Source: Klebsormidium nitens
Lineage: Eukaryota > Plantae > Klebsormidiophyceae
Length of the DNA: 64,000 nucleotides
NCBI GenBank assembly: GCA_000708835.1
Contig: DF237243.1
Coordinates: 33,691 to 97,690 of the forward strand
Direction of reading: 5' to 3'
Shown: positions 1 to 64,000 of the stretch, in pieces
Layout: each line of letters starts with the position of its first letter
Position numbering within the stretch: position 1 is the stretch's first letter
The notes under the pieces: generated by a model
Database searches by the model: none
Seen by the model: the letters and a program-made list of their open reading frames with translations, nothing else
What the model was told of the DNA's origin: nothing
Translations under genes and position numbers: made by a program

Positions 1-3000
1 AACACCTCGGAGTCTTCCTTTTCCCACATGGCCGCCAGCCTGGCCGGCAGGTCGAACACGACCGGGTTGCCCGCGCCGCTGAAGCCGCGCTTCTGCTGCT
101 CCCACCACGACATGAGCAGCACCATCTGGCGCGGGTGGGCGTCCAGGAAGCGCTCCAGGCACGGGATGCGGTCGCCCAGAAACTCCAGGAACGCGCCGTC
201 CACGTAGGTGCCCCCGCACAGGTCGCCGCTGCCGCGCGACACCTCGCGCAGCGAGCGGTCCATCTTCTCTTGCACGATCAGGTCCGCCGTGCCGCCGCCC
301 ACGTCTGCGAACAATGGTCGAATGGTCAGTCGGGATGGCACTACCACTTTAGGACCGCTTACTCTCCAAGGATGCAGATGAGTACCGGAAGATCAGCAGG
401 ATCCAAGGAGAGGCAAAAGACACAATAAGAAAGAGAGGTCTTTCGGTACGAACAGGTCCGTCCCACCTTTCTTGGAAAACATCTCAAAACAGATTCAGAA
501 GGGACAAGATCGTAAGTATGTGTTGAATTGAATAGAGAGGTGGAATCGCTTGTTTGAACGCCCGCGGATTTGAAAGTCAGCCGCCGACGTCTGCAGAGGC
601 GTATGAGAGTAGCTCAGAACGAAGCAGATGACCAAGAGGATGTAGATGAAGCAGTCAAGCGCCCGAGTACGTGTGCTAACGCACCTGCCTACTTCCCAAG
701 ATCCATGACACGTTATTAGGGGTTGAAAGGAACGGACTCTTCGCCTACCTCGATGAAGTCGAACCCGCATAACACCCGGCCAGTGTTGTGAGGGTGAACA
801 ACGTTGTGAACGCGGGATGCTCCTATCATGACTCTCGATTCCCAATTCGTGTTCGCAAAACGCATCTGATACTTGAGCATTCCTTGAGGCCGCATCGCAC
901 ACCCACCTGGGGTGTGGAACAATCCGCGACGGTTGTTTCGCACCTGCACGGCTGCCCGTGTACCTTGTCGCAAGGTGAAAAAAATACGGAACAGACAAGG
1001 AGAAAGCAGATCTAGAGCCCAACTGCAATGGAAAAGTTCCCCGCGCTTGATCCCTGCCCTGCTGGCCGCCCTGCGCTTGTCGTAAAGAAGGAAGTAAAGC
1101 ATGAAAACAAGTGAGTACGACATAAGAGCCCACCTGCGATCAAGAACACGTCGCCGCGCTTGATTCCCCCCCTGGCGGCCGCCATGTGTTTGTCGCAGTA
1201 GACGGCGGCCGCCTCGGGCTCGAGCACGATGAGCAGCGGGTGCGGGCTCGCGCCGGGGCCGATCAGCCCCGCCGCCTCCGCGATGCGCCGCATCTCCTGC
1301 TTCGCGGGCTCGTCCCAAATGGCGGGCACGGTCAGGCACCACTGGATGTCGGACTGCGGGGAAGAGTTCCCGGTTCTGAGAGGTTTACCTTTCTGGACCT
1401 TTGCGTCAACACCGAGTCGAAGATCGAGAATGGTCGAGATGGTAATGTTCTTTGCCAGAGAGGAGAAGATGGAGCCGAGATTGAGCCCGAAAGAGTTCGA
1501 ACATGAGGATAAGATTGCGCTGGTCGTTATGTGAATGTCAAGCACTATTGGATGACGGACTGCAGGGATGAAGGTTTCGGACCTGAGGAATTCTCCGGAT
1601 TTTGGAAGCGAAAGGAAGTGGAAAGTTGCAAAGCGGATTCCTCTAGAGAATGTGACTGCTGCTGGGTGTTTGTGACTGCCAAGCTCCATGACATTTTGGA
1701 CTACTGTGACTAGGGTTTGTGGTTCAAGGGGCAGCCTCGAATGGTTGAGTCGTCTCGCGGTGGAGGTCTCGACAGGAACGGTACTCTTGAGTATGGAAGG
1801 AGGTCTTAATCAATGTCAGGCACCGCTGGGGCTGGTTTTGTGACAGGAAGGGTTCAAGGGAACGGTTCAAAGTCCCCCGCATAAGTAAGTTAAATGCAGG
1901 TACGCCTCCAGCTTAGCTTGAGTCTCAATTAGGTTCCATTATCTCTACTCCGAAGAACATCCGGTTTCACCAAGTATGGGAAAAGCCGGAAACTCCCCCC
2001 CACCTTTCCGATGCACGCCCCCAGCTTGGCCTGGAATTCTTCGACAACCCCTTTTCCAGTCTCTCTACTCAAGAATACCACCCGCATGTTTGCAAGAGCA
2101 CGAAAACCGCGGGAATCGCCCCCTTAAATTTTTGCTATACGCCTCCAGCTTGGCCTGAACCTGTTTCCCATTCTCTCTACTTCAGACAGAAATACTACCC
2201 GCATATTCGCAAGAGCATAAAAATTCGGAGCTCCCTCCCACCTTTTTGATATACGCCCCCAGCTTGGCCTGGATCTCCTTGACGGCCATGGCCCCCATCT
2301 CCGCTAGGTACTCCGACAGCACGCGCCGCACCGTCAGCCCCTCCGGCAGCTGCAGCCCCTCCCCCCCGCGCGCGTACTCCACGCTCGCCAGGTAAAGCTT
2401 CACGCGGCTCAGCATCACCTGCAAACGAAAAAGCTCGCGTTACTAGTTTCCCACACGTTTGGTTAGTGAAGCTTTCAAGATTTAGTACACACTATGTGGA
2501 AGCTGTTGGAGTGTGGGAATCTGCTCACGTTAACTAAGCCCGTTTAGTAAGGTTCAAGCTTCCTCCTTCTTCAACGACTTTCGGAATTGTGCCTAGCGAC
2601 CGTCTCCATCGTTGTCGCTTGAAAGCAGGGCCTTATGAACCTTATCCCGAGAGCCGCGATGGTCCTGGACCACAAAGTGTCAGATGCCAATAGCTCATCA
2701 GCATACAAACGAGGCTTTGACGCTGACAGTGTTTCACGTCTCAAAGGAGCGACCAAGCCTTTGGTTTTTACCCCTGCTTATCCCTGTTTTGACAGCCACA
2801 TGCGACCAAGCCTTCTGCGCGCATGCAGTTGAGGACGTCTGGAAAACCTGAGCCCGGACTCGGCATCTACATTTTACCTTTTCAGACGATGAAAACGATT
2901 CGAGGTTCAGGGAAGATTGCAGTGATTCTTTGCAGGGACGTCTTGTCATGATCACCCCACCTGCCGCCCCTCCCCGGTGTCTTGCCCCGGGCCCAAGTAG

Positions 3001-3278
3001 TCCAGGTGGCGCAGCATAGCGGGGTATCCGATCTCCAGCAACTTCCAGCCACCCCCCGGAGAAGTCTCCTGGTATAGAGACGTGGTGGAAGTCTTGCAAT
3101 AAGGGCGACCGATTGCCTCCACTTGCCCCGGCCAGTTGTATTCGCCGTAAATGTTCCCCGGGTCACGCCGGTAGGCGTAGAAGAAGCCGGAGTACGTTGT
3201 CCCGAGGTCGATCGCGGCGACCACTGGGGAGGGGGCCAGGCTCACGGACTCCAGAGCGTGCCGCGCGTCTTCCACCAT
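1..3278 (-). CDS. Hsp70-superfamily protein (HSPA12-like), spliced, 3' end outside window
   Basis: Exons 3278-2961, 2418-2242, 1353-1134 and 304-1 join in phase at GT-AG sites. Translation gives VVAAIDLGTTYSG (phosphate-1), WCLTVPAIWDEPAKQEMRRIAEAAGL, IVLEPEAAAVYC, FLIA/DVGGGTAD (phosphate-2) and GDLCGGTYVD. An acceptor just upstream of the ATG (3282-3281) suggests a further 5' exon. Confidence 0.9.
1899..2275 (-). repeat. ~115-125 bp tandem repeat: decaying copies of the exon-2 3' end plus donor site of the Hsp70-like gene
   Basis: The motif acgcc(t/c)ccagctt(a/g)gc(c/t)tg occurs at ~1900, ~2012, ~2137 and in the true exon (~2251). Three copies are preceded by a similar cccgcat...gcaagagc...aaa or cc...aaaa...ccccc block. 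Confidence 0.8.
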
Positions 3279-6200
3279 CTCTGAAAGACGGGGTAGAAGT
3301 TACTCTTGGTGTGGCTGTGTTTGTATCTTACTACTTGTCGCAAAAGAGTTGCTCCCGGTGTGCCTATATAGATACTTACATTTTACGTTCAAAGGGGATT
3401 GCCTGGAGCGGGCAAGAAGTGGACCTGTGTGCAAACTTCAACTGTCTTCTTTCGGAGAACCTCTGTGGTTTGATTGCAAGAAGAGGTATTGGTGCTATCT
3501 GGCGCTTCCGGTCGCTTCTTCGAACGGGGTCCTGCTTACATATTTTCGAAGAGTTGCTTCTTTGGCAGGGCAGGCCTGTTTTTGATGCATTTGGGCGGTG
3601 GAGAAACAACCTTACTCTTTAACAGAGGCACTTCTGGGTCTTCCGAACTGCTACTTTGGAGGAGCGCCCCTTGCAGATTGGAGAACCGGAACTTAGTTAC
3701 GCTTTAAATCATGGAAGCGAAGAGGACACTCCCTGTGAAAGAGAGTTTCAGGAAGTCGAGTTCGTAGCTCGACTCGAGTTCCTGTCACATCAATGGCAGC
3801 ATCGACTTGATGATGGAAGACTGACTGCTAGAACGAAGTTTTCCGAAACGCGTCCGAAACGTGCGCACTTGTGTGTTTGGATGTGACTAGAGATGTGACT
3901 GGAGGCGCTTGCCTTCTCCCGTCCACGACCAATACCCCCCCGGCAGTTAGATCAGTAGGTACCCTACCTTGATACACACGCAGAAGCGGATCTCAAAAGT
4001 GTCTCAAAGGATCTGGATTCCCGAATAGATAACAGATCAGTTCATGACAGCCGGTACAAGTTCTCAGTACGAGTATCCCACTCCGACATTTTGTCCCTGG
4101 TAAAAGCCCTCACTGGGCCTTCGAGGATGACACTTCTCACGTCATCATGGGAACCCCAACTCTATTCCCGGGGTGAGCATTAACGGTGTCTCGTCCGGCT
4201 TGACTTCGTCTCTCCCTTCCGTTGGTGTCGAGCGTCCTTCTCCGCCACACCTCTAACTTCTGGGCTTCCCCTGGCGGCTTCTACAATCGGCAGCCTGCTC
4301 TATAGAAAGCACTGTACTAGATGCATCTGGCCGCTTACTCTCCCGAAGTTTGCAGCTTGGAAGACCTGAGCACACGTTCCCCCGCCGTCTTCCCCGCTCG
4401 TGACCCAAGACTATGCGGTGAGAAGCCTTAAGTGCGCACGTCTTACGAAAACTATACATAAGGCTTCGGCGTAACCTTGTCGAACAAGCAGCGGACAGTA
4501 CCGAACGGTGCTGCCGAGACTAGCTCTGCGTGCTCGTCTGAGAGCCCCTCCATAGACTGCATGCGATCATTTTAGACTCTGAGATGGTCTTGCCGTTATG
4601 CCGCCAGCTATTACTTGGTTCTTGACGAACTCTCTATCCTCTGTTAAGCAGTCACAAGAATGTGCAGTCGACTTTGCGGAAGGATCTGGCAGGATCACAA
4701 CAAGCCCGGGCGTGCGCAATGGGGTTCAATCGTTGGTGCACTCACAAACGTATAACAAGTATAAAGCTTGTCATAAGTTCGGCAAAATCAGCAGGCAACG
4801 CAATCGTGTTTGGAAAGACTTGGCAGTTTGAATAATTGGATAGGTAGTCATCAGTAGTCGATAAAGACGGGATAACGATGGTCATGAGAGGCAGAAGAAG
4901 CTGTGGAGCACGAATCCGTGATCTTCCACCGACAAGTATTTGCACGAGCGTTTCCCAGTTGTGATGTATAAGCGGACCAAAGTGCTCCTTTTGGTCCCCG
5001 AAGAAAGCTGAGGCCGACGTGAATTCTTTGTGATGGTCAGACACAGTCAACCAAATGTGCACCACACGATCATGCCTTCACATTGTAAGGCAAGCGTTCT
5101 TCAGACCGAGCCTGTGTCGGTTACGGTCGGAATGGAATCTTGTACGAAGATCGGAAAGTCGAATCACTGAAAGGCGAGGCTTGTGGCCACGTAAGATAGA
5201 CAGGCTTAATGAAGATAGCATAGTATCATGGTGACGCAGTTTTGAAGTAGCTCGACAAGCCCAAGAAGCTGGTAAGTTTTAGGTATGAATATCGAGATAA
5301 GCTTACAGGCCTTGCCAACTGTCGAACAGGAACCCGCACATGCTACCACACCATCATCTGCATCAGTATTTCAAGTTGAAGCAGCATAGACAAGGGCGAG
5401 TACGTTTTAGCACCTCGCACAATAGCGGGCGTGTACAGAACCAAAACAAACTTCAAAATGAAATTATGCATAGTGTTTACTGTCATCCTCACTTACAGGG
5501 GGTCCACTACTTGACGGAAGGCAATCGAACTCTCGAATTTCTTGGAGGATTCGCCGTTCTGCGAAAGCCTGCAGGATCAGAAGAAAGGCCTCGTAAGCTG
5601 CCTGGACAAACTGCTCACGAAATGCATATTGAGGATGCCTCCTGCATTCGATTTTTAAATGCTTGTCGATGAACACGCTTAAGTTCGAGGCAGCTTTAGT
5701 GTCGGGTCAGAACATTCCGAAACTGTTTCAGTCTCGAAAAGCGGGCCCATCAAATGAGCATCGCAAAAGGCGGCTCGGTTGCGGATGTCGAACTGGCCGT
5801 CGAAAATCGACCAATCGCGACAGACTCATGTACAGCGGAGGTAGGTGTTTGTGGAGCCCATACAGCGCCTTTGGAAGTGATGCAAGACAAAAAGTTGACT
5901 GCGCGCAACCATTCCGTTTGATCCACTCAGGGACTCAAAACGTTGCAGTCAATCAAGGACCTACTTTCAAAACCATTGGCTTCAACCATGTGTATTAGTT
6001 AGTGAGCTTCCACGTTAGTGAGGAGCCTTGGCAACCTCCAGTATACTGTGTGAGTTGATTTGCAGCCAAATCGAAGCGGAGGTGTGATCAGCTCCAATGC
6101 TTGGTCGAAATAAGCGTTCTGTGACAGCAGTGAGTGGGTCAAACGAGAGCGTGGTCACAGATGTTAAAAGATAGCGGATCTGTCGACTTCACCTCTATCG

Positions 6201-7991
6201 AAGAAGAGTTGGACGGCAGGCTGCACGCCAGGAATATTTGACATCCCGTCCGTTTGGAAAGCCTCTGTGCCATCAGAGCCCCCGCATCCCCTCCTTTGGT
6301 TATCAGCTGCGCAACGCTTGGCTGCGGGTCGAATTTGGTTGGTACGGCTGCGTAGAGACTTCCGAAGGCCGCAGAGTTGCACCCAACCCAAACGTAGTAC
6401 TGCGGGCATGTGAGACACGCATATTTAGCAAGTCAGACGTTTTGATGAGCTTGTTGTTGAGGCCCCTTCTTGATCTGTACGCCAGAAAGACGTCTATTCT
6501 GCCCAGATGAAGCAGGGCTTTCTGTGGGTTAATATATATCACTGCCAGATGATGAAATGATCTTGCCTGCTTGAAGCCGAAACCCGGGCAGCCTTTTCAA
6601 AATAGACAGTTTGCACCAAAGGTTGGTAGTGGTGGTAGTGGTATCTTTAAAAGGAGGTGGTGGATCAGGCAGTTGAACACTGTCTGGAGAGTCCGCAGAT
6701 GTGTTTTCATGACTCCACATAATGAACACTTCAAAGAACGAAGTGAGCCTGAGTCGACCATGCAGGAGGCCCGCTGCCTATGTGGAGTCGCCCATATATT
6801 TGTAAGTGTAGACTACATCACCAGAGCACTAAGCCACAGTGAGATTTTCCTAGATCGCTACTAGGAGGTGTCAACCAGGGAAACAATTGGGTTTTCAGCA
6901 TGATCAACGATGTCAAGGTGGAATCAAACATCATCGCTTTGACCCTGTAAGATAAAGGATTTTGTTACATTTTCAACGTTTTGCCTGCTTGATGTAGCTT
7001 TTGCAGAAGGAAGTTGTTCTTGCCAGTTCCGCCAGATGATGCATGTGGAGAGCAAACTGCCAACACGTATGGTCAACAGCAAATCCCCAGCATGTTGATT
7101 ATGAGGAAAGAAGCCCCTTCTCCCCTCCTCAAGCCTTTACTTTATTCTACTTGAAAGCTCTGGTCACATACTTTTTGTCATTGAATCCAATATCAGACTC
7201 TGTGCTTACCTGCTGTTCAAATTTGATAATCTGAAAGTGCACCACCACATCTGAAGCTTCCTCGCTAAAGCACCTCTGCACAATGCCCAGCTGTTGCTCA
7301 TGTGTCACAGGCGTAGCTTCAGCAGCCTCCGCCCCAGCTTTTACACCCTGCTCCGCCATTGATCCAACTCTGCTTTAGGCACAATGGTCTGCGTGGCGCC
7401 TCTTGTGCATTCCTGAATCCTGAGTGGCTTTTATCCTCTGGTCTGGCCAACTGTTCTATGATAATGTTCTATGATGTTCTGTTGTCAGTTCTAAATGCTT
7501 GAAATGCTGCGAAAATCAAAAACTCTTGACAAAACATTGATGCTGAAGAGAAAGCAGTTTTTAGGACGATTTTAGGGGGTGTCCAAATTCAAACCCAATC
7601 TGCTGAAACCGCAGAGGATTCCTCATCTGGAAATGCGAGTTTGGCAGCCGGGTCTTCTTCATTTGTTGGTGTGAATGCACACGTTCCTCTGCGTGAACAA
7701 GCACGGAGCCAGGTTCAAATCCAAGTCATGGATCTGTCACTTCAAGTTGTGGCAGAAATTGTTTACTGTACAGTCTATACTGAACGCATTTGCAATTTGC
7801 ATGAAAACTGCAGTCCTGAGCTTGTCATTGAATGGCATTGGTGAGGACTTATTCAGGAAGATGTCTTCAGAAGGTCAATAATATTGAGCCGTCCAAGCTT
7901 CTTACCTACGCGTCGCTCAATGGGGCGCCACTAGAAGGGCCACAATTAAGGCTGTCTGCTGGTTTACTCAGACCGACCTTTGTGAAGCAGC

Positions 7992-10900
7992 ATGCATCAT
8001 GGTGGAGCGGGACTGGGGCGACTAACCCAGGAAGAAGGCTCAAGCTTTGGGTTGACAGAGCGGGACGTCAGTCTGATGGACAACATAAGGCGCTTGCAAT
8101 CGGACTTTGAGCTGGAGGAGGAGTCGGAAGACGAGAATGAAACGAGCTGCTTTCGTACTCAGTTGGGGAGAGTCAATGTACCGGAAAGCCAAGAGGGCGG
8201 GGGAAGCATCTTTGAAACATTGTCAGAAGATCCCACTGGGACAGCTTCAGTCGAGATTGATGTAGCTGGTGCAGAAGTCATCAAGACGGGGGAGCAATTG
8301 TGTGAAGAAGTTTCTTGCAGCCAAGATTTGCCTGCAAGAGAAGGTGGACAAGCGACATGGAGTGTGGAAAACATGAGGCCTGAGCATAATGCAAGGGATT
8401 CCATATTTCCATCACATGGCACCGGTGATTTCCAGTTGCGGGGGCTAGAAGCCAGCATCGATGCACCTGAAGTTGGGGAGACGTTGCAGCAAGAACAAGG
8501 GCCTGGCGACCAGGATGGAGACAGCGACTCCGAGCGGTATGACAGCTTGTACCAAGAGCATGTGCGGCGCCAACGTGATGCGGCACCCGAAAGCCGTGTC
8601 ATGGAGGAAGACTTGGAGGAGGACGATCGTTTTGAGATCTCGCAGCCCGAGTCAGACTCCCAGCAGCAGCCTCTGATGACTAACCTTAGCCAGAGGGACC
8701 AGCAGTTCCTAGCAAGCATCAGGCAGCTGGACCAGGTGGAACTAGAGGAGGAGGAAATGTCCGACGCGTCTGAAACGGATAGTGACGAGGAGAGGTAGGT
8801 GGTGGTGCGGTTGAGGCGCTCGGTCTAGACGCGGTTTTTTTGCTCGGGTGCCTCCTTTTGTATCATGCAGTAGATGGAATTTCTCCATACCAGAGTGAGC
8901 TCGCAAATCGTCGATGCCATGCACCAGGACGTTGTGAGTGCAAACAAGTTGGATTGTTCCTTTTAAGGTGAGGAGGATTCTTTCGCTACAACCTGAACCT
9001 GGACTGCCGCCTGGTTGTTGTTCGCTGTCAGATCATGTGTCACGAACTTCAACTTACGTCAGTCGCATAAAGCTGAGCTTGTCATGCAGACCTGAAACTC
9101 CAAGGTTGGCTGCAAATCGGAGGGAGGACATCACCTTTGACACCACGCTGCCTGCCATGCACACCTACCTAGGTGGTAAGTATCAACTCTCTTAGTATAT
9201 CCTTACAGTATGGAGACAGCACCTCCCTCCTCGATGAATGCAGATCACAGTCTCTTATAATCGGTGGTGTCTCCTTCCTTTTACAATGACTTCGTTGAGT
9301 TGCGATCGTGTTGAGTCTGTTATCTATCTGCCTGAGGTAAAAGTGTGTATATCTTTGTTGTTTGTTTGATATATCACATCCTGTCTGATACTTGGCAAGT
9401 GACACGTTGCTAAAGGCGCACCTCTCGGACACTTTAACAGAGGCCAACAGTGCTTGCTTACCATTCATTCCTGTTCGTGAAGAGTTCGACGACGTCGCTG
9501 GGGGAAGGGCTTTCGAGGAGGGCGGTTCGCTCGTCACCCTACCCTTGTTCTATCTTGATGGTAAGCACGTCTGCTCATAGTCACACTTTCAATTTTCTTT
9601 TATTGTAGAATGAGGAGTCCGTTTCGCAAGGATGAAGGCTTTGGCAACACCTGTGATGCTTCTTGTCGATTCCTGTGACATCCGTCTCCGGTTTCCATGT
9701 CGTGATACTCCTCAAGCGATGAAAAATGCATGTCCAGTAGGACTTAATTTTCCTCTCTGCTCTACGGGACCTACGGGGCGTCACGTTCCCTAAGAGGCAA
9801 CATCGGAGTGGCATGATAACACTCAAGTTGCAGACGCTTTCGTCCCGTTTTGGACTCTTAAGATTCCATCAAGATTCGGACTCTACAACGGACCCCGGTG
9901 TAAATTTGAAGTGAGCCACTTCCGTTGCGCCAGGTGTCGTGCTGTTCCCGGGTGACTCCCTGCCGCTCCGTGTGATCCAGCCGCGCTTCCAAAGCGCCGT
10001 CAGGAGGGCCATGCGGCAGACGGCACACGCGTGCACCATTGCAGTGGTACGAAGTCGTAACCAATCTGACCGAGGCTCTCTTGATGTGCAATGATTGACC
10101 GGTGCGTGCTATCTTGCAAGGTATCACTCACATGCCGTTTCCTGGTCAGCATCTTTTATCCTCATTCGATTCGAATCTGAGATCGTGATACTTCAGCAGT
10201 GGCTTTCGGCTTCTTTTTGGACCAAAAGCTCAACGTATACGCAAGGCCAAAATATGAAATTATGGCCAACTTGCAGATATATTTGGATTTTCGGATACTT
10301 TCGAAGACAAAGTTGAATTTGATAGTGAGCTTTCTCCATCTACACAGGTCCTGTGCCGAGGGTACCTTCATCCGGAGGGTCCTGGTGTCGCAACTGTCGG
10401 AACAACTGCAGAGGTGGGAATACTTAACGTACCAAATGTTTATTTCTTTGCCCTCGAAACTCCGGCTATGTTGCAATTGAGTTCGGATCAACATGGTTAA
10501 GAAAAGCGTGGTCGTTCGTGTGATTCACGGAGAAGGCTTTTGTTTATCACAGAGGTTTGCATGGACGGGTCAGCCCTTCTGTTACGCACTTTGAGATTCT
10601 CGGCTGGTGCAAGAACGATAGGGGATCGACAAGGCTCTCAGCTTGATACCGACTTTGATACTTCCCATTTACTTGACGTTGGTTGCTTCTCAAGGGGCGT
10701 GTGTTGCCACCTTTCGTAGCTGGGCTGTCGCTTACAACCCACCGTCAAGCAGGTCTTTGAGACATTCGTGTCAATCTCCTAGGTCCCAATGTTACTGCCG
10801 AAGCAACTCTGTGGCTGACAAAGTAAAGCTCCGTTTCTTCTGTGTGCAGATCCGGCAGGTGAAAGAACAGGACGACGGGACCTTCAACATCGTCGCAAAG

Positions 10901-13900
10901 GGCCGCCAGCGGTTCTACGTGCGGAGGATCTCTTTCGAGGGGGACGACTCGGTGAGTCCGACTGGTCAAGTGGTAGCTCCGTGAGGAATGCTCGCTGCTT
11001 GATCAAAACCGTTTCTTCCTTCATTTGCTAAATTTCTAACCCTTGAATGTGGCATTGGAATTCCTGCAGAGAAATTTTTGCAAAGAACGCGGCAGTTTTG
11101 ACTGTAATGTCAGCATAAGCGGGGCTTGATTGTTGCCCACAAACCGGAGATGTCACGCGATGGCTCCGGTAGAGCCGTCCGTTGGTTATTGGCAACTGGC
11201 GGATGCGTGCTCGTATAGGATGCCTTCTCGATTTTCTCAACTGCTTTTGCAGCGGAAGCTTCATAATAAGTTTTCGTTGTCGTTTCAATCAGCGCCCCCT
11301 TAGAATGGTACCGGCCATGGCTACCCAAAAACGTTTCCAACGAAGTTGCGGGTCATTATCGTGTACAGGCGTCGGCGCACGTGCAGATCATTCCTGAAGA
11401 GAGGCCCCTGCGCATGCCGCGCGCGGCTTTTGGCCAGCTGGCAGCCTGGCCGTCTCCTCAAAGCGGACGTGTCCCCTCTGCTTTGGAGTCCCGGGAATCT
11501 GCCGGAAGCCCAACTAATCTCTCACCAACAACATACACAAGGTAAGTAGCAACTTGGCTCTCCTCGCTTTGCATTCATGTTCTTTCTGAAGAGCTTCACG
11601 GCCGCTCGGTCCCCATGCAGCATATTCGATACCGGAACGTACAACTTCCTGTATTTCAATCGGTCTTCTCAAGGTACGGAGCCTACCCGCACAGTGACGA
11701 AGGGTCAGAGCAGTCGACGGAGAACGTTCGTGATAATTCAGGAATTGATTTGCCGACGTCCTGAATTCCTGGATGAGCGGCACGCAACCAAAGCTTCCGT
11801 TTTTTGTTTCCCGTGCAGGACTCCTCGCCGGGCCAGTACCGGCGGCATTCCAACCAGCTCAATCTCCCGCAGGGGACGCCACCCGCCTGACGTCAGCCCC
11901 TCCTCCGGACCCCGTCGAAGCCGGCGCCGCGTCAGCTTCGACGGCGGCGCAGTCGGCGGCGTTTTGGGGCGACTGCGCGAACGGCCGGGACTCGCCGTTT
12001 TCGACTTTCCCATCGAAGAGGAGCGGGAGACGCAAGGGGCGACACGGAAAGCGGACGAGCCAGCGGAACGGCCGCCTGGGATTTCAGGAATCGGGGCGGG
12101 CGCGACGCCGCCAGCTGGCAGGCAGGGAGCGCGCCACGTGGCGACCCCTCGGAGCGCGCTGTTCCTGCCGGCGTACAAGAGACGGAAGCAGCGGAGGCTG
12201 GGAAAAGACTGGGAGGTAGCGGCGTCGGCTGAGAGGGCGCCGGAAGAAGAGAAACAAGGGGGAGGAAGGGAAGCATCTCACGGTCCAGAAATAGTGTGGC
12301 CGGAGCTTTGTCCCGTGCGCCACGACTTGGTGAGGGGGATCACCCAGGAAGAAGAAGCGGGTTCGCAAGCTGCGGGCGATTTGGCTGAGACGAGTATCGG
12401 GGCAGAAACTGTTCGGGGGGTGAGAGTTGGTGGCGAAGCCACCCCCCAAAACGTGGACATTCAGCGGTTGCTCGAATCACGCTGGGCGGGTACTAACTGC
12501 CGCTGGGGGGGTTTCCAAGGAGAGAGACACGGAAGCAGACACGACCAAACTCCACCGAAAGCCAGTCCCCGCCAATCGGGTGATACAGGTGATGGGGACG
12601 AGAGTACGGAGAAATGGCAGGGGGTGTCGAAGGCGTGGGCGGCAGATGATGCCACGTGGCGCATCCGGGCGCCGCTGAGCGCCTGGCCGTACTGGGTGTA
12701 CAGGTGAGGTGGGGTGGTGTGGTGTGCGGACGGCGGTGCGTTTAGGGGCATTGGCGTCTCCCAGCAGGGTTTTCAAGAGGTTTGAAGGGCGTAACTTTTG
12801 ATCCAGGCGCCGATTCAAACAGCTTCACATCTGCAGTTTGTGCACAGAATTGCGTCAGCTTCTTGTGGTCCTGCCGATGGTGAGAAGGTCAGGGAGCTCG
12901 AACAGGGTCGTATTTCTGGCGTCTTTGAGCTCCAAAAAGAGAGCGTTGGTACCCTGACACTTAAAATTCCCCCGGGGCGTAAATTTACTGGATTTCGTAA
13001 GCTCTAGTGAGGCTAAAAGTTTATTGGTTCTCTTCAACCGAGGAAACTGTCTTTGTTTCTTTGAAATGTACGAATTTCAAAAGAACCATCCTGACGGTCG
13101 TGCTGAGTAAGTTTCTTTAAACTTACGGCACCCCTTTTGCGCTTCCAAGTATTCGTTGGCTTTTCGGTACAGATCGTTTCGGCAAAACTCAACCACCATC
13201 CCTTCCAATGCAGGATGCATATGTACGACGCGAACGTGTTTGTGCGGTGTGCCAGACCCGATGCTACTACTATGCTGCTAAAGCAACACCTTCGAGCTTC
13301 CAAGTAGCTTCTTCCGTGGGATAGCTACACATAAACATTTCGCCAAAGAGGAGTGTAAACGATCTCGGCATTTCTGCAGGATGCACGATGCGTACGTGCT
13401 GGCGAGGCGCGTGGCGGACCTGATGCGGCAGGTGGTGCCCGCCCGCAAAGTGGACGACCTGCTGAACGAGCCGGAGGCGCTGTCCTACTACGTCGCCAGC
13501 AATCTCCCTCTGCAAGACGCCACTAGGTAATCTGACCCCATTTTTGAACAGAGACGCTCGTGCCTCGGTAAGTTGGATTACGTTTGAGATACACTCACGC
13601 ACGTCTGACTGAGTGCTACGAGCCGGAGGCGCTGTTCTACTTCGTCGACCAGCAATCTCCCTCTGCAAGACGCCACTAGGTAAGCTGACCCACATTTCGG
13701 AGACAGACTCGGTCATATTTAGGTAAGCTTATCTACTTCTGAGGTTAATCCCACTCATGTCTTACTGAATGCCACGAGCCGGAAGCGCTAATGTATTTCG
13801 TCGCAAGCAACTTGTCTTTGCAAAGAAGCCACCCGGTGAGCTGGCCCACTTTTTGGACAAACTCGCTCAAGTTTAGGTATTTGACCCACTGTTGAGATCG

Positions 13901-15774
13901 AACTCGCTCATGGTGGACGGGTGCTTTGGGCGATGTTTCTCCGAGTGTCTGAACTACTCGGCACCGGTGTCCTATCACGTGGCCAACATTTCGCCGCTGC
14001 AGGACGCTACCGTGTAAGCTACCCCTTTTTCTTTCGGGAGCAAAAGCGTTCAATTCTGGGTTTATGCTGAGAAAGAACTGGTCAGGGCTCTTCTCAGAGC
14101 CTGAAAGAGCTTAGAAAGGCTCTCCGACTACGTCGCCAGCAGCCAGAGCTGCAGGAGGTAACCTTGTGCGCTCTCCAGAGGCTTTTCTGGGCTGAAAGCT
14201 GCTAATAGAGGGTCAAGTTCTGAATGCTGATTGGAAAGTGGAAAATCGAACGGTTCCCTGAACGTTTCCACGACATGCCGGAGGCGCTATCGTACGATCT
14301 TGCCAGTAGGGCTGCCGCTGCGGGGCGCGACCACATGCCGAGCAAGACTCTCCGTTAAAATGCAAAAGCGCTCTAGGGATTGAAATTTGCCGAGATCGTC
14401 TGAAACCACGACTCATCTGGCAATCGAAGGAAGGTTCTATTTGCGGGCAGGAGCTTCTCAAGATGAACGGTACCTTGAGCGGGAAACGCAAAGACATTTC
14501 AAAACCTTCTCATGCTAACGTCATATTTATGATCATGCTGACGTAGCAGTTCTACGTGCAGGCAGGAGCTGCTGGAAACGAGCGGCACAGTGTACCAGCT
14601 GCGCAAGGAGGCCAAGATCCTGGAGCCAATGAAAGGCTTCCTCAAAAGTTCCGTGCTGACGTCATCTTTCATATTCCTGCTGACGTGGCAATGTTACGTG
14701 CAGGCAGGAGCTGCTGGAGACGGTCGGCACGGTATACCGGCTGCGCAAGGAGACCAAGATCTTGGAGACGCTGGACAAGCTGCGGTGCAAGGCGTGCGAG
14801 GTCGTCATCGCCAGCAAGTCTGACCTCATGGTGATGTCAGCAGACGGACCCATCGGGGCATACGTGAACCCGCACGGGTGAGAGCCCTCCGTCTGGCCGG
14901 CTCCTATTTTCAAGGCGTTTCCGACGTATTTGATTATACGGTCGCCACAGTTTGTCCATTGGAAGCGGCACATCGACACCCTTGATTTTGCGTGGAGTCA
15001 ACCAAAGGCTTTGTGATACCCCCGTAATCCGTTGGCATAAGTCCGTTTTGCTTGTTGCAACGGTCAAGATACGTCTTTGCTTGATCCAGCTTGTGCTCAA
15101 CACCATCTTGTTCCTCCACTTTCTGGGAAGGCCTCACTTGTTGCCGGACAGTCTGCTATGAAACAGAATTGCAATACTTGTGCGACGTACTCAATCGATC
15201 AACCGGTAGTCTGGAGTCTGTCACGACTGACTTATCACGAACTCGGTGGGTGCCTGGGTGGTACGATAAGTACTGATTTCACAAAATTTATTGACCGAGT
15301 ATGAGCGAGTATTCGGTCATGTTGGAAGTTCTGATTGCCCTACTCCGTCATTTCCTTCGTACACTTGTCGCCCTGCAGACTACTTCACAGGACGCTGACC
15401 CTGGGCTGCGTCCAAGTTGTGCCCAGATAGTAGGTGCCAGAATTCGAATTTGTAACGAGTCATTCTGGTCAGATTGGAAAGTCGTCATCTCTTTTGTGAA
15501 CTTGTTTTGCAGACACATCCATGAGACGCTGACGCTGCGCCGCGTGCAAGGCCTCGCGCTCGACGGCTTCCAAGAAACCGAAAACAGCTGGTTCCCCGGC
15601 TATGCGTGGACTATTGCGCACTGCCAAAATTGCGGCTATCACATGGGCTGGAAGTTCACGGCAGTGCGCCCGGGGATGACCCCCGACTGCTTCTGGGGGG
15701 TGACCAGAGCGCACCTGGCCGAGTCGACGGCGTCGGAGCACCAGAGTGACCCCATTCAGATGTTCACGTGGTAG
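7992..15774 (+). CDS. CRBN: Cereblon homologue (acidic N-terminus, LON-N domain, CULT/Yippee-type Zn domain); 5' start uncertain
   Basis: Spliced exons give DITFDTTLPAMHTYLG (9123-9175), LPLFYLDG/VVLFPGDSLPLRV, VGTTAE/IRQ, VAKGRQRF, LSAWPYWVYR/MHDAY, LSYYVASNLPLQDATR/QELLE, LRCKACEVVIA...AYVNPHG (14704-14877) and HIHETLTL...SWFPGYAWTIAHCQNCGYHMGWKF...FWG (15513-15774). These are hallmark cereblon motifs. Confidence 0.93.
13450..14350 (+). repeat. Up to six progressively decayed copies of the 3' half of a cereblon exon (EPEALSYYVASNLPLQDATR) in the following intron
   Basis: True exon end ~13450-13526. Near-identical copy with a GTAAG donor at ~13615-13690. Weaker copies at ~13775, ~13985, ~14125 and ~14275 (gagccggaggcgct... 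or gccagca...ctgca...). Confidence 0.7.
14545..14770 (+). repeat. Tandem duplication of the acceptor plus first ~70 nt of a cereblon exon
   Basis: tacgtgcag|gcaggagctgctgga...ctgcgcaaggag(g/a)ccaagatc(c/t)tggag occurs at 14553 and 14695. The two AG acceptors are 142 nt apart. Confidence 0.85.
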
Positions 15775-17139
15775 AGCGAGTCATGGTGTCTGTCGTACAT
15801 TGGCTTCTATGATGTAGGCTTGTTGTGTACTTTCTGATGGTTACTGACGTCTAACATCGACGAGGGAAGGTTGATAGCATGCTGTGCGCATGAGTCCTTG
15901 CAAAGAAGAGGGGTACCTTGGATACTCTGCAACAAACGTGCAAGCTACAATGTATCAAAGCAGAGTCTGGCTTAATTCTGTTTCAAAGCACCTTCTGAGG
16001 TTCAGTTTTGGAGAGTCTTCCAAGTTCTTCATGATCTGTTGGCTTCAGAACTGTTCTGGTCAATTTGGAATCCATCCATCCATCCATTATCCATCGTTCA
16101 TGGTATCGCAACCTTTCGCGGATAGCCTGCCTGTGGTCCAAGGATTTCAGTTTCTTGTGCCGTTCCCACATCGCAGAAAGTCTGTTTCAAGATAATCCAG
16201 AAGCAATGCAAAATGCAGTTTAGGCACCTTTGACTCTTTGGTGCGTTCAAGCTTCCGACCAAACCCTCTGTAAGTTCTCAGGCGCCAGGCCGGACGGGTA
16301 CGTACTACGCAGTACCGTAAGATCTCGCGTGGGAAGTTAATGCCAAGCAATCTGCCGACATTTGTCGACATATGTCCAGTCAAACTCGCGACGAGCGAGC
16401 TCAGTCGACCGTGGACCGTCGGATCCAATTCCCTCGATTTATTGGGTCCGTCGATCTTACTTCCGTCGTCATTGTGTCTGGCAACTTGCACAAAACCTAG
16501 ATTAAACCCGCACCTACCTACTGTACTTACATCTAGAGGTAGGTACGGTATGTTATTGTGGGCCATTTTGTCGGTTGACAACTTGAACTTGCCTGCACAG
16601 TGCGGGCTATCTAAGCTAAGTACTACTTGTCTGAACTGTTTTGAGCAAGGCGACGAAGCAGACTTCCAAAGTCAACGTGAGAGGAAAGCAATGTTGATAG
16701 TTGCAGTCTAGGTACCTACATTGGCGGGCACCTTCGTTCACCTTGTAGAATGATAACCCAGGACTCAGCTGCCTGCAAACCGTCCTGTGGAGTTCCCAAG
16801 GCGCAAAGGCATTGAGCATTACCCATTTGGCTGAGAGTCTGGTCACTGATGGGTCATGCACATTGAGCTTCAATATCACAGACTGCTTAAGCCAGGTGGT
16901 TGCGATCTCGGCAGGGCAGCATTACTGTCAGTAAAGCAGTAAAGGGGAGGACTTGTAAGATATGCGTATGCAGGGGCTCAGATCAGGGCGGCTTTGACTT
17001 GCTTTTTGTGGAACTTAAAGATCGACTGTACCTTATACGTACACAGTCGTGATTCCTCTACTAGTAAACATTGTTTGCAGAGCCCTCATATCGGCTGCAA
17101 ACATTAGCAATCAACTCTTGCTATAATAGAAAGGTTCAA

Positions 17140-20100
17140 ATGGAGCCCGAGTACGAGACTCGGGCTGATGACGTGAGCGCCAACGCCGCCAACCACCAGC
17201 CCAGTCACCGCGCAATTAAGGGATGCAATCGCCGGCACCCATCCCTGCTCCGCTTCGGACGTCCGGCGCTCGGGGACGAGCGCCCGGAGCTGACGACGGT
17301 CCAGGAGGTGTTCTCGCGCGCGTACAAGATGCTGATGAAGCACAAGAGTCTGGAGAAGCAGCTGCTTGACATCCCGTTTAATCTGTGCCTCCTGCTGAAG
17401 GAAAAGCGGCCTGCGTTTCTGATCCAGGTGGGCAGCTTTGAAAGAACTTGTCTTGTCTGTGTTATCTGGGATGGGCTGATGAGAAATAAGAGTATCCTAG
17501 AAACCACAGTAAGCCATTGGATTTGCAGTTGTTGAATGCAGTCCAAGTTGTCGGCTTTGGAGGAAGATTTGTGTGTGCTGGCTTTGTGTAGTGTTGGAAG
17601 GTCGACGGAATGGCAGTGTGATGATCTGAGCTGGATAGAAGGATGTGCCTCATTCAGGTGGGCACTTCTTGGAAATGTCAGCTTTTTGTGAGCATTGGAG
17701 TGTGAGATCTTGGCCAGACCTGTTGTGCTGTAAAGCTTAGAGACTCGAATCAGGAGTACCACTTCACATGTATCAGAGCTGTTGACTGAGCCTTGTGGTT
17801 CTTTCGTCAGATGCCAATCTGGTGCCTAAGAGGTTTTTACTAATCAGATCCGTTTAGTTCCGGTTTGTGCATTTTGAAGCACTAAATGGTACAACATAGT
17901 CATTAGCAACGCCTCTGCCGGCTGAGGATGAGCTCTTGTGACCTGATGCGTAGTTGTATCAGATTGGATATCATAACCTGTGCAATGAGGTGGAGTTAGC
18001 TGCTCAATCTGTCTATCAGATCGAGTCCGAGCATTGCTATACTACCAGCTTGTGTTGATGCCTTGGGTTGAGACATGCAAAATCCTGAAAAGTCAACCAT
18101 TCGCTTGAGATCCATAGAACTACTTTCACATTGTGCACTGCCCAAGTTCAAAGAGCTTCCCACAGTACAGCAACCGTGTTGTAGCACCAATGACCGCTGT
18201 AACGTTGATTAGACACCGTATGCGTCCAATGTGCAGCTTTCTTTCTAGGGTTCTTGGCTTTTAGGAAGCTTTTCAGCCATGCTGGCTTAGCTCGTTACCT
18301 TCAAGGCTGCCAGGATATCAAGAAGTAGACTGTCACCTGGAGAATCAACACATTTCTGGGTTCCACGATTTGTTCGATACAGCAATCTAACAGGCTGCTG
18401 AAAGGAGATACACAAACGTAGGTACAAGAATAAGGAAAACCCATTGGGACTTGTGTACTACTATGTTCGGTTTAGGGTTGCGCTGCTTCTCCAACTGATG
18501 CAGCTGTGACGGGCCTGAGGAAGAAGGACAGATAGGCACCAGGTAGGAATAGCGTGTTGCTCACCGGACGCGTTAGACCTTGTACCAGCAACCCGTAATC
18601 TCTGACAGTACATCAAGCGAATCTCAGTTGGTCGTCTTAAATCAACCTAGCCTTCGTGTCCCGCAGGCGGACAACCGCACAGCCCATCTCCGTGCCAGCA
18701 TTGACGCGTGCCTCGCCGAGCTCAGCAGCATCTTTGCGACCATTCACACCTACCAGGGGCAGCTCGTGTGCCTCCAATCGGTGAGCAATCCGTGGTCGTT
18801 CCAAAAATCACTAATGCAGGAAAGGACACCAATGCAGGGACGATTGGACCCAAATGTTGCCCTGCTTCGACATCAGTGGGCGACTCGTAGAATCGTCTCT
18901 AAGACAAACGGACTCCTATTTACCAAAGTCGGGGTTTCAAACCGTAGTATTCTGGCACTTGGAGGGGCGTTAAGCTATCAATACGAAAGATTATACGTTT
19001 CCAGCCAACTATCACTTCCAGTACAGAGACGGCGGTCTCTGCAGACAACCGCCTGAAAAAGTCCGTGTTTCTACGAGTCATTTCGTTGTTCCCTACCGAT
19101 AGCTGAGAAACCTAGCCGGCCACGCTGGACGACAATAGACAACACAAACGGCCTTGAAGAGTTTCATTTAGCCAATACGCCCTCTTCTCTTTGGTCTCCC
19201 AGAGCCAGAGGAGTCCATCTTCTCACGCTGATTTTGGCTGTCCCCACGCAGAGAGCGGAAGAGATCCGGCAGACCATGCTGGCGGACGGCAGCTGCTCCT
19301 GCTTCGGGCGGATCCTGGGGTATCCGTTTGCCGGGGAGCTCGACGAGATCCACTGCTGCGAAGGGCGGTTCCGAGTTAACCTCAAAAGTAAGTTGGCTGT
19401 CTTTCTTTGCTTTTCAGTTTTTGCTTTGTTTTGAACCCTACTCGCTCGTTCTGAGACACGCTTATTTCCAAGTGCGGTCTTTTCACCGACTGCTCAATGG
19501 GGCCCTGCAATCGAGGGAGTTTCTGAGCTTGCTGTCATGGTTTCTCCGTTTGTTTTGCTCATTAATCCGGTTCATGCCAAAGATTGGTTTTGCTTCGAGA
19601 CTCACCGCGTTTTTAACAGTCTGGCCGAGACAATTTCTAAAGGCGGGAACTTCGCAGCCCACTTTGCGCTTTCGCATATACGCTTTGCATTCGTCGCTCA
19701 GAAATGCTTCCTTTAACGTGTTATGCATTAGATTTCAAGCGACCTGATGGTTACGTCGCTCAAAGGAAGCTTTTCCAGACGAGCCAAACACGTGCCGGGA
19801 TTAGAAGTCAGTCCAACTAAATCAATATGCTCGTAAAGCCTCTGCCCTAGTTTCGGTACGACTTCGACGCAGTTCGCACAGGCCGCTTACTTTTAGAGTT
19901 CAATCCAACAGGTGCTGTGGCCGTCAAGAAGATGCCATATTAAGAATTGGAATATCAGAAGTCCGGTCGTTTTATATTCTTTCGATCAATGTCTTGCCGA
20001 GAATCATGAATTCCACAAGCTCGGTCGTGTGACTACCCGTTCAATATCACGGGCCAATGCCAAACCATGAAGAAAGATTGTCAATGTTCGGTCGTGCTGT

Positions 20101-21500
20101 CAAGCCCTTTGAACCGCAAGCACCCTCGGAGGAGCGGCTCTTCTCGCTTTCCGTTAGGCCGCCTATACTAGGCACAGTCTTCCACTTCGAATCTTAAGTT
20201 CACATGCTTCTGCTGAGGCCTGAGAGACACGTACGGAGAGCTTCACAACATTTATTTCTTTCAAAGTCGTTTTGTGGTCCCAAAAACAGGGGCTTTGTAG
20301 GACGACAAAGCAAAAAAGTTAAGAGTATTATGAGCCTAGAAGTTTTGACGAGCGTCGTTAACTCAGGACGCGAAGTATGAGAAGCCCGGTTGTACGTCTT
20401 CTAACCCCTTCGACTCTCCCGCAGTTTCCACGAGTGACATGGAACTAGAGACGGGACAGGCCGCGAGCTTCCTGGCAATGGTTGGCTGTCACAACCACTG
20501 CGTCTCTGACGTCATGCGGATGTCACTCGACTTCCAGGCCGTCGCCTCGGAGATCTCCCCCACGCTGCGGGTCTCTTTTCTGGTGAGTCTGCGGTCGTCC
20601 CCTACGTTTGTTCCGTGTTCCGTTTTGTCTCCCTTCACGGGTCGGGATAACTGGTCTTTCTTAATAGAACCAAAAGCATGGGAGCTGCAAAAGAAACAAT
20701 TGTTTGCCTAAAATCCAGTCCGCGCCGTTCTTCTTGAGTTGCTAAACAGAATAGTGCTTTGCGACTAGGTAGCACAATCCGCTCGCTTAGAAAAAGAGGA
20801 TTTGCTTCTTCTCCACGATGGTCAGCACTCAAGTCCGAACCCGCAAGTAGAGAACCGCCATGATTCGAAGTTGCATGATTCGAAGTAAAAGGATAGCGAC
20901 TTTCGCTCTTTACGTGACAGGCTGGCCGATGCTGATGTTGAACAGTCTACACGTCAGACCACCGTACAGCCGTTGAAAGGAAAGCTGGGCGGAGGACTCT
21001 AGGATCGAAAGGTCTTCACGAAGCTAGATTCTGGATTTGTCACAGCCTGAAACTGCTAAGGTCCCCCCATTCCTCTTACAAATGGCATTGAAGTCCGAGT
21101 CTCCTGCACGAAACTGTCTAAATGGGACGCACTCGGTCTGCAGGTGGACTTGTACAATGACGATCCCAGGCAGCGGAGTGACGTCACTTCAGGTGGCACC
21201 GGACCGCACCGGAGCCATCACGCAGAGTGCAGCTTCGGCCACGTGGCGCCCTGCCATTGGCCCAGCCAAGCGGGCGCGGCATTCTCTCGGAGACAGCCCT
21301 TTCAGGCGGGAGCAAACGAAGAAAACGCGGGCTCGCGGGTGCCTAGAAAGAAGTCACCCAAGCGCATCGCTTCTGAGAAGAGATATCAGTGCTCGAAGTT
21401 CGCCAAATCTGAGCCGAGAGGGATCGAGAAAGTTTGCAAACGGCACGAGCAGCCGTGCACGGTGACCCCGCGAGAGCGAGAAGGGTGGAGAATGAAATAA
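17140..21500 (+). CDS. Hypothetical protein, 5 exons, unknown function
   Basis: Exons 17140-17427, 18667-18780, 19252-19387, 20425-20582 and 21144-21500 all have canonical GT-AG ends and join in one continuous frame (phases 0,0,1,0) to a TAA at 21500. Confidence 0.8.
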
Positions 21501-22627
21501 GGCCAAAGACGTTTGCGTTCAATTCTTTGTGGGCAATCAGTGCCCAAAACATTACTGCTTGAACTCAATCATACGGATGGCCGGTACGTTACCGTCTTGA
21601 GGAAATCATACTGTATGTGTAGTAGATGCAGTGCCGGCACAGGGGTGCAGGAAACTTGAATTTGAACGGTTGCCAGGTTCAGGGACGCCAGAGGATAACC
21701 GCCCACTCACTCGACTTGACTAAAGTCCGGCTACGTCAGGATCCTCATGACTTTTCGAAGTAGTGCATTTTCCGCCCTCTGCTGCATGGCACCTCCTAAG
21801 TTTAGATCTCACTGCCAAAAGTATCGTTTACAAGCCCCCAGCTTATCGAAACTGAGTCTGACCGGATCTGTGCTACAACGGCCGCGGCCCGACGCCATAC
21901 TCATGCCAGCAATCGCGAGTGATCACTTTTCAAGCTGCATGCATAGTCAACCTTAGCTAGCAAGGTCATGTTATATGATCAGATTATCATGCATGGCGAC
22001 GCTCAATTTTGATGTGGCATGGATGGCCGGGCAGTGACTGCGCATGCTCGACTCAGGAGATCCCATGCATCAACAGGTTCAATATGATCGATCAAATCCA
22101 CGCGATTCACACATCAACTTGTTATACTGGATCATGCAGTCACTGCCGCATTTGAATCCGTTTTCGATTGCGGACTCTGGCCGCTGGCTTCTGCCGCCGT
22201 GCCATATATGGCCGAGCCGCGGCACGATTATATAGGCCAATCTTTACCACTGTGCATCATCCAAGCTTGAGCTTCATGTAGGGCCCGGCGGCTTGCTAGC
22301 ATGGGACTAACTCACGAATTCGTCTTGGTTCATCGTGGCAAACACAGATCAATCAGAAATATTAATAAGCCCCATCTAGGAAAGGCAGTGCATCATAAGC
22401 CCTGATTGCGTGGCTTGGCCAGAGCCGCAGATCTACTTGTCGCGCCTTTCTTATGGCCCGTGATTTGCATCACAGAGCCTTCAATTCACCTATAAGAATA
22501 AGCCCCCTATAACAGCGAACTCGTCATGTACCCCGTTTCGGAGAAGCGATCGACCAAAGTTGTATGTAAGCTTATCACACGCGTACTAGCGCCTTGTATG
22601 AACATACTCAGCAAAGCCAACACGCTG

Positions 22628-25600
22628 TCAATGTTTGTCGCCGCAAAAGACCGTTGCGAGCGCCTGACGTATTTGGCACTCTACGACGGGTCCGTACTGC
22701 ATGACGTCGTTTGAGGCCTCGCCCACCGCCCCAGGGCCTCGGGCCACAACCTCCCCGTCAACGCAGAGGAGCCCGCCCTTCCCGTCCGACTTTCTGCCGC
22801 CCGGTTCGAACCGGAAGGCTTTCACCTGGACGGCGAAGAGAAAACTTGATCAACGTGAGCCAGCTTGCACCATTTAGGTAAGGATGACACCAAGGTGGTT
22901 TGCTCACGAGACAACGGGATGAAGAGATTTCGCCTTGAAGTCAGGATACCTTGAGACCCGTGTCGATAGGCGGCATATAGCGACAAGCAGCTTGCAGCAC
23001 TGAAAGAGAACCGACGATCCTTCCCTCCCTCTTCGGCAAAAGCATTCGTTGGTTTTCTCCTTGCAACCTACTACAGGCGCCGCCGTCATGCTCTGCATCA
23101 AGCCGACTCAAAGAGATTTTCCACACTTGCGTAAGCCAGTATTTGAGAAGTTTTGGCAGAGACTGCTCACCTTGAGGTACTTAAAGACTCCCGGCCCCAG
23201 CTTGAGCCCCTTGTCGACGTGCTTGCCGCTCTCGATGGCCAGGAAGAGGTCGAGAAGCTTGAGCCGTCCGATCTCGTTCACGATCACCACGTCCAAGAAG
23301 CCGTCCGAAAGCTGCAGGGATCAAGGGTTTAGCGGTGTAGGGGTTTAGCAGGTGATGGTTCGGCAGAAGAGAGCATCTGCCCAAGATGGTCCAACGTTCG
23401 ATGAAACGATCTGGTCAGCATGTCAACCCACACTCTATCGCCGGCGTAATCTCATCAAACAAGCCCCCACAGCGACCCCACCGTTATAACGGGCACTGTC
23501 TGACTCAATATAGCTGCATCTCGAACATCTCTCCGCCAAAGCACTTTGCAGATTCGCATCGAGGGAGGCTACAAGTCCACTTCAGCCGGTGGATATCAAA
23601 ACACCGGAATTTGGGCGTCAATCGACACTGCCGGAGCTTCCAACGGTGCGGTGGACCTGTCGTCGAGCAAAGGGGCAGTCTCGTTCCTGGCACCCTACCA
23701 ACCGACTCTGACCTTTGCTCTCGACGTACATTGCATGTTGGTTAACGTGGATGTTGAGCACTTCAGAGGGCCGATCGGCCATCTTGATCGTTTCTTCTCC
23801 GAATCTCGCATACTTGGCAAACCTTGAAAACTTATCTCTCACCTCGGCTTTTGGCGCAATCTGCATATCGGTCGCCGCCCACTTTGTATTGTTCGCCCAG
23901 ATCAGTGTGAACGGTCCCTCCTCCCGCCGCCACGCGCCCACGTCCGCTCCGCTCTCCCCGTGGTCAAAAGTGCTGGCGCCGCCCAACAGTGACTCTTTCA
24001 TGTCTGCGGGTGTAACGAAACGGGATTAGCGGCGAGGTCTGGGCTAACCGGGTCTGCATTTGAAGCTCAAATGCGGCTGTAGCAACTGACGTAGCGCCAG
24101 CAGCGAGTTGTTCATATCTGCGGGGTCGTACCAGAACGGGGTTAGTGGCGAGGTGTGCGCTAAACGGGCCTGCCTTTCAGAATTCTGATCACCGCGGATC
24201 ACTGCGGATGTAGGAACCGGGTTAGCGCCAGCAGCGACTCTTTCATATCTGCGGGGTTACGAAAAGGGGCTAGCGGCGGAGTCTTGGCTAACCGGACCGG
24301 CGGCAAAGTATAACCGCGGATGCAGGCCAGTAGCAACTCCTTCATGTTTGCGGACGAACAGAATGGGGTTAGCAACGGGTTCTGGGCTAAACGGGCCTGT
24401 ATTCTCAGCATCAAACGCAAATGAAGGAGCCGGGGTAAGCGTCAAAAGCGACGCGCTCGTATAGGCAGACGTACAAAACGCGATTCGCCGCCGATGTTGA
24501 GATGTTCGGGCTTACCCCTTGAGCATGACCACGGGTGTACAAAATGCGTTAGCTACTGGATGTAAGCAGTTCGGACCACGATTTACACCAATTGCTGTCA
24601 GGATTCTTTTACACAGGAATGGTGGCTGAAGCGGACGTAAGAGGACCATGTCTAAAGTCTGTTCCGCTTGCCACAGCTTTGGACAAAAGCTTTGGAGGAA
24701 GCGTTGCTTGGAGTCGCCAAGGGAATTGCTTTCGACATTCGGCATCTTTGTGGGACCGAGGAACAGCTCCCTGATTAGGTCTTCAAAGGGATTGAAAACG
24801 TGGATCCACACATTGTAAACGCGGATGCACACTTCGTAAACGTGGATCCACGCTACGAAACGCTGACGAATATGAAGGAGGGATGTGCGCTCTTCTGAAA
24901 CTACATCAAATTTGCGAGCGGGATTGAAGTTGTTCGCGCTTATCCCGCTTTCCGGCCCACATAGTGTCATTCGAAAGAGTTGACTCGCCGGGACCAATAT
25001 TCTATTATCTTCTTTATCATGGACCGAATGACGCTAATGTTGTATGAATGTGGTGGTGAGCAGCACGTCACAGGTCAACCTTTAACGGAAGCCAATGGAC
25101 GTAACAAGCAACGCATCGAGCTGCGGGTGTCTCCTATTTCAGACCCAGATACTGAGCAAGAGAGCAGAAAGCAGGAAGAAGCAAAAGGAGAGAACAGAAC
25201 GGGTGCTCACTTCGGCCAGAAGGAGAGGGGAGCGACATGTCGTCGGCTGGCAAGTAGTGGAACGTGCCGTGGTATTGCCGCAAGCCGATGATGCGTTTGA
25301 CGGTCTGCAAAGATAGAAGTGAGTGAGTTCCAGGAAAGATTACAAGTTTGTCGACAAAGATGTCTCCGAAAGGGGCAGAGGCCAAATCCGCTCAGAAGCT
25401 TCGTTGCCGAGACGGGCTCCATGATCCAGGACGTTGGGCGAGAGCCTTGCTCGGGTGATTATTTAAACCTTCGGGCCTTCGAAGTTCCAGGCCGCAGGCC
25501 GTAAGGTCGTTAGGCCGTCAGGAAAAGCGCATCAAAACTAGGAAATAAGAGAGATAAGAGGCAAGGAGACAAGAAGATGAGAGAATGTCTGCCCGCAAGA

Positions 25601-28600
25601 AGACAAAGTCAGTACGTTGGCCGAAGCGGAACACCACTCTTCGTGAGATGCTGCTTGTCTATCCCGTCAAGCCACGGCACATAAATCCCAAATTCAAACC
25701 CCCCCTGTTCAGAGGCTCGAAACGGGAAACATTTCCAGTGGACTGTTGAGCAATCAACCCAGACAGTCCAGACAAACCAAATCCCGAAAGCCTACTAAAC
25801 GGAGAGGGAATTCGCCGTGGTTCCAAAATGTTGCAACTCTGGACGGGCAAAGCAAATTTTTTGAGCCGTATCTGATAGAGCAGTCTACCAAACCGGGAGG
25901 TCCTTTCACCGATTCGAATTCCCAATTGTTAAAACGCTATTCCGGACGCCATGTGTCAACTAGCACGGACTAAGTTTGTTACGTCCGGAGTAACATTTTT
26001 GCTTTACCCCTCCGGAATTGCATATTCGAAATTAGGTCGAATACTCTGAACACCTCAAACCGTGTACCCACTCACCTGCACGGTGAACCGAGCAGCCCCC
26101 ATCCATTTGAACGCCTCTGACTCAATGTCGACATCCGAGACGAAACCTGCGCATCAAGGACCGACCAATTTGCGAACGCCGGGGCGAGGTGCGAAAGGTA
26201 CTCTTGACGACAGAAGATAATTGCTGACAAGCACGCAGACTGCCCTTGTTGCAACAGTACACGGAACGTAAGGAGACTGTCAGGCTCTTCAAGGCCAGCC
26301 ACCTGGCTCAACAATGAGCTCGATGGCTGTTCACGCAAACCCGATTTTCAAGTGAGGGCCTGAACCCGATGGCGCGCTTGAGGTACTGTCGAAACGGACA
26401 ATTGTATCCGATCTTGGGCGTCCCTGCTGCCTATCATTTCCATTTTAGGTGACCGTACGGTTGCAAAAGCGGGACGGTCGAGGGCCTTTTGGCTGTGCGA
26501 AGAGAAGGACGGCTCACCCCATGTGACGCACAGGAGGCCATGGTAGTCCTTCACCCCCTGGCTCAATGTGAATACGTCCAGCTTCTTCTTCTGGCCTGCA
26601 TGAAGGAAAGGGGTTTACGCCAACGTTGATTGCCTAGGACGACGGGTAACCTGGTTGTGGATTGGCTTTCTCGACAAGACCTGGGTGATGCTTTCAAGGT
26701 GTTACCGAAATCAGGGGCATACTCCGTGTAGAGTGCTCGTTGAAGCTAGAAATCGACATGTGCTACAGCCTGTTTCCAAGTACGAACATGAAGCTCCTCA
26801 ACTCCCAAGCTTGTCATTCGTCGAGGGAACGGAAGGACCTTCCGAAGAAGACGGGTTGTGCTCAACCAGGACAGAAAGACGGACTGTCGATTGAAGCGCG
26901 CACGGATAGGACGCAATAAGCTCGCGACGGCTCACCTAGGATGATGGCAAGAACAGCCCCAGCCGGATCATACGGTTCGCCAGCAAGCGTCAGAAACGAC
27001 TTTGCGAGCCCGTTTCCCGATCCTGCAAACGGGTTTTGAGATGACCGGTTGCTTTGTAGGGTTGCGCCCAACGTTGACTGGAGATGCTTGCTGTAAGTCG
27101 ACCCTTGCTGGCTCTTTGGGGAGCTATGGGAAAAATGAACCTTGAGAATCTTCGATGAAGGCCTCTGAGGAGGGGGCTACGACACAGTTTGAAGCAACCT
27201 GTCTCACAGACGGCTGCAGCTTTTGATCACGTTGATCACATTTCTTGAAATCCGCCTTCCCTTTCGTATCCCCCCCGGCCCATATCCGAAGTATCCGTCT
27301 TGACCAGACCCAGTCTCTGTACCAGTATGAAGTGCACGAGCTTGTTCATGAAGATGCTCACCTGCTGGGACGAGGCCAATGGGAATCTGAATCGCCTCTT
27401 GCCAGTCTGCTCGGTCAAGAAGACCATTCATCACCTGCAAACAAGCAGCGGCTTTTCGTATTTCTAGTCGAATGCAACTCTTGCAGAAATCGTGCTGTAA
27501 GGAGGTTCTTTTCATCTCAGAAACTCCTCTTGCTCGAGGGTGCTACGAGAGCCCCCTGACACCGGTGAGCATGTAGTCTAACCTTGCTTCCAACAAAGCC
27601 AGGAAAGCGGTTTGATTGTTCGCCACCCAGAGAGTTCCTCTCTGTATGCTGAGATTTACGAAGCAAGGGCTGCTCATTCTCGCGCTCAGATCGAGGACGG
27701 ACTGCTGCTGTGAAGGTTTGTTTGCGCGATGCTCAGGTTTCGCATGTAAGCAGAAACGGTCCAAAGATGAAAGGTCGCCTGTGCTGTCTGCCTGCATGGA
27801 AAGTGTCAAGTTTCTTACCTCCACAGCACTCCCATCACCACTGACACAGACGATCCCATCGCACGACCTCCTCTCCGCTTCTTGAGCAATCTCCTTGGCA
27901 TGGTTCCAATGAGTGGTGACTGCAAAGAGCCAGAGACCATCAGAGCTCAGCAGCATAAAGAGGAGGGACTTGAAGAGGGTCAAATCAGAAAAAGACAAAG
28001 TTATCAAGTCAGAAGTAGCGTGGGGAGCAGGAGAATTGCACTTTGCACCTGCACCTTGCCCACACACTTATCCAATAATGGACACATTCCAGCTGTTGTT
28101 GGCACGAAAATCTGTGATTCAGCACCGGTCTGCACAATTGAAGAAGGGGCGAAGGCCAATTTTTGGTGAAAAGCGGCATGCCCGATCCATACATAAAGAT
28201 GGTGCTTCCGAAGGCTTTCACTGACTCTAGAAGTTTGTCACTCAACGAAGTAATAAAATCACAAAGACGTTGAGTGGCCAAAAGCAGGCAGCATTAGAGT
28301 GGAGCTGATTTCCAAGTGAAGTCTTCCGTGTGAGCCGAATGGACCTTTTCTTTAGGCGAAGCAGAGAGGGATCCCCCTGACAATCATCAGGTGCTCACAT
28401 GTGGTGGTGTATTGCACTCCTGCCGCCTTGAGGAGAGGTTCAACATCTTGATTGTAGATCTCAGGGGCCTTGCCTCTGCCGCTCTTTGGATTCACTATCA
28501 CGATCAGTCGCTTTGGTCTGCCTGCACATTGAAAATTTTTGGGGTTGTGCGGGCAATGGTTGGAGATGCAGGATCGGATCAAGCGCGAATAGGATTTTGA

Positions 28601-28934
28601 TCTGGTTCATTGTCGACTCTTCCCTGTTAGACAGGACACATTCTGTAGCAAAAGCCTCTTCGGTCTTCTTACCGCCTACTCCAAGACTTTCTGAAGAGCA
28701 ACAGTAACACGTAGGACGACAATGTGTGCAGAGATTAGAACATGCTGAGCTGAACTTACCTGCGCTAGCAAAAATGCCTTCCAACGTTGTCCCCCAATCG
28801 TCATGGGACTTTTGCTCATCAAACTCAAGGATTGTGCTCTTGACCCTTCTTTTAGGTCCCCGGAAGCAACCCCCAGGGGCGAGCGGCAGAGAGTTTATTG
28901 TTATACTTGTAGCCCCTGTGCTAAAGCCCAAGGC
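22628..28934 (-). CDS. SPHK: Sphingosine kinase (DAGK catalytic family); 5'-most exon(s) not resolved
   Basis: Exons translate to RPKRLIVIVNPKSGRGKA, GIVCVSGDGSAVE/VMNGLL, PIGLVPAG/SGNGLAKS, GFVSDVDIESEAFKWMGAARFT, EGPFTLIWANN, APKAE/LSDGFLDVVIV and VKAFRFEPG...LCVDGE. These are the C1-C5 conserved regions of plant-type sphingosine kinases. Confidence 0.92.
24000..24420 (-). repeat. ~110 bp tandem repeat (4 copies) overlapping an acceptor region of the sphingosine kinase gene
   Basis: tcat(g/a)t(c/t)tgcgg...gg(g/a)(t/c)tag(c/t)(g/a)(g/a)cg...gctaa(c/a)cgg recurs at ~24000, ~24112, ~24243 and ~24341. The first copy abuts the exon beginning ...MKESLLGG. Confidence 0.75.
24797..24868. repeat. 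Short ~21-bp tandem repeat (aaacg(t/c)ggat(c/g)cac)
   Basis: Three to four imperfect copies: aaacgtggatccacacattgt / aaacgcggatgcacacttcgt / aaacgtggatccacgctacg / aaacgctg. Confidence 0.7.
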
Positions 28935-29848
28935 CTGCACACAATGAAATCAACTGAGAAGGGAAGAGAACAGGAAATGCATATGAACAAAGCAGTGAAA
29001 GAAGACTTCCTCCATTATGCATTGCTCTCATAAGATCTAGGCAAGATTTAGGTCTTTCTTTTGAGTCCTATTTTGGAGTCCCCGATTGCAGGTCTTACAA
29101 TTGGTGCTACTTTAGTACTGCCATCTAAAAATGGGGGCATTCAAGCCACTCAGGAGAGCATATCAATGCCTAAAGCAGCCGATCGAACAGGCCATTCAGC
29201 AGCCAGCCCTGCATTCTCCCTTGATGGAAAGCCCAAGCGATGATTGTATAACCGGACTACCTTTTTTGGCCACCCACCTCATTCAGAATGTCCAAAGCAC
29301 CCCCTGGCCAGCGCAGAACTCCATCCGAGCTCAAAGTCGCCTCTCCTTTCTTCCCTTCAATTGTAATCAATGCTTTGCTGGCAGCCATACTAATGATAAG
29401 TGCGTCAAAGGCCTATGACGATTGAATACCACTTTAGCTGCCAAAGTGCGCAATCTGCAAAACTTGCAGTTATGCCGTCCGCCCTAAATAAGTTTGAAGA
29501 AAACGCTAGGAGCCCAGCCAGTACTACTGAACGCACTTGGTGTCTTGAGCTGCTATGCTTGTATAGCCAATTGCCAGGTAGAGGAAGAGAATGATGAGCT
29601 GTGCGCTTGTGCTGCCCCTCTTCTTGCAAATGCAATGCAATTCGTTGGACAAGGCTACAACTTACAAGGCTAGGTATTATCCGACTCATTGTCAAGCTAG
29701 GAGGCTGCATAATGCGCCAAGCTATACACCTTCTGCACGGCCGCCGACGCTTGATGCATGGAATAAAAATCGCGAATGTGCGCGCGAGCAAAGGGCGCAA
29801 ATCTTCGAAGCGCGCGCGGCATCCCCGGTTGTCGTGCGTTCAGCCAAA

Positions 29849-30552
29849 AGCCTCCAACCCAGCCTCACAGATTTTATGAGGAATCTCTCATATTACCCAA
29901 GGCCGGCAACTGGCAAATAAGTCATAAGTCAATGACGAAACTTCCAGTTCGGTATGGAGAATCTGCTCAGAGCTTATGGTGAATTTGAATCCCCGGGCGG
30001 TTGTCACAGGGAGGAACCGGGCACACTAAAAACCTAGGATAGAGTGACCGCCACACACCCTAATGTCAGTGGGAAGTGCCCGGTTGTCACCCGGTTGCCC
30101 GCGAGACCCTAATGTCACAGGGAGGGCCCGGTTGCTTCTCGGGTGGTATGCGAGACCCTAATGCTAGTGGACTTGCAGTGTTGGTGGCACCCGGTGCAAG
30201 CCGTCGCGGACCACCACCCCACAAGGGGCGCCGCCCTTATGTACTGCAATCCACACGGTCGCGGCGGCAATTCAAAACGGTCGCTTCGGCCGTCCTGCAC
30301 GGTCGATATTAAGCCGTGCACTGCCGATCGGACGGCGCAGATACCTCGCTGTGGATATGTTGCTGAGCCCGGTCGGCAGCACACCGGGATGCACATATCC
30401 ACGCCGGCGGCAGCCTAATTCTTCATACACCCTTTTCAGATTTCTCATACCAATATGGAAGTTTCGTCATTGACTTATGGCAATAATACCATTTTCCAGA
30501 CTTGGGTAATATGAGAGATTCCTCATAATATCTGTGAGGCTGGGTTGAAGCC
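29849..30552. mobile_element. MITE-like element with ~125-bp inverted repeats
   Basis: 29849-29978 (caacccagcctcacagattttatgaggaatctctcatattacccaag...cataagtcaatgacgaaacttcca...) is the reverse complement of 30423-30552, with scattered mismatches. The interior is non-coding and has three (g/c)a(g/c)accctaatg repeats. No TSD identified. Confidence 0.7.
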
Positions 30553-32608
30553 TCACTGGCCTGGCAGGTGCAGCCCCCGTGCGGCCAAGCGGGAGCCATG
30601 TTGAATCGCGGCAAACTCGCGCGCCTCAGCTGAAAGACTTGCTAGGATTCCCTACCCGATCACTACAAGCCTTCAGCAAGCAGCCGGGGCCCTGACTTAG
30701 CCCGTAGTCAACTTCTCTAGCGAACCCCACTGATCACGAGTGGAGGGGGAGTTTTGCTTATGACTAATAGTCATGCAGCCCGGCTGTGACTTCTTCTGGA
30801 GCACGCCCTGTAGCATATGGGTAGGAGGCCCCCTTCCTCCCCTCCCGTTGACACAATTAGTGTTGATTCTTAGCAATACAACTTCAAATATACATTGAGA
30901 TTAGCCATCTAGATAAAAAGTTGATAGATAAATACTCGATAAATAATCTTATGTATTGACGCTGTTATATTGCTAGGAATTGAACGCTTGATCGTTAGGT
31001 GAGGACCTGTAGATAAATCCGTCCAATCACATGTACACTATTTCTTTGCCCTCTGAGCTATACCGAAAGAAACCATCGCTCTTATGAGGACTCTAGAAGA
31101 TGCGATTACACCATTGGCCCACATGGCATCTGCTTGTGCTAGAACGTGCTTCTGATGGCCGGGCCATCCAAGGGTGCTTCAACCACTCTACTGAATAGCT
31201 CGCGAGACTGATCATCGCTGTCTGGCTACCACAACACAGCAGCGGTGCGCATGTCAAACAATCGTTGGCACGAGTAAATTAGAGCCATCTTTCCATCTTG
31301 CTCATGCAATCTCATCTATATCTTTGTCTAACTAACTTTAGGACTCGTGCCTCAGTCACGTACTGCGTGCTGTATTCATTGTCAGATTATGCGGCCGCAC
31401 GCAGTCTATGAATACCATGCATGATAGATGCGGTTTGACTCCGATCTCACCACGCGCAATCTGCATTTAATTCGGTTTGATGTACGTGCCAAAAGGGATT
31501 TCTTAATGTCGCATGTTCACGATAGTAATGAGCGTGCGGGGCCGCCACCCACGACCATGACCATAGGCCAGCTAGTAATTCGACAATTCAACTTTCGTAG
31601 CTCCCTACACCGTAGCTGTCCATATCTCGCTGCGGACACTTGTCTAGCTGGCTCGTATGCGTACAGATTGAGAAGTGCATTACAACCTAGGGTGGCAAAG
31701 CTTCCATTGGCGGCAATGATCCAACCTGCACTTCAAGTCGCAAAATTAGGTGCAGAAAAGCGTAACATCGTCCAATCATTATTTTGCTCAACTATACAGG
31801 AGACTACCTTGCACACAAGATCTCTAAGCTGCAAGAAGCTCCCGACTTGCTGCGGCGTCCTGTTCAACAATATCACGACGAACATATTACAAAATGTACA
31901 GTTGTCATGCGCGCATGCCCTGCAGCTTTTGGCGGCTCCCCTAGAGCAGACGCCCGGTGCAGCCTCCTTGAGCGAAGCGACAATCCTGAGAAGTTCGAAA
32001 CATGAGATCATCTCAGTCCTCGCAATTTCCGGTTAAAAGCGGATTCAGACAACATGGAATGGATGCGTATCCAGGCAATTGAGGTGAATGCAGAGATCCG
32101 TGCGCCTCTTTCAAGGATGCGACCAGACAACCCGCCTTCCAACATCACCCGTTCGCTTATGCCAAGAGGAATCTACCACAGAAAGCACGAGTCAGGCGGA
32201 ACGCAGAAGATTGGAATGGCTGGGGGACAGCACAAAACCGTGTCGCAACCGTCTTATCTTTCGACAAGACACAAATGAACGCTTCAGGTTCGCTATGATC
32301 CAGCGCTTCTGCCATGTTTGACCCAAACCATGTTTTGGAACCTGTCCTTATGCGACAGGAGTCACAGGAGAGGACTGCTCGAGGCCAAATGTTGCGGACT
32401 GGAATTGTTACGTGAAGTTCGGACGGCTGCGACACGGCTTCGGCTATCCTGAACTTCTGCGATCCGCCACGAGTCGCTCCTCGCAAACAAACGTATCATT
32501 TTCGGTATAGCCCAGAGGGCAGAGAAAGAGTGTACATTTGTGTTGGACGAAATTATCTACGGATCTCCACCTAATAATCTAGTAGCATCCAGTTCACAGC
32601 AAGTCTCA

Positions 32609-35600
32609 TCACAGCGTCAAGATCGTAGCGCTTACTTCGAAGGGGTACGTGTCCGGCACGACCAGCGCCGGCGTGGAGAAGACGTACAGCGGCCGGTCCC
32701 AGAGGCCCCGCCAGCGCATCTCCACGAAGAACGCCCCGTACCCGCGCCCGGGGGGAGCCAACCGGGCCTCGTAGCGCACGCCGTCGCCCAGGTTGGGCCC
32801 CCGGGGCTTGAGCGCCCGGGGGGTGAAGCAGAAGGGCTGGACGCAGCCGCCCGCGATGCGAAAAGTTGAGCTGGTGGAAATTGGGGTGGAAGAAAGGTAT
32901 CGATTGACAAGGAAAGCTTTTCAGTTTGTGCGTCACCGCATTGCAACAGAGAAGAAAGAGGGCGAGCAAACTGTCCGCAAGGTGAAGTATCGAACGTGGC
33001 GAAGACCAGGATGCAGAAAAATTGTCAGAGAGATTCGAACCGTCGAGTTTGCGCGTCACCGTATTGATATTGAGGAAGAAAAGACGGAGGCACAGACTTA
33101 TGGGAGGCCAAATCTAGCCGCGACTTCGATGGTCGAGCTGGTGAAGATGGTCAACAACCGTACTGATCGGCGCGTTGCCGCTTCAAAAGATGGGAAAAGA
33201 GGAGGCCCAGTCTAGTCGAAGCCTCTCGCGAACATAGATAAAGAAGTCCAAAATCTGTTGACTGAGTGATCGCGGACGTTTCTTTAGCAAGACTGAAATG
33301 CAATTCATGTTCTTCTTAAACGAGAGTAAAAAGACCTCTCAAGCTCTTCAGCATTTTCCAAAGTGGACAGAACGGAACCGCTGTCAGCATCTTCCTGTCG
33401 GACACTGCAAAGCTCCAAAGCCAAAGCCAGTGATACCGCCGTCTGACACCTGTCCGGATGAGGAGTCAGGGGAAAAATGACGACCTTTTTGAACAGGGCT
33501 GTCTTGCCCGAAACAGCTAGGAGCTGGGGCTGCGGAGGAGAAAAGTAGCCTAGACTTACCAGTTCCCGTAATCCCGAGTGACGAACCGAAAGTCGCGCCT
33601 ATCGTTTCCAGGCGGGGTGTACGCTGACCTGGGGCGACAGGCGCGGGCACACTTGTTAACGGCTCACTTGACAGAAGCAGAGGACTTCCGGCCATTCCGA
33701 ACGGTTCTTTTCTAGGGTTCTTTTCGTAGGAGTTCCCACGAGAAGTTGATCGTTCGTTGAGGGTCCACGTGGCGCTCTTAACGCGATGACTATGCCCGTT
33801 TCGTGCATGAGAAGCACATGCTCCCTAGAAGAAAATGTTTTGCACATGCAAGGACAAGTGCTTTGCAATTCTTTAGCAAAGCGCGAAAACCAGAGGCGCT
33901 CTGAGGAAAGATAAGAAACGCCCCGCTCTCTCGCATTACAGGCGAAGCCCTTCCCGTTCGTTCCTTCCGTCCTTCCGTTTTCAGACCGACAGAACACCAC
34001 CCATTCCCTTTCATGAATACCAACACTCGCTTTCGCGGTACCTAAGGATCGTTTACTCTTGGACCAGCTTGCGTCTATAAGCTGATTTACACCTGATCTA
34101 GCGAAGCTTAACTCACCACTGGATGATTTTCTGAGGCACGTCCGTACAGAAAATCTCGATCCGCCCCTCCTCCCGGTGCAGCTCGTACCGGTACTTGGGC
34201 CTTGCGCGTCCCGGTCCACCTCCCAGGGGGGTCGCCGCATAGGGCTCCGCAAGCTGCAGCAACCCCCCCTCGCGCGCCTGCACCTGCTTTGCGCACTCCC
34301 TCTCCCAGTCTTTCTCTTCCTGACTCAGCTCTACATCTCGCGTGTTCTCGCTAGGCAGCGCAAGAAACAATCCGTTTCCCCCCCCGGCGTCAGCCCCGGC
34401 TCCGACCCCCGGAAAACGTGCCACCTCTTTCCTTCCCCCGTCGTCAATGCCCCCCCCTTGCGCAGCCTTGCTTGGAAAGCTAAGAAAGTCCTCACTTTCT
34501 ACCCCGGCCGAGGCTCCGCCTTTTCCCCCCTGGACCTGTGCCCGTTTAGCCCCCCGGTTAACCTCCCCGTCCTCTCCCCCACTTTTCCAACGCGCGACAT
34601 CCTCCCCCCCGAAAGCGTCCAGGATTCCCTCCAGCCATCGGAACCGCCACGGCCGGCTCTCGTCGAGCAGTGCCCGGTACACCGTCTGCAAGCCCCGGGG
34701 GGTTCCGCACATCCGATAGATATCACGCCGGGATACCTCATCCCCCCCCTCTTCTTCTCCGCTAATTGGCCCCCTTACTTCCGAAGCGTTCCCTGACGGG
34801 GACCCCTGTCCGTCCCGCCCCCTCCGCTGAGCGGCAAGCCCTATTACTAGTGATCCCGCTTCTAATTTCCCCCGGTTGGTCACCCTCCCCCCAATTTTGT
34901 CGGTCCCGACCCCGCCCGCGCTGCCGGCCGCATCCCCCCGTTTTGAAGCACTCTCTGCCGCCCCCTGACTCGACGCACTTTCTGCCCCCCCCATTTTCGC
35001 AGCAACCCCCTCACTCAAAGCACTGTCCGCACCCCCCTGGTTCGGAACGCTATGCGCACCCCCCTGATTCGAAATGCTTCGTCCACCCCCCTGGTCCGCG
35101 ACCCTTTCTGACCCCCCCGCCAGATCATGGGCCCGCTGGCTGTCCATGACGCTGAGGTGAAATGCAGCGATGGCCTTCACGAGCTTGGCGATGCTCGTGA
35201 TGAGAGTATGCTCCGTGTTGGCCAAAATTAAAGCGTGCTTCTCGCCGGGAAGAGCGTCCCAAAAGAAGCGGCTGCACAAGGAAAACGGCATGACTAAATG
35301 AATTGAAGCAACTATATCTCTCACAAGTGCTGGTCTAAGGAAATCTTAGCGGACTGACAGTCATCACTGTACCGTGTGCTCCGTGTTGACTAGAGCAAGG
35401 GCGTGCTTCTCGCCGGGAAGAGCGTCCCAGAAGAAGCGGCTGTACGGAGGTAAATCGGGTAAGTAAGACAGTCGTTAGGTTTGTCTAGCTTGCAAGGGTC
35501 AACTTTAGGAGCTTGGAGATGTTTGATGAGACTGTAATCCGCGTTGGCAAAATCCAGGGCGTGCTTCTCGCTGGGAAGGGCGTCCCAGAAGAAGCGGCTG

Positions 35601-38600
35601 CACGAAAAGAACGGCAGGACTACATAGACTGAGGCAAACAATTTCAACTACGTTTCTACAAGTGCTGGTCTAGGAGAATTGGGCGGAGTAAGTATGATTT
35701 CATAGCGTGTGCTCCGTGTTTACTGAATTCAGGGGGTGCTTGTCGCCAGGAAACGCGTCTCAAAAACGCGGCTGTACAGGGAGGTAAGACAAAAGTAAGA
35801 CCCAATCCTTGGAGATCCATCTTCCTTAAACAGCACAGGCACACTTCGAGAGTTTGGCAACGCTCGAGACCAAAGGAAGGACGGACTAAAGAACGAAGAT
35901 TGGCGCTGTTAAAAACGCGACCAGGCTTGGAGCAAAGACCAAAAGATATAAATCTCGATTATGTTCAGTTAGGTGTATGTTGAGTTAGATCAGTACCCCG
36001 GGCGCAAACAATCTAAAAACCTACATCCAAAGGTTAACATGCTCCGTACCCGTACCCACCCTAAACCCCCAAACCAACCCCACCCGTCCCCCGGGCATGA
36101 CCTAACTCAACATAGCCGTAACTCAACATAAATTCGAAACTACTCCAAAAGATGGAGCAATGAAGTTTAGCAAGTTGGAGAAAACTGACGAGCGTAATTA
36201 AAGAGAGGTAAAATTCGCCGCGCACCCGTCGTCGATCATGAAGAACTCGTCCTGCGAAGTGGTCACCAGCAGCTTGGGCATCATCAGCCGGTCGCGGTAC
36301 TGGTACCCGTCTATCAAGGCCTGCGTCGTAAGAAGCTCAGTGAGCAATTCAAGACTCCGATTCAAGCGCAATGCAGACTCCAAGTCAAGCGCAAGGCAGA
36401 AGAAGGGAAGACTTTGACTACGAGGAAAGTGTCACGGACTTCTTTCCTATTTTTACGGGTTTGATGTAGATGAAAAAGACGACGCTTCCTTTCCAGGTCG
36501 TTCTCCTTGAAATTCGTCCATATGTGCAACTTCAGGACGTTCTGTGGAAAGTGCTCGATAGCGGTAGAGCCAAGCTCAAAGGCATGTTGTTTCGAGCTTC
36601 CAATCTGCCGGCACTCATCCAATTTTCCTTTGACCTCCAATTGCGGATGTGAGAAAAGAAGCCTCGCAGCAGCAGCGATGTCTTTGGCGGCCGCCAATGA
36701 GTGGGTGGAGCCTTGGCTACCTTGACACCATGATATCTCGATACCGTCATCGGCGCCACACAATTGCGCGCAAGATCTGCCCATTGAAACAATCAAGATA
36801 ATTCTACCACTTTCCGATAGGAGTAAGTAAGACAATCTCGACGGGAATTCTCTCCGCTACTGAAGGGCCAAAGCCTGTCAATAAGGGTTGAAGCCCGGTG
36901 AAGAGTTGAAGGAGATTACTCCCTCGTTGAAAGGTTAAAGCGTGTTACGAGGGGTTTACGCTTGTTAAGGAGTTAAGGCCTGATAAGGGGTACAAGCATG
37001 ATAAGGGGTTGAAGCGGCTCACCCACAGGCGATCCATGCCGGGGGTGGTCAGATCGCGCGTGATGTTGAGGTCGTAGTAGTCGCGGAAGGTGAAGGGCCA
37101 GCCCCCCAGGGAGCGGTAAAAGTGCGCGAGGTTTGCCTGCGCGTTCAGCAGGTCCATCACGATGGGCACCGCGCACGTCACGCGCTGCACACGATGACGT
37201 CAGCATGAGAATCTCGGAGAGAGAAAAGCGGAGTACTGATTGGAGGGGCAAACGCCTGCACATCCTTCCTCACATTGATCATCGACGGCTCTCCAAGCTT
37301 TGCTTCTGACGAAGTTGTCGAAGTTTGTCATGCCTGTTTGCTAATCCCTGCCCTAACGAATCTAGGATAACCGGAGCCACTTGAACGAAGAGAAGTCCAC
37401 GGGTTGAATGAAACGTGTGCACTGCAATTGGCCTCAGCAACTTTGCCCAGTTGAAATCTTGTAGAGTTCACCATACCTTGTCAACGGCAGCCGTGAGCCA
37501 CGCCACCCAGCCGCGCTTGCTGGCGCCAACGACGGCAAAGTTTTCGATCTGGGGAGAGGGAGAAAGCAGGCGATTAAAAGGTACTTTCCGGATTGAAAAA
37601 TACTATCCTAGCCGCCAAGGGTTGGACGACTGTACCTGTATCGATCTGACTCTTTGTTTGAATTGAGCTTCACCAAGTGCATCCTTAAAGTTCTGCCTTT
37701 AACCCGCAACCCAGCCGCAACGATAACGATTGTTGAAAAGGAACTCATTTCCTCGGACCATATCGGCTAGTACAGGCAGGGTTGACGCCTTTTGAAGACG
37801 GCTTATGTGGCAAATCAACCAGCGGCAGGGGCACGAGCACGCACGCAAAAGTCGGTTGGACCCGCTTGCTCGCGAGTACAGTTCTCAGAAGCGGAGCCTT
37901 AGAAGAGCATCGGCGTCCTAAAAGGGAGGTGCTAGAGTCAAGAATACCAGCGATTGATCCTTCACCTGGTTGCCCAAGAGCTGACGAGCGTAGGCCTGCA
38001 CCGTGTCCATGGCACGCACGGCCGCCTTCACCATGGGGAAGCGAGCGGGCCACTCCACCTGCAGGGTTAAAAGCTTCAGAAAAGAAGGCTTTGCGCATCC
38101 CAAGACCCTTTTAGGTTGAATTCCAGCGACGATCTTTGTTGTTGAGCGTCTTGGATAAAACCAGTATTCTTACGATGAGGATCAAGCGCCAAGTCGGTGG
38201 AATTAAGAGCCTTCAACCCTTGTATACGACGTGACTCTATCAGACTCCGCCGGGTCTCCTTGACATGCATCATTCGCTCGTTGACATTCCTGCGAGCCGG
38301 AGCATTCACGCAAACACCGGGTTGCTTCGCGCGCGAGAGAAGCATAGAATGCAGCACGGCTCAAAAGAATATAAGGTCAATAGGACTTCTTGCGAGGATT
38401 CTTGGCGGCATATTTCCAGATCAAGTTAACCTCAAAGCAGCCCGCAAAGTAGTTCCAAGACATCTGCGGTTCTACGTCACTCCTGACGTTGCTCACAATC
38501 AACAACGCCCTTCTCGCTAACAGCGTGAACCATTCGGGGGCGAAAATAAGGGACGTTGGAAAAGTTAAGAATCTGCGAACTTCCAGGTGACTTCTGACCT

Positions 38601-41408
38601 TGATCACAACCTAAACCGCCTTCTCATTTGATGTTACTGACCTCGTCGGGGTGGTCCAGGAAGTGGCGCCAGGTAAAAGCAATGAGCGCGTCCTCCGACC
38701 GCGGCCGCCCGTCGGGATCGTCCGCGAAAGTGCACGGCTGATTGGGGACCTGGTACAGAACCGCCGTCACGCTGTGCGTTTTGACCGCTAGCCTGCAGAG
38801 ACAAGAACACGCAGATTTCGCGACTTTTGTTCGTTTTCTTGTAGTTTATTTGTGTCGATCTTGTAATGTCGTGTTCTCCGCGCCGAGTGCACGGCTGGTT
38901 GGGCACCTGGTACAAAACCGCGTCAGGCTGTGCGTTTTGACCGCGAGCCTGCGGAAACAAGAAAAAGTTGACATTGTTGTTCGTTCGTTTCTTCGCTTAC
39001 TATCGTGTCGCCCGCAAAAGTGCGCGGCTGGTTGGGCACTTGGTACAGAACCGCCGTCACGCTGTGCGTTTTGACGGCAAGCCTGCAGACCGAAAGCATC
39101 ATTTCCTTTATTGAAGCGTCTTCGCTTTAGTCGTCTCCAATTTGTTGCTCAAGGGCTCATTCTCTCGACAACGTCGTCTTACACTGTTCTTCCGGTACAG
39201 CCGTCACGCTGTGCGTCCTGTTCGCGAGCCTTGCAGAGACAGAAGACTTTAGGAGCTGCTTTGTCGTTCGCATTTGAGCTTACTGTCGCGTCGTCAGAGG
39301 ATCGAGGGACCATCCGAAGGCCTGGCTTGACCGCCCTAGCTGATGCGCAAAGGTGGAAAGAGGGTGAAAGAGTTGATTCGCTTATCGCTCGTCTTCTAAG
39401 GCGCTCGGAAAGTGGACTTGCAAGGAGGATCTATTCTCAGCCTTACGTACGAGCTTGAGCTAGGACCCTTGAACCAGCAGAGCTGTGATTCTCATGGTCT
39501 GACCGAGACTGAAATTGTTTTGTACTCTAGGTTGCAGCGAGCGCAGATCGCGAAACTAGGCACTTACGCAGCCGCCATCAGGATGAAAGAGTCGAACGCC
39601 GTCGGTGGGGGGCTCGTATTGCTCCCCTCGCTGACCAGGAGGAGCGCCGTGCGAGTGAACTGGAGGTTGCCAGGGACGATGACCACCAGCGTATGCGTCC
39701 ATACGCTGCAGCTCGTATCCTTTTCCGTGAGGCACCTGCAAACTAACGGGGGTTGAGTTGATGCTCCTATGGCTTTGGAAAAATGTTTCGTGCTAAATTT
39801 TTGCGAGCCGGCGGCAGCGTTTGGAAGTGTTTCGTGCGCCTGCATGTACAACTGCATATTACTCTCAAGTGCAGGAATATTACAATCACCGGACGGGTAG
39901 AGTTGATTCAGGGTGTTAGGGTGGTTAGTGTGCGGAGCGGGCACAACCGGAGGTTAGACTATTTATTCTCTTGTAATCGAAGGGGCTTATTAAATCTGAA
40001 CTCGAAACACATCATCTGCAGGGCATCGAGGGTCAAGTATGTGCTCTTTGAAGCAACTTTCCTGTGCTAGCCACTGGCCTTATCTGCAGATAAGGTGACT
40101 TCTTCTTTGTCGCACACACAGACTCCCAAGGAAAGAAACAATGAGAACCGGATCTTAAGTTTGGAGGACCCTTTCTAGTTGATGTCATCACACCATAATA
40201 GCAACGAGGGGATTCGGGTCAATGGCGGCAAGCAAGCAGGACTTTTAACGAGATGTGCCGCTGCACTTAGAGACCACAAACAGGAGGCAGAGTTCCCAAA
40301 TCCACCGAACTTTGTGCTCCCTCAATGTTGGAAATTAGACAGAGCAGCAGCGCAGGGGGGGGCGAATGCGACGGCATACCGCTGGCTCGTCATATTGAGC
40401 ATGTGTCCCGTCCATGTCGAGAACGGCAGCACGCCGTGCATGACTCGGCCAGTCTCGTGCCATCTGCAATGGCAAATAATACCAACGCGCTCGACGAAAG
40501 GAAATCTGGTCTGATTGCATCATTTCGATTCGTTTCTTATGAACGTGGCCTGGGGAGATACACAGTAAGGGTGAACATCTGAAGGAGATAAGTGCACCAG
40601 TGAACAGTGAGCATCAGGAACAAATGCAAAGGCTGTTCCGCGAAACACCCTTCGCATTTGTTCCTGATGACCGCTTAGCAAAGTATTGAAGGTGAAACTG
40701 TGAATAACCGATGACGACTTTCAGAACCTTCTTCATTAGTCATTCCAGCTCCTTGCCTGCTTCAGGAAGCGAGATCAAGGTCGACGGAACACCGTTTTCT
40801 GTACCAAATGAACGTGGGCTTAAAGAGCTTAGAGCAATCCCTCAGATGGTCAATGTACTATCTGGTGAACTTTCCGGAGTCATGTCAACAGAAGGACCCA
40901 CGAAACGAAGTTAACAGTACTAGCCGAGGCTCCATCAAGTGAGCAGAACAAAGAGGTGCACAACCGGATTTACTCACAAAAGACACCGTGCCCTATTCAA
41001 TCCTGCGCGCAGCTAGAGCTAGATTGCATATCTGATATAAGGACATGCCAGGAGCATAAGATGGTCCAAGATCCTCCAAAAGCATGTGCTTCTGAGGAGA
41101 AGCGTCTTTCTATGGGTTTTCCTATTTCTCAGCCATAGACAGACCCGCTTTGATAAATGGACATTGAAAGCTTTTCACCAAAGCTCGCGTGTGCGTCGAT
41201 CTCTTGTTCCTCACCCGTAAGCCACATCCACTTTGGCGACATACTCATCGAGCGCCGTCCCGCTGACCGGAGCGCGTGCAAAGCTCGAGTTGCTCGCATC
41301 AGCACATGGGGCTTGGCAGATGATCCGAGCATAGCTAGGACAGATTGCGAAAGCTACCACTAGGAGGCTGAGCCTAGGAACTAGGTGCGACGCCATTTTT
41401 GAAAACAT
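32609..41408 (-). CDS. PhoPQ-activated pathogenicity-related protein (PqaA)/AprA-family alpha/beta-hydrolase-like protein, ~11-12 exons, with signal-peptide-like N-terminus
   Basis: Spliced exons give TALDEYVAKVDVAY/GW, GHMLNMTSQ/R, VWTHTLVVIVP, VLYQVPNQPCTF...RSEDALIAFTW, ARFPMVKAAVRAMD, FAVVGASKRGWVAWL, LGGWPFTFRDYY, MPKLLVTTSQDEFF, FWDALPGEKH...NTEH, RRDFR and VVPDTYPF. The last exon may splice further at 32635. Confidence 0.9.
35200..35785 (-). repeat. Four ~170-bp tandem copies of the acceptor plus first ~70 nt of the long PqaA exon
   Basis: On the minus strand cag|CCGC(T/G)T(C/T)TT...GGGACGC...GAGAAGCACGC...CACGGAGCA occurs at the true exon (35271) and at ~35441, ~35598 and ~35771. The most distant copy is the most diverged. 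Confidence 0.85.
35955..36137. mobile_element. ~180-bp MITE-like element with ~47-bp terminal inverted repeats, in a PqaA intron
   Basis: Left tcgattatgttcagttaggtgtatgttgagttagatcagtaccccggg versus the reverse complement of the right end, tcgaatttatgttgagttacggctatgttgagttaggtcatgcccggg. The interior is C/A-rich. Confidence 0.7.
38720..39240 (-). repeat. Four ~140-155 bp tandem copies of the acceptor plus 5' part of the PqaA exon LAVKTHSVTAVLYQVPNQPC
   Basis: The true exon begins at 38792. Copies with their own AG acceptors lie at ~38948, ~39081 and ~39228. Confidence 0.88.
40612..40669. other. 21-bp-stem inverted repeat (hairpin) in PqaA intron 1
   Basis: catcaggaacaaatgcaaagg-(16 nt)-ccttcgcatttgttcctgatg; one mismatch in 21 bp. 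Confidence 0.85.
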
Positions 41409-43334
41409 TGCGTTGCAGGTGGTCTCTATGGTTGTTTAGCTGGTTGATATGGTGGAGGATTGTGTGTACCCCGGCTTTCATCATATTTGCCTGCTACTAA
41501 CCTAGCACTAACTCAGCGCTGCTTCAGTACCTGACTGGGCCTGGTTAACAGCAGGTTTACTTGCTGCAAATATGAGGCTCGGGGGAGACCACGCATCTTT
41601 GTCCTGCCTGTAAGAAGCAAGAGAATTTGATGAGTCTAAAAGCTGTAGCTTCTTGTCAGAGGTCCAAGAGTTGTGGCCGCATTGGGTCTCTTTCAAAAAC
41701 TTTCTCAACAGGTCTTAGGAGGGTCAGTTTTCTGTGCCTTGGATGCACTTATTCCATGCAGACACTTGTTTTTGACAGCGGTCAAATTTTAAGAAGTAGC
41801 AAGGGGGGGCAAGGTCCTTCTTTGGGGCATGGTTTTGTTGGGCCTCACTGTCCTGGATTTGCTTGGAAAAGCAGTGGCAAGTAAACTGTTTTCAAGCTGC
41901 AGGTTTGTCTTTGACTTACTCTCAAGGGAAGGTAGATACCAGCTTGCCAAGCTGGAATTGACCACGCCGTAAAGAACGGTTACTGAAACAAGGTTGCTTA
42001 GCCATGCACTCAAAACCGGAAGTTGCAAACGAACATGCTCGCTGTACACGAAATGGTCCCGTGTTTCATTCATTCAGTCTCATCAAACAAGCCAGCAGCA
42101 GTCCTAGTGGGCAATGCAGTGAGTCTTGCCAGCTGCTCAAAAGAAAGACATTTGAATCGTTCTGAGAGGGCGGTCTTGAAAATGGTTTTCACTGACCTGC
42201 GCACCACTCTGCTGCGCCCTGACTTGAAAGAATTTACACGCCCAATGACCGGACCATCAGTGGGAGCTATGCTCCTGCCCCCATGCATTTGTCCCTATGC
42301 ACGTTTGTTTGAAGCTTGATTGCAAATGATGAGTAGGCGATGGTGATGAAGTATATGTCATGCTGAGCGCCTCATCTAGAGAGCTGCACCATGAAAAGCG
42401 CTACAGCTCATTGTCTTAGTCATCAGACGGCAGCGGTTACAAATGGATGTGAGCAAGTGTAGGCTGAAACAGTGGAAGTCCATGAAGGTGCCGCCATTCC
42501 TGCCAAAGACGAAGAGGCCCAAGCATTCTGGGCTGCAGAATAAGCCGGCCGCGCAGCGATAAGCGGCCATGCCTGTGCGACCATGTGCTATATGCATGAG
42601 GGTCCGGTCGCGGGGCGGCGCGAGGCTACAATCCCACCCAACTCAGGGTTTTCATCGAGACCGTCCATAGAGGTGGCAGCCTTTTGGGCACCGTCGATCC
42701 GGGATGTCTTCAGAGGGGGGACCCGGGCACGGCGAAGTGCCCGGTTTGGCTCTTGCTTCGTTCAATTTCACCGTCGATGGCCCCTATGGGGCTAATCAAC
42801 GATGCAGATGGTTTGTGCTCATTATAGCCCGTGAGTGCTCAGATGATTGGGATGAGTCGGTGAACAAAGGTGAGTCAGTCGACAACACTGAGTGCACATG
42901 CTAATAACTTGCATAGCCTAACTTTGCTTGTCAACCTGAAATAATTGCCACTAGCCTCTTTTACTGTTTCAAGCCGTGTTGTCTGTGAGCAAATGGGTTG
43001 TGGTGGGAACACTGCTCAGAGCGTCTTGAAGGGGTCACCGGGTGTCACAACAGTGTCCAGAGACATATTATTGGTATGTGGCAAGCATAGGTTGGCTGCT
43101 GAGGCTGCACGACATACAAGGCGAAGGGAGGTCAAAGGCGGATTTTGCCGAAGGAAGCAGCGTGTTGCTCGCAGCCGCAGTTAGGAAAGTACGACACACT
43201 GCAGCAGCTTCACAGCTTCAAGGATCGTCATTTGAAAGTGAGCAAAAGAGGTCTTCATTCACATCACAGTCCGACCACTGGAACCTTATTGCGAGATCTG
43301 GCTTCCTTGTAGCCTTCCACAAACACTCGCAGCT

Positions 43335-45480
43335 TGGACCGAGATTTGCCTGNNNNNNNNNNNNNNNNNNNNNNNNNNNNNNNNNNNNNNNNNNNNNNNN
43401 NNNNNNNNNNNNNNNNNNNNNNNNNNNNNNNNNNNNNNNNNNNNNNNNNNNNNNNNNNNNNNNNNNNNNNNNNNNNNNNNNNNNNNNNNNNNNNNNNNNN
43501 NNNNNNNNNNNNNNNNNNNNNNNNNNNNNNNNNNNNNNNNNNNNNNNNNNNNNNNNNNNNNNNNNNNNNNNNNNNNNNNNNNNNNNNNNNNNNNNNNNNN
43601 NNNNNNNNNNNNNNNNNNNNNNNNNNNNNNNNNNNNNNNNNNNNNNNNNNNNNNNNNNNNNNNNNNNNNNNNNNNNNNNNNNNNNNNNNNNNNNNNNNNN
43701 NNNNNNNNNNNNNNNNNNNNNNNNNNNNNNNNNNNNNNNNNNNNTAGAAGATCAATGGTGGATTCTTGGTACACGCCATCAGTTACAAGAGAAAGACAAT
43801 GGGATGGACGTTCCTGAAGAGCAGCCCATGTACCGAGATTTGCCTGTTTCTTTCTAGAAGATAAATGGTGGATTCTCGGTACACGCCATCAACTACAAAG
43901 TCTGCAGAAACTCAACAGAATGGCTTTGCCCTGTGAAAATCACGAGCATGTACCGAGATTTGCCTGTTTCTCTTTAGAGTAGTATTCGTGGAATCTTGGT
44001 ACACGCCATCAACTACAAACTCTGGAGAAACTGGAATAATCACAAGCCTGTACCAAGTTTGCTTGTTTCTCTCAGAGTAGTAATCGTGGATTCTTGGTAC
44101 ACGCCGTCATTTACAAGAGAACACACGGTGGAATGGCCGACCCTCAGCACGGTGGGGATGTACCAAGTTTTCCCCTTTCTCTTTAGAGTAGTTATTTGCA
44201 GTTCTTGGTACACGCAGTCACTGGGTACGGTTACAGGAGAAAAGTCAGTAGAATGGCCGACCCATTTACAAGAGAACACACGGTGGAATGGCCGACCCTC
44301 AGCACGGTGGGGATGTACCAAGTTTTCCTCTTTCTCTTTAGAGTAGTTATTGGCAGTTCTTGGTACACGCCGTCAGTTACAAACTCTGGAGAAGGTCAGT
44401 GGAATGGCCGACCCTGCAGCGTACCAAGATTGCCTGTTTCTNNNNNNNNNNNNNNNNNNNNNNNNNNNNNNNNNNNNNNNNNNNNNNNNNNNNNNNNNNN
44501 NNNNNNNNNNNNNNNNNNNNNNNNNNNNNNNNNNNNNNNNNNNNNNNNNNNNNNNNNNNNNNNNNNNNNNNNNNNNNNNNNNNNNNNNNNNNNNNNNNNN
44601 NNNNNNNNNNNNNNNNNNNNNNNNNNNNNNNNNNNNNNNNNNNNNNNNNNNNNNNNNNNNNNNNNNNNNNNNNNNNNNNNNNNNNNNNNNNNNNNNNNNN
44701 NNNNNNNNNNNNNNNNNNNNNNNNNNNNNNNNNNNNNNNNNNNNNNNNNNNNNNNNNNNNNNNNNNNNNNNNNNNNNNNNNNNNNNNNNNNNNNNNNNNN
44801 NNNNNNNNNNNNNNNNNNNNNNNNNNNNNNNNNNNNNNNNNNNNNNNNNNNNNNNNNNNNNNNNNNNNNNNNNNNNNNNNNNNNNNNNNNNNNNNNNNNN
44901 NNNNNNNNNNNNNNNNNNNNNNNNNNNNNNNNNNNNNNNNNNNNNNNNNNNNNNNNNNNNNNNNNNNNNNNNNNNNNNNNNNNNNNNNNNNNNNNNNNNN
45001 NNNNNNNNNNNNNNNNNNNNNNNNNNNNNNNNNNNNNNNNNGTTATTTGCAGTTGTTGGTACACGCCGTCAGTTGAACGAGAAAGTCAGTAAAATGGCCG
45101 ACCCTGCAGCGTACCAAGATTGTCTCTCTCTCTTTAGAGTAGTTATTGGCAGTTCTTGGTACACGCCGTCAGTTACAAGTTCTGGAGAAAGTCAATGGAA
45201 TGGCTTTGCGCTGTAAAAATCACAAGCATGTACCAAGATTGCCTGTTTCTCTTTAGAGTAGTTATTTGCAGTTGTTGGTACACGCCGTCAGTTGAACGAG
45301 AAAGTCAGTGGAATGGCCGACCCTGCAGCGTACCAAGATTGTCTCTCTCTCTTTAGAGTAATTATTGGCAATTCTCGGTACACGCCGTCAGTTACAAGAG
45401 AGAGCCAATAGAATGGCCGCCCTGCAAGGACGTACCAAGATTGCCTCTGTCTTCATAGATCAGTTATTGGCACTTCTTAA
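43335..45480 (+). repeat. Tandem array of ~100-120 bp units, each with a ~52-53-bp imperfect palindrome (GTACCAAG...CTTGGTAC); interrupted by two assembly gaps
   Basis: At least 12 complete or partial units visible. Cores start at e.g. 43830, 43950, 44050, 44160, 44315, 44421, 45111, 45231, 45330 and 45442. Consensus gtacc(a/g)agattgcctgtttctctttagagtagttattggcagttct(t/c)ggtac-acgccgtcagttacaa plus a 30-50 nt variable but mutually related linker. Confidence 0.92.
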
Positions 45481-45676
45481 GATATACGCCATTGCCATTG
45501 GCCTATGTCTCAAGATCCACTCGACGCTCTTTCATACTGGGCACGTGCGTCTCTTCATACAAGTGCAGAGTCAACCGTCATTCCGTCAGATGTTGGTAAG
45601 AGGTCAGCCAACTATGCTTGGTATACTTAGAGGAATGCGTTTTGTCATATTGATAACTTTGTTACCTTCGTGCAGG

Positions 45677-48600
45677 ATGGCATCGACCGTGCTTGTCGTC
45701 GGCGCACCTCTGCTCCTCACCTCGACCGCTCCGGAGTCCAACGCCGGCTTGCACTCCACGCTGGCTGCTGGCGAGCAAGTTCGGGCCTTTGCCGCCATCA
45801 CGATCGGCGGGTCCGACGGCTGCTCTTCTCAACCCGATCACAAAGTCACGTTCTCGGACCTGAGGACCGTTCCGGCTGCAGTCACACCGTTGCCAAACGC
45901 CGGAGGAGTACGAGGAGGGCATCCGTCCTACACCGCACGACGAGCGCACGGTGACTTCCTCTTCGACTACGGGTTCGCCTTCTGCCTCCATCAATCGCAG
46001 GCGTTCACGAAGCGCGGTTTTGGATCCACTTGCATCGGAAGCACGTGCATGGGGAAGGTGCCCCTCTACTCCCGCAGTTTGGATCCTTTCCTCTGGGATC
46101 GGAAAAGGAACCGTGGCGGTGCGATCATCTGCCCTGGTGGAGGAGGTCACCTTCTCTGCCTCCGCTGTCTTGACGCGCTTTACGCTGGGGGTCGGCCGTT
46201 CGTTTCAACCGCCACGGGGGAGGTCGTTGACCTTGGTGACCTCTTCAGGAAGTACGAGGCCTTCCCCGCCTCGGGGGAGCTGAAGGAGGCACAGCTGGGG
46301 CAATCTGCGGCGGAGGGGGGACACCAGTTCTTCGTACAAAGACGGGATCTGGTCGCATGCCCGTTCTGCAAGGAAAGTCGACAACGAAACCGGGGCCGCC
46401 CTGAAAGGAAGAGGCTCGAATCCGGGCCGACTCCGAAGGAACTCGGCTCAGCCGCGATCTTTGCGGAGTTGAAGCGAAGCGCGGTTCCTCCAACGATCAT
46501 CGCACCCGGCCTCTTTCTCCTGCCGCAACTGGACGTCAACTGCCGGCTCATCGACATCTCGTTGAGGGACGGAAGGCCCGTCAACGTCCCCAGGCTCGTC
46601 CAGGTGGACCACTTGGGTGACTACACCTGCATGTGCGGCCAGAGGGCGTGCAGAGAGCACGACATCCGTTTTCTCAGAGAAATCGCTTTTCTCGACGGAT
46701 GGTGGCAGTCGGTTTCGAAGGAGGTCGAGCCCCTCTTCGGCTCGTTCAACGGCAAAAGAGGTTCGCACGGGAGGTGACGGGTACCGGACTCGGACGAGTG
46801 CTCCCACTTGATCGGGACGGTCAGCTTGGAGTGCCTCTGACTGGCCTCAATGCGGAGGCCTGGCTGGGGCCGCAGCTGCGCGTCTTTGTGACCTCTGAGG
46901 GAGCCGATGACTCTCCGGCGGTCTGCGTGCTCGGTGGAATGAGCGCCTTCTGCAGCAGATGCTCGGAACGGGAGCGGTGTCCGCACGTACAGAGGGTGCT
47001 TACAGCAACGGGGGTGGGAGATGGGGTTCAGAGCGGGCCTGCTCACAAGGCTACCGAGAGGGCAGCAACAAACTCGGACAAGCGTGCGGAGAGGTCAGCG
47101 CTTCGAGCGTCGGGACAGAGGAACATCTGGGTCTGCAACGACCCCATGTGTCGAAGGCCCGACTCAAAGGCTGCGTGCGTGCATGGAGGCACGCTCGAGG
47201 AGTGGGAGTGCCTCCCTGCAGCAGCCTTGGACATGGGGCACAGCCACAAGAAGATCGACACAGTCATGAGCAGGGGTGGGCAGCAGGTCACGAGCCTCTG
47301 CGAACGATGGGGTGATGAGGGGATCCGGAGGCGGGATGGGGCAAAGTACTTCTGCGCGCCGAGGCCCGTTGAACCGCTCTCACCTTGCGGGCGGCTATGG
47401 CAACTGGAGAGCAGGAGAGGATCGCTCTATACGGCTGGGGCGCGGTATCCGGTGATGACGTACCGGCGGGTGTGTACAACCGCACCAGGACGAGAGGCGG
47501 CGTGCTGCTCGGTGGCTTACGACGGTCAGGTAAGATCTAGTTCTCACCACCTGGACCAATTACCGATTGCTCCGTGTTTATTGCACTTTGTGCACGCCGT
47601 TGCTTTTTCCTTTTAGCCTTAGCACCTTGGAATGCTTTGAAGCACTCTGGCCCGCCGTGTGTCCGAATGGCAAGCTTATGCACGTCGGATTTCAGATAAT
47701 ACCGGGTCTTTAGCCTCTTTTCTGGATGCGGCACCCATTGCAAGTTGGACAAGTCTTGTACGTGATACAACTTGCGCGCCTCAAGAGTGGTCAAGCAGCC
47801 AAGTAGCGACTCGTACCCTGTATGAATGCAATAATCGCAGACTACAAGCTCCTCGTGGGGAGGCAACGGCCACACCAAATCAGTAAGACGGCCGCACTTG
47901 GAGCAAGCTTGCCACGGCCGGATCTCCATCAGCGGTTTAGGACCAGGTGTTCGATTGAAAGGCACCGGGAATTCGTGCATCACACCTCCAATATACGCTT
48001 GGGCGTCTTTGCAGGTTGATGCGGAAGCTGCCAAGTCTCGAAGAGAAAGGGCACCCTTTTGACCGATGACGCTCAATGCTGAGGCGAACTTCTCATTTGC
48101 AGCCATGGTTGTCCCTTTAAGACGCCAATCAAAACTACTGGTTGGTTTCAAACGTAGGATTCGAATGATTGAATGTATCTCTCTATTTCCTTGCAGGAGG
48201 ACGCCATCTTCAACTTCTCCGGGACGACGCTCATCTCGCACGGCCTCCTGCTGCGCAACCACTTTGCGGCAGCCTTGGGTGCTTCCCATTCGCTCAACTT
48301 TGACGCCAACGACATGGCGACCAGAAGCCTTGAAGGCCCGAGCGCATCCAGGCTGGACGACCGCGTCTTTGACGCAGCGATGCAGGCCTTCAACGATCTC
48401 GCAGCCCGGCCTCGGATCCAGCACGTCTGCAAACGTCCTGATTGCGCTCATCTGTACACGTCTGAAGTTCGAGCTGCTGAGGCAGACGCAGCGAGAGCTG
48501 GGTACCCACTCCAACCGGAGCGGACCGAGGGGTCGCCCCTGAACCTTTCAACCTACGCCTTCAGCCGGGATAAGGTCATCACGTTCGACGGCACATTTTT

Positions 48601-50473
48601 CCCCAACTCCAGTGCTATGCGGGATAGCAGCGAGGCCTCTCTGTATAGCATATGTGAGCCGGACCCGGGCGCACCTCGCGTGGCAGGGGGTTTCACCCCT
48701 CTGAGCGTCGGTGGGGTGCGGCCCTCGGACGTTCCTCTCGAGGGGATCGACTGCCCTTGGAAGTTTAGGAACGGGCTGTCGGAGCTGAGGCCGGCCGTAC
48801 GAGCAGCGGCCTTCCGATGGTGTAACTTTCGGAAGGGCCAGGGTCAGGGGGCCAACTTGCCTCTTTCGGCGGAGGAGTTCGTTGCCATGCGTCAGGGGTT
48901 GCCGGCAAACGTGAGGGCCCTGATCGACCTTGCGACAGAATCCGGGGCCTGTGCTGATCCCAAGAACTGCGCCATCTGCAAGGCGGTCCCGCGCCGGCCT
49001 TGGATGGACGAGGTGTTGAAGAAGGGTCCTGTAGCGCCCACCGGTTGGTGCCCGACCCATTTCCAGCCATATGCGGCCCTCCTGCACGCCCTCCTGATAC
49101 CCCGCTACAGCTGGGTTTTTGGCCACATCGTGACACTGAAGCTCCTTCGACGTCTGTTGCTGGAGGGGCCTCTGGACGACCTGGAGCTCGCTTACCTCGC
49201 CCAGGATGGGCCAATGCTAGCCAACATTCTCCGACTGCACGTGCAAACGGTTTCTCCAAGGCAATACGCGTTTCCAACGGCACTGCGTCCGCTCATTCGG
49301 GACATCTACGCCACCAACCTCCTCTGTTCAACGAACCGAGTGCCAACCGCCCTGGCAGCGCCTCAACTTGCTCCCCTCTCGCTGCCCTCCTCGATGCTAC
49401 GGAGCATCTGTGGGCCTTGGAGTGTGAGAGACGTCGGTCTCTGGGCAACTCAGGAGATCCTGGCATGGTCTATACGGAACAGCGTGGAATTGCGCTCAAG
49501 GGGGCCGCCAACGCTCTCCTCTTCGAGATTGAGGTTCGAGAGCCGCAATGCTACGGTTCTGATGGCTTTCTACGGGAGGCCTCGGCTGTCTACAAGGAGC
49601 GCGTGGGGGCCGTGTCAATCTACGACTTCCATCCGCTGCTCTATGGCCGGCCGCAAAAGTTCACGGATTGGGAGGACGCATCCGGTCGGGGGAAGAAGGG
49701 CTCGGAGGAGCGGCTTGCGCAGCACTGTGGGGCCCCGAATCCTCGCTCGTCGAAAGGCCGAGCGGGGATGTTCATTGCATGCTGCCAGGATCGCGCGCCC
49801 CTCGGCTACCATTGGCTTAAGGGTGGCGAGAGCGTGTCCGATAAGTTGGGAACGGTCCTGATCACACGCTTCCCCTTCAAGACGCTGCGCGGCCTGACGA
49901 TAGTGGAAGACGCTGCCTGTAATGCCCAAGAGTGGCTTCTCAACCGGTGAGTGATACAAGTTGCTTAACTTGTGCATCTCCATTAACTTGAGATGCATTA
50001 ATGTTGTGGGTCTTCAAGCTTCTATTGAGCTTTGGTGACCGAAACGCCCTATGCATGCAAGTTTTCCGTTCATGGCCTTTACTAACAATCTTTACAACTC
50101 TCTTTTGTGCAGGGTGCCACAGCTGGCAAAATATATGCTCTTCCTCGTCGACCGCTTTCACTCTGGCCCAATCAGCTGCGCGCCCGCTGGAGCGGCCAAG
50201 CGTTATGCGACGCACACTTGCTCGCCGACTTTGTTCATCGACTCCTACTCGCAGCACGATCATACCGTGACAACAGCCAGTGAAGGGATCAATTCGGGCT
50301 TAAAGCGATCGGCGGCTAGTCTCCAGCAGATCACAAGCATTAGACGCTTGATGAGTAGGATCACAACGATTCTTGACACTCTGTTTGAGAGATCGAAGTA
50401 TGCACTGTATTATCAGTCTCAAAGCGATGTTAGGAGCAGTCCGCTACGGGAGATTATCAGGGCGTCTCGTTAA
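45677..50473 (+). CDS. KDZ (Kyakuja-Dileera-Zisupton)-type transposase with N-terminal RING-like, SWIM-like and CxC-type Zn domains; 2 introns and 2 apparent -1 frameshifts
   Basis: Exons 45677-47529, 48197-49946 and 50113-50473 (GT-AG, in phase). Motifs: ICPGGGGHLLCLRC...CPFC; YTCMCGQRACREH; FCSRCSERERCPH; RRVC...YDGQ/EDAIFNFSGTTLISHGLL (CxC-like); ITFDGT; GMFIACC; GGES...LITRF; IVEDAAC...LN/R; FLVDRFH...HTCS; ASEGINSGLK, matching the KDZ catalytic-region pattern. Frame changes near 46750 and 49320. Confidence 0.8.
47537..48106 (-). CDS. XPA/Rad14-like C4 Zn-finger plus XPA-C domain protein (189 aa) with possible F-box-like N-terminal segment, nested antisense in KDZ intron 1
   Basis: ATG 48106 to TAG 47537, wholly inside intron 47530-48196. 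CSKC-x18-CDYC is followed by LTTLEARKLYHVQDL...YYLKSDVHKLAIRTHGG...AKAKRKKQRR, paralleling XPA CEEC-x17-CDNC...LITKTEAKQEYLLKDCDL...LYLKLQI...WGS. LSLRDLAASASTCK recalls an F-box helix. Confidence 0.7.
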   Translation of the reverse strand: MAANEKFASALSVIGQKGALSLRDLAASASTCKDAQAYIGGVMHEFPVPFNRTPGPKPLMEIRPWQACSKCGRLTDLVWPLPPHEELVVCDYCIHTGYESLLGCLTTLEARKLYHVQDLSNLQWVPHPEKRLKTRYYLKSDVHKLAIRTHGGPECFKAFQGAKAKRKKQRRAQSAINTEQSVIGPGGEN

Positions 50474-50603
50474 CGACAGGAGCCCGCCTTGCTCTTATGA
50501 CTGTATTACTCTATTACCCACCTGGAAGGTCCGAGACGCTCTTGACGCCTCCTAACAATCCAACATGGCCCGGCCATCAAAAGCGACATTGCAACCTGTT
50601 GAG

Positions 50604-50706
50604 AGGGTAATAGGGTAATAGGGTAATACGGATCTCAGATTGCGATCGTTTGTGGGTTGGGTCATGTGTGATGTATAAAGTTATGAGGGTAATAAGGGGG
50701 TAATAA
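50604..50706. repeat. (AGGGTAAT)3 plus two further gggtaata copies between convergent 3' ends
   Basis: agggtaat x3 at 50604-50627; agggtaata and gggggtaata at 50686-50706. Confidence 0.8.
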
Positions 50707-50762
50707 GCACTTTGGTACTACTTGTACAGTCGAGGCCTCATTGTCTTCTGGAAAGGGCCATT

Positions 50763-53744
50763 TCATTGTTCGGACTCCTCCTCCTTGCACGCACGCACGT
50801 GACTTTGTGAGCAGTTCGTGCACAACGGTAAACCCTCAGGAGAAAGTCTGACGGTCGATGGGCCTGCTGTGGGGTCCTTTTTGGCCATGTAATGGTCCTT
50901 GCCGTCAGTATCTTCCTTATAGCCCGAGTATCGACACCATCGTCCGACCCACTCAATGGTAGACGACCACAACTTCTCGGAATGCAGAGCTTTGCATATG
51001 ATTCCTTCCGGGGGGAACCACCATCCCTTGTGTGTTGGGATTTTCTGGATGCTTCTTGCTTGAGGTTGCATATCAAATTTGCCGTTGAGGTTACTAATTA
51101 GGACATTGACGTCCATATGTCGGTCCTCTTTGATGTCGAGTGCCGAGAGAAACGTATCGTATGTCGCTTTAATATCCACCGAAGCTACCCAAGTTTCTAC
51201 AGAAGGGTGAAAGCAACCGTTCTCAAGCAGCGCCTGCATCATCTTGACGTGTGGAGGTATGGAGTGATCCTTTAAACTCTCGCCCCATGCGGTGACTGGG
51301 ATCGTCTGCGGATTCCAATCAGAGATGTCGATCGAAGAGAGGTACTTATAGAAGCTCAAAGCCGTTTGCGGATCTTGGAGCTCTTTTATGAGACCGTCGA
51401 AGTACTCCTTGTTGCCAACCATGGCGCCAGAGCATTCCTGGCAGGAATACCGCCGATCCCCCGCCTCTCGTTTGACCGGCCATGTATTATTTGTTGTGAA
51501 AATAATGTTGCTCACGTCCTTGGTCTTTATGGCATCAAAACCCTTCTTTTCTACGCAGGTCTCCGACTCTGTTATCAGTGACTTCATCCGATCGTTGAGC
51601 TTGTAGGCTCCTCCCCAGTTTCCAGCCTCGTCAAAGACGATCAACAACCGATTGGCAGATAATGCATTGAATTGACCGATCACCTTTTCGATCTCATTGC
51701 AATATAGATAGTTTTTGCTTCCAATGATCATCATCCCCAAGAAGTCGGCCAACATGGATTTGCCGCACCCTTGCGGGCCTCGAAGAACCCAGGCAACTCC
51801 GATCTTCTTTCTTGGTCTTTGAACGGCGTGGGCCATCCACTTGACGTTGTATGCGAATCTTGTTTCGCACCCGTCGCTGAGGATGGCCCTGATGTGCCAC
51901 ATGAGCTTGGGCATTTGCAACTCACAGTCGGCCATCTCGGAAGGTTCTAGCTTTTGCAGAAGAGGCTTGAACTCCAGTCCGCAGAATAGGTTGAAGTGAC
52001 GCGAAGTAACCTTGCTTAGGTCAGGCTCGAAGACAATCCGGTCGTACTCCTGTCGCTTCGAGTTGCTTTCCCAGAACTTTGCAGCTTCCTTGTTCTTGCC
52101 GGGCAGACAATCCAACTGAATGTTCCTGCACCGTTCAATAAAGTTGTGGCCTGGCCTTTCTATCACCTCTTCTCGTTGGAGGTTGCCGTCTTTGTCACGG
52201 CAGAAGACGAGCTCGGTATAAACCGTCTTGTTTCCTCCAATCACAACCGCAAAATAGGCGTTCATCACCTTGATAAGAAGATTGTACATGTCGTTCCTGC
52301 GCTTCTTCCTTTCAGCCGCTTCCTCTTTACTAAGCTTCTTCGTTTCATCGCTTCTTGGAACCAAATAGCGCTCACATTCTCGGATCATGGACGCCTCTGC
52401 TCTCAGCGGCAAGCACTCCGGCCAATAATAGATCCCAAGCAAGCACGCTAGACGTTTGATGCACTCTGAACTTAGACAACGGTAAAGTAGAATGGCACCA
52501 TTGCACAGGATGCTGAAGTTGTTTGAGACGTGTTCGCACCCGTTCAAGCACGTTCGCGTGCCAATCGTTTTAAACTTAAGGACTTGCCAGCCTGTCTGAG
52601 TCCTCATCCCAACACCATTGAAACGACTTTGGTCCTCTGGCAACACGTTTTGCAGCATCTCTCTAATTGCAGTGAGAGCGGGCTGCAACCCAGGCAAAAT
52701 GGAATCCATATTCAAGTCCGAGCCCCCTGTTGATTCTTCAGCTTGTGTGTACTGATTGTTGGGCGAGCTGATGCGCCTGTTCGAGTTGCTGAGGCTTTTG
52801 TTGACCTCCACATTTCCCGTTGTACTACCGACTGCCTTTGTTGACGTGTCGTTCAGGAATCGAACCAACCACGGCGGCATAGCGACTCGTGGTGTGGTTT
52901 CATCACCTTCTATCCAGGAATAGCCAAAGGCTCTGCCCTTGTTATCTTGGTAACTCGAGGGGCTTACAAAAGCTATTCCGTTGCTTCCACGACCATCAAT
53001 CGCCCATGTAGTACCTTCGTGAAGGATTGTCGAGAAGTTTAATGGATTGAGAAGCCCTTCGGTCTTGCTTGCAGAGAAAAAGTAGTGTAAACCGTTTCCT
53101 GAACCTGTTCTTGCCTTTAATGTGATGATGTCACCGTGTTTCTTTATCAATTCCTCCCACAGTTCTGTTCCAGCCTCCTTCCCTGCGTTCGTGTCTGTGG
53201 CCTCCTTCCTTTCTGCGTCTACATCAAGCAGAAATATGTCCGAAATCCCACACAGGACCGCCAAAGCGTTCACGTTCGATGGCGCTCGGCAAACATAGGC
53301 ATCGATCCTCTGTTTGTATGCCTCGGTGGACGTCCATAATGGTTTGTACCCTCCTTTACTGAAGATGGGCTTCTTTTTCCCATCCGAGTCCATTTCGAGC
53401 CTTAACGGGATGGCATACATGCCTTGCTTGTAGAGCGATCGGATCGACTTTACCAAAGGGTACTTGTGTCTGTTGATCGATCTCCTAGGGGTGTTGATGG
53501 TGGTATCGTCTGGTTCGAAAAGTGCCCCACTCTGATCGACAACCAGCAGCCGAATGTCGGCATTTGGCGGCATGTCAGTTGATAAATCGGGGTTCTTCGT
53601 TGGAGCATTCATACTCGGCACCTGCTGTGGCTTCGGCACTTCATTCGGTGGTGCTGTGGCCAAAGCAGCATCTAGGGTCTGATGAGGCCTTGAGCCACTT
53701 GCTAGCACACCGGTTTGGAAGGTGCTGATCATGGCGGGCTCCAT
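50763..53744 (-). CDS. Intronless primase-helicase: N-terminal bifunctional Prim-Pol, central Zn finger, C-terminal D5-like SF3 helicase (993 aa)
   Basis: Prim-Pol motifs FLLDVD, RTGSGNGLHYFF, IDGRG...FVSPSSY, PWL. Zn motif CLNGCEHVSNN...YRCLSSEC. SF3 Walker A GPQGCGKS, Walker B IVFDE, motif C IIFTTNN, and GDRRY. Confidence 0.92.
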   Translation of the reverse strand: MEPAMISTFQTGVLASGSRPHQTLDAALATAPPNEVPKPQQVPSMNAPTKNPDLSTDMPPNADIRLLVVDQSGALFEPDDTTINTPRRSINRHKYPLVKSIRSLYKQGMYAIPLRLEMDSDGKKKPIFSKGGYKPLWTSTEAYKQRIDAYVCRAPSNVNALAVLCGISDIFLLDVDAERKEATDTNAGKEAGTELWEELIKKHGDIITLKARTGSGNGLHYFFSASKTEGLLNPLNFSTILHEGTTWAIDGRGSNGIAFVSPSSYQDNKGRAFGYSWIEGDETTPRVAMPPWLVRFLNDTSTKAVGSTTGNVEVNKSLSNSNRRISSPNNQYTQAEESTGGSDLNMDSILPGLQPALTAIREMLQNVLPEDQSRFNGVGMRTQTGWQVLKFKTIGTRTCLNGCEHVSNNFSILCNGAILLYRCLSSECIKRLACLLGIYYWPECLPLRAEASMIRECERYLVPRSDETKKLSKEEAAERKKRRNDMYNLLIKVMNAYFAVVIGGNKTVYTELVFCRDKDGNLQREEVIERPGHNFIERCRNIQLDCLPGKNKEAAKFWESNSKRQEYDRIVFEPDLSKVTSRHFNLFCGLEFKPLLQKLEPSEMADCELQMPKLMWHIRAILSDGCETRFAYNVKWMAHAVQRPRKKIGVAWVLRGPQGCGKSMLADFLGMMIIGSKNYLYCNEIEKVIGQFNALSANRLLIVFDEAGNWGGAYKLNDRMKSLITESETCVEKKGFDAIKTKDVSNIIFTTNNTWPVKREAGDRRYSCQECSGAMVGNKEYFDGLIKELQDPQTALSFYKYLSSIDISDWNPQTIPVTAWGESLKDHSIPPHVKMMQALLENGCFHPSVETWVASVDIKATYDTFLSALDIKEDRHMDVNVLISNLNGKFDMQPQARSIQKIPTHKGWWFPPEGIICKALHSEKLWSSTIEWVGRWCRYSGYKEDTDGKDHYMAKKDPTAGPSTVRLSPEGLPLCTNCSQSHVRACKEEESEQ

Positions 53745-53843
53745 CTCTTAGTACATTGTCCCAAGATTTTTTCACGAGGCTTTTCGAACGCGGTTGCGTT
53801 TGAACCAAAGCATATTTTCTGCGCAAGAAAGTAGGAGCAATCC

Positions 53844-54006
53844 ATGGAACTAGCCGACCTCACCAGCAGAGAAACGACCAACATGGGCTGTACCTGCAAG
53901 AATTGCCTTTATGTGAAGCACTTTCACGAACGGCATCCAAATGCACACAAAACGTACATGAAGCGCCATTACACGAAAAAGAGGACCGAGATTCTGCTAA
54001 GACAAG
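53844..54006 (+). CDS. Small basic Cys/His-rich ORF, truncated by assembly gap
   Basis: MELADL...GCTCKNCLYVKHFHERHPNAHKTYMKRHYTKKRTEILLRQ. Starts 99 bp from the divergent D5 ATG; stop not sequenced. Confidence 0.5.
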
Positions 54007-54874
54007 NNNNNNNNNNNNNNNNNNNNNNNNNNNNNNNNNNNNNNNNNNNNNNNNNNNNNNNNNNNNNNNNNNNNNNNNNNNNNNNNNNNNNNNNNNNNNN
54101 NNNNNNNNNNNNNNNNNNNNNNNNNNNNNNNNNNNNNNNNNNNNNNNNNNNNNNNNNNNNNNNNNNNNNNNNNNNNNNNNNNNNNNNNNNNNNNNNNNNN
54201 NNNNNNNNNNNNNNNNNNNNNNNNNNNNNNNNNNNNNNNNNNNNNNNNNNNNNNNNNNNNNNNNNNNNNNNNNNNNNNNNNNNNNNNNNNNNNNNNNNNN
54301 NNNNNNNNNNNNNNNNNNNNNNNNNNNNNNNNNNNNNNNNNNNNNNNNNNNNNNNNNNNNNNNNNNNNNNNNNNNNNNNNNNNNNNNNNNNNNNNNNNNN
54401 NNNNNNNNNNNNNNNNNNNNNNNNNNNNNNNNNNNNNNNNNNNNNNNNNNNNNNNNNNNNNNNNNNNNNNNNNNNNNNNNNNNNNNNNNNNNNNNNNNNN
54501 NNNNNNNNNNNNNNNNNNNNNNNNNNNNNNNNNNNNNNNNNNNNNNNNNNNNNNNNNNNNNNNNNNNNNNNNNNNNNNNNNNNNNNNNNNNNNNNNNNNN
54601 NNNNNNNNNNNNNNNNNNNNNNNNNNNNNNNNNNNNNNNNNNNNNNNNNNNNNNNNNNNNNNNNNNNNNNNNNNNNNNNNNNNNNNNNNNNNNNNNNNNN
54701 NNNNNNNNNNNNNNNNNNNNNNNNNNNNNNNNNNNNNNNNNNNNNNNNNNNNNNNNNNNNNNNNNNNNNNNNNNNNNNNNNNNNNNNNNNNNNNNNNNNN
54801 NNNNNNNNNNNNNNNNNNNNNNNNNNNNNNNNNNNNNNNNNNNNNNNNNNNNNNNNNNNNNNNNNNNNNNNNNN

Positions 54875-55982
54875 GCTTACGTTCGTAGCTTCTCATAGCC
54901 GTGGGCCAATCGTGAAGCATCCGTTTGGCTACAGCCTCCCGTTGAACAATCGAGTGGTCCCCCTTAAAGGCGTCAGATATGTAGACATGTCTGAGATGGT
55001 TCATTGTAAGGTACCGTCCTTTGCTGAATTCGATGCCGGCGACGAATCGACTGAGGTAATTGTCGGACATTGGCGTCGTGACATCATTGAGCCGTGTCAA
55101 GAAGTATGCCCTTGGAATGAGGACCAAAGACCGTTTGATATATTGCGATAACCGTTTGCTCAATTCGAAATCCTGGCGTCCATACCGAGATGCGGTTTTG
55201 AAGGTCGTAAGTGTTAAGACGAAAGAGTCTTTGGAGCACTCCTTCAGCGCGTTGCCAGATTGCTCGTGCACACCCTGCGCTTCGGCGCTATGAAAGGAAC
55301 CGTCTGGCTTTTGTAGAGGGAGATTGCTGAAATCCCGACGTTTTGGCGGCTCGAGGGTATTCGCGGCTAGCACGAGATGCTGAAAGACCGTTTTGATGTC
55401 GTCTCGTTCTAGTGGTCTTCCAAGTTGGTAAGTGTGGACGATCTGCCGTCTGATCTTTCGCCCGAGCTCTTCCATTTTTGCCTTGATTTCTGCCATACTG
55501 ATCCAGTTTTCTTGCTCCCTTTGAGTGGGCGTTTGACATAAGGTTTGATTGCTCTGCTTGTTTTTCGCCAAAAGGAACGCGGCAAAGAACTGGTCGTACG
55601 CTTCGCCCCATTTTCGTGACTTTGAGATGGCCATCAGGGGTGTAAGCTTGTTGCAGAGGCTTCCTGGAGACCATGCCGCCTTTGCGGCGTTGCTTTGGCG
55701 TTCTCTTATGGCGTTCACGATGGTGCCGGCGTCTCTGATCCAATCTATGTCTGTCGGCAGCTCCGCCGTTTCATTATTGGTGATTAAGCCGTATATGATC
55801 CTTAGGCTATTGATGTACTGGGAGCAAGTTGATTCGGCACGATGTGAGCCGTCCTGTAAAACACTGAGATGAACCTGCTCACCACACATAGGGACTGCTC
55901 TCAGCTCGTTTGCTTGGTTGTCCCTGGGTGCTTCTTCGGTGCTTTGCTGAGTTGCCATTGCTGTTGTTGTGATCGTATGCAA
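54875..55982 (-). CDS. Tyrosine recombinase/integrase, intronless; last codons run into gap
   Basis: Catalytic pattern R (PPKRRDF), K (TFKTASRYG), HxxR-like (MNHLRHVYIS), H (KRMLH) and Y (MRSY) in the expected order. QENWISM also recalls integrases of Polinton-like viruses and NCLDVs. Confidence 0.85.
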
Positions 55983-55984
55983 GA

Positions 55985-56228
55985 TTATAATTCTACAATT
56001 ATCAAACGTGCCTCAATCAAAAATTCCGAATTATCTCTTTCGGAAAGGTTATATGTGGGTTATATGTCACAAGTCACAGGTTATACTCGATATTCCAGAA
56101 TTGTGATTCACGGGGGTCGTATTTTTGAGATGGTGCTCCGAAGTGAAAAATAACAAACGGAATAAACGATATAGGGATCAACATCTACTCTGAGAATTTC
56201 TAGAAATTATCCAAAGACGCCAGAATTA
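55985..56228. promoter_or_regulatory. AT-rich divergent intergenic region, probable bidirectional promoter
   Basis: Visibly AT-rich spacer between the head-to-head recombinase ORF and ORF 56229. No specific motif established. Confidence 0.35.
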
Positions 56229-56933
56229 GTGACGGAGCATGTTCGCAAATTTAGTGCATCAGGGTTCCTTGCTTTCATTGATAGCAATTGCTCTTTTCTA
56301 AATAGCATGGACACGCGGGATCTTGCTACAGGGTCCATCCTATGGCTACTGCATATTTTCACCGGTTCTACTACAGATCGAATGGATGACCAAGACTCTC
56401 AGCATCTCACAGCCGGAAGCAGCAATTGCCGATCCTTTCGTATCCTAGGCGCGTTCGACATGTCCAAGAGCTCAATAGTGGATCGATCCAATCTCCTGAA
56501 TAACGGTCGATTCCTCATTAGCGCAAGCAACGGCCGAGTTTCTCAAGTTGGTACTCGTGCTGGCAGTATGCTCTACCGGAGACTCAAAGATACAGAAATC
56601 GATCGACTGCCATACAAGGCAGGAGTGCTTGCAGAAGAGACGACCAGAGGAAGCCGTCAAAAACGCTATGCATACGAAGTTACCTTGAGCAGCTTACCAA
56701 TCGAAAAGCAAGCTTCTGAGCATATGGCCTTCCAGGGCTCCTATAAAACAACCGCCCTCAAGATGAAAGTGGAAGACTTCTACAAAGCAATGCATCCGGC
56801 CAACCGCCGGACGCGTGGCAGGTTGATTTCGTTCATTGAAGACGGCGACGTCAAACCCCGTCCACCGCGAAGCAAAGTTCATGTGCGTACAAAACCAATC
56901 ATTGCAAAAACGAAGCAGGTTTCGACAGAGTAG
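56229..56933 (+). CDS. Hypothetical protein (<=234 aa; true start may be a downstream ATG)
   Basis: Uninterrupted ORF packed between neighbours, with a basic C-terminus. No motif recognised. Confidence 0.55.
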   Translation: MTEHVRKFSASGFLAFIDSNCSFLNSMDTRDLATGSILWLLHIFTGSTTDRMDDQDSQHLTAGSSNCRSFRILGAFDMSKSSIVDRSNLLNNGRFLISASNGRVSQVGTRAGSMLYRRLKDTEIDRLPYKAGVLAEETTRGSRQKRYAYEVTLSSLPIEKQASEHMAFQGSYKTTALKMKVEDFYKAMHPANRRTRGRLISFIEDGDVKPRPPRSKVHVRTKPIIAKTKQVSTE

Positions 56934-56982
56934 AACGCTCTTCAGACCTTGCATCAGTACAACCTCAGATCAGCGATCTGAT

Positions 56983-57609
56983 TCATTCTGAAAAGGGTGC
57001 TCTACGAGTCTTTGAAGGGTTAGCAAGAGCGTCGAGATGGAGATCCATGACTTCAGAGTTTTCATCCCAGAAACGGCTGCGGTAAGGGGTTTCAGAGGCA
57101 TCTTCATTGGCCCAATCATGCGGAACGTCAGTTGGAGATCTAAAGTCTATTTTGTATGCCAGATCGTCCGCTAAAGCCTTGCTTCTTTTCTTATGCATTT
57201 TGAAGTGTGATTGTCGCAGACGTTGGGCGTCTCTTCTTGCCCTATTGGCCCGCTTTAAAGCAAGACTCCAGTCAACGTGAACCGTATAAGGAGATTCGTG
57301 CAAACCGGATTTATCCCAGTACGCATAGAAGCCCTCAGCCACCAGAGCTCTAACGACACTGCGTGTGATATGATGAAGGCTGAATGGCTTGGTTAGAGCT
57401 CGTATGCCGGCTAGGATTCCAATGTCGAGAGTCTTACTTAGAAGACCTTGCTCTTCGAAGCACCTTACAATTGCAAACTTTACCGATTCAAACACTGAAC
57501 GGTCCATCTCTTTTATCATATGCTGCTCACGTGGTATGAATCCAATTATCGCTTCCATACATTCGTGTCGAAAACATGATTGATCACATGCCATGCGGTA
57601 TACATGCAT
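56983..57609 (-). CDS. Hypothetical protein (208 aa)
   Basis: Uninterrupted ORF convergent with 56229-56933 (49-bp gap); helical, protein-like composition. No motif recognised. Confidence 0.6.
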   Translation of the reverse strand: MHVYRMACDQSCFRHECMEAIIGFIPREQHMIKEMDRSVFESVKFAIVRCFEEQGLLSKTLDIGILAGIRALTKPFSLHHITRSVVRALVAEGFYAYWDKSGLHESPYTVHVDWSLALKRANRARRDAQRLRQSHFKMHKKRSKALADDLAYKIDFRSPTDVPHDWANEDASETPYRSRFWDENSEVMDLHLDALANPSKTRRAPFSE

Positions 57610-57814
57610 TGGGCTAGATATCTATGTGCATAGATAGGCTCAGATCCTTACCACTGCTTGGATTTAAGGGGCAACTTAGCTCTCACATACAAATACAATG
57701 GCTACATCTAGCATCTTGACAAACAAAGCGAATAAATTACAAGCTCGAGGATGACCACGTGATCAACGTTGACCCTAAGCTAACGCAGCACTAACAAGAT
57801 ATATACACCTTGAG

Positions 57815-60800
57815 CTATGTGCTCCTTGGAGGGGCGATTATGCAAGGCTCCACTACGGTCTCAATCTCAGGTGGGCCTAACTCGGCAAGCAAAGGGGCTC
57901 CAGAGGACCTACGTAGTAAGTGGTCAAACTCGCTCGCATCTACCACATCCAGGAACTCTCTGACAGCTGGAAGAAGCTCCATCCGGCACTTCCAAAACTC
58001 CGGCACCTCCCGGAATCGCAACTTCGTCAGCTTCGCCATGCGAAGGATGCTCTTCTCAGCCAAGCTGAGTTTGTAGTCGTTCAGCCCCGCGCTCGACCCG
58101 TAGTTCTTCCCCTTTCCCCGCCGCGCTCCACGGGAAACTTCCACGAGCTTCCCCAGCTTGAGGCCCATCCACCCCAAAACCACGTTGACTGCCTTCTTAA
58201 TCTGCCCCGGCAGCAGATGAACCTGCCCCTCTTTTGGTCTCGGTAGCTTGAAGCGGAACAATTCGGAGGGAGTACGGGAGGCCAGAGACGAACTATCCGC
58301 AGCAAACTTGGCCCGCCCTTCAAAGATACCAGTCTTCATGAGCCGTTCCCTCAAACCGCCTGCTAAGAGCGTAGGGGTATACCCCTTGTCGAAAGGATGC
58401 GCCAGACCCAAAGCGCTGATCAGTTCCTTAGCATACTCAACCCTTAGGATTTCGAAGCTCTTGGGACCCATCGCCTTTTGGTCCAGCGTCTGCGCTGGGG
58501 CTGGGAGCAGTACCTTAAGGAGATTCGCCAAGGGCTCCGAGAAGGGCGACTTGTAGGCGGCCTGTGTCTTCAGGAAGAAGCTGTCATCGAGGTCCTTCAA
58601 ACCATAGAATGCGCAAGCCTCGTACTTGGCGACCTCGTTATGCTGCGTCCCCCTGTCTCTCTTCACATCTCTCAAGCTAGCCAGCTCTGCATATTCCACT
58701 GCCCCGATCGTCTTTGCTTCGATGATGTCGTATGCTTCTTGAGTTAGCCCCCCTCTGCGCTTAGACTGCTTCGTGGGCTCCACGTAAGGCTCCACTTCCA
58801 CAACGTGGCCGGCTTTTGCGACTTGCGCCTGGAATTCCTGAAGTAAGCGAGCGTCCGAGTTGCGTCGCTCCGCCTCCGTGTGTCCCAGCGTCCGAAAGAG
58901 AGGCCCGTCCTCGATCAACTGGACTGCCCCCGTCGCATTCTCAGCGCGAGAGCGTACACGACTCCAGGCAGCCGCCGCGCGTGAGGTGCAAGCTTGGAGG
59001 AACTGCAGCGTCTCGGCGGTTGTCACCCGTCTTGGGGGGAGAAACACCCCAGGCTGGCCGCCCTGCATGATCAACGAAGCACTGGTCAGGCTCTGATCGA
59101 GCAAAAGACGTCAGTGTCTTTTACGAGAGCTGCCTATTCTCTGACAATCACGCTGGACTATGGAATAGGCTGTGCAAGGCTCATTGTGCTACTGTGCTTA
59201 TGTGGTCAACCATTTTGCCTGACCCGCCCAAGTCAAAAGTCCAATCAAGCAGAAAAACGTCCCCCGTAGCTCACAAACGGTTCAACGGTTCAATGACACT
59301 TGTGTTGAAGGCTCGACTCTGCAAATCGACCAAGGTAGGGCTGCTAGGCCAAAACATCATTTCGTGCTCTCACAGACTTACCTTGGCTTTCCCTTTCTTG
59401 CAATCCGAGTCTGAGGGGGGCATCGATGCCCGCTCTGCGCGGTGGGGCGCCTTCAAAGGGCTCCCATCTGCAACCTGCTCGTCGAGTCGCTCAACAGCAT
59501 CGTCTTGTTGCACCTGGAGAGTGAGATCGTGCGCAACCATGAGACATCGATCATTCACAGACATAACTGCAGGGACAGATCATCCTAGTACGCTTGAAAA
59601 GCCACTGGTAAGCAATCAAACACTGATTGAAGTAACTTTCTCTGAAGCGCAGCAATGCTTAGAACCATTCAGCTCACGTGCCGGCCGCGTACCTCTGAAG
59701 TGACATCCTCATCCGCGTCTTGTACCGAAGGCTCCGGCTCTGGTGAGGACGTTCCAGCGGTCTCCTGCACATAATCAATTGAGCAGTATAAAGGCGATGC
59801 GAATCATCGTCACCCTAGTGACAACAACGACTCGGGGTTCCAAGCATTCCCTTCAACGACGGAACGTGACCGTTTAGAGCTTCTGGTGGAAGTTACTTGA
59901 GAGTCAGTCACGGATCGACCATATGTTCCAGTCCAACGATGAAAGCTCCAACGTACTACTAAACTCAATGTGCCGCGCTCGACCATTGGCAGAAACTACT
60001 AGAAACTACTATGAGTTTCTAACTTCTAAAGGTACAGGCTCCGATCTAGGATCATTGTAGATGATGCAACTTACCAGCTCGATGTCCAGATCTGCCGACG
60101 GAACCTCGGGAGCACAGTCAAGCCGTACGGAGATGCCCTGCTGCACGAAGCAGTACACCAAGGGGCTTTCCGTGCGACGGACCCGCAGCGAGGCCTGCCA
60201 AACAGCCCGAGCTGTCGTGCTCTGCTTGCACATGTACAGGTACTTGCTGTGAAACCACTCCTCGTCGAAGTTCACCCCCGCCTCGACCGAAGGGCTGTAC
60301 ATCAGCAGTCGAACTTTCCAGTTGACATTGACGTTCTCGAGCAGAGCAGTGTTGTCACCCCCGCTCATCGCCCTATGCATCAGAATGTCCCCCTCTTCGA
60401 GCCCAAGCGAGTGCCGACCCCCCCCACTCAGCACCCGGTCCCGTATCCTATCCAAGACACGGGCTGACATGCTGACGACGACGACATTCTTTCCGCTGGA
60501 TAGGTCGCGCACGATGCGGTCCAGCCAGAGCGCTTCTTCTTGACAGACGCGGAACGTGAGAGGCACCTGCAGGAAAGTTTTAATAGAGATTCAGAGCAAG
60601 TATGAGCGCGGCCTAAACACAGTTTACTAGTCATCGAGCCTGTCAGGCGCTACCTGTGACGGACGCAGCAGAGAGGTGACCGAGAAAGCACTTTGACGTC
60701 AACTTGCAACCATTCTATGCTTGGAAGGAAGATAAATTGTGGTTCAATCTCTCAGAGGTAGTCATAAAAGGGGAGTATCGAGCAACCCACGGAAGCAGCA

Positions 60801-63620
60801 GCGGCTTTGCCAACACATGCTCAGAAGTTGGTAGATCAGCATTGACTCTATGAGCGCACGCGCATGTCTTCTTAACCACAAAAGGAACCAGAACCTCGAA
60901 TCAGTGCATGCAACTAAATTCCTTGTACTTGTCGGCTTGGATCGTGGATGGTACAAGGAAGCTCACCTTTGCCCGTCTCGTATTGATGACGAGCTTCCCT
61001 GGTACCTTGGCCAGCTGAAAGAAGTCGTGCTCGCGCTGGCCGTAGCCGTCGTCCATGGCCAGAACCCGCTTGGCTTTCTGCACAATCTCGAGGAACAGCT
61101 CTCCGGTTTCGAGGCCGCACCTCAAGGTCGCAGAAGAGAGATGCGCCAGAATGCTGGCCGCCTCGTCCAGAATGACGAGATCGAAAGGGGCGACCTCGCC
61201 AACGCCGTGTGGGCGCAGGTTGAGCAGGCTGTCCACCTGAACCACGACCCAGGGGAACACGCTCCGGTTCTGGAGAGCAGTCAGGAAGTTGTTGGGGCAG
61301 TCCGGGTCTGGAAATAGCTCGTCCTTGTAGTCAGCCTTCAGATCGAGGTAGTTCGCAGAGTCAGGGAAGCGCTGCTTGAGATCTTTGGCTTGAGCGATGC
61401 AATACGTGATCATGAGTTTGGTCACAAGGCGCCCGTCAGCTTGAAGTAGGTGACGAATCTCCTCGAGAATGCTCTTGCAGAACTCCGTCTTGCCCGTGCC
61501 CACCCCAGAGCGGAATGCGAGCAGCTGAAAAGCTCCAGCGAGCCACCTGTGACAGCATGAAGCCAAAGGTTACATTGGTATCTGGATTTTGAGCCAGATT
61601 CGAGAGCGCGCTCCTTTCTTGGACCAAAGGATGCAAAGTGCAGCCCTGTTAATGTGTATAGAATCGTGCACCAAGAACGACGAGACTTAGGATGCATGTC
61701 GCAGGAAATGGAACTTTGTCAGATTGCGAAGATGTAGAAGCCTGTGCTGAGAATGAAGCTTGGACCTCGATCAACTTTTCTCCAGCAGCAGAGTGGCAAT
61801 CCTTGCTGCAGAATTATTATGAAAACAACCAGAACACATTACTCAAATACATGCAACAAACAACTCTCAGATGTGGGATGTGGGAAAATTACTGGTCAGC
61901 GACCGTGTTAAGCTTCAGCACGTCCGTAGTTGGCTCTTGCCCATGTGCCACACGAGCGAGGAGCTCGGGACTCGATGCTGCTGGGTCTCGCTGCAAGTAC
62001 TGCATGTCCACGCGGACAGCACCAGACTCGTAGTTGATGTCGTCCTCGAACAAATCCCCGAGGTAGAAGGCCTTGGCCCGGCACGGCAAATCAGATTCCC
62101 CACCTTCAGAGTTGGTGCTGAAGCAGAGGGCATAAATCTTGCCCTTGGGAGTCAGATGACAGGTCAGGTTCTGGTGGTTCTCGTGGATCCGACCCGTGTA
62201 GCAGGGTTCCGAGCGGTCGAAATAGTTGAAGCGATCGGGTCCCTCCACGTAGGCGGTGGGGTGCAGCCGCTCCCTGAGCAGCTCCAACATGCGGGCCCTG
62301 ACAAAAGCCTCGTTCTTGGGCGTTCGCGTGGTCCCCTCGTGAGTCATCTGCTGGGGGGTCTTGTACTTTCGATGCAGATTCCCAGGCAGCTGGAACGGCA
62401 CCTTGATCTCCTCACGAGCCTGCAAGAAAGACCAGAAGCACCTGATAAGCATATTGCCCCAGCTCATGTAAACAAACCAGCAGGACCAACGGACACATTA
62501 ACAGCAGACTCTGAGGAAAGGGTTCGCATGCGGTTTAGCAACAAACGAGGACAAACGGGACAGAACAATTACAGATTGCTTCAATAGCAGCAAAACGGAG
62601 TGGCGTTCTACGGAAGTAAGGCCATAGGCAGAAACCGCATGACTTACCTCAAGTGGTTCCAGCCAGGTAACCAGGGCGTCCTTCCAAGTGTGACCCAAGT
62701 TCACGAACTGAAGGACGCTCTCAGGTTTCTCGATCTTGGCGCTTCCCGGCGTGCGCCACTCTCGATCTTTCGAGTACACATTCAGGTCGATGAGGGGGGC
62801 GACTGTAGGATACCAGGGCTGCAGCCTTCTCTTGAGACGGGTCGCAAAGTGCGCGGCGCCACTCTCGAAGTTGGACGCAAAGACAAGCTGGCGAGGGAGA
62901 AGCTGGTTGATGGTCAGGTGCAGGCTGACCTTGGCCTGCCCGCCGCTCTCCATCCAAACGAAGCTGCTCGGCTCTAAGTCTAGGGCGTAGCACTCCTTGA
63001 AAACGATGGTCGCCCACTCCTGGATTATCTCCATTACTTCCTCCAGCGTGTACCGCCCCTCGCTGGTTTCCCTGTGCTCCGCCGCACCACGCGCTTCTTC
63101 TCTGGCCCCACTGCTGGGCCCTGCTTCCGAGACAGCTGCACTATCCCCCGTTTTTGCCAAGGCTGCATCTGCTTGCTTCGACTTTCGCCTGAAGGGGAGC
63201 CCGTCCTTGCCATCCAGATCCAAGTAGGGCTTGCACGGCTGTCCGTTCTGAATGACTTCAAACACGGACCTGTGGCCGTCCAGGTTTCTGCAGGCCGTCT
63301 CCCAGTCTGGATAAGAGGCGAAGCTGCGCCACCCGATTGGGACCCCAGCTTCGGTGCGCATACCGGACCACTTGTGGAGCGCCACTTGCACCTCGTGGTT
63401 GAGCAGCGCAGCCTCTTGCTGCATGAAGTGCTTGGGCCCAGGAAAACGGCTCAGGTTCTTCCCCGCTTGGTGGAAGCAGTTGGTGCCGAATTCATGCACG
63501 CGCAGTACTCGAAAGCCGTCCTTCTTGAAGACCTCGTTCCCAGTCAAAGGCTCAGAGCGAATCTCTGGCTCAGGCACAGCGCTGAAGCCCTGGGGCAGCC
63601 CCCGTTCGGCGCCGCGCTTC
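57815..63620 (-). CDS. AEP primase fused to UL9-like (origin-binding protein) SF2 helicase, >=1340 aa, >=7 exons; first exon lies further right
   Basis: Exons 63620-62648, 62419-61893, 61546-60967, 60566-60075, 59764-59693, 59513-59382 and 59062-57815 join in phase. AEP motifs KPYLDLD, KVSLHL, IDLNVYSKDREWR; Zn motif CYTGRIHENH. UL9-type helicase motifs SGVGTGKT, VQVDSLLNL, VILDEAASILAHL, AMDD, YSPSVEAGVNF, QASLRVR. Confidence 0.88.
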
Positions 63621-63740
63621 CTGGAAAAGAGGATCACACAGGAATCAGATCGAATGCCCTCTGCAGGTACCTACTACTACGTGCCTCTGTATCCAAGGTC
63701 CGGCAGAAAGGGTTCGGTGGCATACAACAAAGCGGTATGT

Positions 63741-64000
63741 GTACCAAGCTGCGCATGTCTCTTCTTGAGATGTAAAAGGCTGTTTCTTGGTACGAACGTG
63801 GTCAACTACAAACACGCTGATTCGGTAACTCAGAGTTACGGCGGTTCTTGCAGTCAAGTACCAAGCTGTGCCTGTCTCTTTTTAGAAAGTAAGAGGCTGT
63901 TTCTTGGTACAAACGAGGTCAACTACAAAAGCTAACTTCCGAAATCCACACGCATAGCCCTCCTTCAGTCATGTACCAAGTTTCGCCTGTCTCTTTTTAG
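63741..64000 (+). repeat. Second array of the palindromic repeat family (2 full units plus 1 partial; period 115-117 bp), continues off window
   Basis: 53-bp cores GTACCAAG...CTTGGTAC at 63741-63793 and 63858-63910, and a third from 63973. Each full core is followed by (g/a)aacg(t/a)ggtcaactacaaa and then a largely dissimilar 45-nt or 43-nt linker. Same orientation as the 43.3-45.5 kb array. Confidence 0.9.

Follow-up and report, generated by a model that had tools for sequence, protein, structure and literature searches.

A candidate composite KDZ transposon with Polinton-like virus genes and palindrome arrays in the alga Klebsormidium nitens

In the streptophyte alga Klebsormidium nitens, a stretch of 64,000 nucleotides (the window) contains one copy of a multi-gene block that recurs in Klebsormidium. 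The block carries a KDZ-like transposase, a Prim-Pol/D5 primase-helicase, a tyrosine recombinase (YR) and an AEP-UL9 primase-helicase; neighbouring pairs of these genes stand in the same order in other copies, and the AEP-UL9 gene is transcribed and spliced. The block is built of two layers, an outer one of spliced, host-like genes (KDZ and AEP-UL9) and an inner one of intronless genes of Polinton-like virus (PLV) type (YR and Prim-Pol/D5). The best explanation, held with evenly poised confidence, is that it belongs to an old family of composite KDZ transposons that acquired a PLV module and whose replication is likely self-primed, at palindrome arrays.

The outer genes

To the left of the block lie ordinary host genes. 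The KDZ-like DDE transposase gene (45678..50473, plus strand; about 1,300 amino acids) was delineated by tblastn of P0099, at 59-78 % identity, by PF18758 matches in relatives and by splice signals. From these signals exons were inferred at 45678-47529, 48197-49946 and 50113-50473, the introns being without RNA support, and a splice acceptor directly precedes the ATG. A Pfam scan of the window pieces and of P0099 gave no match, the window protein being below Pfam detection, and it is by way of the relatives found with it, hence indirectly, that the enzyme appears to be of KDZ type. PF18758 was matched at any level by 6 of the 13 relatives scanned, best by P0089 (E 1.4e-8, above the cut-off); 20 of the 33 representative matches to the KDZ query had been set aside as long proteins that align, in many stretches, to query positions of about 260-310 only. 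The D/D/E residues align with those of the relatives and Cys/His clusters are visible, CxC4 being matched only in two distant relatives and below the cut-off. The frame is broken near 46750 and 49330, and this copy probably needs a transposase supplied in trans. Coverage of the KDZ, YR, ORFa and ORFb of this copy by RNA contigs is slight or nil, which is not evidence of silence.

At the other side of the block, the AEP-UL9 gene (57815..63626, minus strand) encodes an AEP primase and a UL9-like SF2 helicase, and RNA contigs and model P0053 define seven exons within the window (63626-62648, 62419-61893, 61546-60967, 60566-60075, 59764-59693, 59513-59382 and 59062-57815). The six GT-AG joints were seen in the contigs of all three RNA-type runs and in none of the one DNA run, the RNA label of the three runs being drawn from the spliced joints themselves and not from run records. 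Transcribed and spliced in RNA contigs from three studies, the gene contains at least six introns, occurs in multiple copies in the alga and bears a 2A-like motif upstream. The AEP domain is N-terminal, with its motifs intact; no fold match was obtained with its structure model (pLDDT 45), and its assignment comes from a profile search, which matches human PrimPol (E 3e-8), and the helicase profile search matches the herpes origin-binding protein (E 3e-10). Four viral loci, of which three are labelled giant-virus MAGs, stand at 23-26 % identity in the AEP alignment, and a scan for loci related to the whole of AEP-UL9 confirmed none. One base, at 60172, is absent in all four runs compared. Position 63626 is a splice acceptor, beyond which RNA contigs of three runs continue for 1,450-1,523 letters that do not match 63627-64000; nothing in the window matches residues 1-604 of the corresponding gene model. 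The first 604 or so codons lie to the right of 64000; the joint and the unmatched residues together place the right palindrome array within an intron and extend the element beyond the window.

The inner module

The two layers differ in composition, the spliced genes having a GC content of 0.58-0.62 (GC3 0.62-0.74), close to that of host exons (0.56-0.57; GC3 0.67-0.68), and the intronless genes one of 0.46-0.51 (GC3 0.42-0.59). The Prim-Pol plus SF3 (D5/NrS-1-like) helicase gene (50763..53744, minus strand; 993 amino acids) matches PF09250 (E 1.6e-10) and PF19263 (E 5.5e-19), keeps the DxD, His, Walker A, Walker B and motif C residues, and agrees with gene model KFL_002940120 at 840 of 840 residues. 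All four genes named in the original prediction are real, both primase genes being identical to K. nitens gene models. The YR gene (54876..55958, minus strand) encodes at least 361 amino acids, its last codons falling in an assembly gap of 868 N (54007..54874) that DNA contigs enter by 148 and 223 letters. Its catalytic residues R, K, HxxR, H and Y are present. The nearest atlas clusters are one of Preplasmiviricota, at 0.98, and a PF00589 cluster at 0.97 in which 16 % of members have the family; the five best PDB fold matches of its predicted structure (pLDDT 53) are all Cre, only at E 0.3-0.6. The YR gave no meaningful Pfam match and none in phage records or among solved-structure sequences, and scans for loci related to D5 and to YR confirmed none. 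The pairing of YR with a primase-SF3 helicase, typical of PLVs, is present in the window.

Two small reading frames separate YR from AEP-UL9. ORFa (56307..56933, plus strand; 208 amino acids) is conserved in paralogous copies and had no Pfam or PHROG match, no PDB match under E 0.9 and no viral relative; ORFb (56983..57609, minus strand; 208 amino acids) is likewise unassigned, with no significant match in Pfam, PHROG or a further search. Between the converging 3' ends of KDZ and D5, at 50605..50704, three copies of AGGGTAAT and two further GGGTAAT motifs form a possible boundary or binding site. Summed contig depth is two- to fourfold higher from the KDZ 3' end to ORFa than over UL9, and it was left out of the argument because depth is not copy number.

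Recurrence of the block and its interpretation

The original prediction was to fall if these genes occurred only separately elsewhere, sharing no order or arrays. A search for further copies instead found KDZ-D5, YR-D5 and D5-UL9 linkages: KDZ lies beside D5 in four other records, YR precedes D5 in seven, and D5 lies beside UL9 on one other scaffold. KDZ and D5 matches fall on contigs of identical size (30547, 10251 and 68235), three among 26 x 13 where 0.006 would be expected by chance, and these make up three of the seven KDZ contigs that reach at least 10 kb. Such same-size matching is indirect evidence of linkage. In model KFL_014570010, part of a YR is followed by D5 and then by a final exon that matches KDZ in antisense, at 70 %. 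A YR piece is fused in front of D5 in five gene models, and YR and D5 also share contigs of identical size (38474 and 44300; 0.03 expected by chance). The adjacent models KFL_002740170/180 hold D5 and UL9 in the order of the window locus, KFL_002940120/130, at 58 % and 49 % identity. Equal-size matches were absent for KDZ-UL9 (0 of 13 x 15), KDZ-YR (0 of 13 x 51) and UL9-YR (0 of 15 x 51), the lists behind these counts holding cluster representatives and the longest contigs only. Within a DNA run, three paralogous contigs bridge the YR side to ORFa and one bridges ORFa and ORFb to the UL9 3' end; overlaps are only 20-37 nt at the ORFb-UL9 junction and at the KDZ-D5 junction, where paralogous contigs reach the repeats from both sides. 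The D5 tree, from which P0001, P0007 and P0011 were left out as too short, places KDZ-linked D5s in all three sub-clades of a 17-row Klebsormidium-type clade, a spread that makes a chance pile-up unlikely. Shared order in divergent copies likewise supports a composite element over a virus fragment with an unrelated KDZ insertion, the other origin that had been proposed.

YRs located next to D5 share only 26-31 % identity with that of the window, whereas their D5s share 57-64 %, which would fit module swapping or repeated insertion. Repeated insertion is central to a rival reading that we regard as somewhat unlikely, namely that a small capsid-less element of PLV origin, consisting of YR and Prim-Pol/D5, inserts time and again, site-specifically, immediately after the KDZ gene of an independent KDZ/AEP-UL9 transposon that bears the arrays. 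The order would then recur by targeting and not by co-inheritance. Very divergent YRs at one position, the distinct composition and lack of introns of the inner module, and the short repeated motif where KDZ and D5 meet are all consistent with this nesting, as are the scaffolds of 9 of the 10 other K. nitens UL9 models (11 known), on which no D5 model was detected, and the 49 of 51 YR contigs that have no D5 match of equal size. It accords poorly, however, with KDZ and D5 distances that rank alike (in four copies only), with a KDZ-D5 link spanning all three D5 sub-clades, and with the lack of any empty KDZ-UL9 junction (0 matches).

A capsid, or an A32 ATPase, was not matched by any of the 13-23 ORFs scanned in 45-64 kb, a scan made with the general Pfam and PHROG profiles. 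The absence of a capsid in the original prediction stands for the window only; the available part of the PMC10120064 supplement gives K. nitens seven PLV capsid loci, in its PgVV column (contigs KFL_556, 572, 1558, 1713, 2520, 2626 and 2767). That number, near the eight D5 models seen, would suit a Teratorn-like origin, in which a KDZ transposon became joined to an endogenous capsid-encoding virus (a PLV of the PgVV group or a small relative of NCLDVs) whose capsid module lies to the right of 64000 or was lost here. The Preplasmiviricota neighbours of the YR and the extension of the element beyond the window would also suit it, as would AEP-UL9 fusions, which, as had been stated for NCLDVs including ASFV, are known from mriyaviruses, mimiviruses and ASFV in the portions of the literature available. 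We nevertheless consider this origin improbable: besides the missing capsid and A32 matches, the 868-N gap, if sized right, is too short for a 406-aa capsid gene, and KDZ and AEP-UL9, two of the four genes, are rich in introns and host-like. Nor was there any match to protein-primed PolB or a retroviral-type integrase among the ORFs scanned, or to a VLTF, HUH endonuclease or DNA polymerase among those in and around the block; no piggyBac transposase or terminase was found, the transposase being KDZ-like.

The palindrome arrays

The left array (43336..45492, plus strand) lies just upstream of the splice acceptor that precedes the KDZ start codon. Its units, of about 100-155 bp, have inverted GTACC(A/G)AG boxes on either side of a spacer of 35-37 bp with 63-69 % A+T; a profile counts 12 of them, besides a half unit at 43336, and N gaps lie at 43353-43744 and 44442-45041. 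The right array (63741..64000, plus strand), inside the AEP-UL9 intron, has three units, two whole and one cut by the window end. That both belong to one repeat family in direct orientation, as predicted, is borne out by a profile from the left units alone, which detects the right unit at 63858 (E 2.9e-9) and elsewhere in the 64 kb gives a single 20-nt match (E 0.14). The array pattern was also met in seven viral loci, with one or two matches each, taken as chance, and repeat clusters elsewhere in 1-40 kb are of other families, those at 35.2-35.8 and 38.7-39.2 kb lying within a PhoPQ-related host gene.

The original prediction had also taken the arrays for the flanks of the element, and its episome, a circle excised by YR between arrays serving as direct terminal repeats, now seems very doubtful. 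One family in direct orientation and a YR with its catalytic residues would agree with it, but an intron encloses the right array, excision between the arrays would remove the start of a transcribed gene, and the arrays are on average only 61 % identical to each other, less than is found within the left (75 %) or the right (81 %). Least credible is that unrelated elements piled up by chance, or that scaffolding over the three N gaps of the region produced an artefact, for although every gene family is multicopy, the recurrence of the order in divergent copies largely refutes it, the KDZ-D5 and YR-UL9 stretches are ungapped and 56750-64000 is covered by two contigs of an independent DNA run.

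Proposed history and mechanism

Under the composite reading, a KDZ transposon with a host-adapted AEP-UL9 gene would have captured the intronless YR and Prim-Pol/D5 genes from a Polinton-like virus, after which the block would have multiplied and diverged together, the KDZ-type transposase moving it as a unit. Because no terminus, inverted repeat or target duplication of the element was found, it is solely the gene order that suggests such co-mobility; no 13-bp inverted match exists between 39.7-45.7 kb and 57-64 kb, and the right end of the element is outside the window. Points that weigh against a composite element are these missing termini, the UL9 models with no detected D5, the gene pairs that share no contig size, the divergent YRs and the short bridging overlaps, and further a co-ranking drawn from four copies, the indirectness of same-size matching, the KDZ frame breaks, the missing base at 60172 and the fact that no DNA polymerase gene is seen.

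Herpes UL9 binds and opens its origin. By analogy, the UL9-like domain would bind paired GTACCAAG boxes and open the A+T-rich spacer between them; the AEP and the Prim-Pol/D5 would prime and unwind, and a host polymerase would extend, yielding extra copies. The KDZ enzyme would insert these copies, acting at ends situated beyond the arrays, and it would fall to the YR to resolve or circularize intermediates. Tentatively, such an element might represent a new class, that of capsid-less, self-priming eukaryotic mobile elements, working from a herpes-style origin, where a UL9-like protein acts on the palindrome arrays, and equipped with two primase-helicases, with a recombinase that serves a circular stage and with a KDZ transposase that carries out insertion, its origin-binding gene now spliced, constitutively transcribed and provided with a 2A-like ribosome-skip site; it might then be a nuclear counterpart of bacterial integrative elements.

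Comparison with known elements and significance

As described in the available parts of PMC12730594 and PMC8226300, KDZ (Kyakuja-Dileera-Zisupton) transposons share with the block a PF18758-related DDE transposase, possibly its cysteine clusters, the carriage of cargo and an occurrence in green algae; they have termini (TIR or CA..TG) and a 7-8 bp target duplication, and their described cargo is TET/JBP, whereas the window block carries two primase-helicases and a YR. Polinton-like viruses of the PgVV group have the intronless YR and primase-SF3 helicase (10.1101/2022.07.28.501842 and 10.64898/2026.06.19.733378, in the portions available), and the block differs from them in having no capsid or A32 in the window, KDZ as a fixed neighbour and a second, spliced primase-helicase. 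Teratorn, a piggyBac-herpesvirus fusion, likewise unites a DDE transposase with viral replication genes and is propagated in the genome, yet according to the sections available it spans 180 kb and has polymerase, capsid and terminase (PMC10175614, PMC6431247); the block has another transposase and PLV- and NCLDV-type genes, with no polymerase or capsid seen. The 'Plavaka giant repeats' of Amoebidium are repeated blocks of up to 50 kb with a flanking DDE transposase and tyrosine recombinases inside, and the available text of that report mentions no primase-helicases or origin-like arrays (PMC11244446); the Plavaka enzyme is EnSpm-like, according to the accessible part of PMC12730594. An N-terminal AEP with a UL9-like SF2 helicase is found in mimivirus R8, ASFV pF1055L, mriyavirus SF2_hel and SmDNAV (available parts of 10.1101/2024.02.29.582850 and 10.64898/2026.08.29.747986), in contrast to which the AEP-UL9 of the window is a transcribed, multicopy algal gene interrupted by at least six introns, with a 2A-like motif upstream and an SF3 helicase alongside.

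In the open literature, outside subscription papers, Repbase and bioRxiv supplements, no published element was found that combines a KDZ transposon, a primase and a tyrosine recombinase, or that brings together any three of AEP, UL9, a giant transposon, an endogenous viral element and a streptophyte. A review, in the part available, speculated that a nucleic-acid-primed polymerase, a primase and an integrase could give rise to new large transposons (PMC6431247). Teratorn, in fish, is the main documented case of a transposon-virus fusion, and the Klebsormidium family, which has no polymerase, would be a primase-plus-integrase case in a cultured and sequenced streptophyte alga, a relative of land plants. 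As one locus holds both a UL9-type origin-binding protein and, next to it, a candidate array for it to bind, origin recognition by AEP-UL9 fusions becomes directly testable. If the composite reading is true, the family would be an unusual transposon-virus hybrid, a large element that primes the copying of its own DNA.

The gene cluster and its host setting

The gene cluster claimed by the original prediction is borne out, as the KDZ transposase-like gene, D5 (Prim-Pol plus SF3 helicase), YR (tyrosine recombinase) and AEP-UL9 (primase plus SF2 helicase) were all identified and their order recurs in other copies. The window is eukaryotic, since host genes with many introns lie in its left 40 kb and encode a cereblon-like Yippee domain, a sphingosine-kinase-like protein and a PhoPQ-related protein; we read a further ORF in this left part as HSP70-like. 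Three N gaps interrupt the window. Tandem copies of 115-175 bp cluster in host genes (35175-35787, 38718-39244, 13466-14300, 23983-24418 and 1934-2283) and may be serial exon duplications, those at 35.2-35.8 kb being repeats of one exon of the PhoPQ-related gene. Two long inverted-repeat pairs (29849-30553 and 30956-32620; 137 nt at 80 % and about 120 nt at 76 %) are possibly small non-autonomous transposons, and a near-perfect 58-bp hairpin (40612-40669; -20 kcal/mol as DNA) lies in the 39.9-43.3 kb stretch left of the left array.

The KDZ gene (45678-50473, + strand) matches the unbroken model KFL_007110040 (1,299 aa) at 59-78 % over five segments. Its assignment as a KDZ transposase comes through distant relatives of its protein, in which PF18758 is found and three acidic residues align. 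The frame is broken near 46750 and 49330; a DNA run has an extra base at 46754, so misassembly may explain the first of these breaks. The last intron (49947-50112) is absent in the KDZ relatives P0064 and P0098, which have a single open ORF, and apparently present in P0065 and P0101, whose proteins end at the same residue, indicating intron gain or loss within the family.

The inner module

The D5 ORF (50763-53744, - strand; 993 aa) encodes a Prim-Pol domain and an SF3 helicase domain of D5 type, each with its motifs, and is identical to the K. nitens model KFL_002940120 at 840 of 840 residues; the database labels that model and KFL_002940130 merely as hypothetical or domain-containing proteins. 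RNA contigs from three runs align to 52702-53548 at only about 90 %, so a different D5 copy seems to be transcribed. The D5 3' end (50909-51073) is also matched by a short DNA contig with a depth near 300, possibly a high-copy derivative. The YR ORF (54876-55958, - strand; 361 aa) has the tyrosine recombinase catalytic residues, which full-length relatives keep. Most of the atlas clusters nearest to it are Preplasmiviricota, and in one close cluster 16 % of members carry PF00589. The predicted YR structure, a modest model, retrieved Cre from the PDB at ranks 1-5, each short of significance. Three GGTTATA copies in the divergent spacer between YR and ORFa (56047-56085) are a candidate promoter or recombinase site.

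D5, YR and the two small ORFs, ORFa (56307-56933, +) and ORFb (56983-57609, -), have no introns and lower G+C, whereas KDZ and AEP-UL9 are spliced and host-like in composition. Since a YR with a primase-SF3 helicase is a pairing presented as typical of Polinton-like viruses (PLVs) in the available text of two sources (10.1101/2022.07.28.501842; 10.64898/2026.06.19.733378), and supplement rows of PMC10120064 list seven PLV capsid loci in K. nitens, the inner module is most simply taken as a captured PLV piece.

The AEP-UL9 gene and the palindrome arrays

The AEP-UL9 gene (57815-63626, - strand) is a fusion of a PrimPol-like AEP (E 3e-8) and a helicase akin to the herpes origin-binding protein (E 3e-10), with an exon 100 % identical to KFL_002940130. 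Three RNA-type runs, each from a different study, have contigs with six GT-AG joints, none of which occurs in the DNA run, and the joined exons leave 1,353 codons open inside the window. Base 60172 is missing in all four runs, a loss that would put everything past helicase motif VI out of frame; the window's frame there is that of the paralogues, and a frameshifted allele may be present in the cultures that were sequenced. Of the other K. nitens AEP-UL9 models, six of the first eight have gene number 0010 on their own scaffold and are mostly marked partial, which places the family at assembly breaks.

Near the N-terminus, in the exon or exons right of 64000 (about residues 228-235 of P0053, the model matched to this gene), is a 2A-like ribosome-skip motif, G-[G/C/A]-[V/I]-E-S-N-P-G-[P/M/W]. 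A pattern scan of 155 collected proteins gave six matches, every one AEP-UL9, and P0059 was added by eye (carriers P0053, P0054, P0056, P0057, P0059, P0060 and P0155). The motif is without the canonical D and keeps the final P in three of seven. In the accessible portion of one preprint, changes of the D are inactive in two model 2A peptides, and an expanded core, (D/G/C/N)(V/I)ExNPGP, is given (10.64898/2026.09.24.754024).

The array units, inverted GTACC(A/G)AG boxes flanking a spacer of 35-37 bp with 57-69 % A+T, form a single family in direct orientation on the left (43336-45492) and right (63741-64000); identity is 61 % between the arrays, against 75 % among left units and 81 % among right units. 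They had been proposed as flanks but are not the ends of the element; the right array is intronic, inside the AEP-UL9 gene, as all RNA contigs leave the window sequence at 63626, a splice acceptor, and have another 1,450-1,523 letters, and gene-model residues 1-604 are unmatched within the window. Because a splice acceptor directly precedes the KDZ start codon, the left array may also be intronic.

Recurrence of the gene order

The recurring gene order is the decisive, albeit indirect, evidence for an element family. Exact length pairs three contigs of KDZ and D5 relatives (0.006 expected by chance) and two of YR and D5 relatives (0.03 expected). A YR piece and D5 are fused in five K. nitens models; in one of these, the final exon is antisense to KDZ, giving the window's order of KDZ, D5, YR. 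Consecutively numbered YR/D5 and UL9 models, the arrangement at the window locus, are also present on a second scaffold, and paralogous contigs from the DNA run span several junctions in window order, some by overlaps of just 20-37 nt. In a D5 tree of 27 rows, each of the three sub-clades formed by 17 Klebsormidium-type D5s has a KDZ-linked member, and among four copies compared the most divergent KDZ is paired with the most divergent D5. Against a fixed unit, however, no D5 was found on the scaffolds of nine of the ten other UL9 models, exact-length matches for KDZ-UL9, KDZ-YR and UL9-YR number zero, 49 of 51 YR contigs lack a length match to any D5, and D5-linked YRs are only 26-31 % identical to the window YR. 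With linkage matches for KDZ-D5 and YR-D5 and UL9 mostly without D5, the core of the element is KDZ-D5-YR. In two lineages or more AEP-UL9 is joined to this core, and the shared array family ties it in at this locus.

Proposed mobilization and alternative explanations

The leading explanation, to which we give an even chance, is a composite transposon in which the KDZ enzyme would move the whole block, the UL9-like protein would open the palindrome arrays, as herpes UL9 does its origin, the two primases would initiate synthesis for extension by a host polymerase, and YR would resolve intermediates.

It is doubtful, albeit the strongest of the competing accounts, that a YR-D5 module instead nests site-specifically. 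A Teratorn-like capsid-bearing virus, with structural genes elsewhere, is rather unlikely; the expectation of no capsid holds within the window, where the ORFs scanned gave no match to capsid, A32 or polymerase. Excision between the two arrays, which share a repeat family, is improbable, as the right array is intronic and the arrays are not element ends. A chance assemblage is the least credible of all beside the exact-length pairings.

Relation to known elements

The composite transposon, as favoured here, most resembles in its working Teratorn, a DDE transposase carrying viral cargo in the portions available of PMC10175614 and PMC6431247, and likewise the giant Plavaka repeats of Amoebidium, where the portions available of PMC11244446 have a DDE transposase with YR cargo. 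Its content within the window does not qualify it as a PLV, Polinton, mriyavirus or Teratorn. In mriyaviruses, SF2 and SF3 primase-helicases are mutually exclusive according to the available text of 10.1101/2024.02.29.582850, whereas the window locus unusually has both. No description of this gene combination was found in the open-access literature. The element family is real and recurring, and is apparently a previously undescribed composite.

Follow-up and report, generated by a model that had tools for sequence, protein, structure and literature searches.

Covarying palindrome arrays in an integrated element of Klebsormidium nitens: candidate hr- or ori-like repeats for its UL9-like helicase

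Two arrays of tandem imperfect palindromes lie in a multicopy element within the 64,000-nucleotide stretch of Klebsormidium nitens DNA analyzed here (hereafter, the window). In copies of this element the arrays have a common anatomy, keep their place and orientation, and have covarying arms, and the type of arm is associated with the type of UL9-like helicase module. In our judgement, there is about an even chance that the arrays are the element's own cis-acting repeats, of an hr- or ori-like kind, and predicted dimer-binding sites for the UL9-like helicase.

Array anatomy in the window

Array 1 (43335-45480, forward strand) is built of tandem imperfect palindromes of 51-53 bp, each with a conserved linker motif on its 3' side. 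It holds at least 12 tandem units with a period of 100-155 bp, or about 20 if the lengths of the N runs are correct. The dyad span was 51-53 bp in all ten window units that could be fully read, and the arms, of 8-10 bp, are 81-87% paired. The pattern GTACCRAG-N(30-45)-CTYGGTAC matched nine times in the window and never in 100 dinucleotide-preserving shuffles, and its matches are confined to 43830-45381 and 63741-63910. The palindromic tandem array of nearly fixed span described in the first-pass annotation is therefore real. Array 2 (63740-64000, forward strand) has the same palindrome and orientation as array 1 and a period of approximately 117 bp. Its start lies some 100 bp 5' of the gene for primase-helicase 2, described below, and it is cut by the end of the window.

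Other details of the first-pass annotation needed adjustment. The loop had been called AT-rich; the dyad centre is moderately so (AT fraction 0.56-0.62 vs 0.48 for the whole window), but this enrichment is mild and is missing in some relatives (0.46-0.50). The linkers had been said to drift, whereas about 15 bases 3' of the right arm are conserved as strongly as the arms themselves and are also found in relatives (real copies of the linker motifs in the window lie at 43775-43789 and 44130-44142). Moreover, a G variant had been taken as compensatory. It occurs in both arms of one unit (43830), but in a single arm at 43950 and 45330, so that the case for compensation within the window is weak, even though covariation among the relatives is strong. 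The array had also been placed beside an origin-binding helicase gene, which is correct for array 2, located directly next to the UL9-like gene at its 5' side, but not for array 1, whose neighbour is a 650-aa gene (p650), the UL9-like gene being 12 kb distant.

Array 1 contains two gaps in the assembly (43353-43744 and 44442-45041). Each of them starts a few bases past a left arm and stops a few bases short of a right arm, indicating that both lie inside the array, at a dyad centre. If the half units at a gap are joined directly, only about 8-10 bases are missing there; otherwise, the missing sequence amounts to these 8-10 bases plus whole units. As the array 1 region is non-coding, reading frame is no issue at the gaps. 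The gaps reflect assembler failure and make unit counts unreliable, which would suit a host satellite or an assembly product with no link to the element. Such an origin is extremely improbable, since the palindrome repeat is absent from the window's 42 kb of host DNA, and the same architecture is found at the same places of the element in independent assemblies (K. nitens GCA_000708835.1, two JGI metagenomes and one ENA assembly). A dispersed host satellite, which the first-pass annotation had named as an outcome that would count against its own reading, does not fit these observations.

Searches by pattern in viral and metagenome collections yielded nothing further on the repeat. The bare dyad pattern returned 82 contigs in IMG/VR, each with a single match and none with an array, approximately the level expected by chance, and the loci obtained in this way (L011-L090) were left out of later analysis. 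The pattern of arm plus linker gave five single matches among JGI metagenome contigs, all lacking element genes and similarity to the window, and neither the scan of IMG/VR nor that of JGI metagenome contigs detected the exact window-type unit beyond the window itself. In addition, no Rfam family matches the arrays, the only match being a sub-threshold one to mir-335 located in host DNA, and a tRNA scan found none.

The element, its genes and the places of its arrays

The element is longer than 21 kb and occurs in multiple copies in Klebsormidium-like algae. Its left end lies at approximately 42612 in the window, with host genes to the left; everything left of this position is host DNA. The left terminal segment (42612-42850) is defined by a sharp onset of similarity between copies (blastn and flank alignment, nine copies), and each locus has a single such segment, which invariably flanks the left array on its outer side. 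Beyond the segment, the DNA differs by copy, with kinesin in locus L008, RPN7/zf-Di19 in L099, and PhoPQ_related/DAGK/Yippee in the window, which indicates that the element was inserted at different host sites.

Several conserved genes follow array 1. The p650 gene (45671-47616, forward strand), encoding approximately 650 aa in relatives, is conserved at 48-83% in all relatives by tblastn; in the window it occupies two frames, equivalent to one frame change, and it has no Pfam or PDB match, including by profile against PDB. On the opposite strand, a conserved ORF of about 330 aa (47540-48547, reverse strand; 42-62% to relatives by tblastn, no Pfam match) overlaps the start of the following gene, and its coding status is uncertain. 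That gene, p562 (48173-49950, forward strand), is conserved and multicopy in K. nitens, with zero to one frame change relative to its relatives. No relative of p562 was found in IMG/VR, and a profile gave no match to PDB sequences. The AlphaFold model of this family is mainly helical and of low confidence (pLDDT 33.5); a role as capsid protein was considered for p562 and rejected for want of support, the poor model being helical. A small conserved ORF of approximately 144 aa (50039-50470, forward strand) has 70-90% identity to all relatives and no Pfam match. Further on, three small conserved ORFs were detected by tblastn (54875-57621), downstream of a third assembly gap (54007-54874) across which locus L001 is colinear, with approximately 405 bp there. 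In Klebsormidium genomes, the element is currently split into gene models annotated as 'hypothetical protein'.

Two genes encode putative primase-helicases. Primase-helicase 1 (50763-53744, reverse strand) is an intact ORF of 993 aa combining PrimPol (AEP) with a D5-like SF3 helicase (DUF5906), as judged by Pfam (PF09250, 1.6e-10; PF19263, 5.5e-19) and by a match to a primase in PDB (6k9e, 2.4e-16). Primase-helicase 2 (57818-63670, reverse strand) consists of an AEP-like N-terminal part (61892-63670), a UL9-like SF2 helicase (60012-61569) and a C-terminal DUF8368 (57818-59110). It is spread over five open stretches in three frames, and was treated as one gene, the interruptions being introns or breaks. 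It is colinear with 91% of a relative consisting of a single ORF (P0057), and its stretches are also colinear with P0072, which carries PriCT-2 and PF02399 (E-values of 6e-9, 0.011 and 2e-24). Moreover, K. nitens gene models join its parts, and the same domain order is seen in distant relatives.

The identification of a UL9-family helicase gene in the first-pass annotation was borne out, as one open stretch matches PF02399 at 3.8e-7 and relatives do so at 1e-19 to 1e-32; the AEP-like N-terminal part, which had been guessed, was found as well, through colinearity with P0072. Matches to PF02399 span only the helicase part of that profile. When the profile of the helicase family was compared with PDB, it matched only chains named 'Replication origin-binding protein' (9hgj, 9hgi, 9zgf and 9vjh; E 3e-10). 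For DUF8368, no likeness to the C-terminal domain of UL9 or to any DNA-binding domain was detected in PDB by sequence or by profile, and its AlphaFold model was too poor for a fold search (pLDDT 35.5). This family is tiny, with 49 proteins among 1.84 billion representatives.

Arrays occupy up to three conserved positions per element, and both place and orientation are conserved. The left array lies 0.3-1.3 kb inside the conserved terminus in all eight copies that reach the left end, at 0.7 kb in the window. The other two positions lie within the element: the first separates the primase-side ORFs from the 3' end of the UL9 gene, and the second is 5' of that gene and is followed by additional element genes in L002 and L006. 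The relative orientation of the arrays is direct or inverted depending on position, and not simply inverted at the two ends.

The placement of the left array beside a sharp terminus suggests an alternative in which the arrays are end-processing sites, either subterminal repeats of the CACTA or Mutator kind, to which a transposase or recombinase would bind, or terminal tandem repeats of a linear virus-like genome, comparable to the inverted terminal repeats of poxviruses or ASFV. They would then serve excision, integration, end replication or packaging, and not the firing of internal origins. The different host insertion sites and the multiple copies in K. nitens agree with this, and fusions of AEP with UL9-related SF2 helicases are known from nucleocytoviruses with such ends (10.1101/2024.02.29.582850). 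However, arrays also occupy two places well inside the element, the DNA fetched for the various loci yielded no terminal segment in inverted copy, and no transposase, integrase or recombinase domain was detected by Pfam in the ORFs scanned from the window and its relatives. Furthermore, arm type follows the helicase module and not the termini: the window terminus groups with that of L002, while the window arms do not. Altogether, we regard end processing as unlikely. The first-pass annotation had itself named subterminal transposase sites as an option; array 1 agrees with this in its subterminal place, but the remaining arrays lie inside the element, and the ORFs scanned gave no transposase. 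The YR and KDZ proteins that it had listed were not detected in the window either (Pfam, about 50 ORFs of window and relatives), and Pfam revealed no capsid, packaging ATPase or polymerase domains in the window's 21 kb of the element or in relatives.

Arm types, covariation and the UL9-like module

Arrays of dyad units, with a period of 96-129 bp, were found in all nine close relatives whose sequence covers the right places. A distant carrier of the AEP-UL9 gene, L101, has no arrays within 10 kb on either side of it. Three arm types could be distinguished, namely A (GTACC..GGTAC), B (TTTGCAC..GTGCAAA) and C (GTCAAAA..TTTTGAC), and the span is fixed for each type (51-56 bp in A, 44-48 bp in B and 54-59 bp in C). 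Each element carries one arm type, common to all its arrays. In addition, types A, B and C share linker motifs, whose offsets are constant.

The arm covariation anticipated by the first-pass annotation was retained in a larger set of units. Over 97 units, 83% of the arm positions pair with their own partner, compared with 35% when paired with arms of another type; these counts were end-anchored, a MAFFT alignment having lost the arm register across types. Within type A, 89% of positions are paired vs 78% in shuffles, a value reached by none of 500 shuffles, and the covariation score is 0.269 vs 0.095 (0/500), with slid controls at 21-56%. Such covariation speaks for arm complementarity only, as a dyad or as a hairpin, and not for which molecule reads the arms. 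The arrays could accordingly be structural or silencing repeats, that is, clusters of transcribed small-RNA hairpins, or cruciform or heterochromatin repeats with no sequence-specific partner, and single strands do fold better than shuffles (z -2.0 to -6.7). Against this, mismatches of the G:T kind are not favoured over A:C (38 vs 39 over the arm positions of the 97 units), giving no sign of a one-strand RNA hairpin, and arm position 8 is mismatched in most lineages. Moreover, stems are short (7-11 bp) and centres long, the arrays match no Rfam family, and the span fixed per type together with the conserved flanking motifs suggests proteins on duplex DNA. We thus consider a structural or silencing role very unlikely.

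Arm type tracks the UL9-like gene module, whereas it is independent of the core genes nearby; core types and UL9 types were seen in all four possible combinations. The only relatives of the window's UL9 module that have arrays are type-A loci (L004, L008 and L010; 40-69%); this module was also matched in L098 (57-78%), where no array was captured. Locus L002, homologous to the window on both sides of array 1, has the core genes nearest to those of the window (78-91%), yet carries another UL9 module and type-B arms, and L001 joins an L002-type UL9 module to type-B arms. Likewise, the core genes of L010 are 88% like those of L006, a type-C locus, yet L010 has the window-type UL9 module and type-A arms. 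Cognate binding sites would be expected to change together with the UL9-like module in this way, although the association represents only about two to three independent exchange events. We also considered whether arm type might follow the N-terminal domain of PrimPol, and rejected it, as L003 (60%) has type-B arms and L010 (33%) type-A arms; this domain is mosaic too, with 29% vs 91% identity within one gene between the window and L002.

The match between arms and module could also arise without function, if the adjacent array travels along with the gene and gene conversion then evens out the other arrays. This possibility is at the core of a further alternative, in which the arrays are sites for another protein of the element, or act mainly in enhancement or partition, in the manner of baculovirus hr with IE-1 or of EBV FR with EBNA1, and the UL9 match reflects only linkage and concerted evolution. 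Array 2 directly adjoins the UL9-like gene at its 5' side, and arrays flank the UL9 module and could move along with it as a cassette. In addition, the linker motifs are constant over all arm types, which indicates a conserved second reader for part of the unit, unchanged with the UL9 module. Nevertheless, array 1 of the window is a type-A island between L002-like flanks, so that linkage alone is insufficient, and conversion in the right direction would be needed in every combination seen; moreover, no IE-1-like or EBNA1-like domain was found by Pfam in the ORFs scanned. We therefore consider this alternative quite unlikely, and favour the arrays being sites of the UL9-like helicase.

Proposed mechanism and comparison with known systems

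From the observations above, we infer binding, dimerisation and melting at the arrays, and origin activity. Each unit would provide two inverted half-sites at a fixed span (51-53 bp in the window), with a conserved and moderately AT-rich centre between them. The AEP-like/UL9-like SF2 helicase would bind as a dimer and recognise the half-sites by its C-terminal domain, which is variable and in this lineage is DUF8368; it would then melt the centre and start priming there with its own primase part, and the PrimPol-D5 protein would be the second replication enzyme. In agreement with this proposal, UL9 of HSV forms a dimer and recognises the origin box with its C-terminal subdomain (PMC13483431). 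Occupancy would be raised by the many tandem units and by their presence at as many as three places in an element. Points that weigh against the proposal are the absence of arrays near the gene in L101, the failure to detect any likeness of DUF8368 to DNA-binding domains, the mild AT-richness of the centre, and the linker motifs common to all arm types. Moreover, the arrays may double as enhancers, as the abutment of one array on the 5' end of the helicase gene suggests, and they may also be recombination points for the exchange of modules.

Taken further, these elements may be a still-evolving family of chromosomal virus-derived replicons of streptophyte algae with exchangeable cassettes of initiator and sites. 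The variable C-terminal domain and the arms would then form a matched code, swapped between element lineages by recombination at the arrays, after which the other arrays are converted to the incoming code. We put this forward tentatively, as possible rather than probable. If true, these elements would represent a succession of natural changes in the specificity of an origin-binding helicase from eukaryotes. Similarly, if the match between arms and helicase is one of recognition, at least three natural pairs of site and protein are available, and the DNA-reading part of the protein could be deduced by comparison alone. For annotators of Klebsormidium genomes, the element can be recognised clearly by its conserved left end together with its pair of primase-helicase genes and its arrays, of which there are up to three. 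We found no account of this element family in the literature, and no description there of palindrome arrays or origin dyads for an integrated green-algal element or for the giant-virus helicases that combine AEP and UL9-like parts.

Palindrome arrays acting as origins and enhancers are known in baculoviruses, and single origin dyads in herpesviruses. Baculovirus hr regions occur as several arrays per genome, with tandem units each containing an imperfect palindrome; the arrays of one genome are alike but differ from those of other genomes, and they are likely points of recombination. The analogy with hr regions drawn in the first-pass annotation fits, the window having two arrays and its relatives as many as three, all of tandem imperfect palindromes, with one arm type per element and different types between elements. 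The system described here differs in its host, a streptophyte alga, in the chromosomal integration of the element, and in its candidate partner, a UL9-like helicase; no IE-1-like protein was found in the ORFs scanned with Pfam, which for the window cover the portion of the element it contains. Its units are also of another build, with 100-126 bp, a dyad of 44-59 bp and two conserved linker motifs.

With herpesvirus oriS and oriL, the arrays share inverted half-sites around an AT-richer centre and the presence of a UL9-family helicase in the same genome, but they comprise a dozen or more units instead of single dyads. The protein differs as well: its C-terminal DUF8368 has no detectable likeness to the corresponding domain of herpesvirus UL9, and mammalian herpesvirus UL9 is without the AEP-like N-terminal part present here (10.1101/2024.02.29.582850). 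In having one array 0.3-1.3 kb inside a conserved end, the element resembles CACTA and Mutator transposons, poxviruses and ASFV. It differs in its internal arrays, in an array orientation that depends on position and in the absence of a detected transposase in the ORFs scanned; unlike CACTA and Mutator elements, it also showed no inverted terminal segment in the DNA fetched.

The combination of AEP with a UL9-related SF2 helicase has been described for mimivirus R8, ASFV pF1055L, ostreid herpesvirus 1 and mriyaviruses (10.1101/2024.02.29.582850). Primase-helicase 2 resembles the R8 and F1055L proteins of nucleocytoviruses in having a primase-like N-terminal part followed by a UL9-related SF2 helicase, a relationship drawn from that paper together with the Pfam and PDB matches. 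Unlike these viruses, the element is multicopy and chromosomal, and its 21 kb in the window gave no gene for a capsid, a polymerase or packaging. Nevertheless, the likeness extends to its second replication gene, since a D5-type AEP-SF3 primase-helicase is also present here, as in those viruses.

Palindromic arrays and the element that carries them

The first-pass annotation had described the stretch 43335-45480 as a tandem array of palindromes, and this was borne out: the pattern GTACCRAG-N(30-45)-CTYGGTAC has 9 matches in the window against 0 in 100 dinucleotide-preserving shuffles, and all of them fall either in this array or at 63741-63910, within a second one. The second array begins at 63740, approximately 100 bp upstream of a large minus-strand gene (57818-63670), and continues past the window end; no unit is present in the 42 kb of host DNA. 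The ten fully read units have a dyad span of 51-53 bp and a spacing of 100-155 bp, and their centre is conserved and itself partly palindromic. The AT-rich loop proposed earlier holds in a weaker form, as the AT fraction of the centre (0.56-0.62 vs 0.48 in the window) makes it only moderately AT-rich. The linkers do not simply drift: a stretch of about 15 bases on the 3' side of the right arm is conserved as strongly as the arms, and two linker variants alternate along the units in a higher-order repeat with dimeric or trimeric periods of ~220-360 bp (window 43830-45431; 18619-19507 in L002 and 18552-19509 in L006, two related metagenomic copies).

Two assembly gaps, 43353-43744 and 44442-45041, lie inside the first array at a dyad centre, each opening a few bases past a left arm and closing a few bases before a right arm, which suggests that the assembler or the reads break down at the palindrome centre. 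As this DNA is non-coding, reading frame is irrelevant here. Approximately 8-10 bases would be missing if a gap simply joins two half units, and ~3 and ~5 further units would be hidden if the N lengths are correct. Since the gaps cut the array at dyad centres, the unit count, at least 12 and perhaps ~20, is a lower bound.

Similarity among nine copies of the surrounding DNA starts abruptly at window position 42612 (equivalent to L008 5633, L099 6427, L100 4371, L002 20481, L004 20798, L006 20388 and L003 10204), and the DNA outside differs among copies, with kinesin in L008 and RPN7 and zf-Di19 in L099. Based on this comparison, a mobile, multicopy element begins on its left side at 42612, and more than 21 kb of it is seen up to the window end. 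To the left of 42612, from 1 to ~40 kb, are host-like, intron-split genes (diacylglycerol-kinase domain, Yippee, PhoPQ_related). The host part also holds a 156-bp tandem repeat (13466-13879, 2.7 copies, 77% matches), unrelated to the element units, and a sub-threshold Rfam match to mir-335 at 40591-40680 (-) (32.8 bits vs a gathering score of 64, E 7e-4) that is most likely due to chance.

The first array is followed by p650 (~650 aa, one frame change), an antisense ORF, p562 (0-1 frame change), an ORF of 144 aa, an intact PrimPol and D5-like SF3 helicase gene of 993 aa (Pfam 1.6e-10 and 5.5e-19; best PDB match a primase-helicase, 2.4e-16), a third assembly gap (54007-54874, 868 N), three small ORFs and the large gene. 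The N length of this gap is probably overestimated, since L001, a 90%-identical relative, is colinear across it with only ~405 bp. In L001 16694-21609, similarity to the window ends at window 46772 and is followed by a T7/mitochondrial-type RNA polymerase gene and an RPC5 gene; that copy is either truncated or rearranged beside host-like genes. The window appears to come from a Klebsormidium-like streptophyte alga; the element proteins have hardly any matches outside Klebsormidium nitens gene models and a small number of metagenome or run assemblies. Capsid, polymerase, packaging and integration genes were not seen in the 21 kb available, and the element may be either an endogenous virus in decay or a mobile replicon that has no capsid. 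Neither the YR nor the KDZ protein of the first-pass annotation was found, with no such Pfam match in ~40 window ORFs of at least 125 aa; their genes may be located beyond the window.

Close copies were obtained from an ENA assembly (L001), two JGI metagenomes (L002-L007, L010, L100) and the K. nitens assembly GCA_000708835.1 (L008, L009, L098, L099), and arrays of dyad units (period 96-129 bp) are present in every one that extends far enough to cover the positions concerned. There are up to three per element, conserved in place and relative orientation. The left array is subterminal, 0.7 kb inside the left end in the window and 0.3-1.3 kb inside in other copies. The middle one, absent from the window, has the primase-side ORFs on one side and the 3' end of the UL9-like gene on the other, and runs opposite to the left array (L002, L006, L008, L009); the right one, which shares the orientation of the left array, lies 5' of that gene (window, L004, L006). 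The subterminal position would suit end-processing or terminal repeats; however, internal arrays exist, the right array among them, as L002 and L006 continue beyond it with a 383-aa ORF and a HIRAN-domain protein, and no recombinase was found, so we consider this explanation unlikely.

Arm types and covariation

The arms are of three types: GTACC..GGTAC (type A; window, L004, L008, L010, L099; span 51-56 bp), TTTGCAC..GTGCAAA (type B; L002, L003 and also L001; 44-48 bp) and GTCAAAA..TTTTGAC (type C; L006, L007, L009, L100; 54-59 bp). A linker motif (real copy at window 43775-43789) recurs, allowing up to 3 mismatches, at a set distance past the 3' side of the dyad (window and L008, 3 nt; L002, 14 nt; L009 and L100, 9-17 nt), and is also found in the internal array of L001; chance would give ~0.5 such matches per locus. 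A second motif (44130-44142) behaves similarly. Since these motifs recur at fixed offsets across loci, the arrays of the three types are homologous, their arms having been replaced and part of the linker kept.

Within the window, the G variant previously taken as compensatory is indeed present in both arms of unit 43830, but in a single arm only of units 43950 and 45330, so that the in-window argument is weak. Covariation does persist in a larger alignment of 97 real units from 10 loci, in which the ten outer arm positions form 83% Watson-Crick pairs with their own partner, against 35% when a left arm is matched to a right arm from a different type (at most 38% over 500 draws). A further pair count was confined to type A, as positions are homologous within it: 89% of cells are paired vs 78% in shuffles, 42 cells changed on both sides vs 12.7 expected, and the covariation score is 0.269 vs 0.095, none of these being reached in 500 shuffles; slid controls gave 21-56%. 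Position 8 from the outside is mismatched in most units of 8 of the 10 loci, in all three types, with the exception of the window (G-C in 9 of 10 units), a possible conserved asymmetry between half-sites.

Single-stranded DNA units fold better than shuffles (z -2.0 to -6.7), as might be expected of hairpin-RNA or structural repeats. G:T and A:C mismatches are equally common across units (38 vs 39), a parity that speaks against selection acting on an RNA hairpin of one strand, and we regard such repeats as a very unlikely explanation. Dyad-pattern scans of IMG/VR and JGI metagenome contigs returned single chance matches only, one in each of 87 contigs (L011-L097, of which L093-L097 were checked for element genes and had none), which neither supports nor counters a dispersed satellite; that the arrays are a satellite or an artefact is hardly credible.

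The UL9-like module and its association with arm type

The earlier label of the large gene as "AEP-UL9" is right in substance, in view of its domain and structure-database matches, its colinear relatives and known fusions of this kind. Pfam Herpes_ori_bp matches one of its open stretches at 3.8e-7 (above the curated cut-off) and a second one weakly, and a profile of five family members retrieved only four PDB sequences, all "Replication origin-binding protein" (E 3e-10). The open stretches are colinear with P0072, a PriCT-2-bearing relative (E 6e-9, 0.011 and 2e-24), and with 91% of P0057, a relative with a single ORF of 1054 aa, in five pieces and three frames, a count in which the interruptions may be introns or breaks. 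Proteins that fuse an AEP primase to a UL9-related SF2 helicase have been described: mimivirus R8, ASFV pF1055L and those of ostreid herpesvirus 1 and mriyaviruses (10.1101/2024.02.29.582850). In Klebsormidium nitens, Herpes_ori_bp and DUF8368 are parts of the same predicted product, 841-1606 aa long depending on the gene model. Searched against 1.84 billion representatives, a DUF8368 profile found just 49 proteins; in all eight long ones scanned, the DUF8368-like part is preceded by a UL9-like helicase domain (1e-19 to 1e-32), and two of these also have a PriCT-2 primase domain. DUF8368 sits where UL9 has its C-terminal domain, the part through which the HSV-1 protein dimerises and recognises the origin box (PMC13483431); PDB sequence searches found no homology between the two domains. 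In L004, an array (723-1040) separates the counterparts of open stretches one and two of the large gene, which adjoin each other in the window; either it lies in an intron, or stretch one is a gene of its own.

Among array-bearing loci, relatives of the window module occur with type A arms only (L004 54-67%, L010 54-69% and L008 40% identical); L098, where no array was captured, also holds one (57-78%). The Herpes_ori_bp ORFs of L001, L002, L006 and L009 are undetectable or ~35% identical when compared with that of the window. Those of L001 and L002 are 95% identical, and that of L006 is ~50% identical to both; L009 shares just a 21-aa fragment at the locus end, its neighbouring module ORFs being 85-91% identical to those of L006. 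The core genes are distributed differently: the window is 78-93% identical to L001/L002 in p650, the D5 part and the small ORFs, and only 29-34% identical to the other loci in ORF 54875-55958, an ORF in which L010 and L006 share 88% identity. Core type and UL9-module type thus occur in all four combinations, and the arms accompany the module in each. Moreover, the first array is a type-A island with L002-like DNA on both sides (82% at 45706-47532, 78% at 42612-42835), and L002 has type-B arms at that place. The island and the module association are the strongest evidence that arms and UL9-like protein belong together, with the caveat that independent exchanges are few (~2-3).

An array adjoining the UL9-like gene could also travel with it, gene conversion then homogenising the other arrays, and similarity between the window and L001/L002 breaks at ~57.1 kb, near the place of the middle array, which fits recombination at arrays equally well. 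A rival reading, in which the arrays are sites for another protein and match the module through linkage and homogenisation, is in our view quite unlikely. Separately, the PrimPol-D5 gene is a mosaic (window 50763-53744 vs L002 10064-12940: N-terminal AEP part 29%, D5 helicase part 91% identical), which points to an exchange of domains that does not go along with arm type.

The association of arrays with the AEP-UL9 gene holds for the close copies that reach far enough but not for L101, a distant relative from a Logan run assembly (SRR29757542, 23 kb). On this gene-dense, virus-like contig, possibly from a free virus related to the algal element, the AEP/UL9/DUF8368 gene is a single ORF of 1054 aa, accompanied by genes for a D5-like helicase, a zf-MYND protein and a methyltransferase. 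Neither tandem nor recurrent dyad arrays occur in the 10 kb to either side of the AEP/UL9/DUF8368 gene. The arrays characterise Klebsormidium-type elements, not every carrier of the gene.

A possible role in replication and comparison with known systems

Beyond the observed anatomy, conservation, covariation and module association, we infer binding, dimerisation and origin firing, and regard it as the most likely reading, at about even odds, that the arrays are hr/origin-like cis elements whose dyads are bound by a dimer of the UL9-like helicase. Each dyad would bind the dimer via the variable C-terminal domain, the DNA would open at the dyad centre, and the protein's own primase part, together with the PrimPol-D5 enzyme, would complete the remaining steps. 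In addition, the arrays would serve as places of recombination and perhaps enhance the neighbouring gene.

In the literature searched, neither the element family nor its arrays were described. By analogy, the arrays are proposed to work like baculovirus hr regions, although no IE-1-like protein was found here and they are not a member of that family. Nor do they belong to the herpes-type origins: each unit looks like such an origin dyad, but the units form arrays rather than single dyads, and the C-terminal domain, DUF8368, shows no detectable sequence likeness to its UL9 counterpart. The helicase is of the UL9-related type found fused to an AEP primase in nucleocytoviruses.

Follow-up and report, generated by a model that had tools for sequence, protein, structure and literature searches.

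A predicted XPA-domain protein encoded antisense in an intron of a probable giant transposon of Klebsormidium-type algae

Within the 64,000 nucleotides of Klebsormidium nitens DNA analysed here (the window), an open reading frame lies antisense inside an intron of a transposase-like host gene. It is probably a true accessory gene, belonging to a giant DNA transposon of at least 20 kb in Klebsormidium-type streptophyte algae, and it appears to have been kept in place by purifying selection over all known lineages of the element that have the intron. The encoded protein is modelled as an N-terminal three-helix module, a C4 zinc finger, an α/β domain with a long helix and a basic tail. A first-pass annotation of this DNA had described an XPA-like gene nested antisense, which stands; its F-box, the KDZ identity of the host gene and the role in damage recognition are not supported.

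The nested reading frame and its intron

The nested gene and the host gene around it comprise the following features:

45700 to 47529, plus strand: upstream coding block of the host gene, Cys-rich, with the start of a CxC4-like region; delimited by codon-phase mismatches and tblastn of K. nitens gene models, dN/dS 0.17
47530 to 48196, plus strand: spliceosomal intron of the transposase-like host gene, 667 nt, phase 0, GT..AG
47537 to 48106, minus strand: XPA-like nested gene, 189 codons plus stop, of a family of about 20 proteins
48197 to 49946, plus strand: downstream coding block of the host gene, dN/dS 0.06–0.09
49947 to 50112, plus strand: second intron, GTGAGT ... TACTAAC ... CAG, phase 2, from alignment
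50113 to 50473, plus strand: last coding block of the host gene, with LVDRFH...H.C...SEG motifs and the stop at its end

The nested ORF runs on the minus strand from an ATG at 48106 to a stop codon at 47537–47539, which lies 7 nt from the splice donor, and takes up 570 of the 667 intron nucleotides; the coordinates agree with those given before. The stop-to-stop frame extends further upstream, to 48514. However, all relatives of the nested protein begin at a conserved M..N..F motif, so that the ATG at 48106 is the real start.

Judged by comparison of copies, the segment from 47530 to 48196 is a spliceosomal intron. Exon-level conservation breaks off and resumes exactly at the GT and AG—donor CAG/GTAAGA with its GT at 47530, acceptor TTGCAG/G with its AG at 48195–48196—and each of the 8 copies compared has both dinucleotides at precisely the same place. 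Both sides of the junction are in phase 0, seven K. nitens gene models fuse ...AYDGQ/EDGIFNF... at this point, and in L005, a distant relative of the element, the two host-gene exons are contiguous and intronless. On these grounds, the proposed nesting within a host-gene intron is retained. A row of intronless genes of prokaryotic or viral type was also considered and is ruled out by the conserved GT/AG, the phase-0 junction, the presence/absence polymorphism of the intron and the K. nitens models. The second intron is present in the window, L001 and L002 and missing from L003, L004 and the K. nitens copies.

The frame of the upstream coding block changes once more near 46.70–46.80 kb. In the downstream block, the transposase-like gene bears a +2 frameshift at about 49329–49331, which is private to the window when compared with four other copies and with the uninterrupted 705-aa ORF of L003. 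Hence, the window copy may be dead.

Comparison of element copies indicates that the nested ORF is a real gene under purifying selection. Among the six frames, it is the sole one open both in the window and in L001—a metagenomic copy 75% identical to the window—with a dN/dS of 0.26, and the mismatches between these two sequences follow the wobble phase of the minus-strand ORF exactly between 47550 and 48149 (codon-position counts 32/39/66). Three independent pairs of element copies are unsaturated and give dN/dS values of 0.26, 0.23 and 0.17; no others yield usable ratios, dS being saturated in most distant pairs. In 28 of 28 pairs, pN is well under pS. The nested protein changes faster than the host gene, at about 45% identity versus 75–80%.

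The region is 60% G+C, with many long spurious ORFs on both strands, and in the window, L001 and L004 the acceptor is closely preceded by an in-frame ATG. Both observations would suit a chance ORF in GC-rich non-coding DNA, or an ordinary gene between two separate plus-strand genes, a reading that we regard as very improbable and largely refuted. When the intron sequence is shuffled by dinucleotides, 3 of 5000 shuffles give an ATG ORF of at least 189 aa, a length that is hence rare by chance. The ATG near the acceptor shifts its position among copies and is missing from L003. A sub-threshold CxC4 match crosses the junction in the K. nitens models. The GT/AG kept in all eight copies, the contiguous exons of L005, the signs of selection and the confident predicted fold described below likewise argue against it.

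An accessory gene of the element is also what the distribution of the copies suggests. At 11 of 11 ORF-bearing loci examined, the same ORF lies antisense in the same intron. This placement is seen in the window, L001–L004, the K. nitens loci L007–L009, L010/L012 and L014/L015, the last being the most divergent lineage. Every copy found sits in this intron of a multicopy element, as expected from the earlier proposal of element-encoded cargo. The K. nitens reference genome holds three intact nested ORFs of 230, 162 and 307 aa. In four metagenomic copies, the ORF is broken by frameshifts or a stop, and other genes there are damaged as well; the concern that the frame might be disrupted in homologous copies is therefore true of these four and untrue of the three intact K. 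nitens copies. L006 is the single short-intron copy, with an internal deletion of about 570 nt. Within 12.4 kb, L005 has neither the intron nor the nested gene, which is hence not essential to all such elements. Further family members were recovered by exhaustive search, whereas a word search with the family alignment recovered fewer proteins. The Logan contigs with P0003 and P0007 also contain the flanking antisense exons and are therefore not transcript evidence. None of the contigs seemed human in origin.

The XPA/Rad14-type domain and the N-terminal module

Three parts are predicted within the nested protein:

47972 to 48106, minus strand: N-terminal three-helix module, residues 1–45, with helices 2–16, 22–30 and 33–45
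47828 to 47905, minus strand: C4 zinc finger, residues 68–93, aligning to the XPA/Rad14 zinc finger
47561 to 47929, minus strand: putative XPA/Rad14-type DNA-binding domain, residues ~60–182, followed by a basic KAKRKKQRR tail

Searches with single proteins give no sign of this domain: neither the window protein nor 17 members scanned singly match Pfam XPA_N (PF01286) or XPA_C (PF05181) at E≤10, and phmmer of the single nested protein against the PDB finds nothing. Family profiles do recognise it. With profile A3, the top 4 PDB matches are Rad14 (E 2e-5 to 7e-4), and profile A5 puts XPA/Rad14 entries in its first 9 places (best E 4.9e-5, profile positions 68–183), with alignments that run from the zinc finger to the C-terminal helix. 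Family and XPA/Rad14 have in common the motif run LTT.EAR.KY..KDL ... TRYY..SDV..LA ... GGP..F. In the zinc finger, the cysteines are spaced C68-x2-C71-x18-C90-x2-C93; all four hardly vary within the family and line up with those of XPA/Rad14, with a spacer of 18 or 19 residues in relatives (19 in most) versus 17 in XPA, thus one or two residues over the canonical length. The C4 spacing noticed earlier is confirmed in this form. These four cysteines and the core residues are retained among members at 34–70% identity. The family residues that align in profile A5 to K145, K179, K204 and R207 of human XPA are basic.

The predicted structure points the same way. An AlphaFold2 model from a 17-sequence alignment reaches a pLDDT of 84.2, and values above 90 over residues 55–180; it supersedes an earlier run on a 2-sequence alignment, which was useless at a pLDDT of 43. 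In Foldseek, the top 14 PDB matches are XPA/Rad14, with probabilities of 0.75–1.0 and E-values of 5e-4 to 7e-2, at a modest TM by target of 0.31–0.48 and a large rmsd. The likeness to XPA/Rad14 claimed in the first-pass annotation is hence upheld by profiles (E 5e-5) as well as by the model, and the presence of an XPA/Rad14-type DNA-binding domain is supported by both. The only non-XPA match of note in the PDB is the putative N-terminal DNA-binding domain of human SLC30A9 (2enk; rank 15, probability 0.85), which is part of a zinc transporter; it is weaker, with an E-value of 0.22 and no sequence-profile match. An XPA-type fold therefore occurs outside the factors of nucleotide excision repair.

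The minimal DNA-binding domain of XPA/Rad14 (human XPA 98–239; yeast Rad14; PDB 6j44, 1xpa, 5a39 and 5lcl) serves as the comparison set. As in these, the nested protein is predicted to have a C4 zinc finger followed by an α/β subdomain and a long C-terminal helix. Unlike them, the nested family bears the 18–19 residue spacer and the three-helix module, and it is carried in many copies by a transposon, in a lineage from which XPA is reported missing (PMC10810185). Further differences concern the residues used for partners and for damaged DNA.

XPA binds its partners through the GGGF motif for ERCC1, an N-terminal region for RPA32 and a C-terminal region for TFIIH. The nested protein has no GGGF motif and no XPA N-terminal region, in whose place stands the unrelated, conserved three-helix module, and the window protein ends in a short basic tail. 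In Rad14 and human XPA, F262 and W175, respectively, are the aromatic β-hairpin residues that stack on DNA at the kink; in the family alignments (HMMER), this position falls in a gap or Rad14 insertion or is non-aromatic. With the N-terminal motifs and the aromatic residue both missing, the nested protein is a relative of XPA by its domain rather than an orthologue, and nothing points to a role in recognising lesions. The earlier wording of DNA-damage recognition is not supported.

The N-terminal module is modelled at medium confidence (pLDDT about 65), with N4, F7, L20, T31 and C32 invariant. An F-box-like helix had been suspected here. If these helices were a true F-box docking to host SKP1, the protein could act as an SCF adaptor: its XPA-like domain would deliver for ubiquitylation some host protein bound to DNA or chromatin, such as a repair or silencing factor sitting on the element. 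The F-box core consensus was used for comparison, and the spacing L.L.DLA..A.TCKDA resembles it; a Pandoravirus protein annotated as F-box-containing is viral match 6 in Foldseek (probability 0.96, 135 columns). One of 15 N-terminal segments matches F-box-like at E 0.012 and F-box at E 0.11 in Pfam, both under the curated cut-offs, while the other 14 have no Pfam F-box match. Moreover, a profile of the N-terminal module finds no F-box protein among 177,635 PDB sequences, and the top 50 Foldseek PDB matches contain none. Together with the medium confidence of the model, this makes an adaptor of this kind unlikely, and the F-box label is not carried over. The recruitment of repair or ubiquitin machinery that was first proposed is conjecture.

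The host gene and its element

For the host gene, Pfam was searched exon by exon, with natural full-length proteins in place of a joined-exon model. Neither the host exons nor the uninterrupted ORF of L003 match any family at E≤10, including the KDZ catalytic domain, and six K. nitens gene models give nothing at E≤1 except CxC4 (PF18717). This profile matches 5 of the 6 full-length K. nitens paralogues at E 0.002–0.04 and 14–18.5 bits, below its cut-off of 26.9, each time in the same profile region and across the intron junction. Relatives of the host gene are K. nitens proteins, two of which bear the UniRef label 'HMG domain-containing protein'. The gene is thus weakly KDZ-like in sequence—a transposase-like gene, possibly KDZ-related—where a KDZ transposase had been assigned outright.

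Further genes and candidate ends of the element are as follows:

43745 to 45490, unstranded: candidate left subterminal repeats, an array of ~100–120-nt repeats with a GTACCAAG / CTTGGTAC core
50763 to 53744, minus strand: Prim-Pol plus DUF5906 (D5-like primase-helicase), intact, 993 aa; Pfam E 1.6e-10 and 5.5e-19, dN/dS 0.07
60904 to 61566, minus strand: fragment of a UL9-like SF2 helicase (Herpes_ori_bp), Pfam E 3.8e-7
63740 to 64000, unstranded: candidate right subterminal repeats, a related 117-nt repeat array that runs off the window

The right end of the element lies beyond the window. The Prim-Pol/DUF5906 gene is syntenic in all related loci, and in K. nitens copies, models of 1275–1738 aa with Herpes_ori_bp and DUF8368 adjoin the same host gene. 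Prim-Pol, DUF5906 and Herpes_ori_bp are the only Pfam families found in 20 further ORFs of the element, and an Rfam scan of 43–64 kb finds nothing. RPO41 adjoins one element copy. This neighbour, the short introns and the TACTAAC branch site might have suggested a fungal host, a reading rejected because the relatives of the host gene are K. nitens proteins.

Among giant DNA transposons of the KDZ (Kyakuja-Dileera-Zisupton) type, accessory genes are known from fungal carriers of TET/JBP, an active 31.7-kb element of Chlamydomonas and 30-kb elements of Ectocarpus. The present element fits the published description (PMC12477816; PMC12730594) in being over 20 kb and multicopy and in carrying extra genes, and its host protein is very large (~1150–1180 aa) and Cys-rich, with weak, sub-threshold CxC4 matches. 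It differs in that the host gene has no Pfam match to the KDZ catalytic domain, that the cargo is a replication-type set (Prim-Pol/D5-like helicase and UL9-like helicase) with an XPA-like protein rather than TET/JBP, and that an accessory gene lies antisense within an intron of the transposase-like gene. We came across no published account of the element or of an XPA domain carried by a transposon.

The nested gene might also be a passenger of foreign, possibly giant-virus, origin that entered the intron once and has been carried without a role for the element. Fixed nested insertions are common in giant algal transposons (PMC12477816), several copies are broken and the ORF is deleted in L006. 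The best viral matches in Foldseek are giant-virus proteins with a RAD14/XPA domain (probability 1.0, BFVD models): Clandestinovirus 'RAD14', Fadolivirus 'XPA domain-containing protein' and proteins of Klosneuvirus, Satyrvirus and Catovirus. In common with the nested gene, they place an XPA-type domain on a mobile or viral genome instead of the cell's; unlike the nested protein, they measure 190–340 aa and belong to large viruses, and an IMG/VR scan finds no sequence-level relative of the nested protein. A mere passenger would furthermore not be expected to combine dN/dS values of 0.17–0.26 in three independent lineage pairs and pN under pS throughout with conserved cysteines and core, nor to be retained in every intron-bearing lineage. 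We hence hold this origin without function to be quite improbable.

Proposed role and significance

As an accessory gene of the element, the nested ORF likely encodes a DNA-junction-binding factor. In the manner of the XPA domain, its protein would bind structured DNA, for instance bent DNA or single-strand/duplex junctions, and might act at intermediates of element replication or movement by the element's own primase-helicase, UL9-like helicase and transposase. The N-terminal module and the zinc finger could contact a partner, for which host RPA is the most obvious guess. The antisense placement within an intron would permit an own promoter without interrupting the transposase mRNA. Intron and gene occur together in every lineage, and L005 lacks both. 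A possible, though unlikely, origin of the intron is hence a backward insertion of the nested gene into the transposase reading frame, tolerated by splicing.

According to Kose et al. 2023 (PMC10810185), Viridiplantae lack XPA and nonetheless carry out excision repair, which extends to green plants what had been stated for flowering plants. In a streptophyte alga, a family of XPA-domain proteins that is multicopy and under selection was therefore not to be expected. Such an element protein could join the XPA-less host machinery—RPA, TFIIH, XPF-ERCC1 and XPG, or RPA alone—at replication or excision intermediates of the element. This we consider distinctly unlikely; if true, mobility of the element would depend on a hijacked repair pathway, with the transposon supplying the core excision-repair scaffold that the green lineage has lost.

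The nested protein defines a family without a Pfam model that has been unannotated until now, and it went unseen because its genes are tucked into introns of transposon genes, on the opposite strand. With it, the known cargo of giant algal transposons gains a predicted DNA-structure-binding protein. Its gene-in-intron layout, kept over deep divergence, would be a clean case of packing an independently expressed gene into a transposase gene. Together with the primase-helicase and the origin-binding-type helicase, the nested gene hints at an element that might replicate its own DNA.

Coding status of the antisense frame

The transposase-like gene on the plus strand, the host gene, is divided by a 667-nt interval bounded by CAG/GTAAGA at 47530 and TTGCAG/G at 48196. 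The first-pass annotation placed a 189-codon antisense ORF with the cysteine spacing of a C4 zinc finger here, and both coordinates and spacing are borne out—the stop codon lies 7 nt from the donor, and the product carries C-x2-C-x18-C-x2-C.

Features of the window discussed in the text
48106 (ATG) to 47537–47539 (stop), minus strand: XPA-like ORF, 189 codons
49947–50112, plus strand: second host-gene intron, 166 nt, with GTGAGT, a TACTAAC branch site and CAG
50763–53744, minus strand: Prim-Pol + DUF5906 (D5-like) primase-helicase, intact 993-aa ORF
60904–61566, minus strand: UL9-like helicase (Herpes_ori_bp, E 3.8e-7)
43745–45490 and 63740–64000: arrays of ~100–120-nt repeats, one to either side of the genes, core GTACCAAG / CTTGGTAC

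An ATG ORF of at least this length occurs in 3 of 5000 dinucleotide shuffles of the interval. A word search retrieved one relative (P0001), encoded on a 124-kb JGI metagenome contig whose element copy, L001, is collinear with 45.7–57.5 kb of the window at 70–78% nucleotide identity. Mismatches between these copies pile up at one codon position, and the phase switches precisely at the ORF borders: phase 0 in 46800–47549, phase 1 in 48150–49349 and, between them (47550–48149), phase 2 (mismatch counts 32/39/66), corresponding to the wobble position of the minus-strand ORF. Within 47666–48106, the ORF frame is the only one of six that is open in both copies and shows the lowest dN/dS of the six, 0.26, compared with 0.06–0.17 for the flanking host-gene exons and 0.07 for the primase. 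The dN/dS check across element copies likewise speaks for a gene: this value is joined by 0.23 for L008–L003 and 0.17 for L009–L010, all three pairs being unsaturated and independent, and pN is well under pS in 28 of 28 pairs of XPA-like ORFs.

The host gene and its introns

From the comparison of copies and from gene models, we infer that 47530–48196 is spliced as an intron, as previously annotated. GT and AG occupy the same aligned positions in 8 of 8 copies, exon-grade conservation stops and starts precisely there, and each border falls in phase 0. This junction is used, as ...AYDGQ/EDGIFNF..., by seven annotated gene models of K. nitens, a weak CxC4 domain match runs across it, and in L005—a distant, ~50% identical relative from Logan SRR23617307—the two exons are contiguous at 3419–3652. 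An in-frame ATG shortly upstream of the acceptor is not kept in position among copies, with L003 having TTG only. The second intron is shared by the window, L001 and L002, whereas L003, L004 and all K. nitens copies compared lack it cleanly. Hence, the host gene appears to be spliced in the ordinary eukaryotic manner, and introns seem to have been gained or lost inside one transposon family.

The host gene has no fewer than 13 relatives among annotated K. nitens proteins (47–88% identity to the window); as none is identical, the window represents a further copy, strain or species of a Klebsormidium-type streptophyte alga. The assignment of the host gene to KDZ transposases is not upheld by Pfam, which finds no transposase domain in its exons, searched one at a time, or in natural full-length relatives; the CxC4 domain (“associated with KDZ transposases”) gives a sub-threshold match in 5 of 6 full-length paralogues. 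The motifs DGTF, EDAAC, DRFH..H.C and SEG presumably resemble parts of KDZ/EnSpm-type catalytic regions, which we take as a lead only. At ~49329–49331, a private 2-base insertion, missing from four other copies and from the uninterrupted L003 ORF, shifts the frame (+2), and the window copy is, therefore, probably not autonomous. The coding phase changes once more at 46700–46800, where there is no room for an intron and L001 reads through as one ORF, possibly marking a second frameshift of the window copy; with this further change of frame, the ordinal “intron 1” for 47530–48196 is provisional. L001 itself has an in-frame stop at 9330–9332 in an otherwise well-conserved host-gene ORF; the window has a sense codon there, and we read the stop as damage to the L001 copy.

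An XPA/Rad14-like domain

Single-sequence scans of the window protein returned no XPA, F-box or other family match. An exhaustive profile search assembled a small family with 16 representatives; their sources are metagenomes, ENA and Logan, and no member carries a name. Against the PDB, the four best sequences for the family profile are yeast Rad14 DNA-binding domains (E 2e-5 to 7e-4); with three K. nitens ORFs added, the nine best matches are human XPA and Rad14 (best E 4.9e-5), and the matched region stretches from the zinc finger to the C-terminal helix. The AlphaFold2 model (17 sequences) has a pLDDT of 84.2, exceeding 90 for residues 55–180, and its first 14 Foldseek matches in the PDB are all XPA or Rad14 (probability 0.75–1.0, E 5e-4 to 7e-2, TM by target 0.31–0.48). 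Among viral models, giant-virus RAD14/XPA-domain proteins come first. Two independent lines, sequence profile and predicted structure, thus support the XPA-like reading of the first-pass annotation. As judged from its sequence, the protein is not an XPA orthologue, since curated Pfam XPA models are unmatched, the N-terminal XPA motifs sought in it are missing and, unlike XPA/Rad14, the family does not retain the aromatic residue of the hairpin in its profile alignments.

The three N-terminal helices are conserved across the family. Taken as an F-box, as first annotated, they would make the protein an SCF adaptor; we consider this the weaker alternative, as one weak Pfam match among 15 members and one viral Foldseek match favor it, whereas an N-terminal profile search of the PDB found no F-box protein.

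Some members (L009 901–1821 and L007 1557–2246, both minus strand, and the proteins P0009/P0017) measure 230–307 aa and share a conserved C-terminal extension with the motif HY.DL..LG..FQ.QA.LAGL...C.DLR; the window protein is without it. In L009, the 3′ end of the ORF and the end of the upstream exon share ~18 nt.

A nested gene carried by a giant element

Related elements do keep the nested gene: it lies antisense in the same intron at every ORF-bearing locus examined (window, L001–L004, K. nitens L007/L008/L009, Logan L010/L012, L014/L015), including L014/L015, which at 36% identity form the most divergent lineage. Disruption of the ORF, the outcome named as adverse to the gene, is found in the metagenomic copies—a frameshift near codon 147 in L001, three frameshifts in L002, one after codon 4 in L003 and, in L004, a stop at codon 9 together with a frameshift and the loss of cysteines—where neighboring genes are broken too. 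It is not found in K. nitens L007, L008 and L009, which have intact ORFs of 230, 162 and 307 aa. The 186-nt intron of K. nitens L006 (DF237336.1, 3195–3380) aligns with 154 nt at the start and 32 nt at the end of the L003 intron; by this alignment, L006 lost the XPA-like gene by an internal deletion of ~570 nt from an L003-like intron. L005 has its own 924-aa primase-helicase and, within its 12.4 kb, neither intron nor XPA-like ORF; hence, intron and nested gene co-occur.

At all related loci, the 993-aa primase-helicase ORF (dN/dS 0.07 versus L001) keeps its synteny with the transposase-like gene. K. nitens has the same trio of transposase-like gene, primase-helicase and UL9-like helicase, the latter at L006 13779–15958, L007 10673–12418 and L009 10371–11987, in models of 1275–1738 aa that bear DUF8368 besides Herpes_ori_bp. 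The repeat arrays flanking the gene block are candidate subterminal repeats and would put the length of the element at 20 kb or more; its actual termini, TIR and TSD did not come to light. Algae and fungi are known to harbor giant KDZ elements that carry accessory genes (PMC12477816; PMC12730594).

Inside the element, 54000–56000 is very AT-rich (GC 0.28) and 77–90% identical to L001 and L002; its long ORFs have no Pfam match. In L002 (ENA ERZ26165376), a 90–92%-identical copy at 11161–18195 ends at window position 46772 and adjoins ordinary nuclear genes (a mitochondrial-type RNA polymerase, RPC5, a methyltransferase), and it is therefore a truncated insertion at a different genomic site.

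The antisense ORF encodes an element-borne protein under selection whose DNA-binding domain is of the XPA type; any expression would come from the strand not used by the transposase-like gene. The protein might bind junction or bent DNA at replication or transposition intermediates of the element, while its N-terminal module or zinc finger might contact a partner. The zinc-finger region of XPA contacts RPA70, and host RPA would, hence, be the obvious candidate. Viridiplantae are reported to be without XPA, two likely transfers excepted (Kose et al., PMC10810185), and our literature search found no paper on this XPA-like family or on any transposon-borne XPA domain. Domains with the XPA fold and cargo genes of giant DNA transposons are each of a known kind; the nested-antisense placement is unusual, and it is conserved.

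Follow-up and report, generated by a model that had tools for sequence, protein, structure and literature searches.

A transcribed and spliced AEP/UL9 replication gene of nucleocytovirus type in Klebsormidium nitens, member of a multicopy family with predicted StopGo motifs

Main finding

The window (the whole 64,000-nucleotide stretch of K. nitens DNA that was analysed) carries a nucleocytovirus-type gene in which an AEP primase and a UL9 helicase are joined in one chain, and which is transcribed and spliced. It is one of at least 11 related genes in this alga. In the view towards which we lean, the family owes its spread to long-resident endogenous mobile elements, whose replication gene it would be, and the copy in the window is decaying.

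Gene structure and transcription

The gene lies on the minus strand and consists of seven exons over six GT-AG introns of 228, 346, 400, 310, 179 and 319 nt (phases 0, 2, 0, 0, 0 and 0), giving 1340 codons with a single stop at the end. The joined exon translation is identical to residues 606-1945 of the public K. nitens model KFL_002940130 (P0001; 1945 aa), whose first 605 codons fall beyond the window. GC content is 0.58-0.61 in the exons versus 0.45-0.49 in the introns, and the GC3 of the gene, 0.72, is host-like. No introner signal was found, the six introns lacking matches to one another and to the remaining window. The features, all on the minus strand, are the following:

63621-64000, minus: 3' part of the seventh (upstream) intron, phase 2; loose end of transcript contigs at 63626 in 7 of 8 runs
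62648-63620, minus: exon A, AEP primase-polymerase domain with motifs DxD, SxH and D; within transcript contigs
62420-62647, minus: intron A/B, 228 nt, GT-AG, phase 0; spliced out in 8 of 8 runs
61893-62419, minus: exon B, Zn-binding Cys/His module C-terminal to the AEP
61547-61892, minus: intron B/C, 346 nt, phase 2; spliced out in 7 of 8 runs
60967-61546, minus: exon C, helicase motifs I, Ia, II and III; Pfam Herpes_ori_bp, E 2.9e-7
60567-60966, minus: intron C/D, 400 nt, phase 0; spliced out in 7 of 8 runs
60075-60566, minus: exon D, helicase motifs IV-VI
59765-60074, minus: intron D/E, 310 nt, phase 0; spliced out in 8 of 8 runs
59693-59764, minus: exon E, 72 nt, acidic linker; homologous linker in four paralogue models, 34-39% identity
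59514-59692, minus: intron E/F, 179 nt, phase 0; spliced out in 8 of 8 runs
59382-59513, minus: exon F, 132 nt, linker; within transcript contigs
59063-59381, minus: intron F/G, 319 nt, phase 0; spliced out in 7 of 8 runs
57815-59062, minus: exon G, C-terminal domain, probably of UL9 DNA-binding type; out of frame in transcript contigs

Eight of 24 listed runs, presumed to be RNA, were examined. Contigs from seven of them (six studies) have all six introns spliced out exactly, while the low-depth eighth run does so for three of the six; overall, the gene is transcribed in seven studies. An earlier note, made from the letters of this DNA, had proposed at least six spliceosomal introns, some 1340 codons without a stop and small exons of 72 and 132 nt, all of which is confirmed by the transcript contigs and by the identity to KFL_002940130. 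The splicing of this viral-type gene is real. Contigs of the same seven runs pass from 63626 into an exon upstream of the window, which continues the frame of the public model with four additional codons; they reach up to 1523 nt beyond that position, of which 30 letters were read. Since this exon is joined at 63626, position 63620 is a used acceptor and the repeat array at 63740-64000 is intronic, as the earlier note had suspected. A short first exon at 63723-63671 (ATG, 50-nt intron, fitting phase) was dropped because the transcripts join another exon.

Two departures from this pattern were recorded. A frameshifting alternative donor at 62103 in exon B yields a 557-nt skip, seen in six of the eight runs; the short side of this skip spans only 24-26 letters. 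Contigs from seven of the eight runs extend through the 346-nt intron, and such retention leads to a stop right after the AEP-Zn part.

Protein architecture and homology

The protein combines an AEP of mimivirus R8/ASFV F1055L type, a UL9 helicase and a probably UL9-like C-terminal domain. The AEP catalytic residues D739/D741, S837/H839 and D883 are invariant in the homologue alignment (55-60 homologues at the catalytic positions), a pattern that would reflect past selection on the family. Motifs I-VI of a UL9-like SF2 helicase are present, and the family profile matches HSV UL9 at E 6e-35 and PrimPol at E 8e-13. A structure model of the AEP in exon A (pLDDT 82) has human PrimPol as its top PDB match (E 6.7e-10), the nearest viral folds being those of Yasminevirus, Marseillevirus OBP, ASFV F1055L and OsHV-1. 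For the C-terminal domain, also modelled at pLDDT 82, the top hit of 48,161 chains was HSV-1 OBP 547-832 at Z 6.7, below the trust level of 8 (rmsd 6.8, 191 aligned; runner-up chain Z 4.1), and Foldseek returned no match at E<=0.001 (best E 2.9).

The closest homologues are environmental or virus-like sequences and not ordinary conserved host genes, and the homologue searches gave no orthologue in any other named plant or streptophyte. These results bear out the assignment to a virus-type replication gene. Two environmental relatives on one 96-kb contig also have predicted GT-AG introns, at positions unlike those of the window gene.

The same architecture is described for the SF2_hel primase-helicases mimivirus R8, ASFV pF1055L, OsHV-1 and yaraviruses in the account given in PMC11253617: AEP, Zn module and UL9-like SF2 helicase in one chain, with the catalytic motifs and the AEP fold in common with our protein. 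Unlike the R8/F1055L type, the gene described here is nuclear, has at least seven spliceosomal introns and is multicopy in the host genome, and its predicted product has a 605-residue leader with a StopGo-type motif and an acidic tract, together with an acidic linker before the C-terminal domain. HSV-1 UL9 is alike in its helicase motifs and, weakly, in its C-terminal domain, and differs in having no AEP.

Differences between the window copy and the transcripts

The earlier note had described the catalytic motifs as intact. This holds for AEP motifs I, II and III, the Zn ligands, Walker A/B and motif VI of the window copy, but not for motif Ia, whose Arg (R1154) is Cys in the window (base 61401) and Arg in the transcripts and in 57 of 57 homologues; the transcripts, in turn, are frameshifted. 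R1154 aligns to UL9 R112, an Ala mutant of which is reported to lose ssDNA binding (PMC12543377). Four differences separate the transcripts from the window, namely three substitutions (61401, 62779 and 58118) and a base missing from the transcripts (60172). The base at 60172, two codons past motif VI, is absent from the transcript contigs of all seven runs covering the site, and its deletion creates a new stop at 59455-59453 that removes the last 516 residues. In addition, V886, a Val in 58 of 59 homologues, is Leu in the transcripts, so that three of the four differences affect a near-invariant residue or the frame. All four are identical in runs from 2015 to 2024. Contigs from within the introns, 263-404 nt long, agree with the window at every base.

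The motif-Ia Arg has been lost from the window sequence and the C-terminal frame from the transcribed one, and the simplest reading is that two near-identical copies were damaged separately. In this comparison of an assembly with presumed RNA runs, errors in the assembly or variation between strains could also account for the differences. The earlier note had considered purifying selection; for the present day it is unsupported in this copy, given that three of the four differences fall on a near-invariant residue or on the frame and that the whole core is covered by only one of ten paralogue models. An intact ORF in a draft assembly, a caution that this case illustrates, is not necessarily the transcribed copy.

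The K. nitens family and its StopGo-type motif

The related K. nitens models (nine from the homologue search and two more among ten looked up) form one clade (SH-like support 0.99 with 91 sequences; SH-aLRT 100 with 43) of two deep subfamilies, about 34% identical to each other and with an N-terminal module common to both, which agrees with the long nuclear residence proposed earlier. The trees contain no cultured virus, three of 88 rows were left out of the first one for low cover, and long branches could pull the two subfamilies together artificially. Eight of ten paralogue models lie on contigs of 31 kb or less, a repeat-like setting, and one model ends at the residue where intron retention stops the present gene.

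A StopGo (2A)-type octapeptide, read from predicted models, occurs in 9 of the 11 K. nitens proteins versus none of 236 other proteins examined. With the core defined as (D/G/C/N)(V/I)ExNPGP or a listed functional variant, eight models have a canonical motif or an M/W variant, one has Ala first (not a listed variant) and two have no motif, a subfamily-2 model being among those without it. In P0001 the canonical core occupies residues 228-235, beyond the window; it is in frame with the replicase according to the public model, and the transcript contigs extend far enough past the window to hold it. The last residue is Pro in four models, Met in two and Trp in three; every non-Pro ending is thus Met or Trp, the codons of which are each two base changes from Pro, and both endings are reported as rare variants shown in 2026 to be about 90% active (PMC12846837). 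Around the motif 9-12 of 14-16 residues are identical; in most paralogues the flanking sequence reaches only about one third. From its sequence, the motif likely releases the enzyme from its leader.

The Leu-rich run followed by (G/C)(V/I)ExNPG(P/M/W) is shared with the StopGo sequences of RNA viruses and non-LTR retrotransposons (PMC12846837, PMC12338488); what differs is that here, in a streptophyte alga, it precedes a DNA replicase. In published surveys StopGo belongs to RNA viruses and retroelements, with hardly any cases in plant viruses, and the single Klebsormidium entry in the table of PMC12338488 is a different protein. Introns in algal viral inserts are already known, whereas StopGo on a gene of AEP-UL9 type was not found in print: the literature searched, to which the supplements of PMC12846837, of PMC5294986 and of bioRxiv preprints did not belong, contained neither an account of this gene family nor a DNA-virus helicase with StopGo.

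Neighbouring genes and repeat arrays

The surroundings of the gene contain the following features:

43745-45478, no strand: left repeat array, same family and orientation as the right one; N gap inside, seven box pairs
45677-50282, plus: spliced Cys-rich left gene, frameshift near 49350-49400
50763-53744, minus: Prim-Pol plus D5-type SF3 helicase, 993 codons, unbroken; PF09250 E 1.6e-10, PF19263 E 5.5e-19
54876-55958, minus: tyrosine-recombinase-like (YR) ORF, unbroken for 361 codons, then N gap
63740-64000, no strand: right repeat array, period about 117, inside the upstream intron; units with inverted 8-bp boxes 37 nt apart

The two arrays are 75% identical over 75 nt (E 1.8e-9), and nine box pairs occur in the window versus none in 100 shuffles. 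In viral contigs the box-pair pattern gave 36 single matches, about the estimated chance expectation, and hairpin z-scores of five array units ranged from -1.2 to -2.9. Because the right array lies inside the gene, it is not an element terminus; no long flanking inverted repeat was found within the window, beyond which the right end lies. Tandem arrays are also present in introns of an unrelated gene of the window (38718-39244).

The D5 gene is intronless, as had been noted, and so is the YR ORF up to its N gap. The latter is a putative YR from its catalytic pattern. It was matched at E 6e-7 among 967 window ORFs by a profile of two YR-like ORFs beside close UL9 relatives, and had no match in Pfam, NCBIfam, PHROG or PDB. 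A YR-like ORF is found in only 4 of 125 UL9-bearing loci, and the two close environmental loci in which one accompanies a UL9-type gene are a weak sign of association. Neither YR nor D5 had relatives in the viral contigs searched. The end of the left gene may resemble a KDZ transposase in its motifs; this transposase-like piece and the gene had no Pfam, NCBIfam or Atlas match. YR, D5 and the left gene had no cover in the examined runs, which is not evidence of silence. The modules, for which the earlier note had proposed different ages, fall into two compositional classes, with GC 0.59 in the UL9 exons versus 0.50-0.51 in D5 and YR (GC3 of D5, 0.59). Three N gaps interrupt the draft assembly nearby, and on the left, host-like genes stop some 2.5 kb short of the left array. 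The ORFs scanned (part of the 173 in the window) contained no capsid (MCP), packaging ATPase (A32), PolB or VLTF3 gene, only the D5-type gene. Capsid and packaging-ATPase genes together with terminal inverted repeats would also mark a Polinton-like virus, of which the window up to 64000 shows no such sign.

A cluster with YR and a transposase-like gene at one flank recalls the 'Plavaka giant repeats' of Amoebidium (PMC11244446); these are intron-poor tandem clusters, while here the replicase is intron-rich and the transposase putative. Plavaka is unrelated to KDZ (PMC12730594).

Origin of the gene

In an intact member of the family, host RNA polymerase and spliceosome would make the mRNA, of which the splicing is observed. 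Skipping by the ribosome at the G(V/I)ExNPG-P/M/W motif would separate the replicase from a short leader; the C-terminal domain may bind a repeated DNA box; and the SF2 motor would open the duplex, where the AEP would supply primers to a host polymerase, a scheme already suggested for small nuclear relatives of giant viruses. Candidate origins are the arrays with inverted boxes, and the YR nearby may be the integrase. A bolder version, in which Klebsormidium hosts an undescribed class of nuclear DNA elements of giant-virus descent that replicate themselves and have no capsid, with an intron-rich AEP-UL9 replicase, functional StopGo, palindromic-array origins and YR integrase, we regard as unlikely at present.

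Also rather unlikely is that the genes are relics of repeated integration by a temperate nucleocytovirus of Klebsormidium whose latent-phase genes already had introns, as in punuivirus, and StopGo, the paralogues representing different viral strains and not transposing copies. K. nitens is reported to carry NCLDV core-gene inserts (PMC5294986), deep subfamily divergence fits viral diversity, and intron-bearing endogenous giant viruses and mirusviruses (punuivirus, PMC13692296; PMC12768974) are described as having viral-type genes with host-type GT-AG introns and nuclear transcription, 61 such genes being expressed in latency in punuivirus (PMC13692296). The predicted introns of the two environmental relatives point the same way, but their positions differ from ours, and seven introns in one gene contrast with a punuivirus mean given as 2.5 (PMC13692296). 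The lack of hallmark virion and polymerase genes among the scanned ORFs, the limit set by host-like genes to the left and the organization as a small cluster with many diverged copies also distinguish the present case.

Quite improbable, in our view, is a domesticated host gene kept for an AEP-Zn (PrimPol-like) or AEP-helicase product, an idea suggested by the fact that intron retention, the alternative donor and the frameshift all trim the origin-binding end. Transcription in seven studies, the host-like GC3, the paralogue model that ends just where the retained second intron stops translation, and the helicase activity reported for UL9 1-535 alone (PMC12543377) would fit, against which stand the altered near-invariant AEP residue V886 in the transcribed sequence, the many broken paralogues and the lack of an orthologue from another named plant or streptophyte in the searches made. 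Least probable of all would be a single copy, simply frameshifted or simply intact, with the differences due to assembly error or strain and the neighbours being unrelated insertions in a repeat-rich spot: by error, two of the three informative sites (the frame and V886) would need to have reverted to the ancestral state, and the same four differences recur across a decade of runs, even if the draft state of the assembly, with its N gaps, and the identity of the intronic contigs to the window can be cited in its favour.

Spread with mobile elements is the reading we lean towards. The presence of introns in genes of endogenous giant viruses, for a long time taken as a mark of decay, has more recently been interpreted as an adaptation to latency; here the gene with seven introns serves core replication, neither latency nor the capsid, and it is spliced in many studies. 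The StopGo motif is the more surprising part of the case and, if the self-replicating element existed, would be the first natural example in a gene for DNA replication and in the lineage toward land plants. The natural Met- and Trp-ending variants provide a ready-made panel with which skipping by green-lineage ribosomes can be tested.

Structure and transcription of the gene

The primase/helicase gene comprises seven minus-strand exons (A to G, 5' to 3'; 57815..63620) and six GT-AG introns, giving 1340 codons in which the only stop is the terminal one. The spliced translation is 100% identical to residues 606-1945 of KFL_002940130 (P0001), the public Klebsormidium nitens model, whose residues 1-605 have no mapping position inside the window. 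Contigs from 8 of 24 listed runs, none of the 24 recorded as RNA, were compared with the window. All six introns were skipped at the predicted ends in seven runs (six studies), and three of the six in the eighth, which was shallow, so that the in-phase exons of a virus-type gene proposed in the earlier note were borne out at their junctions. The contigs covered the exons and left neighbouring genes and most introns without cover, as RNA would. A frameshifting alternative donor (62103) appeared in six of eight runs, with short anchors, and the second intron was read through in seven of eight, a retention that would stop translation directly past the Zn module.

The contigs of seven runs exit the window at 63626 and continue, in frame, into what reads as the exon before this one in the public model, lengthened by four codons; a seventh, upstream intron therefore contains the right repeat array (63740-64000), where the note had suspected it.

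Architecture and relatives

A profile built from 23 relatives matched HSV UL9 (E 6e-35) and human PrimPol (E 8e-13). The predicted structure of exon A, the AEP domain (pLDDT 82), matched PrimPol; its matches on the viral side were folds from Yasminevirus, Marseillevirus origin-binding protein, ASFV F1055L and OsHV-1. For exon G, the C-terminal domain, the top match among 48,161 chains was HSV-1 OBP 547-832, with a modest Z of 6.7; the protein may bind origins. The architecture is shared with mimivirus R8, ASFV pF1055L, OsHV-1 and yaraviruses, as described in PMC11253617, and on the features tested the gene belongs to this R8/F1055L-type family. The closest Atlas clusters hold Herpes_ori_bp proteins from eukaryotic records, Mucoromycota being the commonest, and from nucleocytoviruses; the wider family has 2,856 representatives at E 1e-30.

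At least 11 K. nitens models (nine among 11 search matches, two among 10 proteins looked up) form two subfamilies whose cores are ~34% identical. They make up one clade in both trees (SH-like 0.99, 91 sequences; SH-aLRT 100, 43 sequences), which used 690 columns, a root picked by us and no cultured viruses; this clade groups with Tetrabaena socialis and environmental proteins, away from low-GC giant-virus-like proteins. Only one of ten paralogue models spans the whole core, in part owing to scaffold ends, and eight of ten lie on contigs of ≤31 kb. Transcript contigs have loose ends that match sequences of paralogues; further copies are thus transcribed as well. The family may be mobile. NCLDV inserts in K. 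nitens (PMC5294986, PMC12344493) were already known, and so was the splicing of viral genes, from punuivirus and mirusviruses.

The predicted introns of two AEP-UL9 genes that share a 96-kb environmental contig lie at positions unlike those of the window gene, so introns entered the family on more than one occasion. These GT-AG introns (L058, 11850-12060; L065, 11170-11230 and 12060-12130) include one common to both genes in motif V and one in Walker A; the contig (metagenome, 40% GC) also carries collagen, glycosyltransferase and TnpB-like genes.

Differences between window and transcripts

Four differences were identical in every run covering the sites:

60172, minus strand: one base absent from transcript contigs; frame shifts two codons past helicase motif VI, with a stop at 59455-59453 and 516 residues lost
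62779, minus strand: V886 (window), Leu (transcripts)
61401, minus strand: C1154 (window), Arg (transcripts)
58118, minus strand: silent substitution

Among 60 homologues, 58 of the 59 covering position 886 have Val there, and 57 of 57 have Arg at position 1154. The latter position aligns with UL9 R112, whose Ala mutant loses ssDNA binding according to PMC12543377. Of the 'intact catalytic motifs' noted earlier, homologues show no variation at the residues of AEP, Zn, Walker A/B and motif VI, but motif Ia of the window copy has Cys at 1154; likewise, the absence of stops over ~1340 codons is true of the window sequence and not of the transcript contigs. Since the window keeps Val and the frame while the transcripts keep Arg, each is ancestral where the other is damaged. 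An assembly error may lie behind the differences; two near-identical copies would account for them best.

A StopGo-type motif in the leader

In nine of 11 predicted models, a Leu-rich run precedes an octapeptide of the StopGo (2A-type ribosome-skipping) kind, at residues 228-235 of P0001, beyond the window. It was found in none of 236 other proteins examined, its expected chance is ~5e-6 per leader, and it forms a conservation island common to both subfamilies (45% over 101 residues). Ribosome skipping there would be predicted from the motif. In one model the octapeptide begins with Ala. The final residue is Pro (n=4), Met (n=2) or Trp (n=3), the Met and Trp copies being related and representing about three events. 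Met and Trp are each two base changes away from a Pro codon, which makes drift an unlikely source. In PMC12846837, the core is widened to (D/G/C/N)(V/I)ExNPGP, final Met or Trp are rare variants with ~90% activity, and plant viruses have almost no such motifs. The PMC12338488 table (supplement 3), in its searched part, has no Nucleocytoviricota row and one Klebsormidium protein, different from these; a 2026 preprint assigns StopGo to RNA viruses and retroelements. The chief points of note are this motif and a replicase family that is spliced as well as expressed, both tempered by the damage to the window copy.

Upstream of the motif, three of 11 models (P0001, 114-141; P0007; P0009) have a C-x2-C...C-x2-H finger without a match in the libraries searched. 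We take it to resemble EsV-1-7 repeats. P0133 (KFL_005490050), of the second subfamily, lacks the motif and has a leader similar to the one in P0007, with a domain named ubiquitin-like by the source.

Neighbouring genes and arrays

To the left of the gene lie:

YR (tyrosine recombinase)-like ORF, interrupted by a gap
Prim-Pol/D5 gene, unbroken
Cys-rich gene, spliced, frameshifted, its end presumably KDZ-like
43745..45478, left array, related to the right array and alike in orientation

Integration might be mediated by the YR. Two close environmental loci have a similar YR adjoining an unbroken AEP-UL9 gene, and a YR-like ORF is present in four of 125 loci overall. YR-like ORFs adjoining unbroken AEP-UL9 genes on GC-rich contigs (L047, 1097-2542; L051, 9607-10809) had no match in the libraries searched; in L051 there is also a nuclease of Mrr type, and the end of the helicase gene is partly duplicated. 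Amoebidium has YR-rich clusters with a flanking transposase (PMC11244446, PMC12730594).

The existence and transcription of D5 paralogues follow from contigs of two runs that are ~90-96% like the D5 gene at 53024-53548. Between YR and the helicase-gene 3' end, a 212-codon ORF (56986-57621, minus strand; GC3 0.42) gave no match in a family search. An intron of the left gene contains an unbroken 189-codon antisense ORF (47540-48106, minus strand) with a weak XPA/Rad14 match (TIGR00598, E 0.025); a paralogue transcript is apparently spliced across this intron (loose end 47530).

The array units carry inverted 8-bp boxes spaced 35-37 nt (nine pairs, none in 100 shuffles), one pair showing a compensatory change; inverted boxes flanking a spacer would, by analogy, recall herpesvirus origins. 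Tandem arrays are also common within introns of other window genes. Unrelated arrays of 100-170-nt period occur at 13466-14302, 24016-24399, 35198-35765 and 38718-39244, at least one of them in an intron of a PqaA-like gene.
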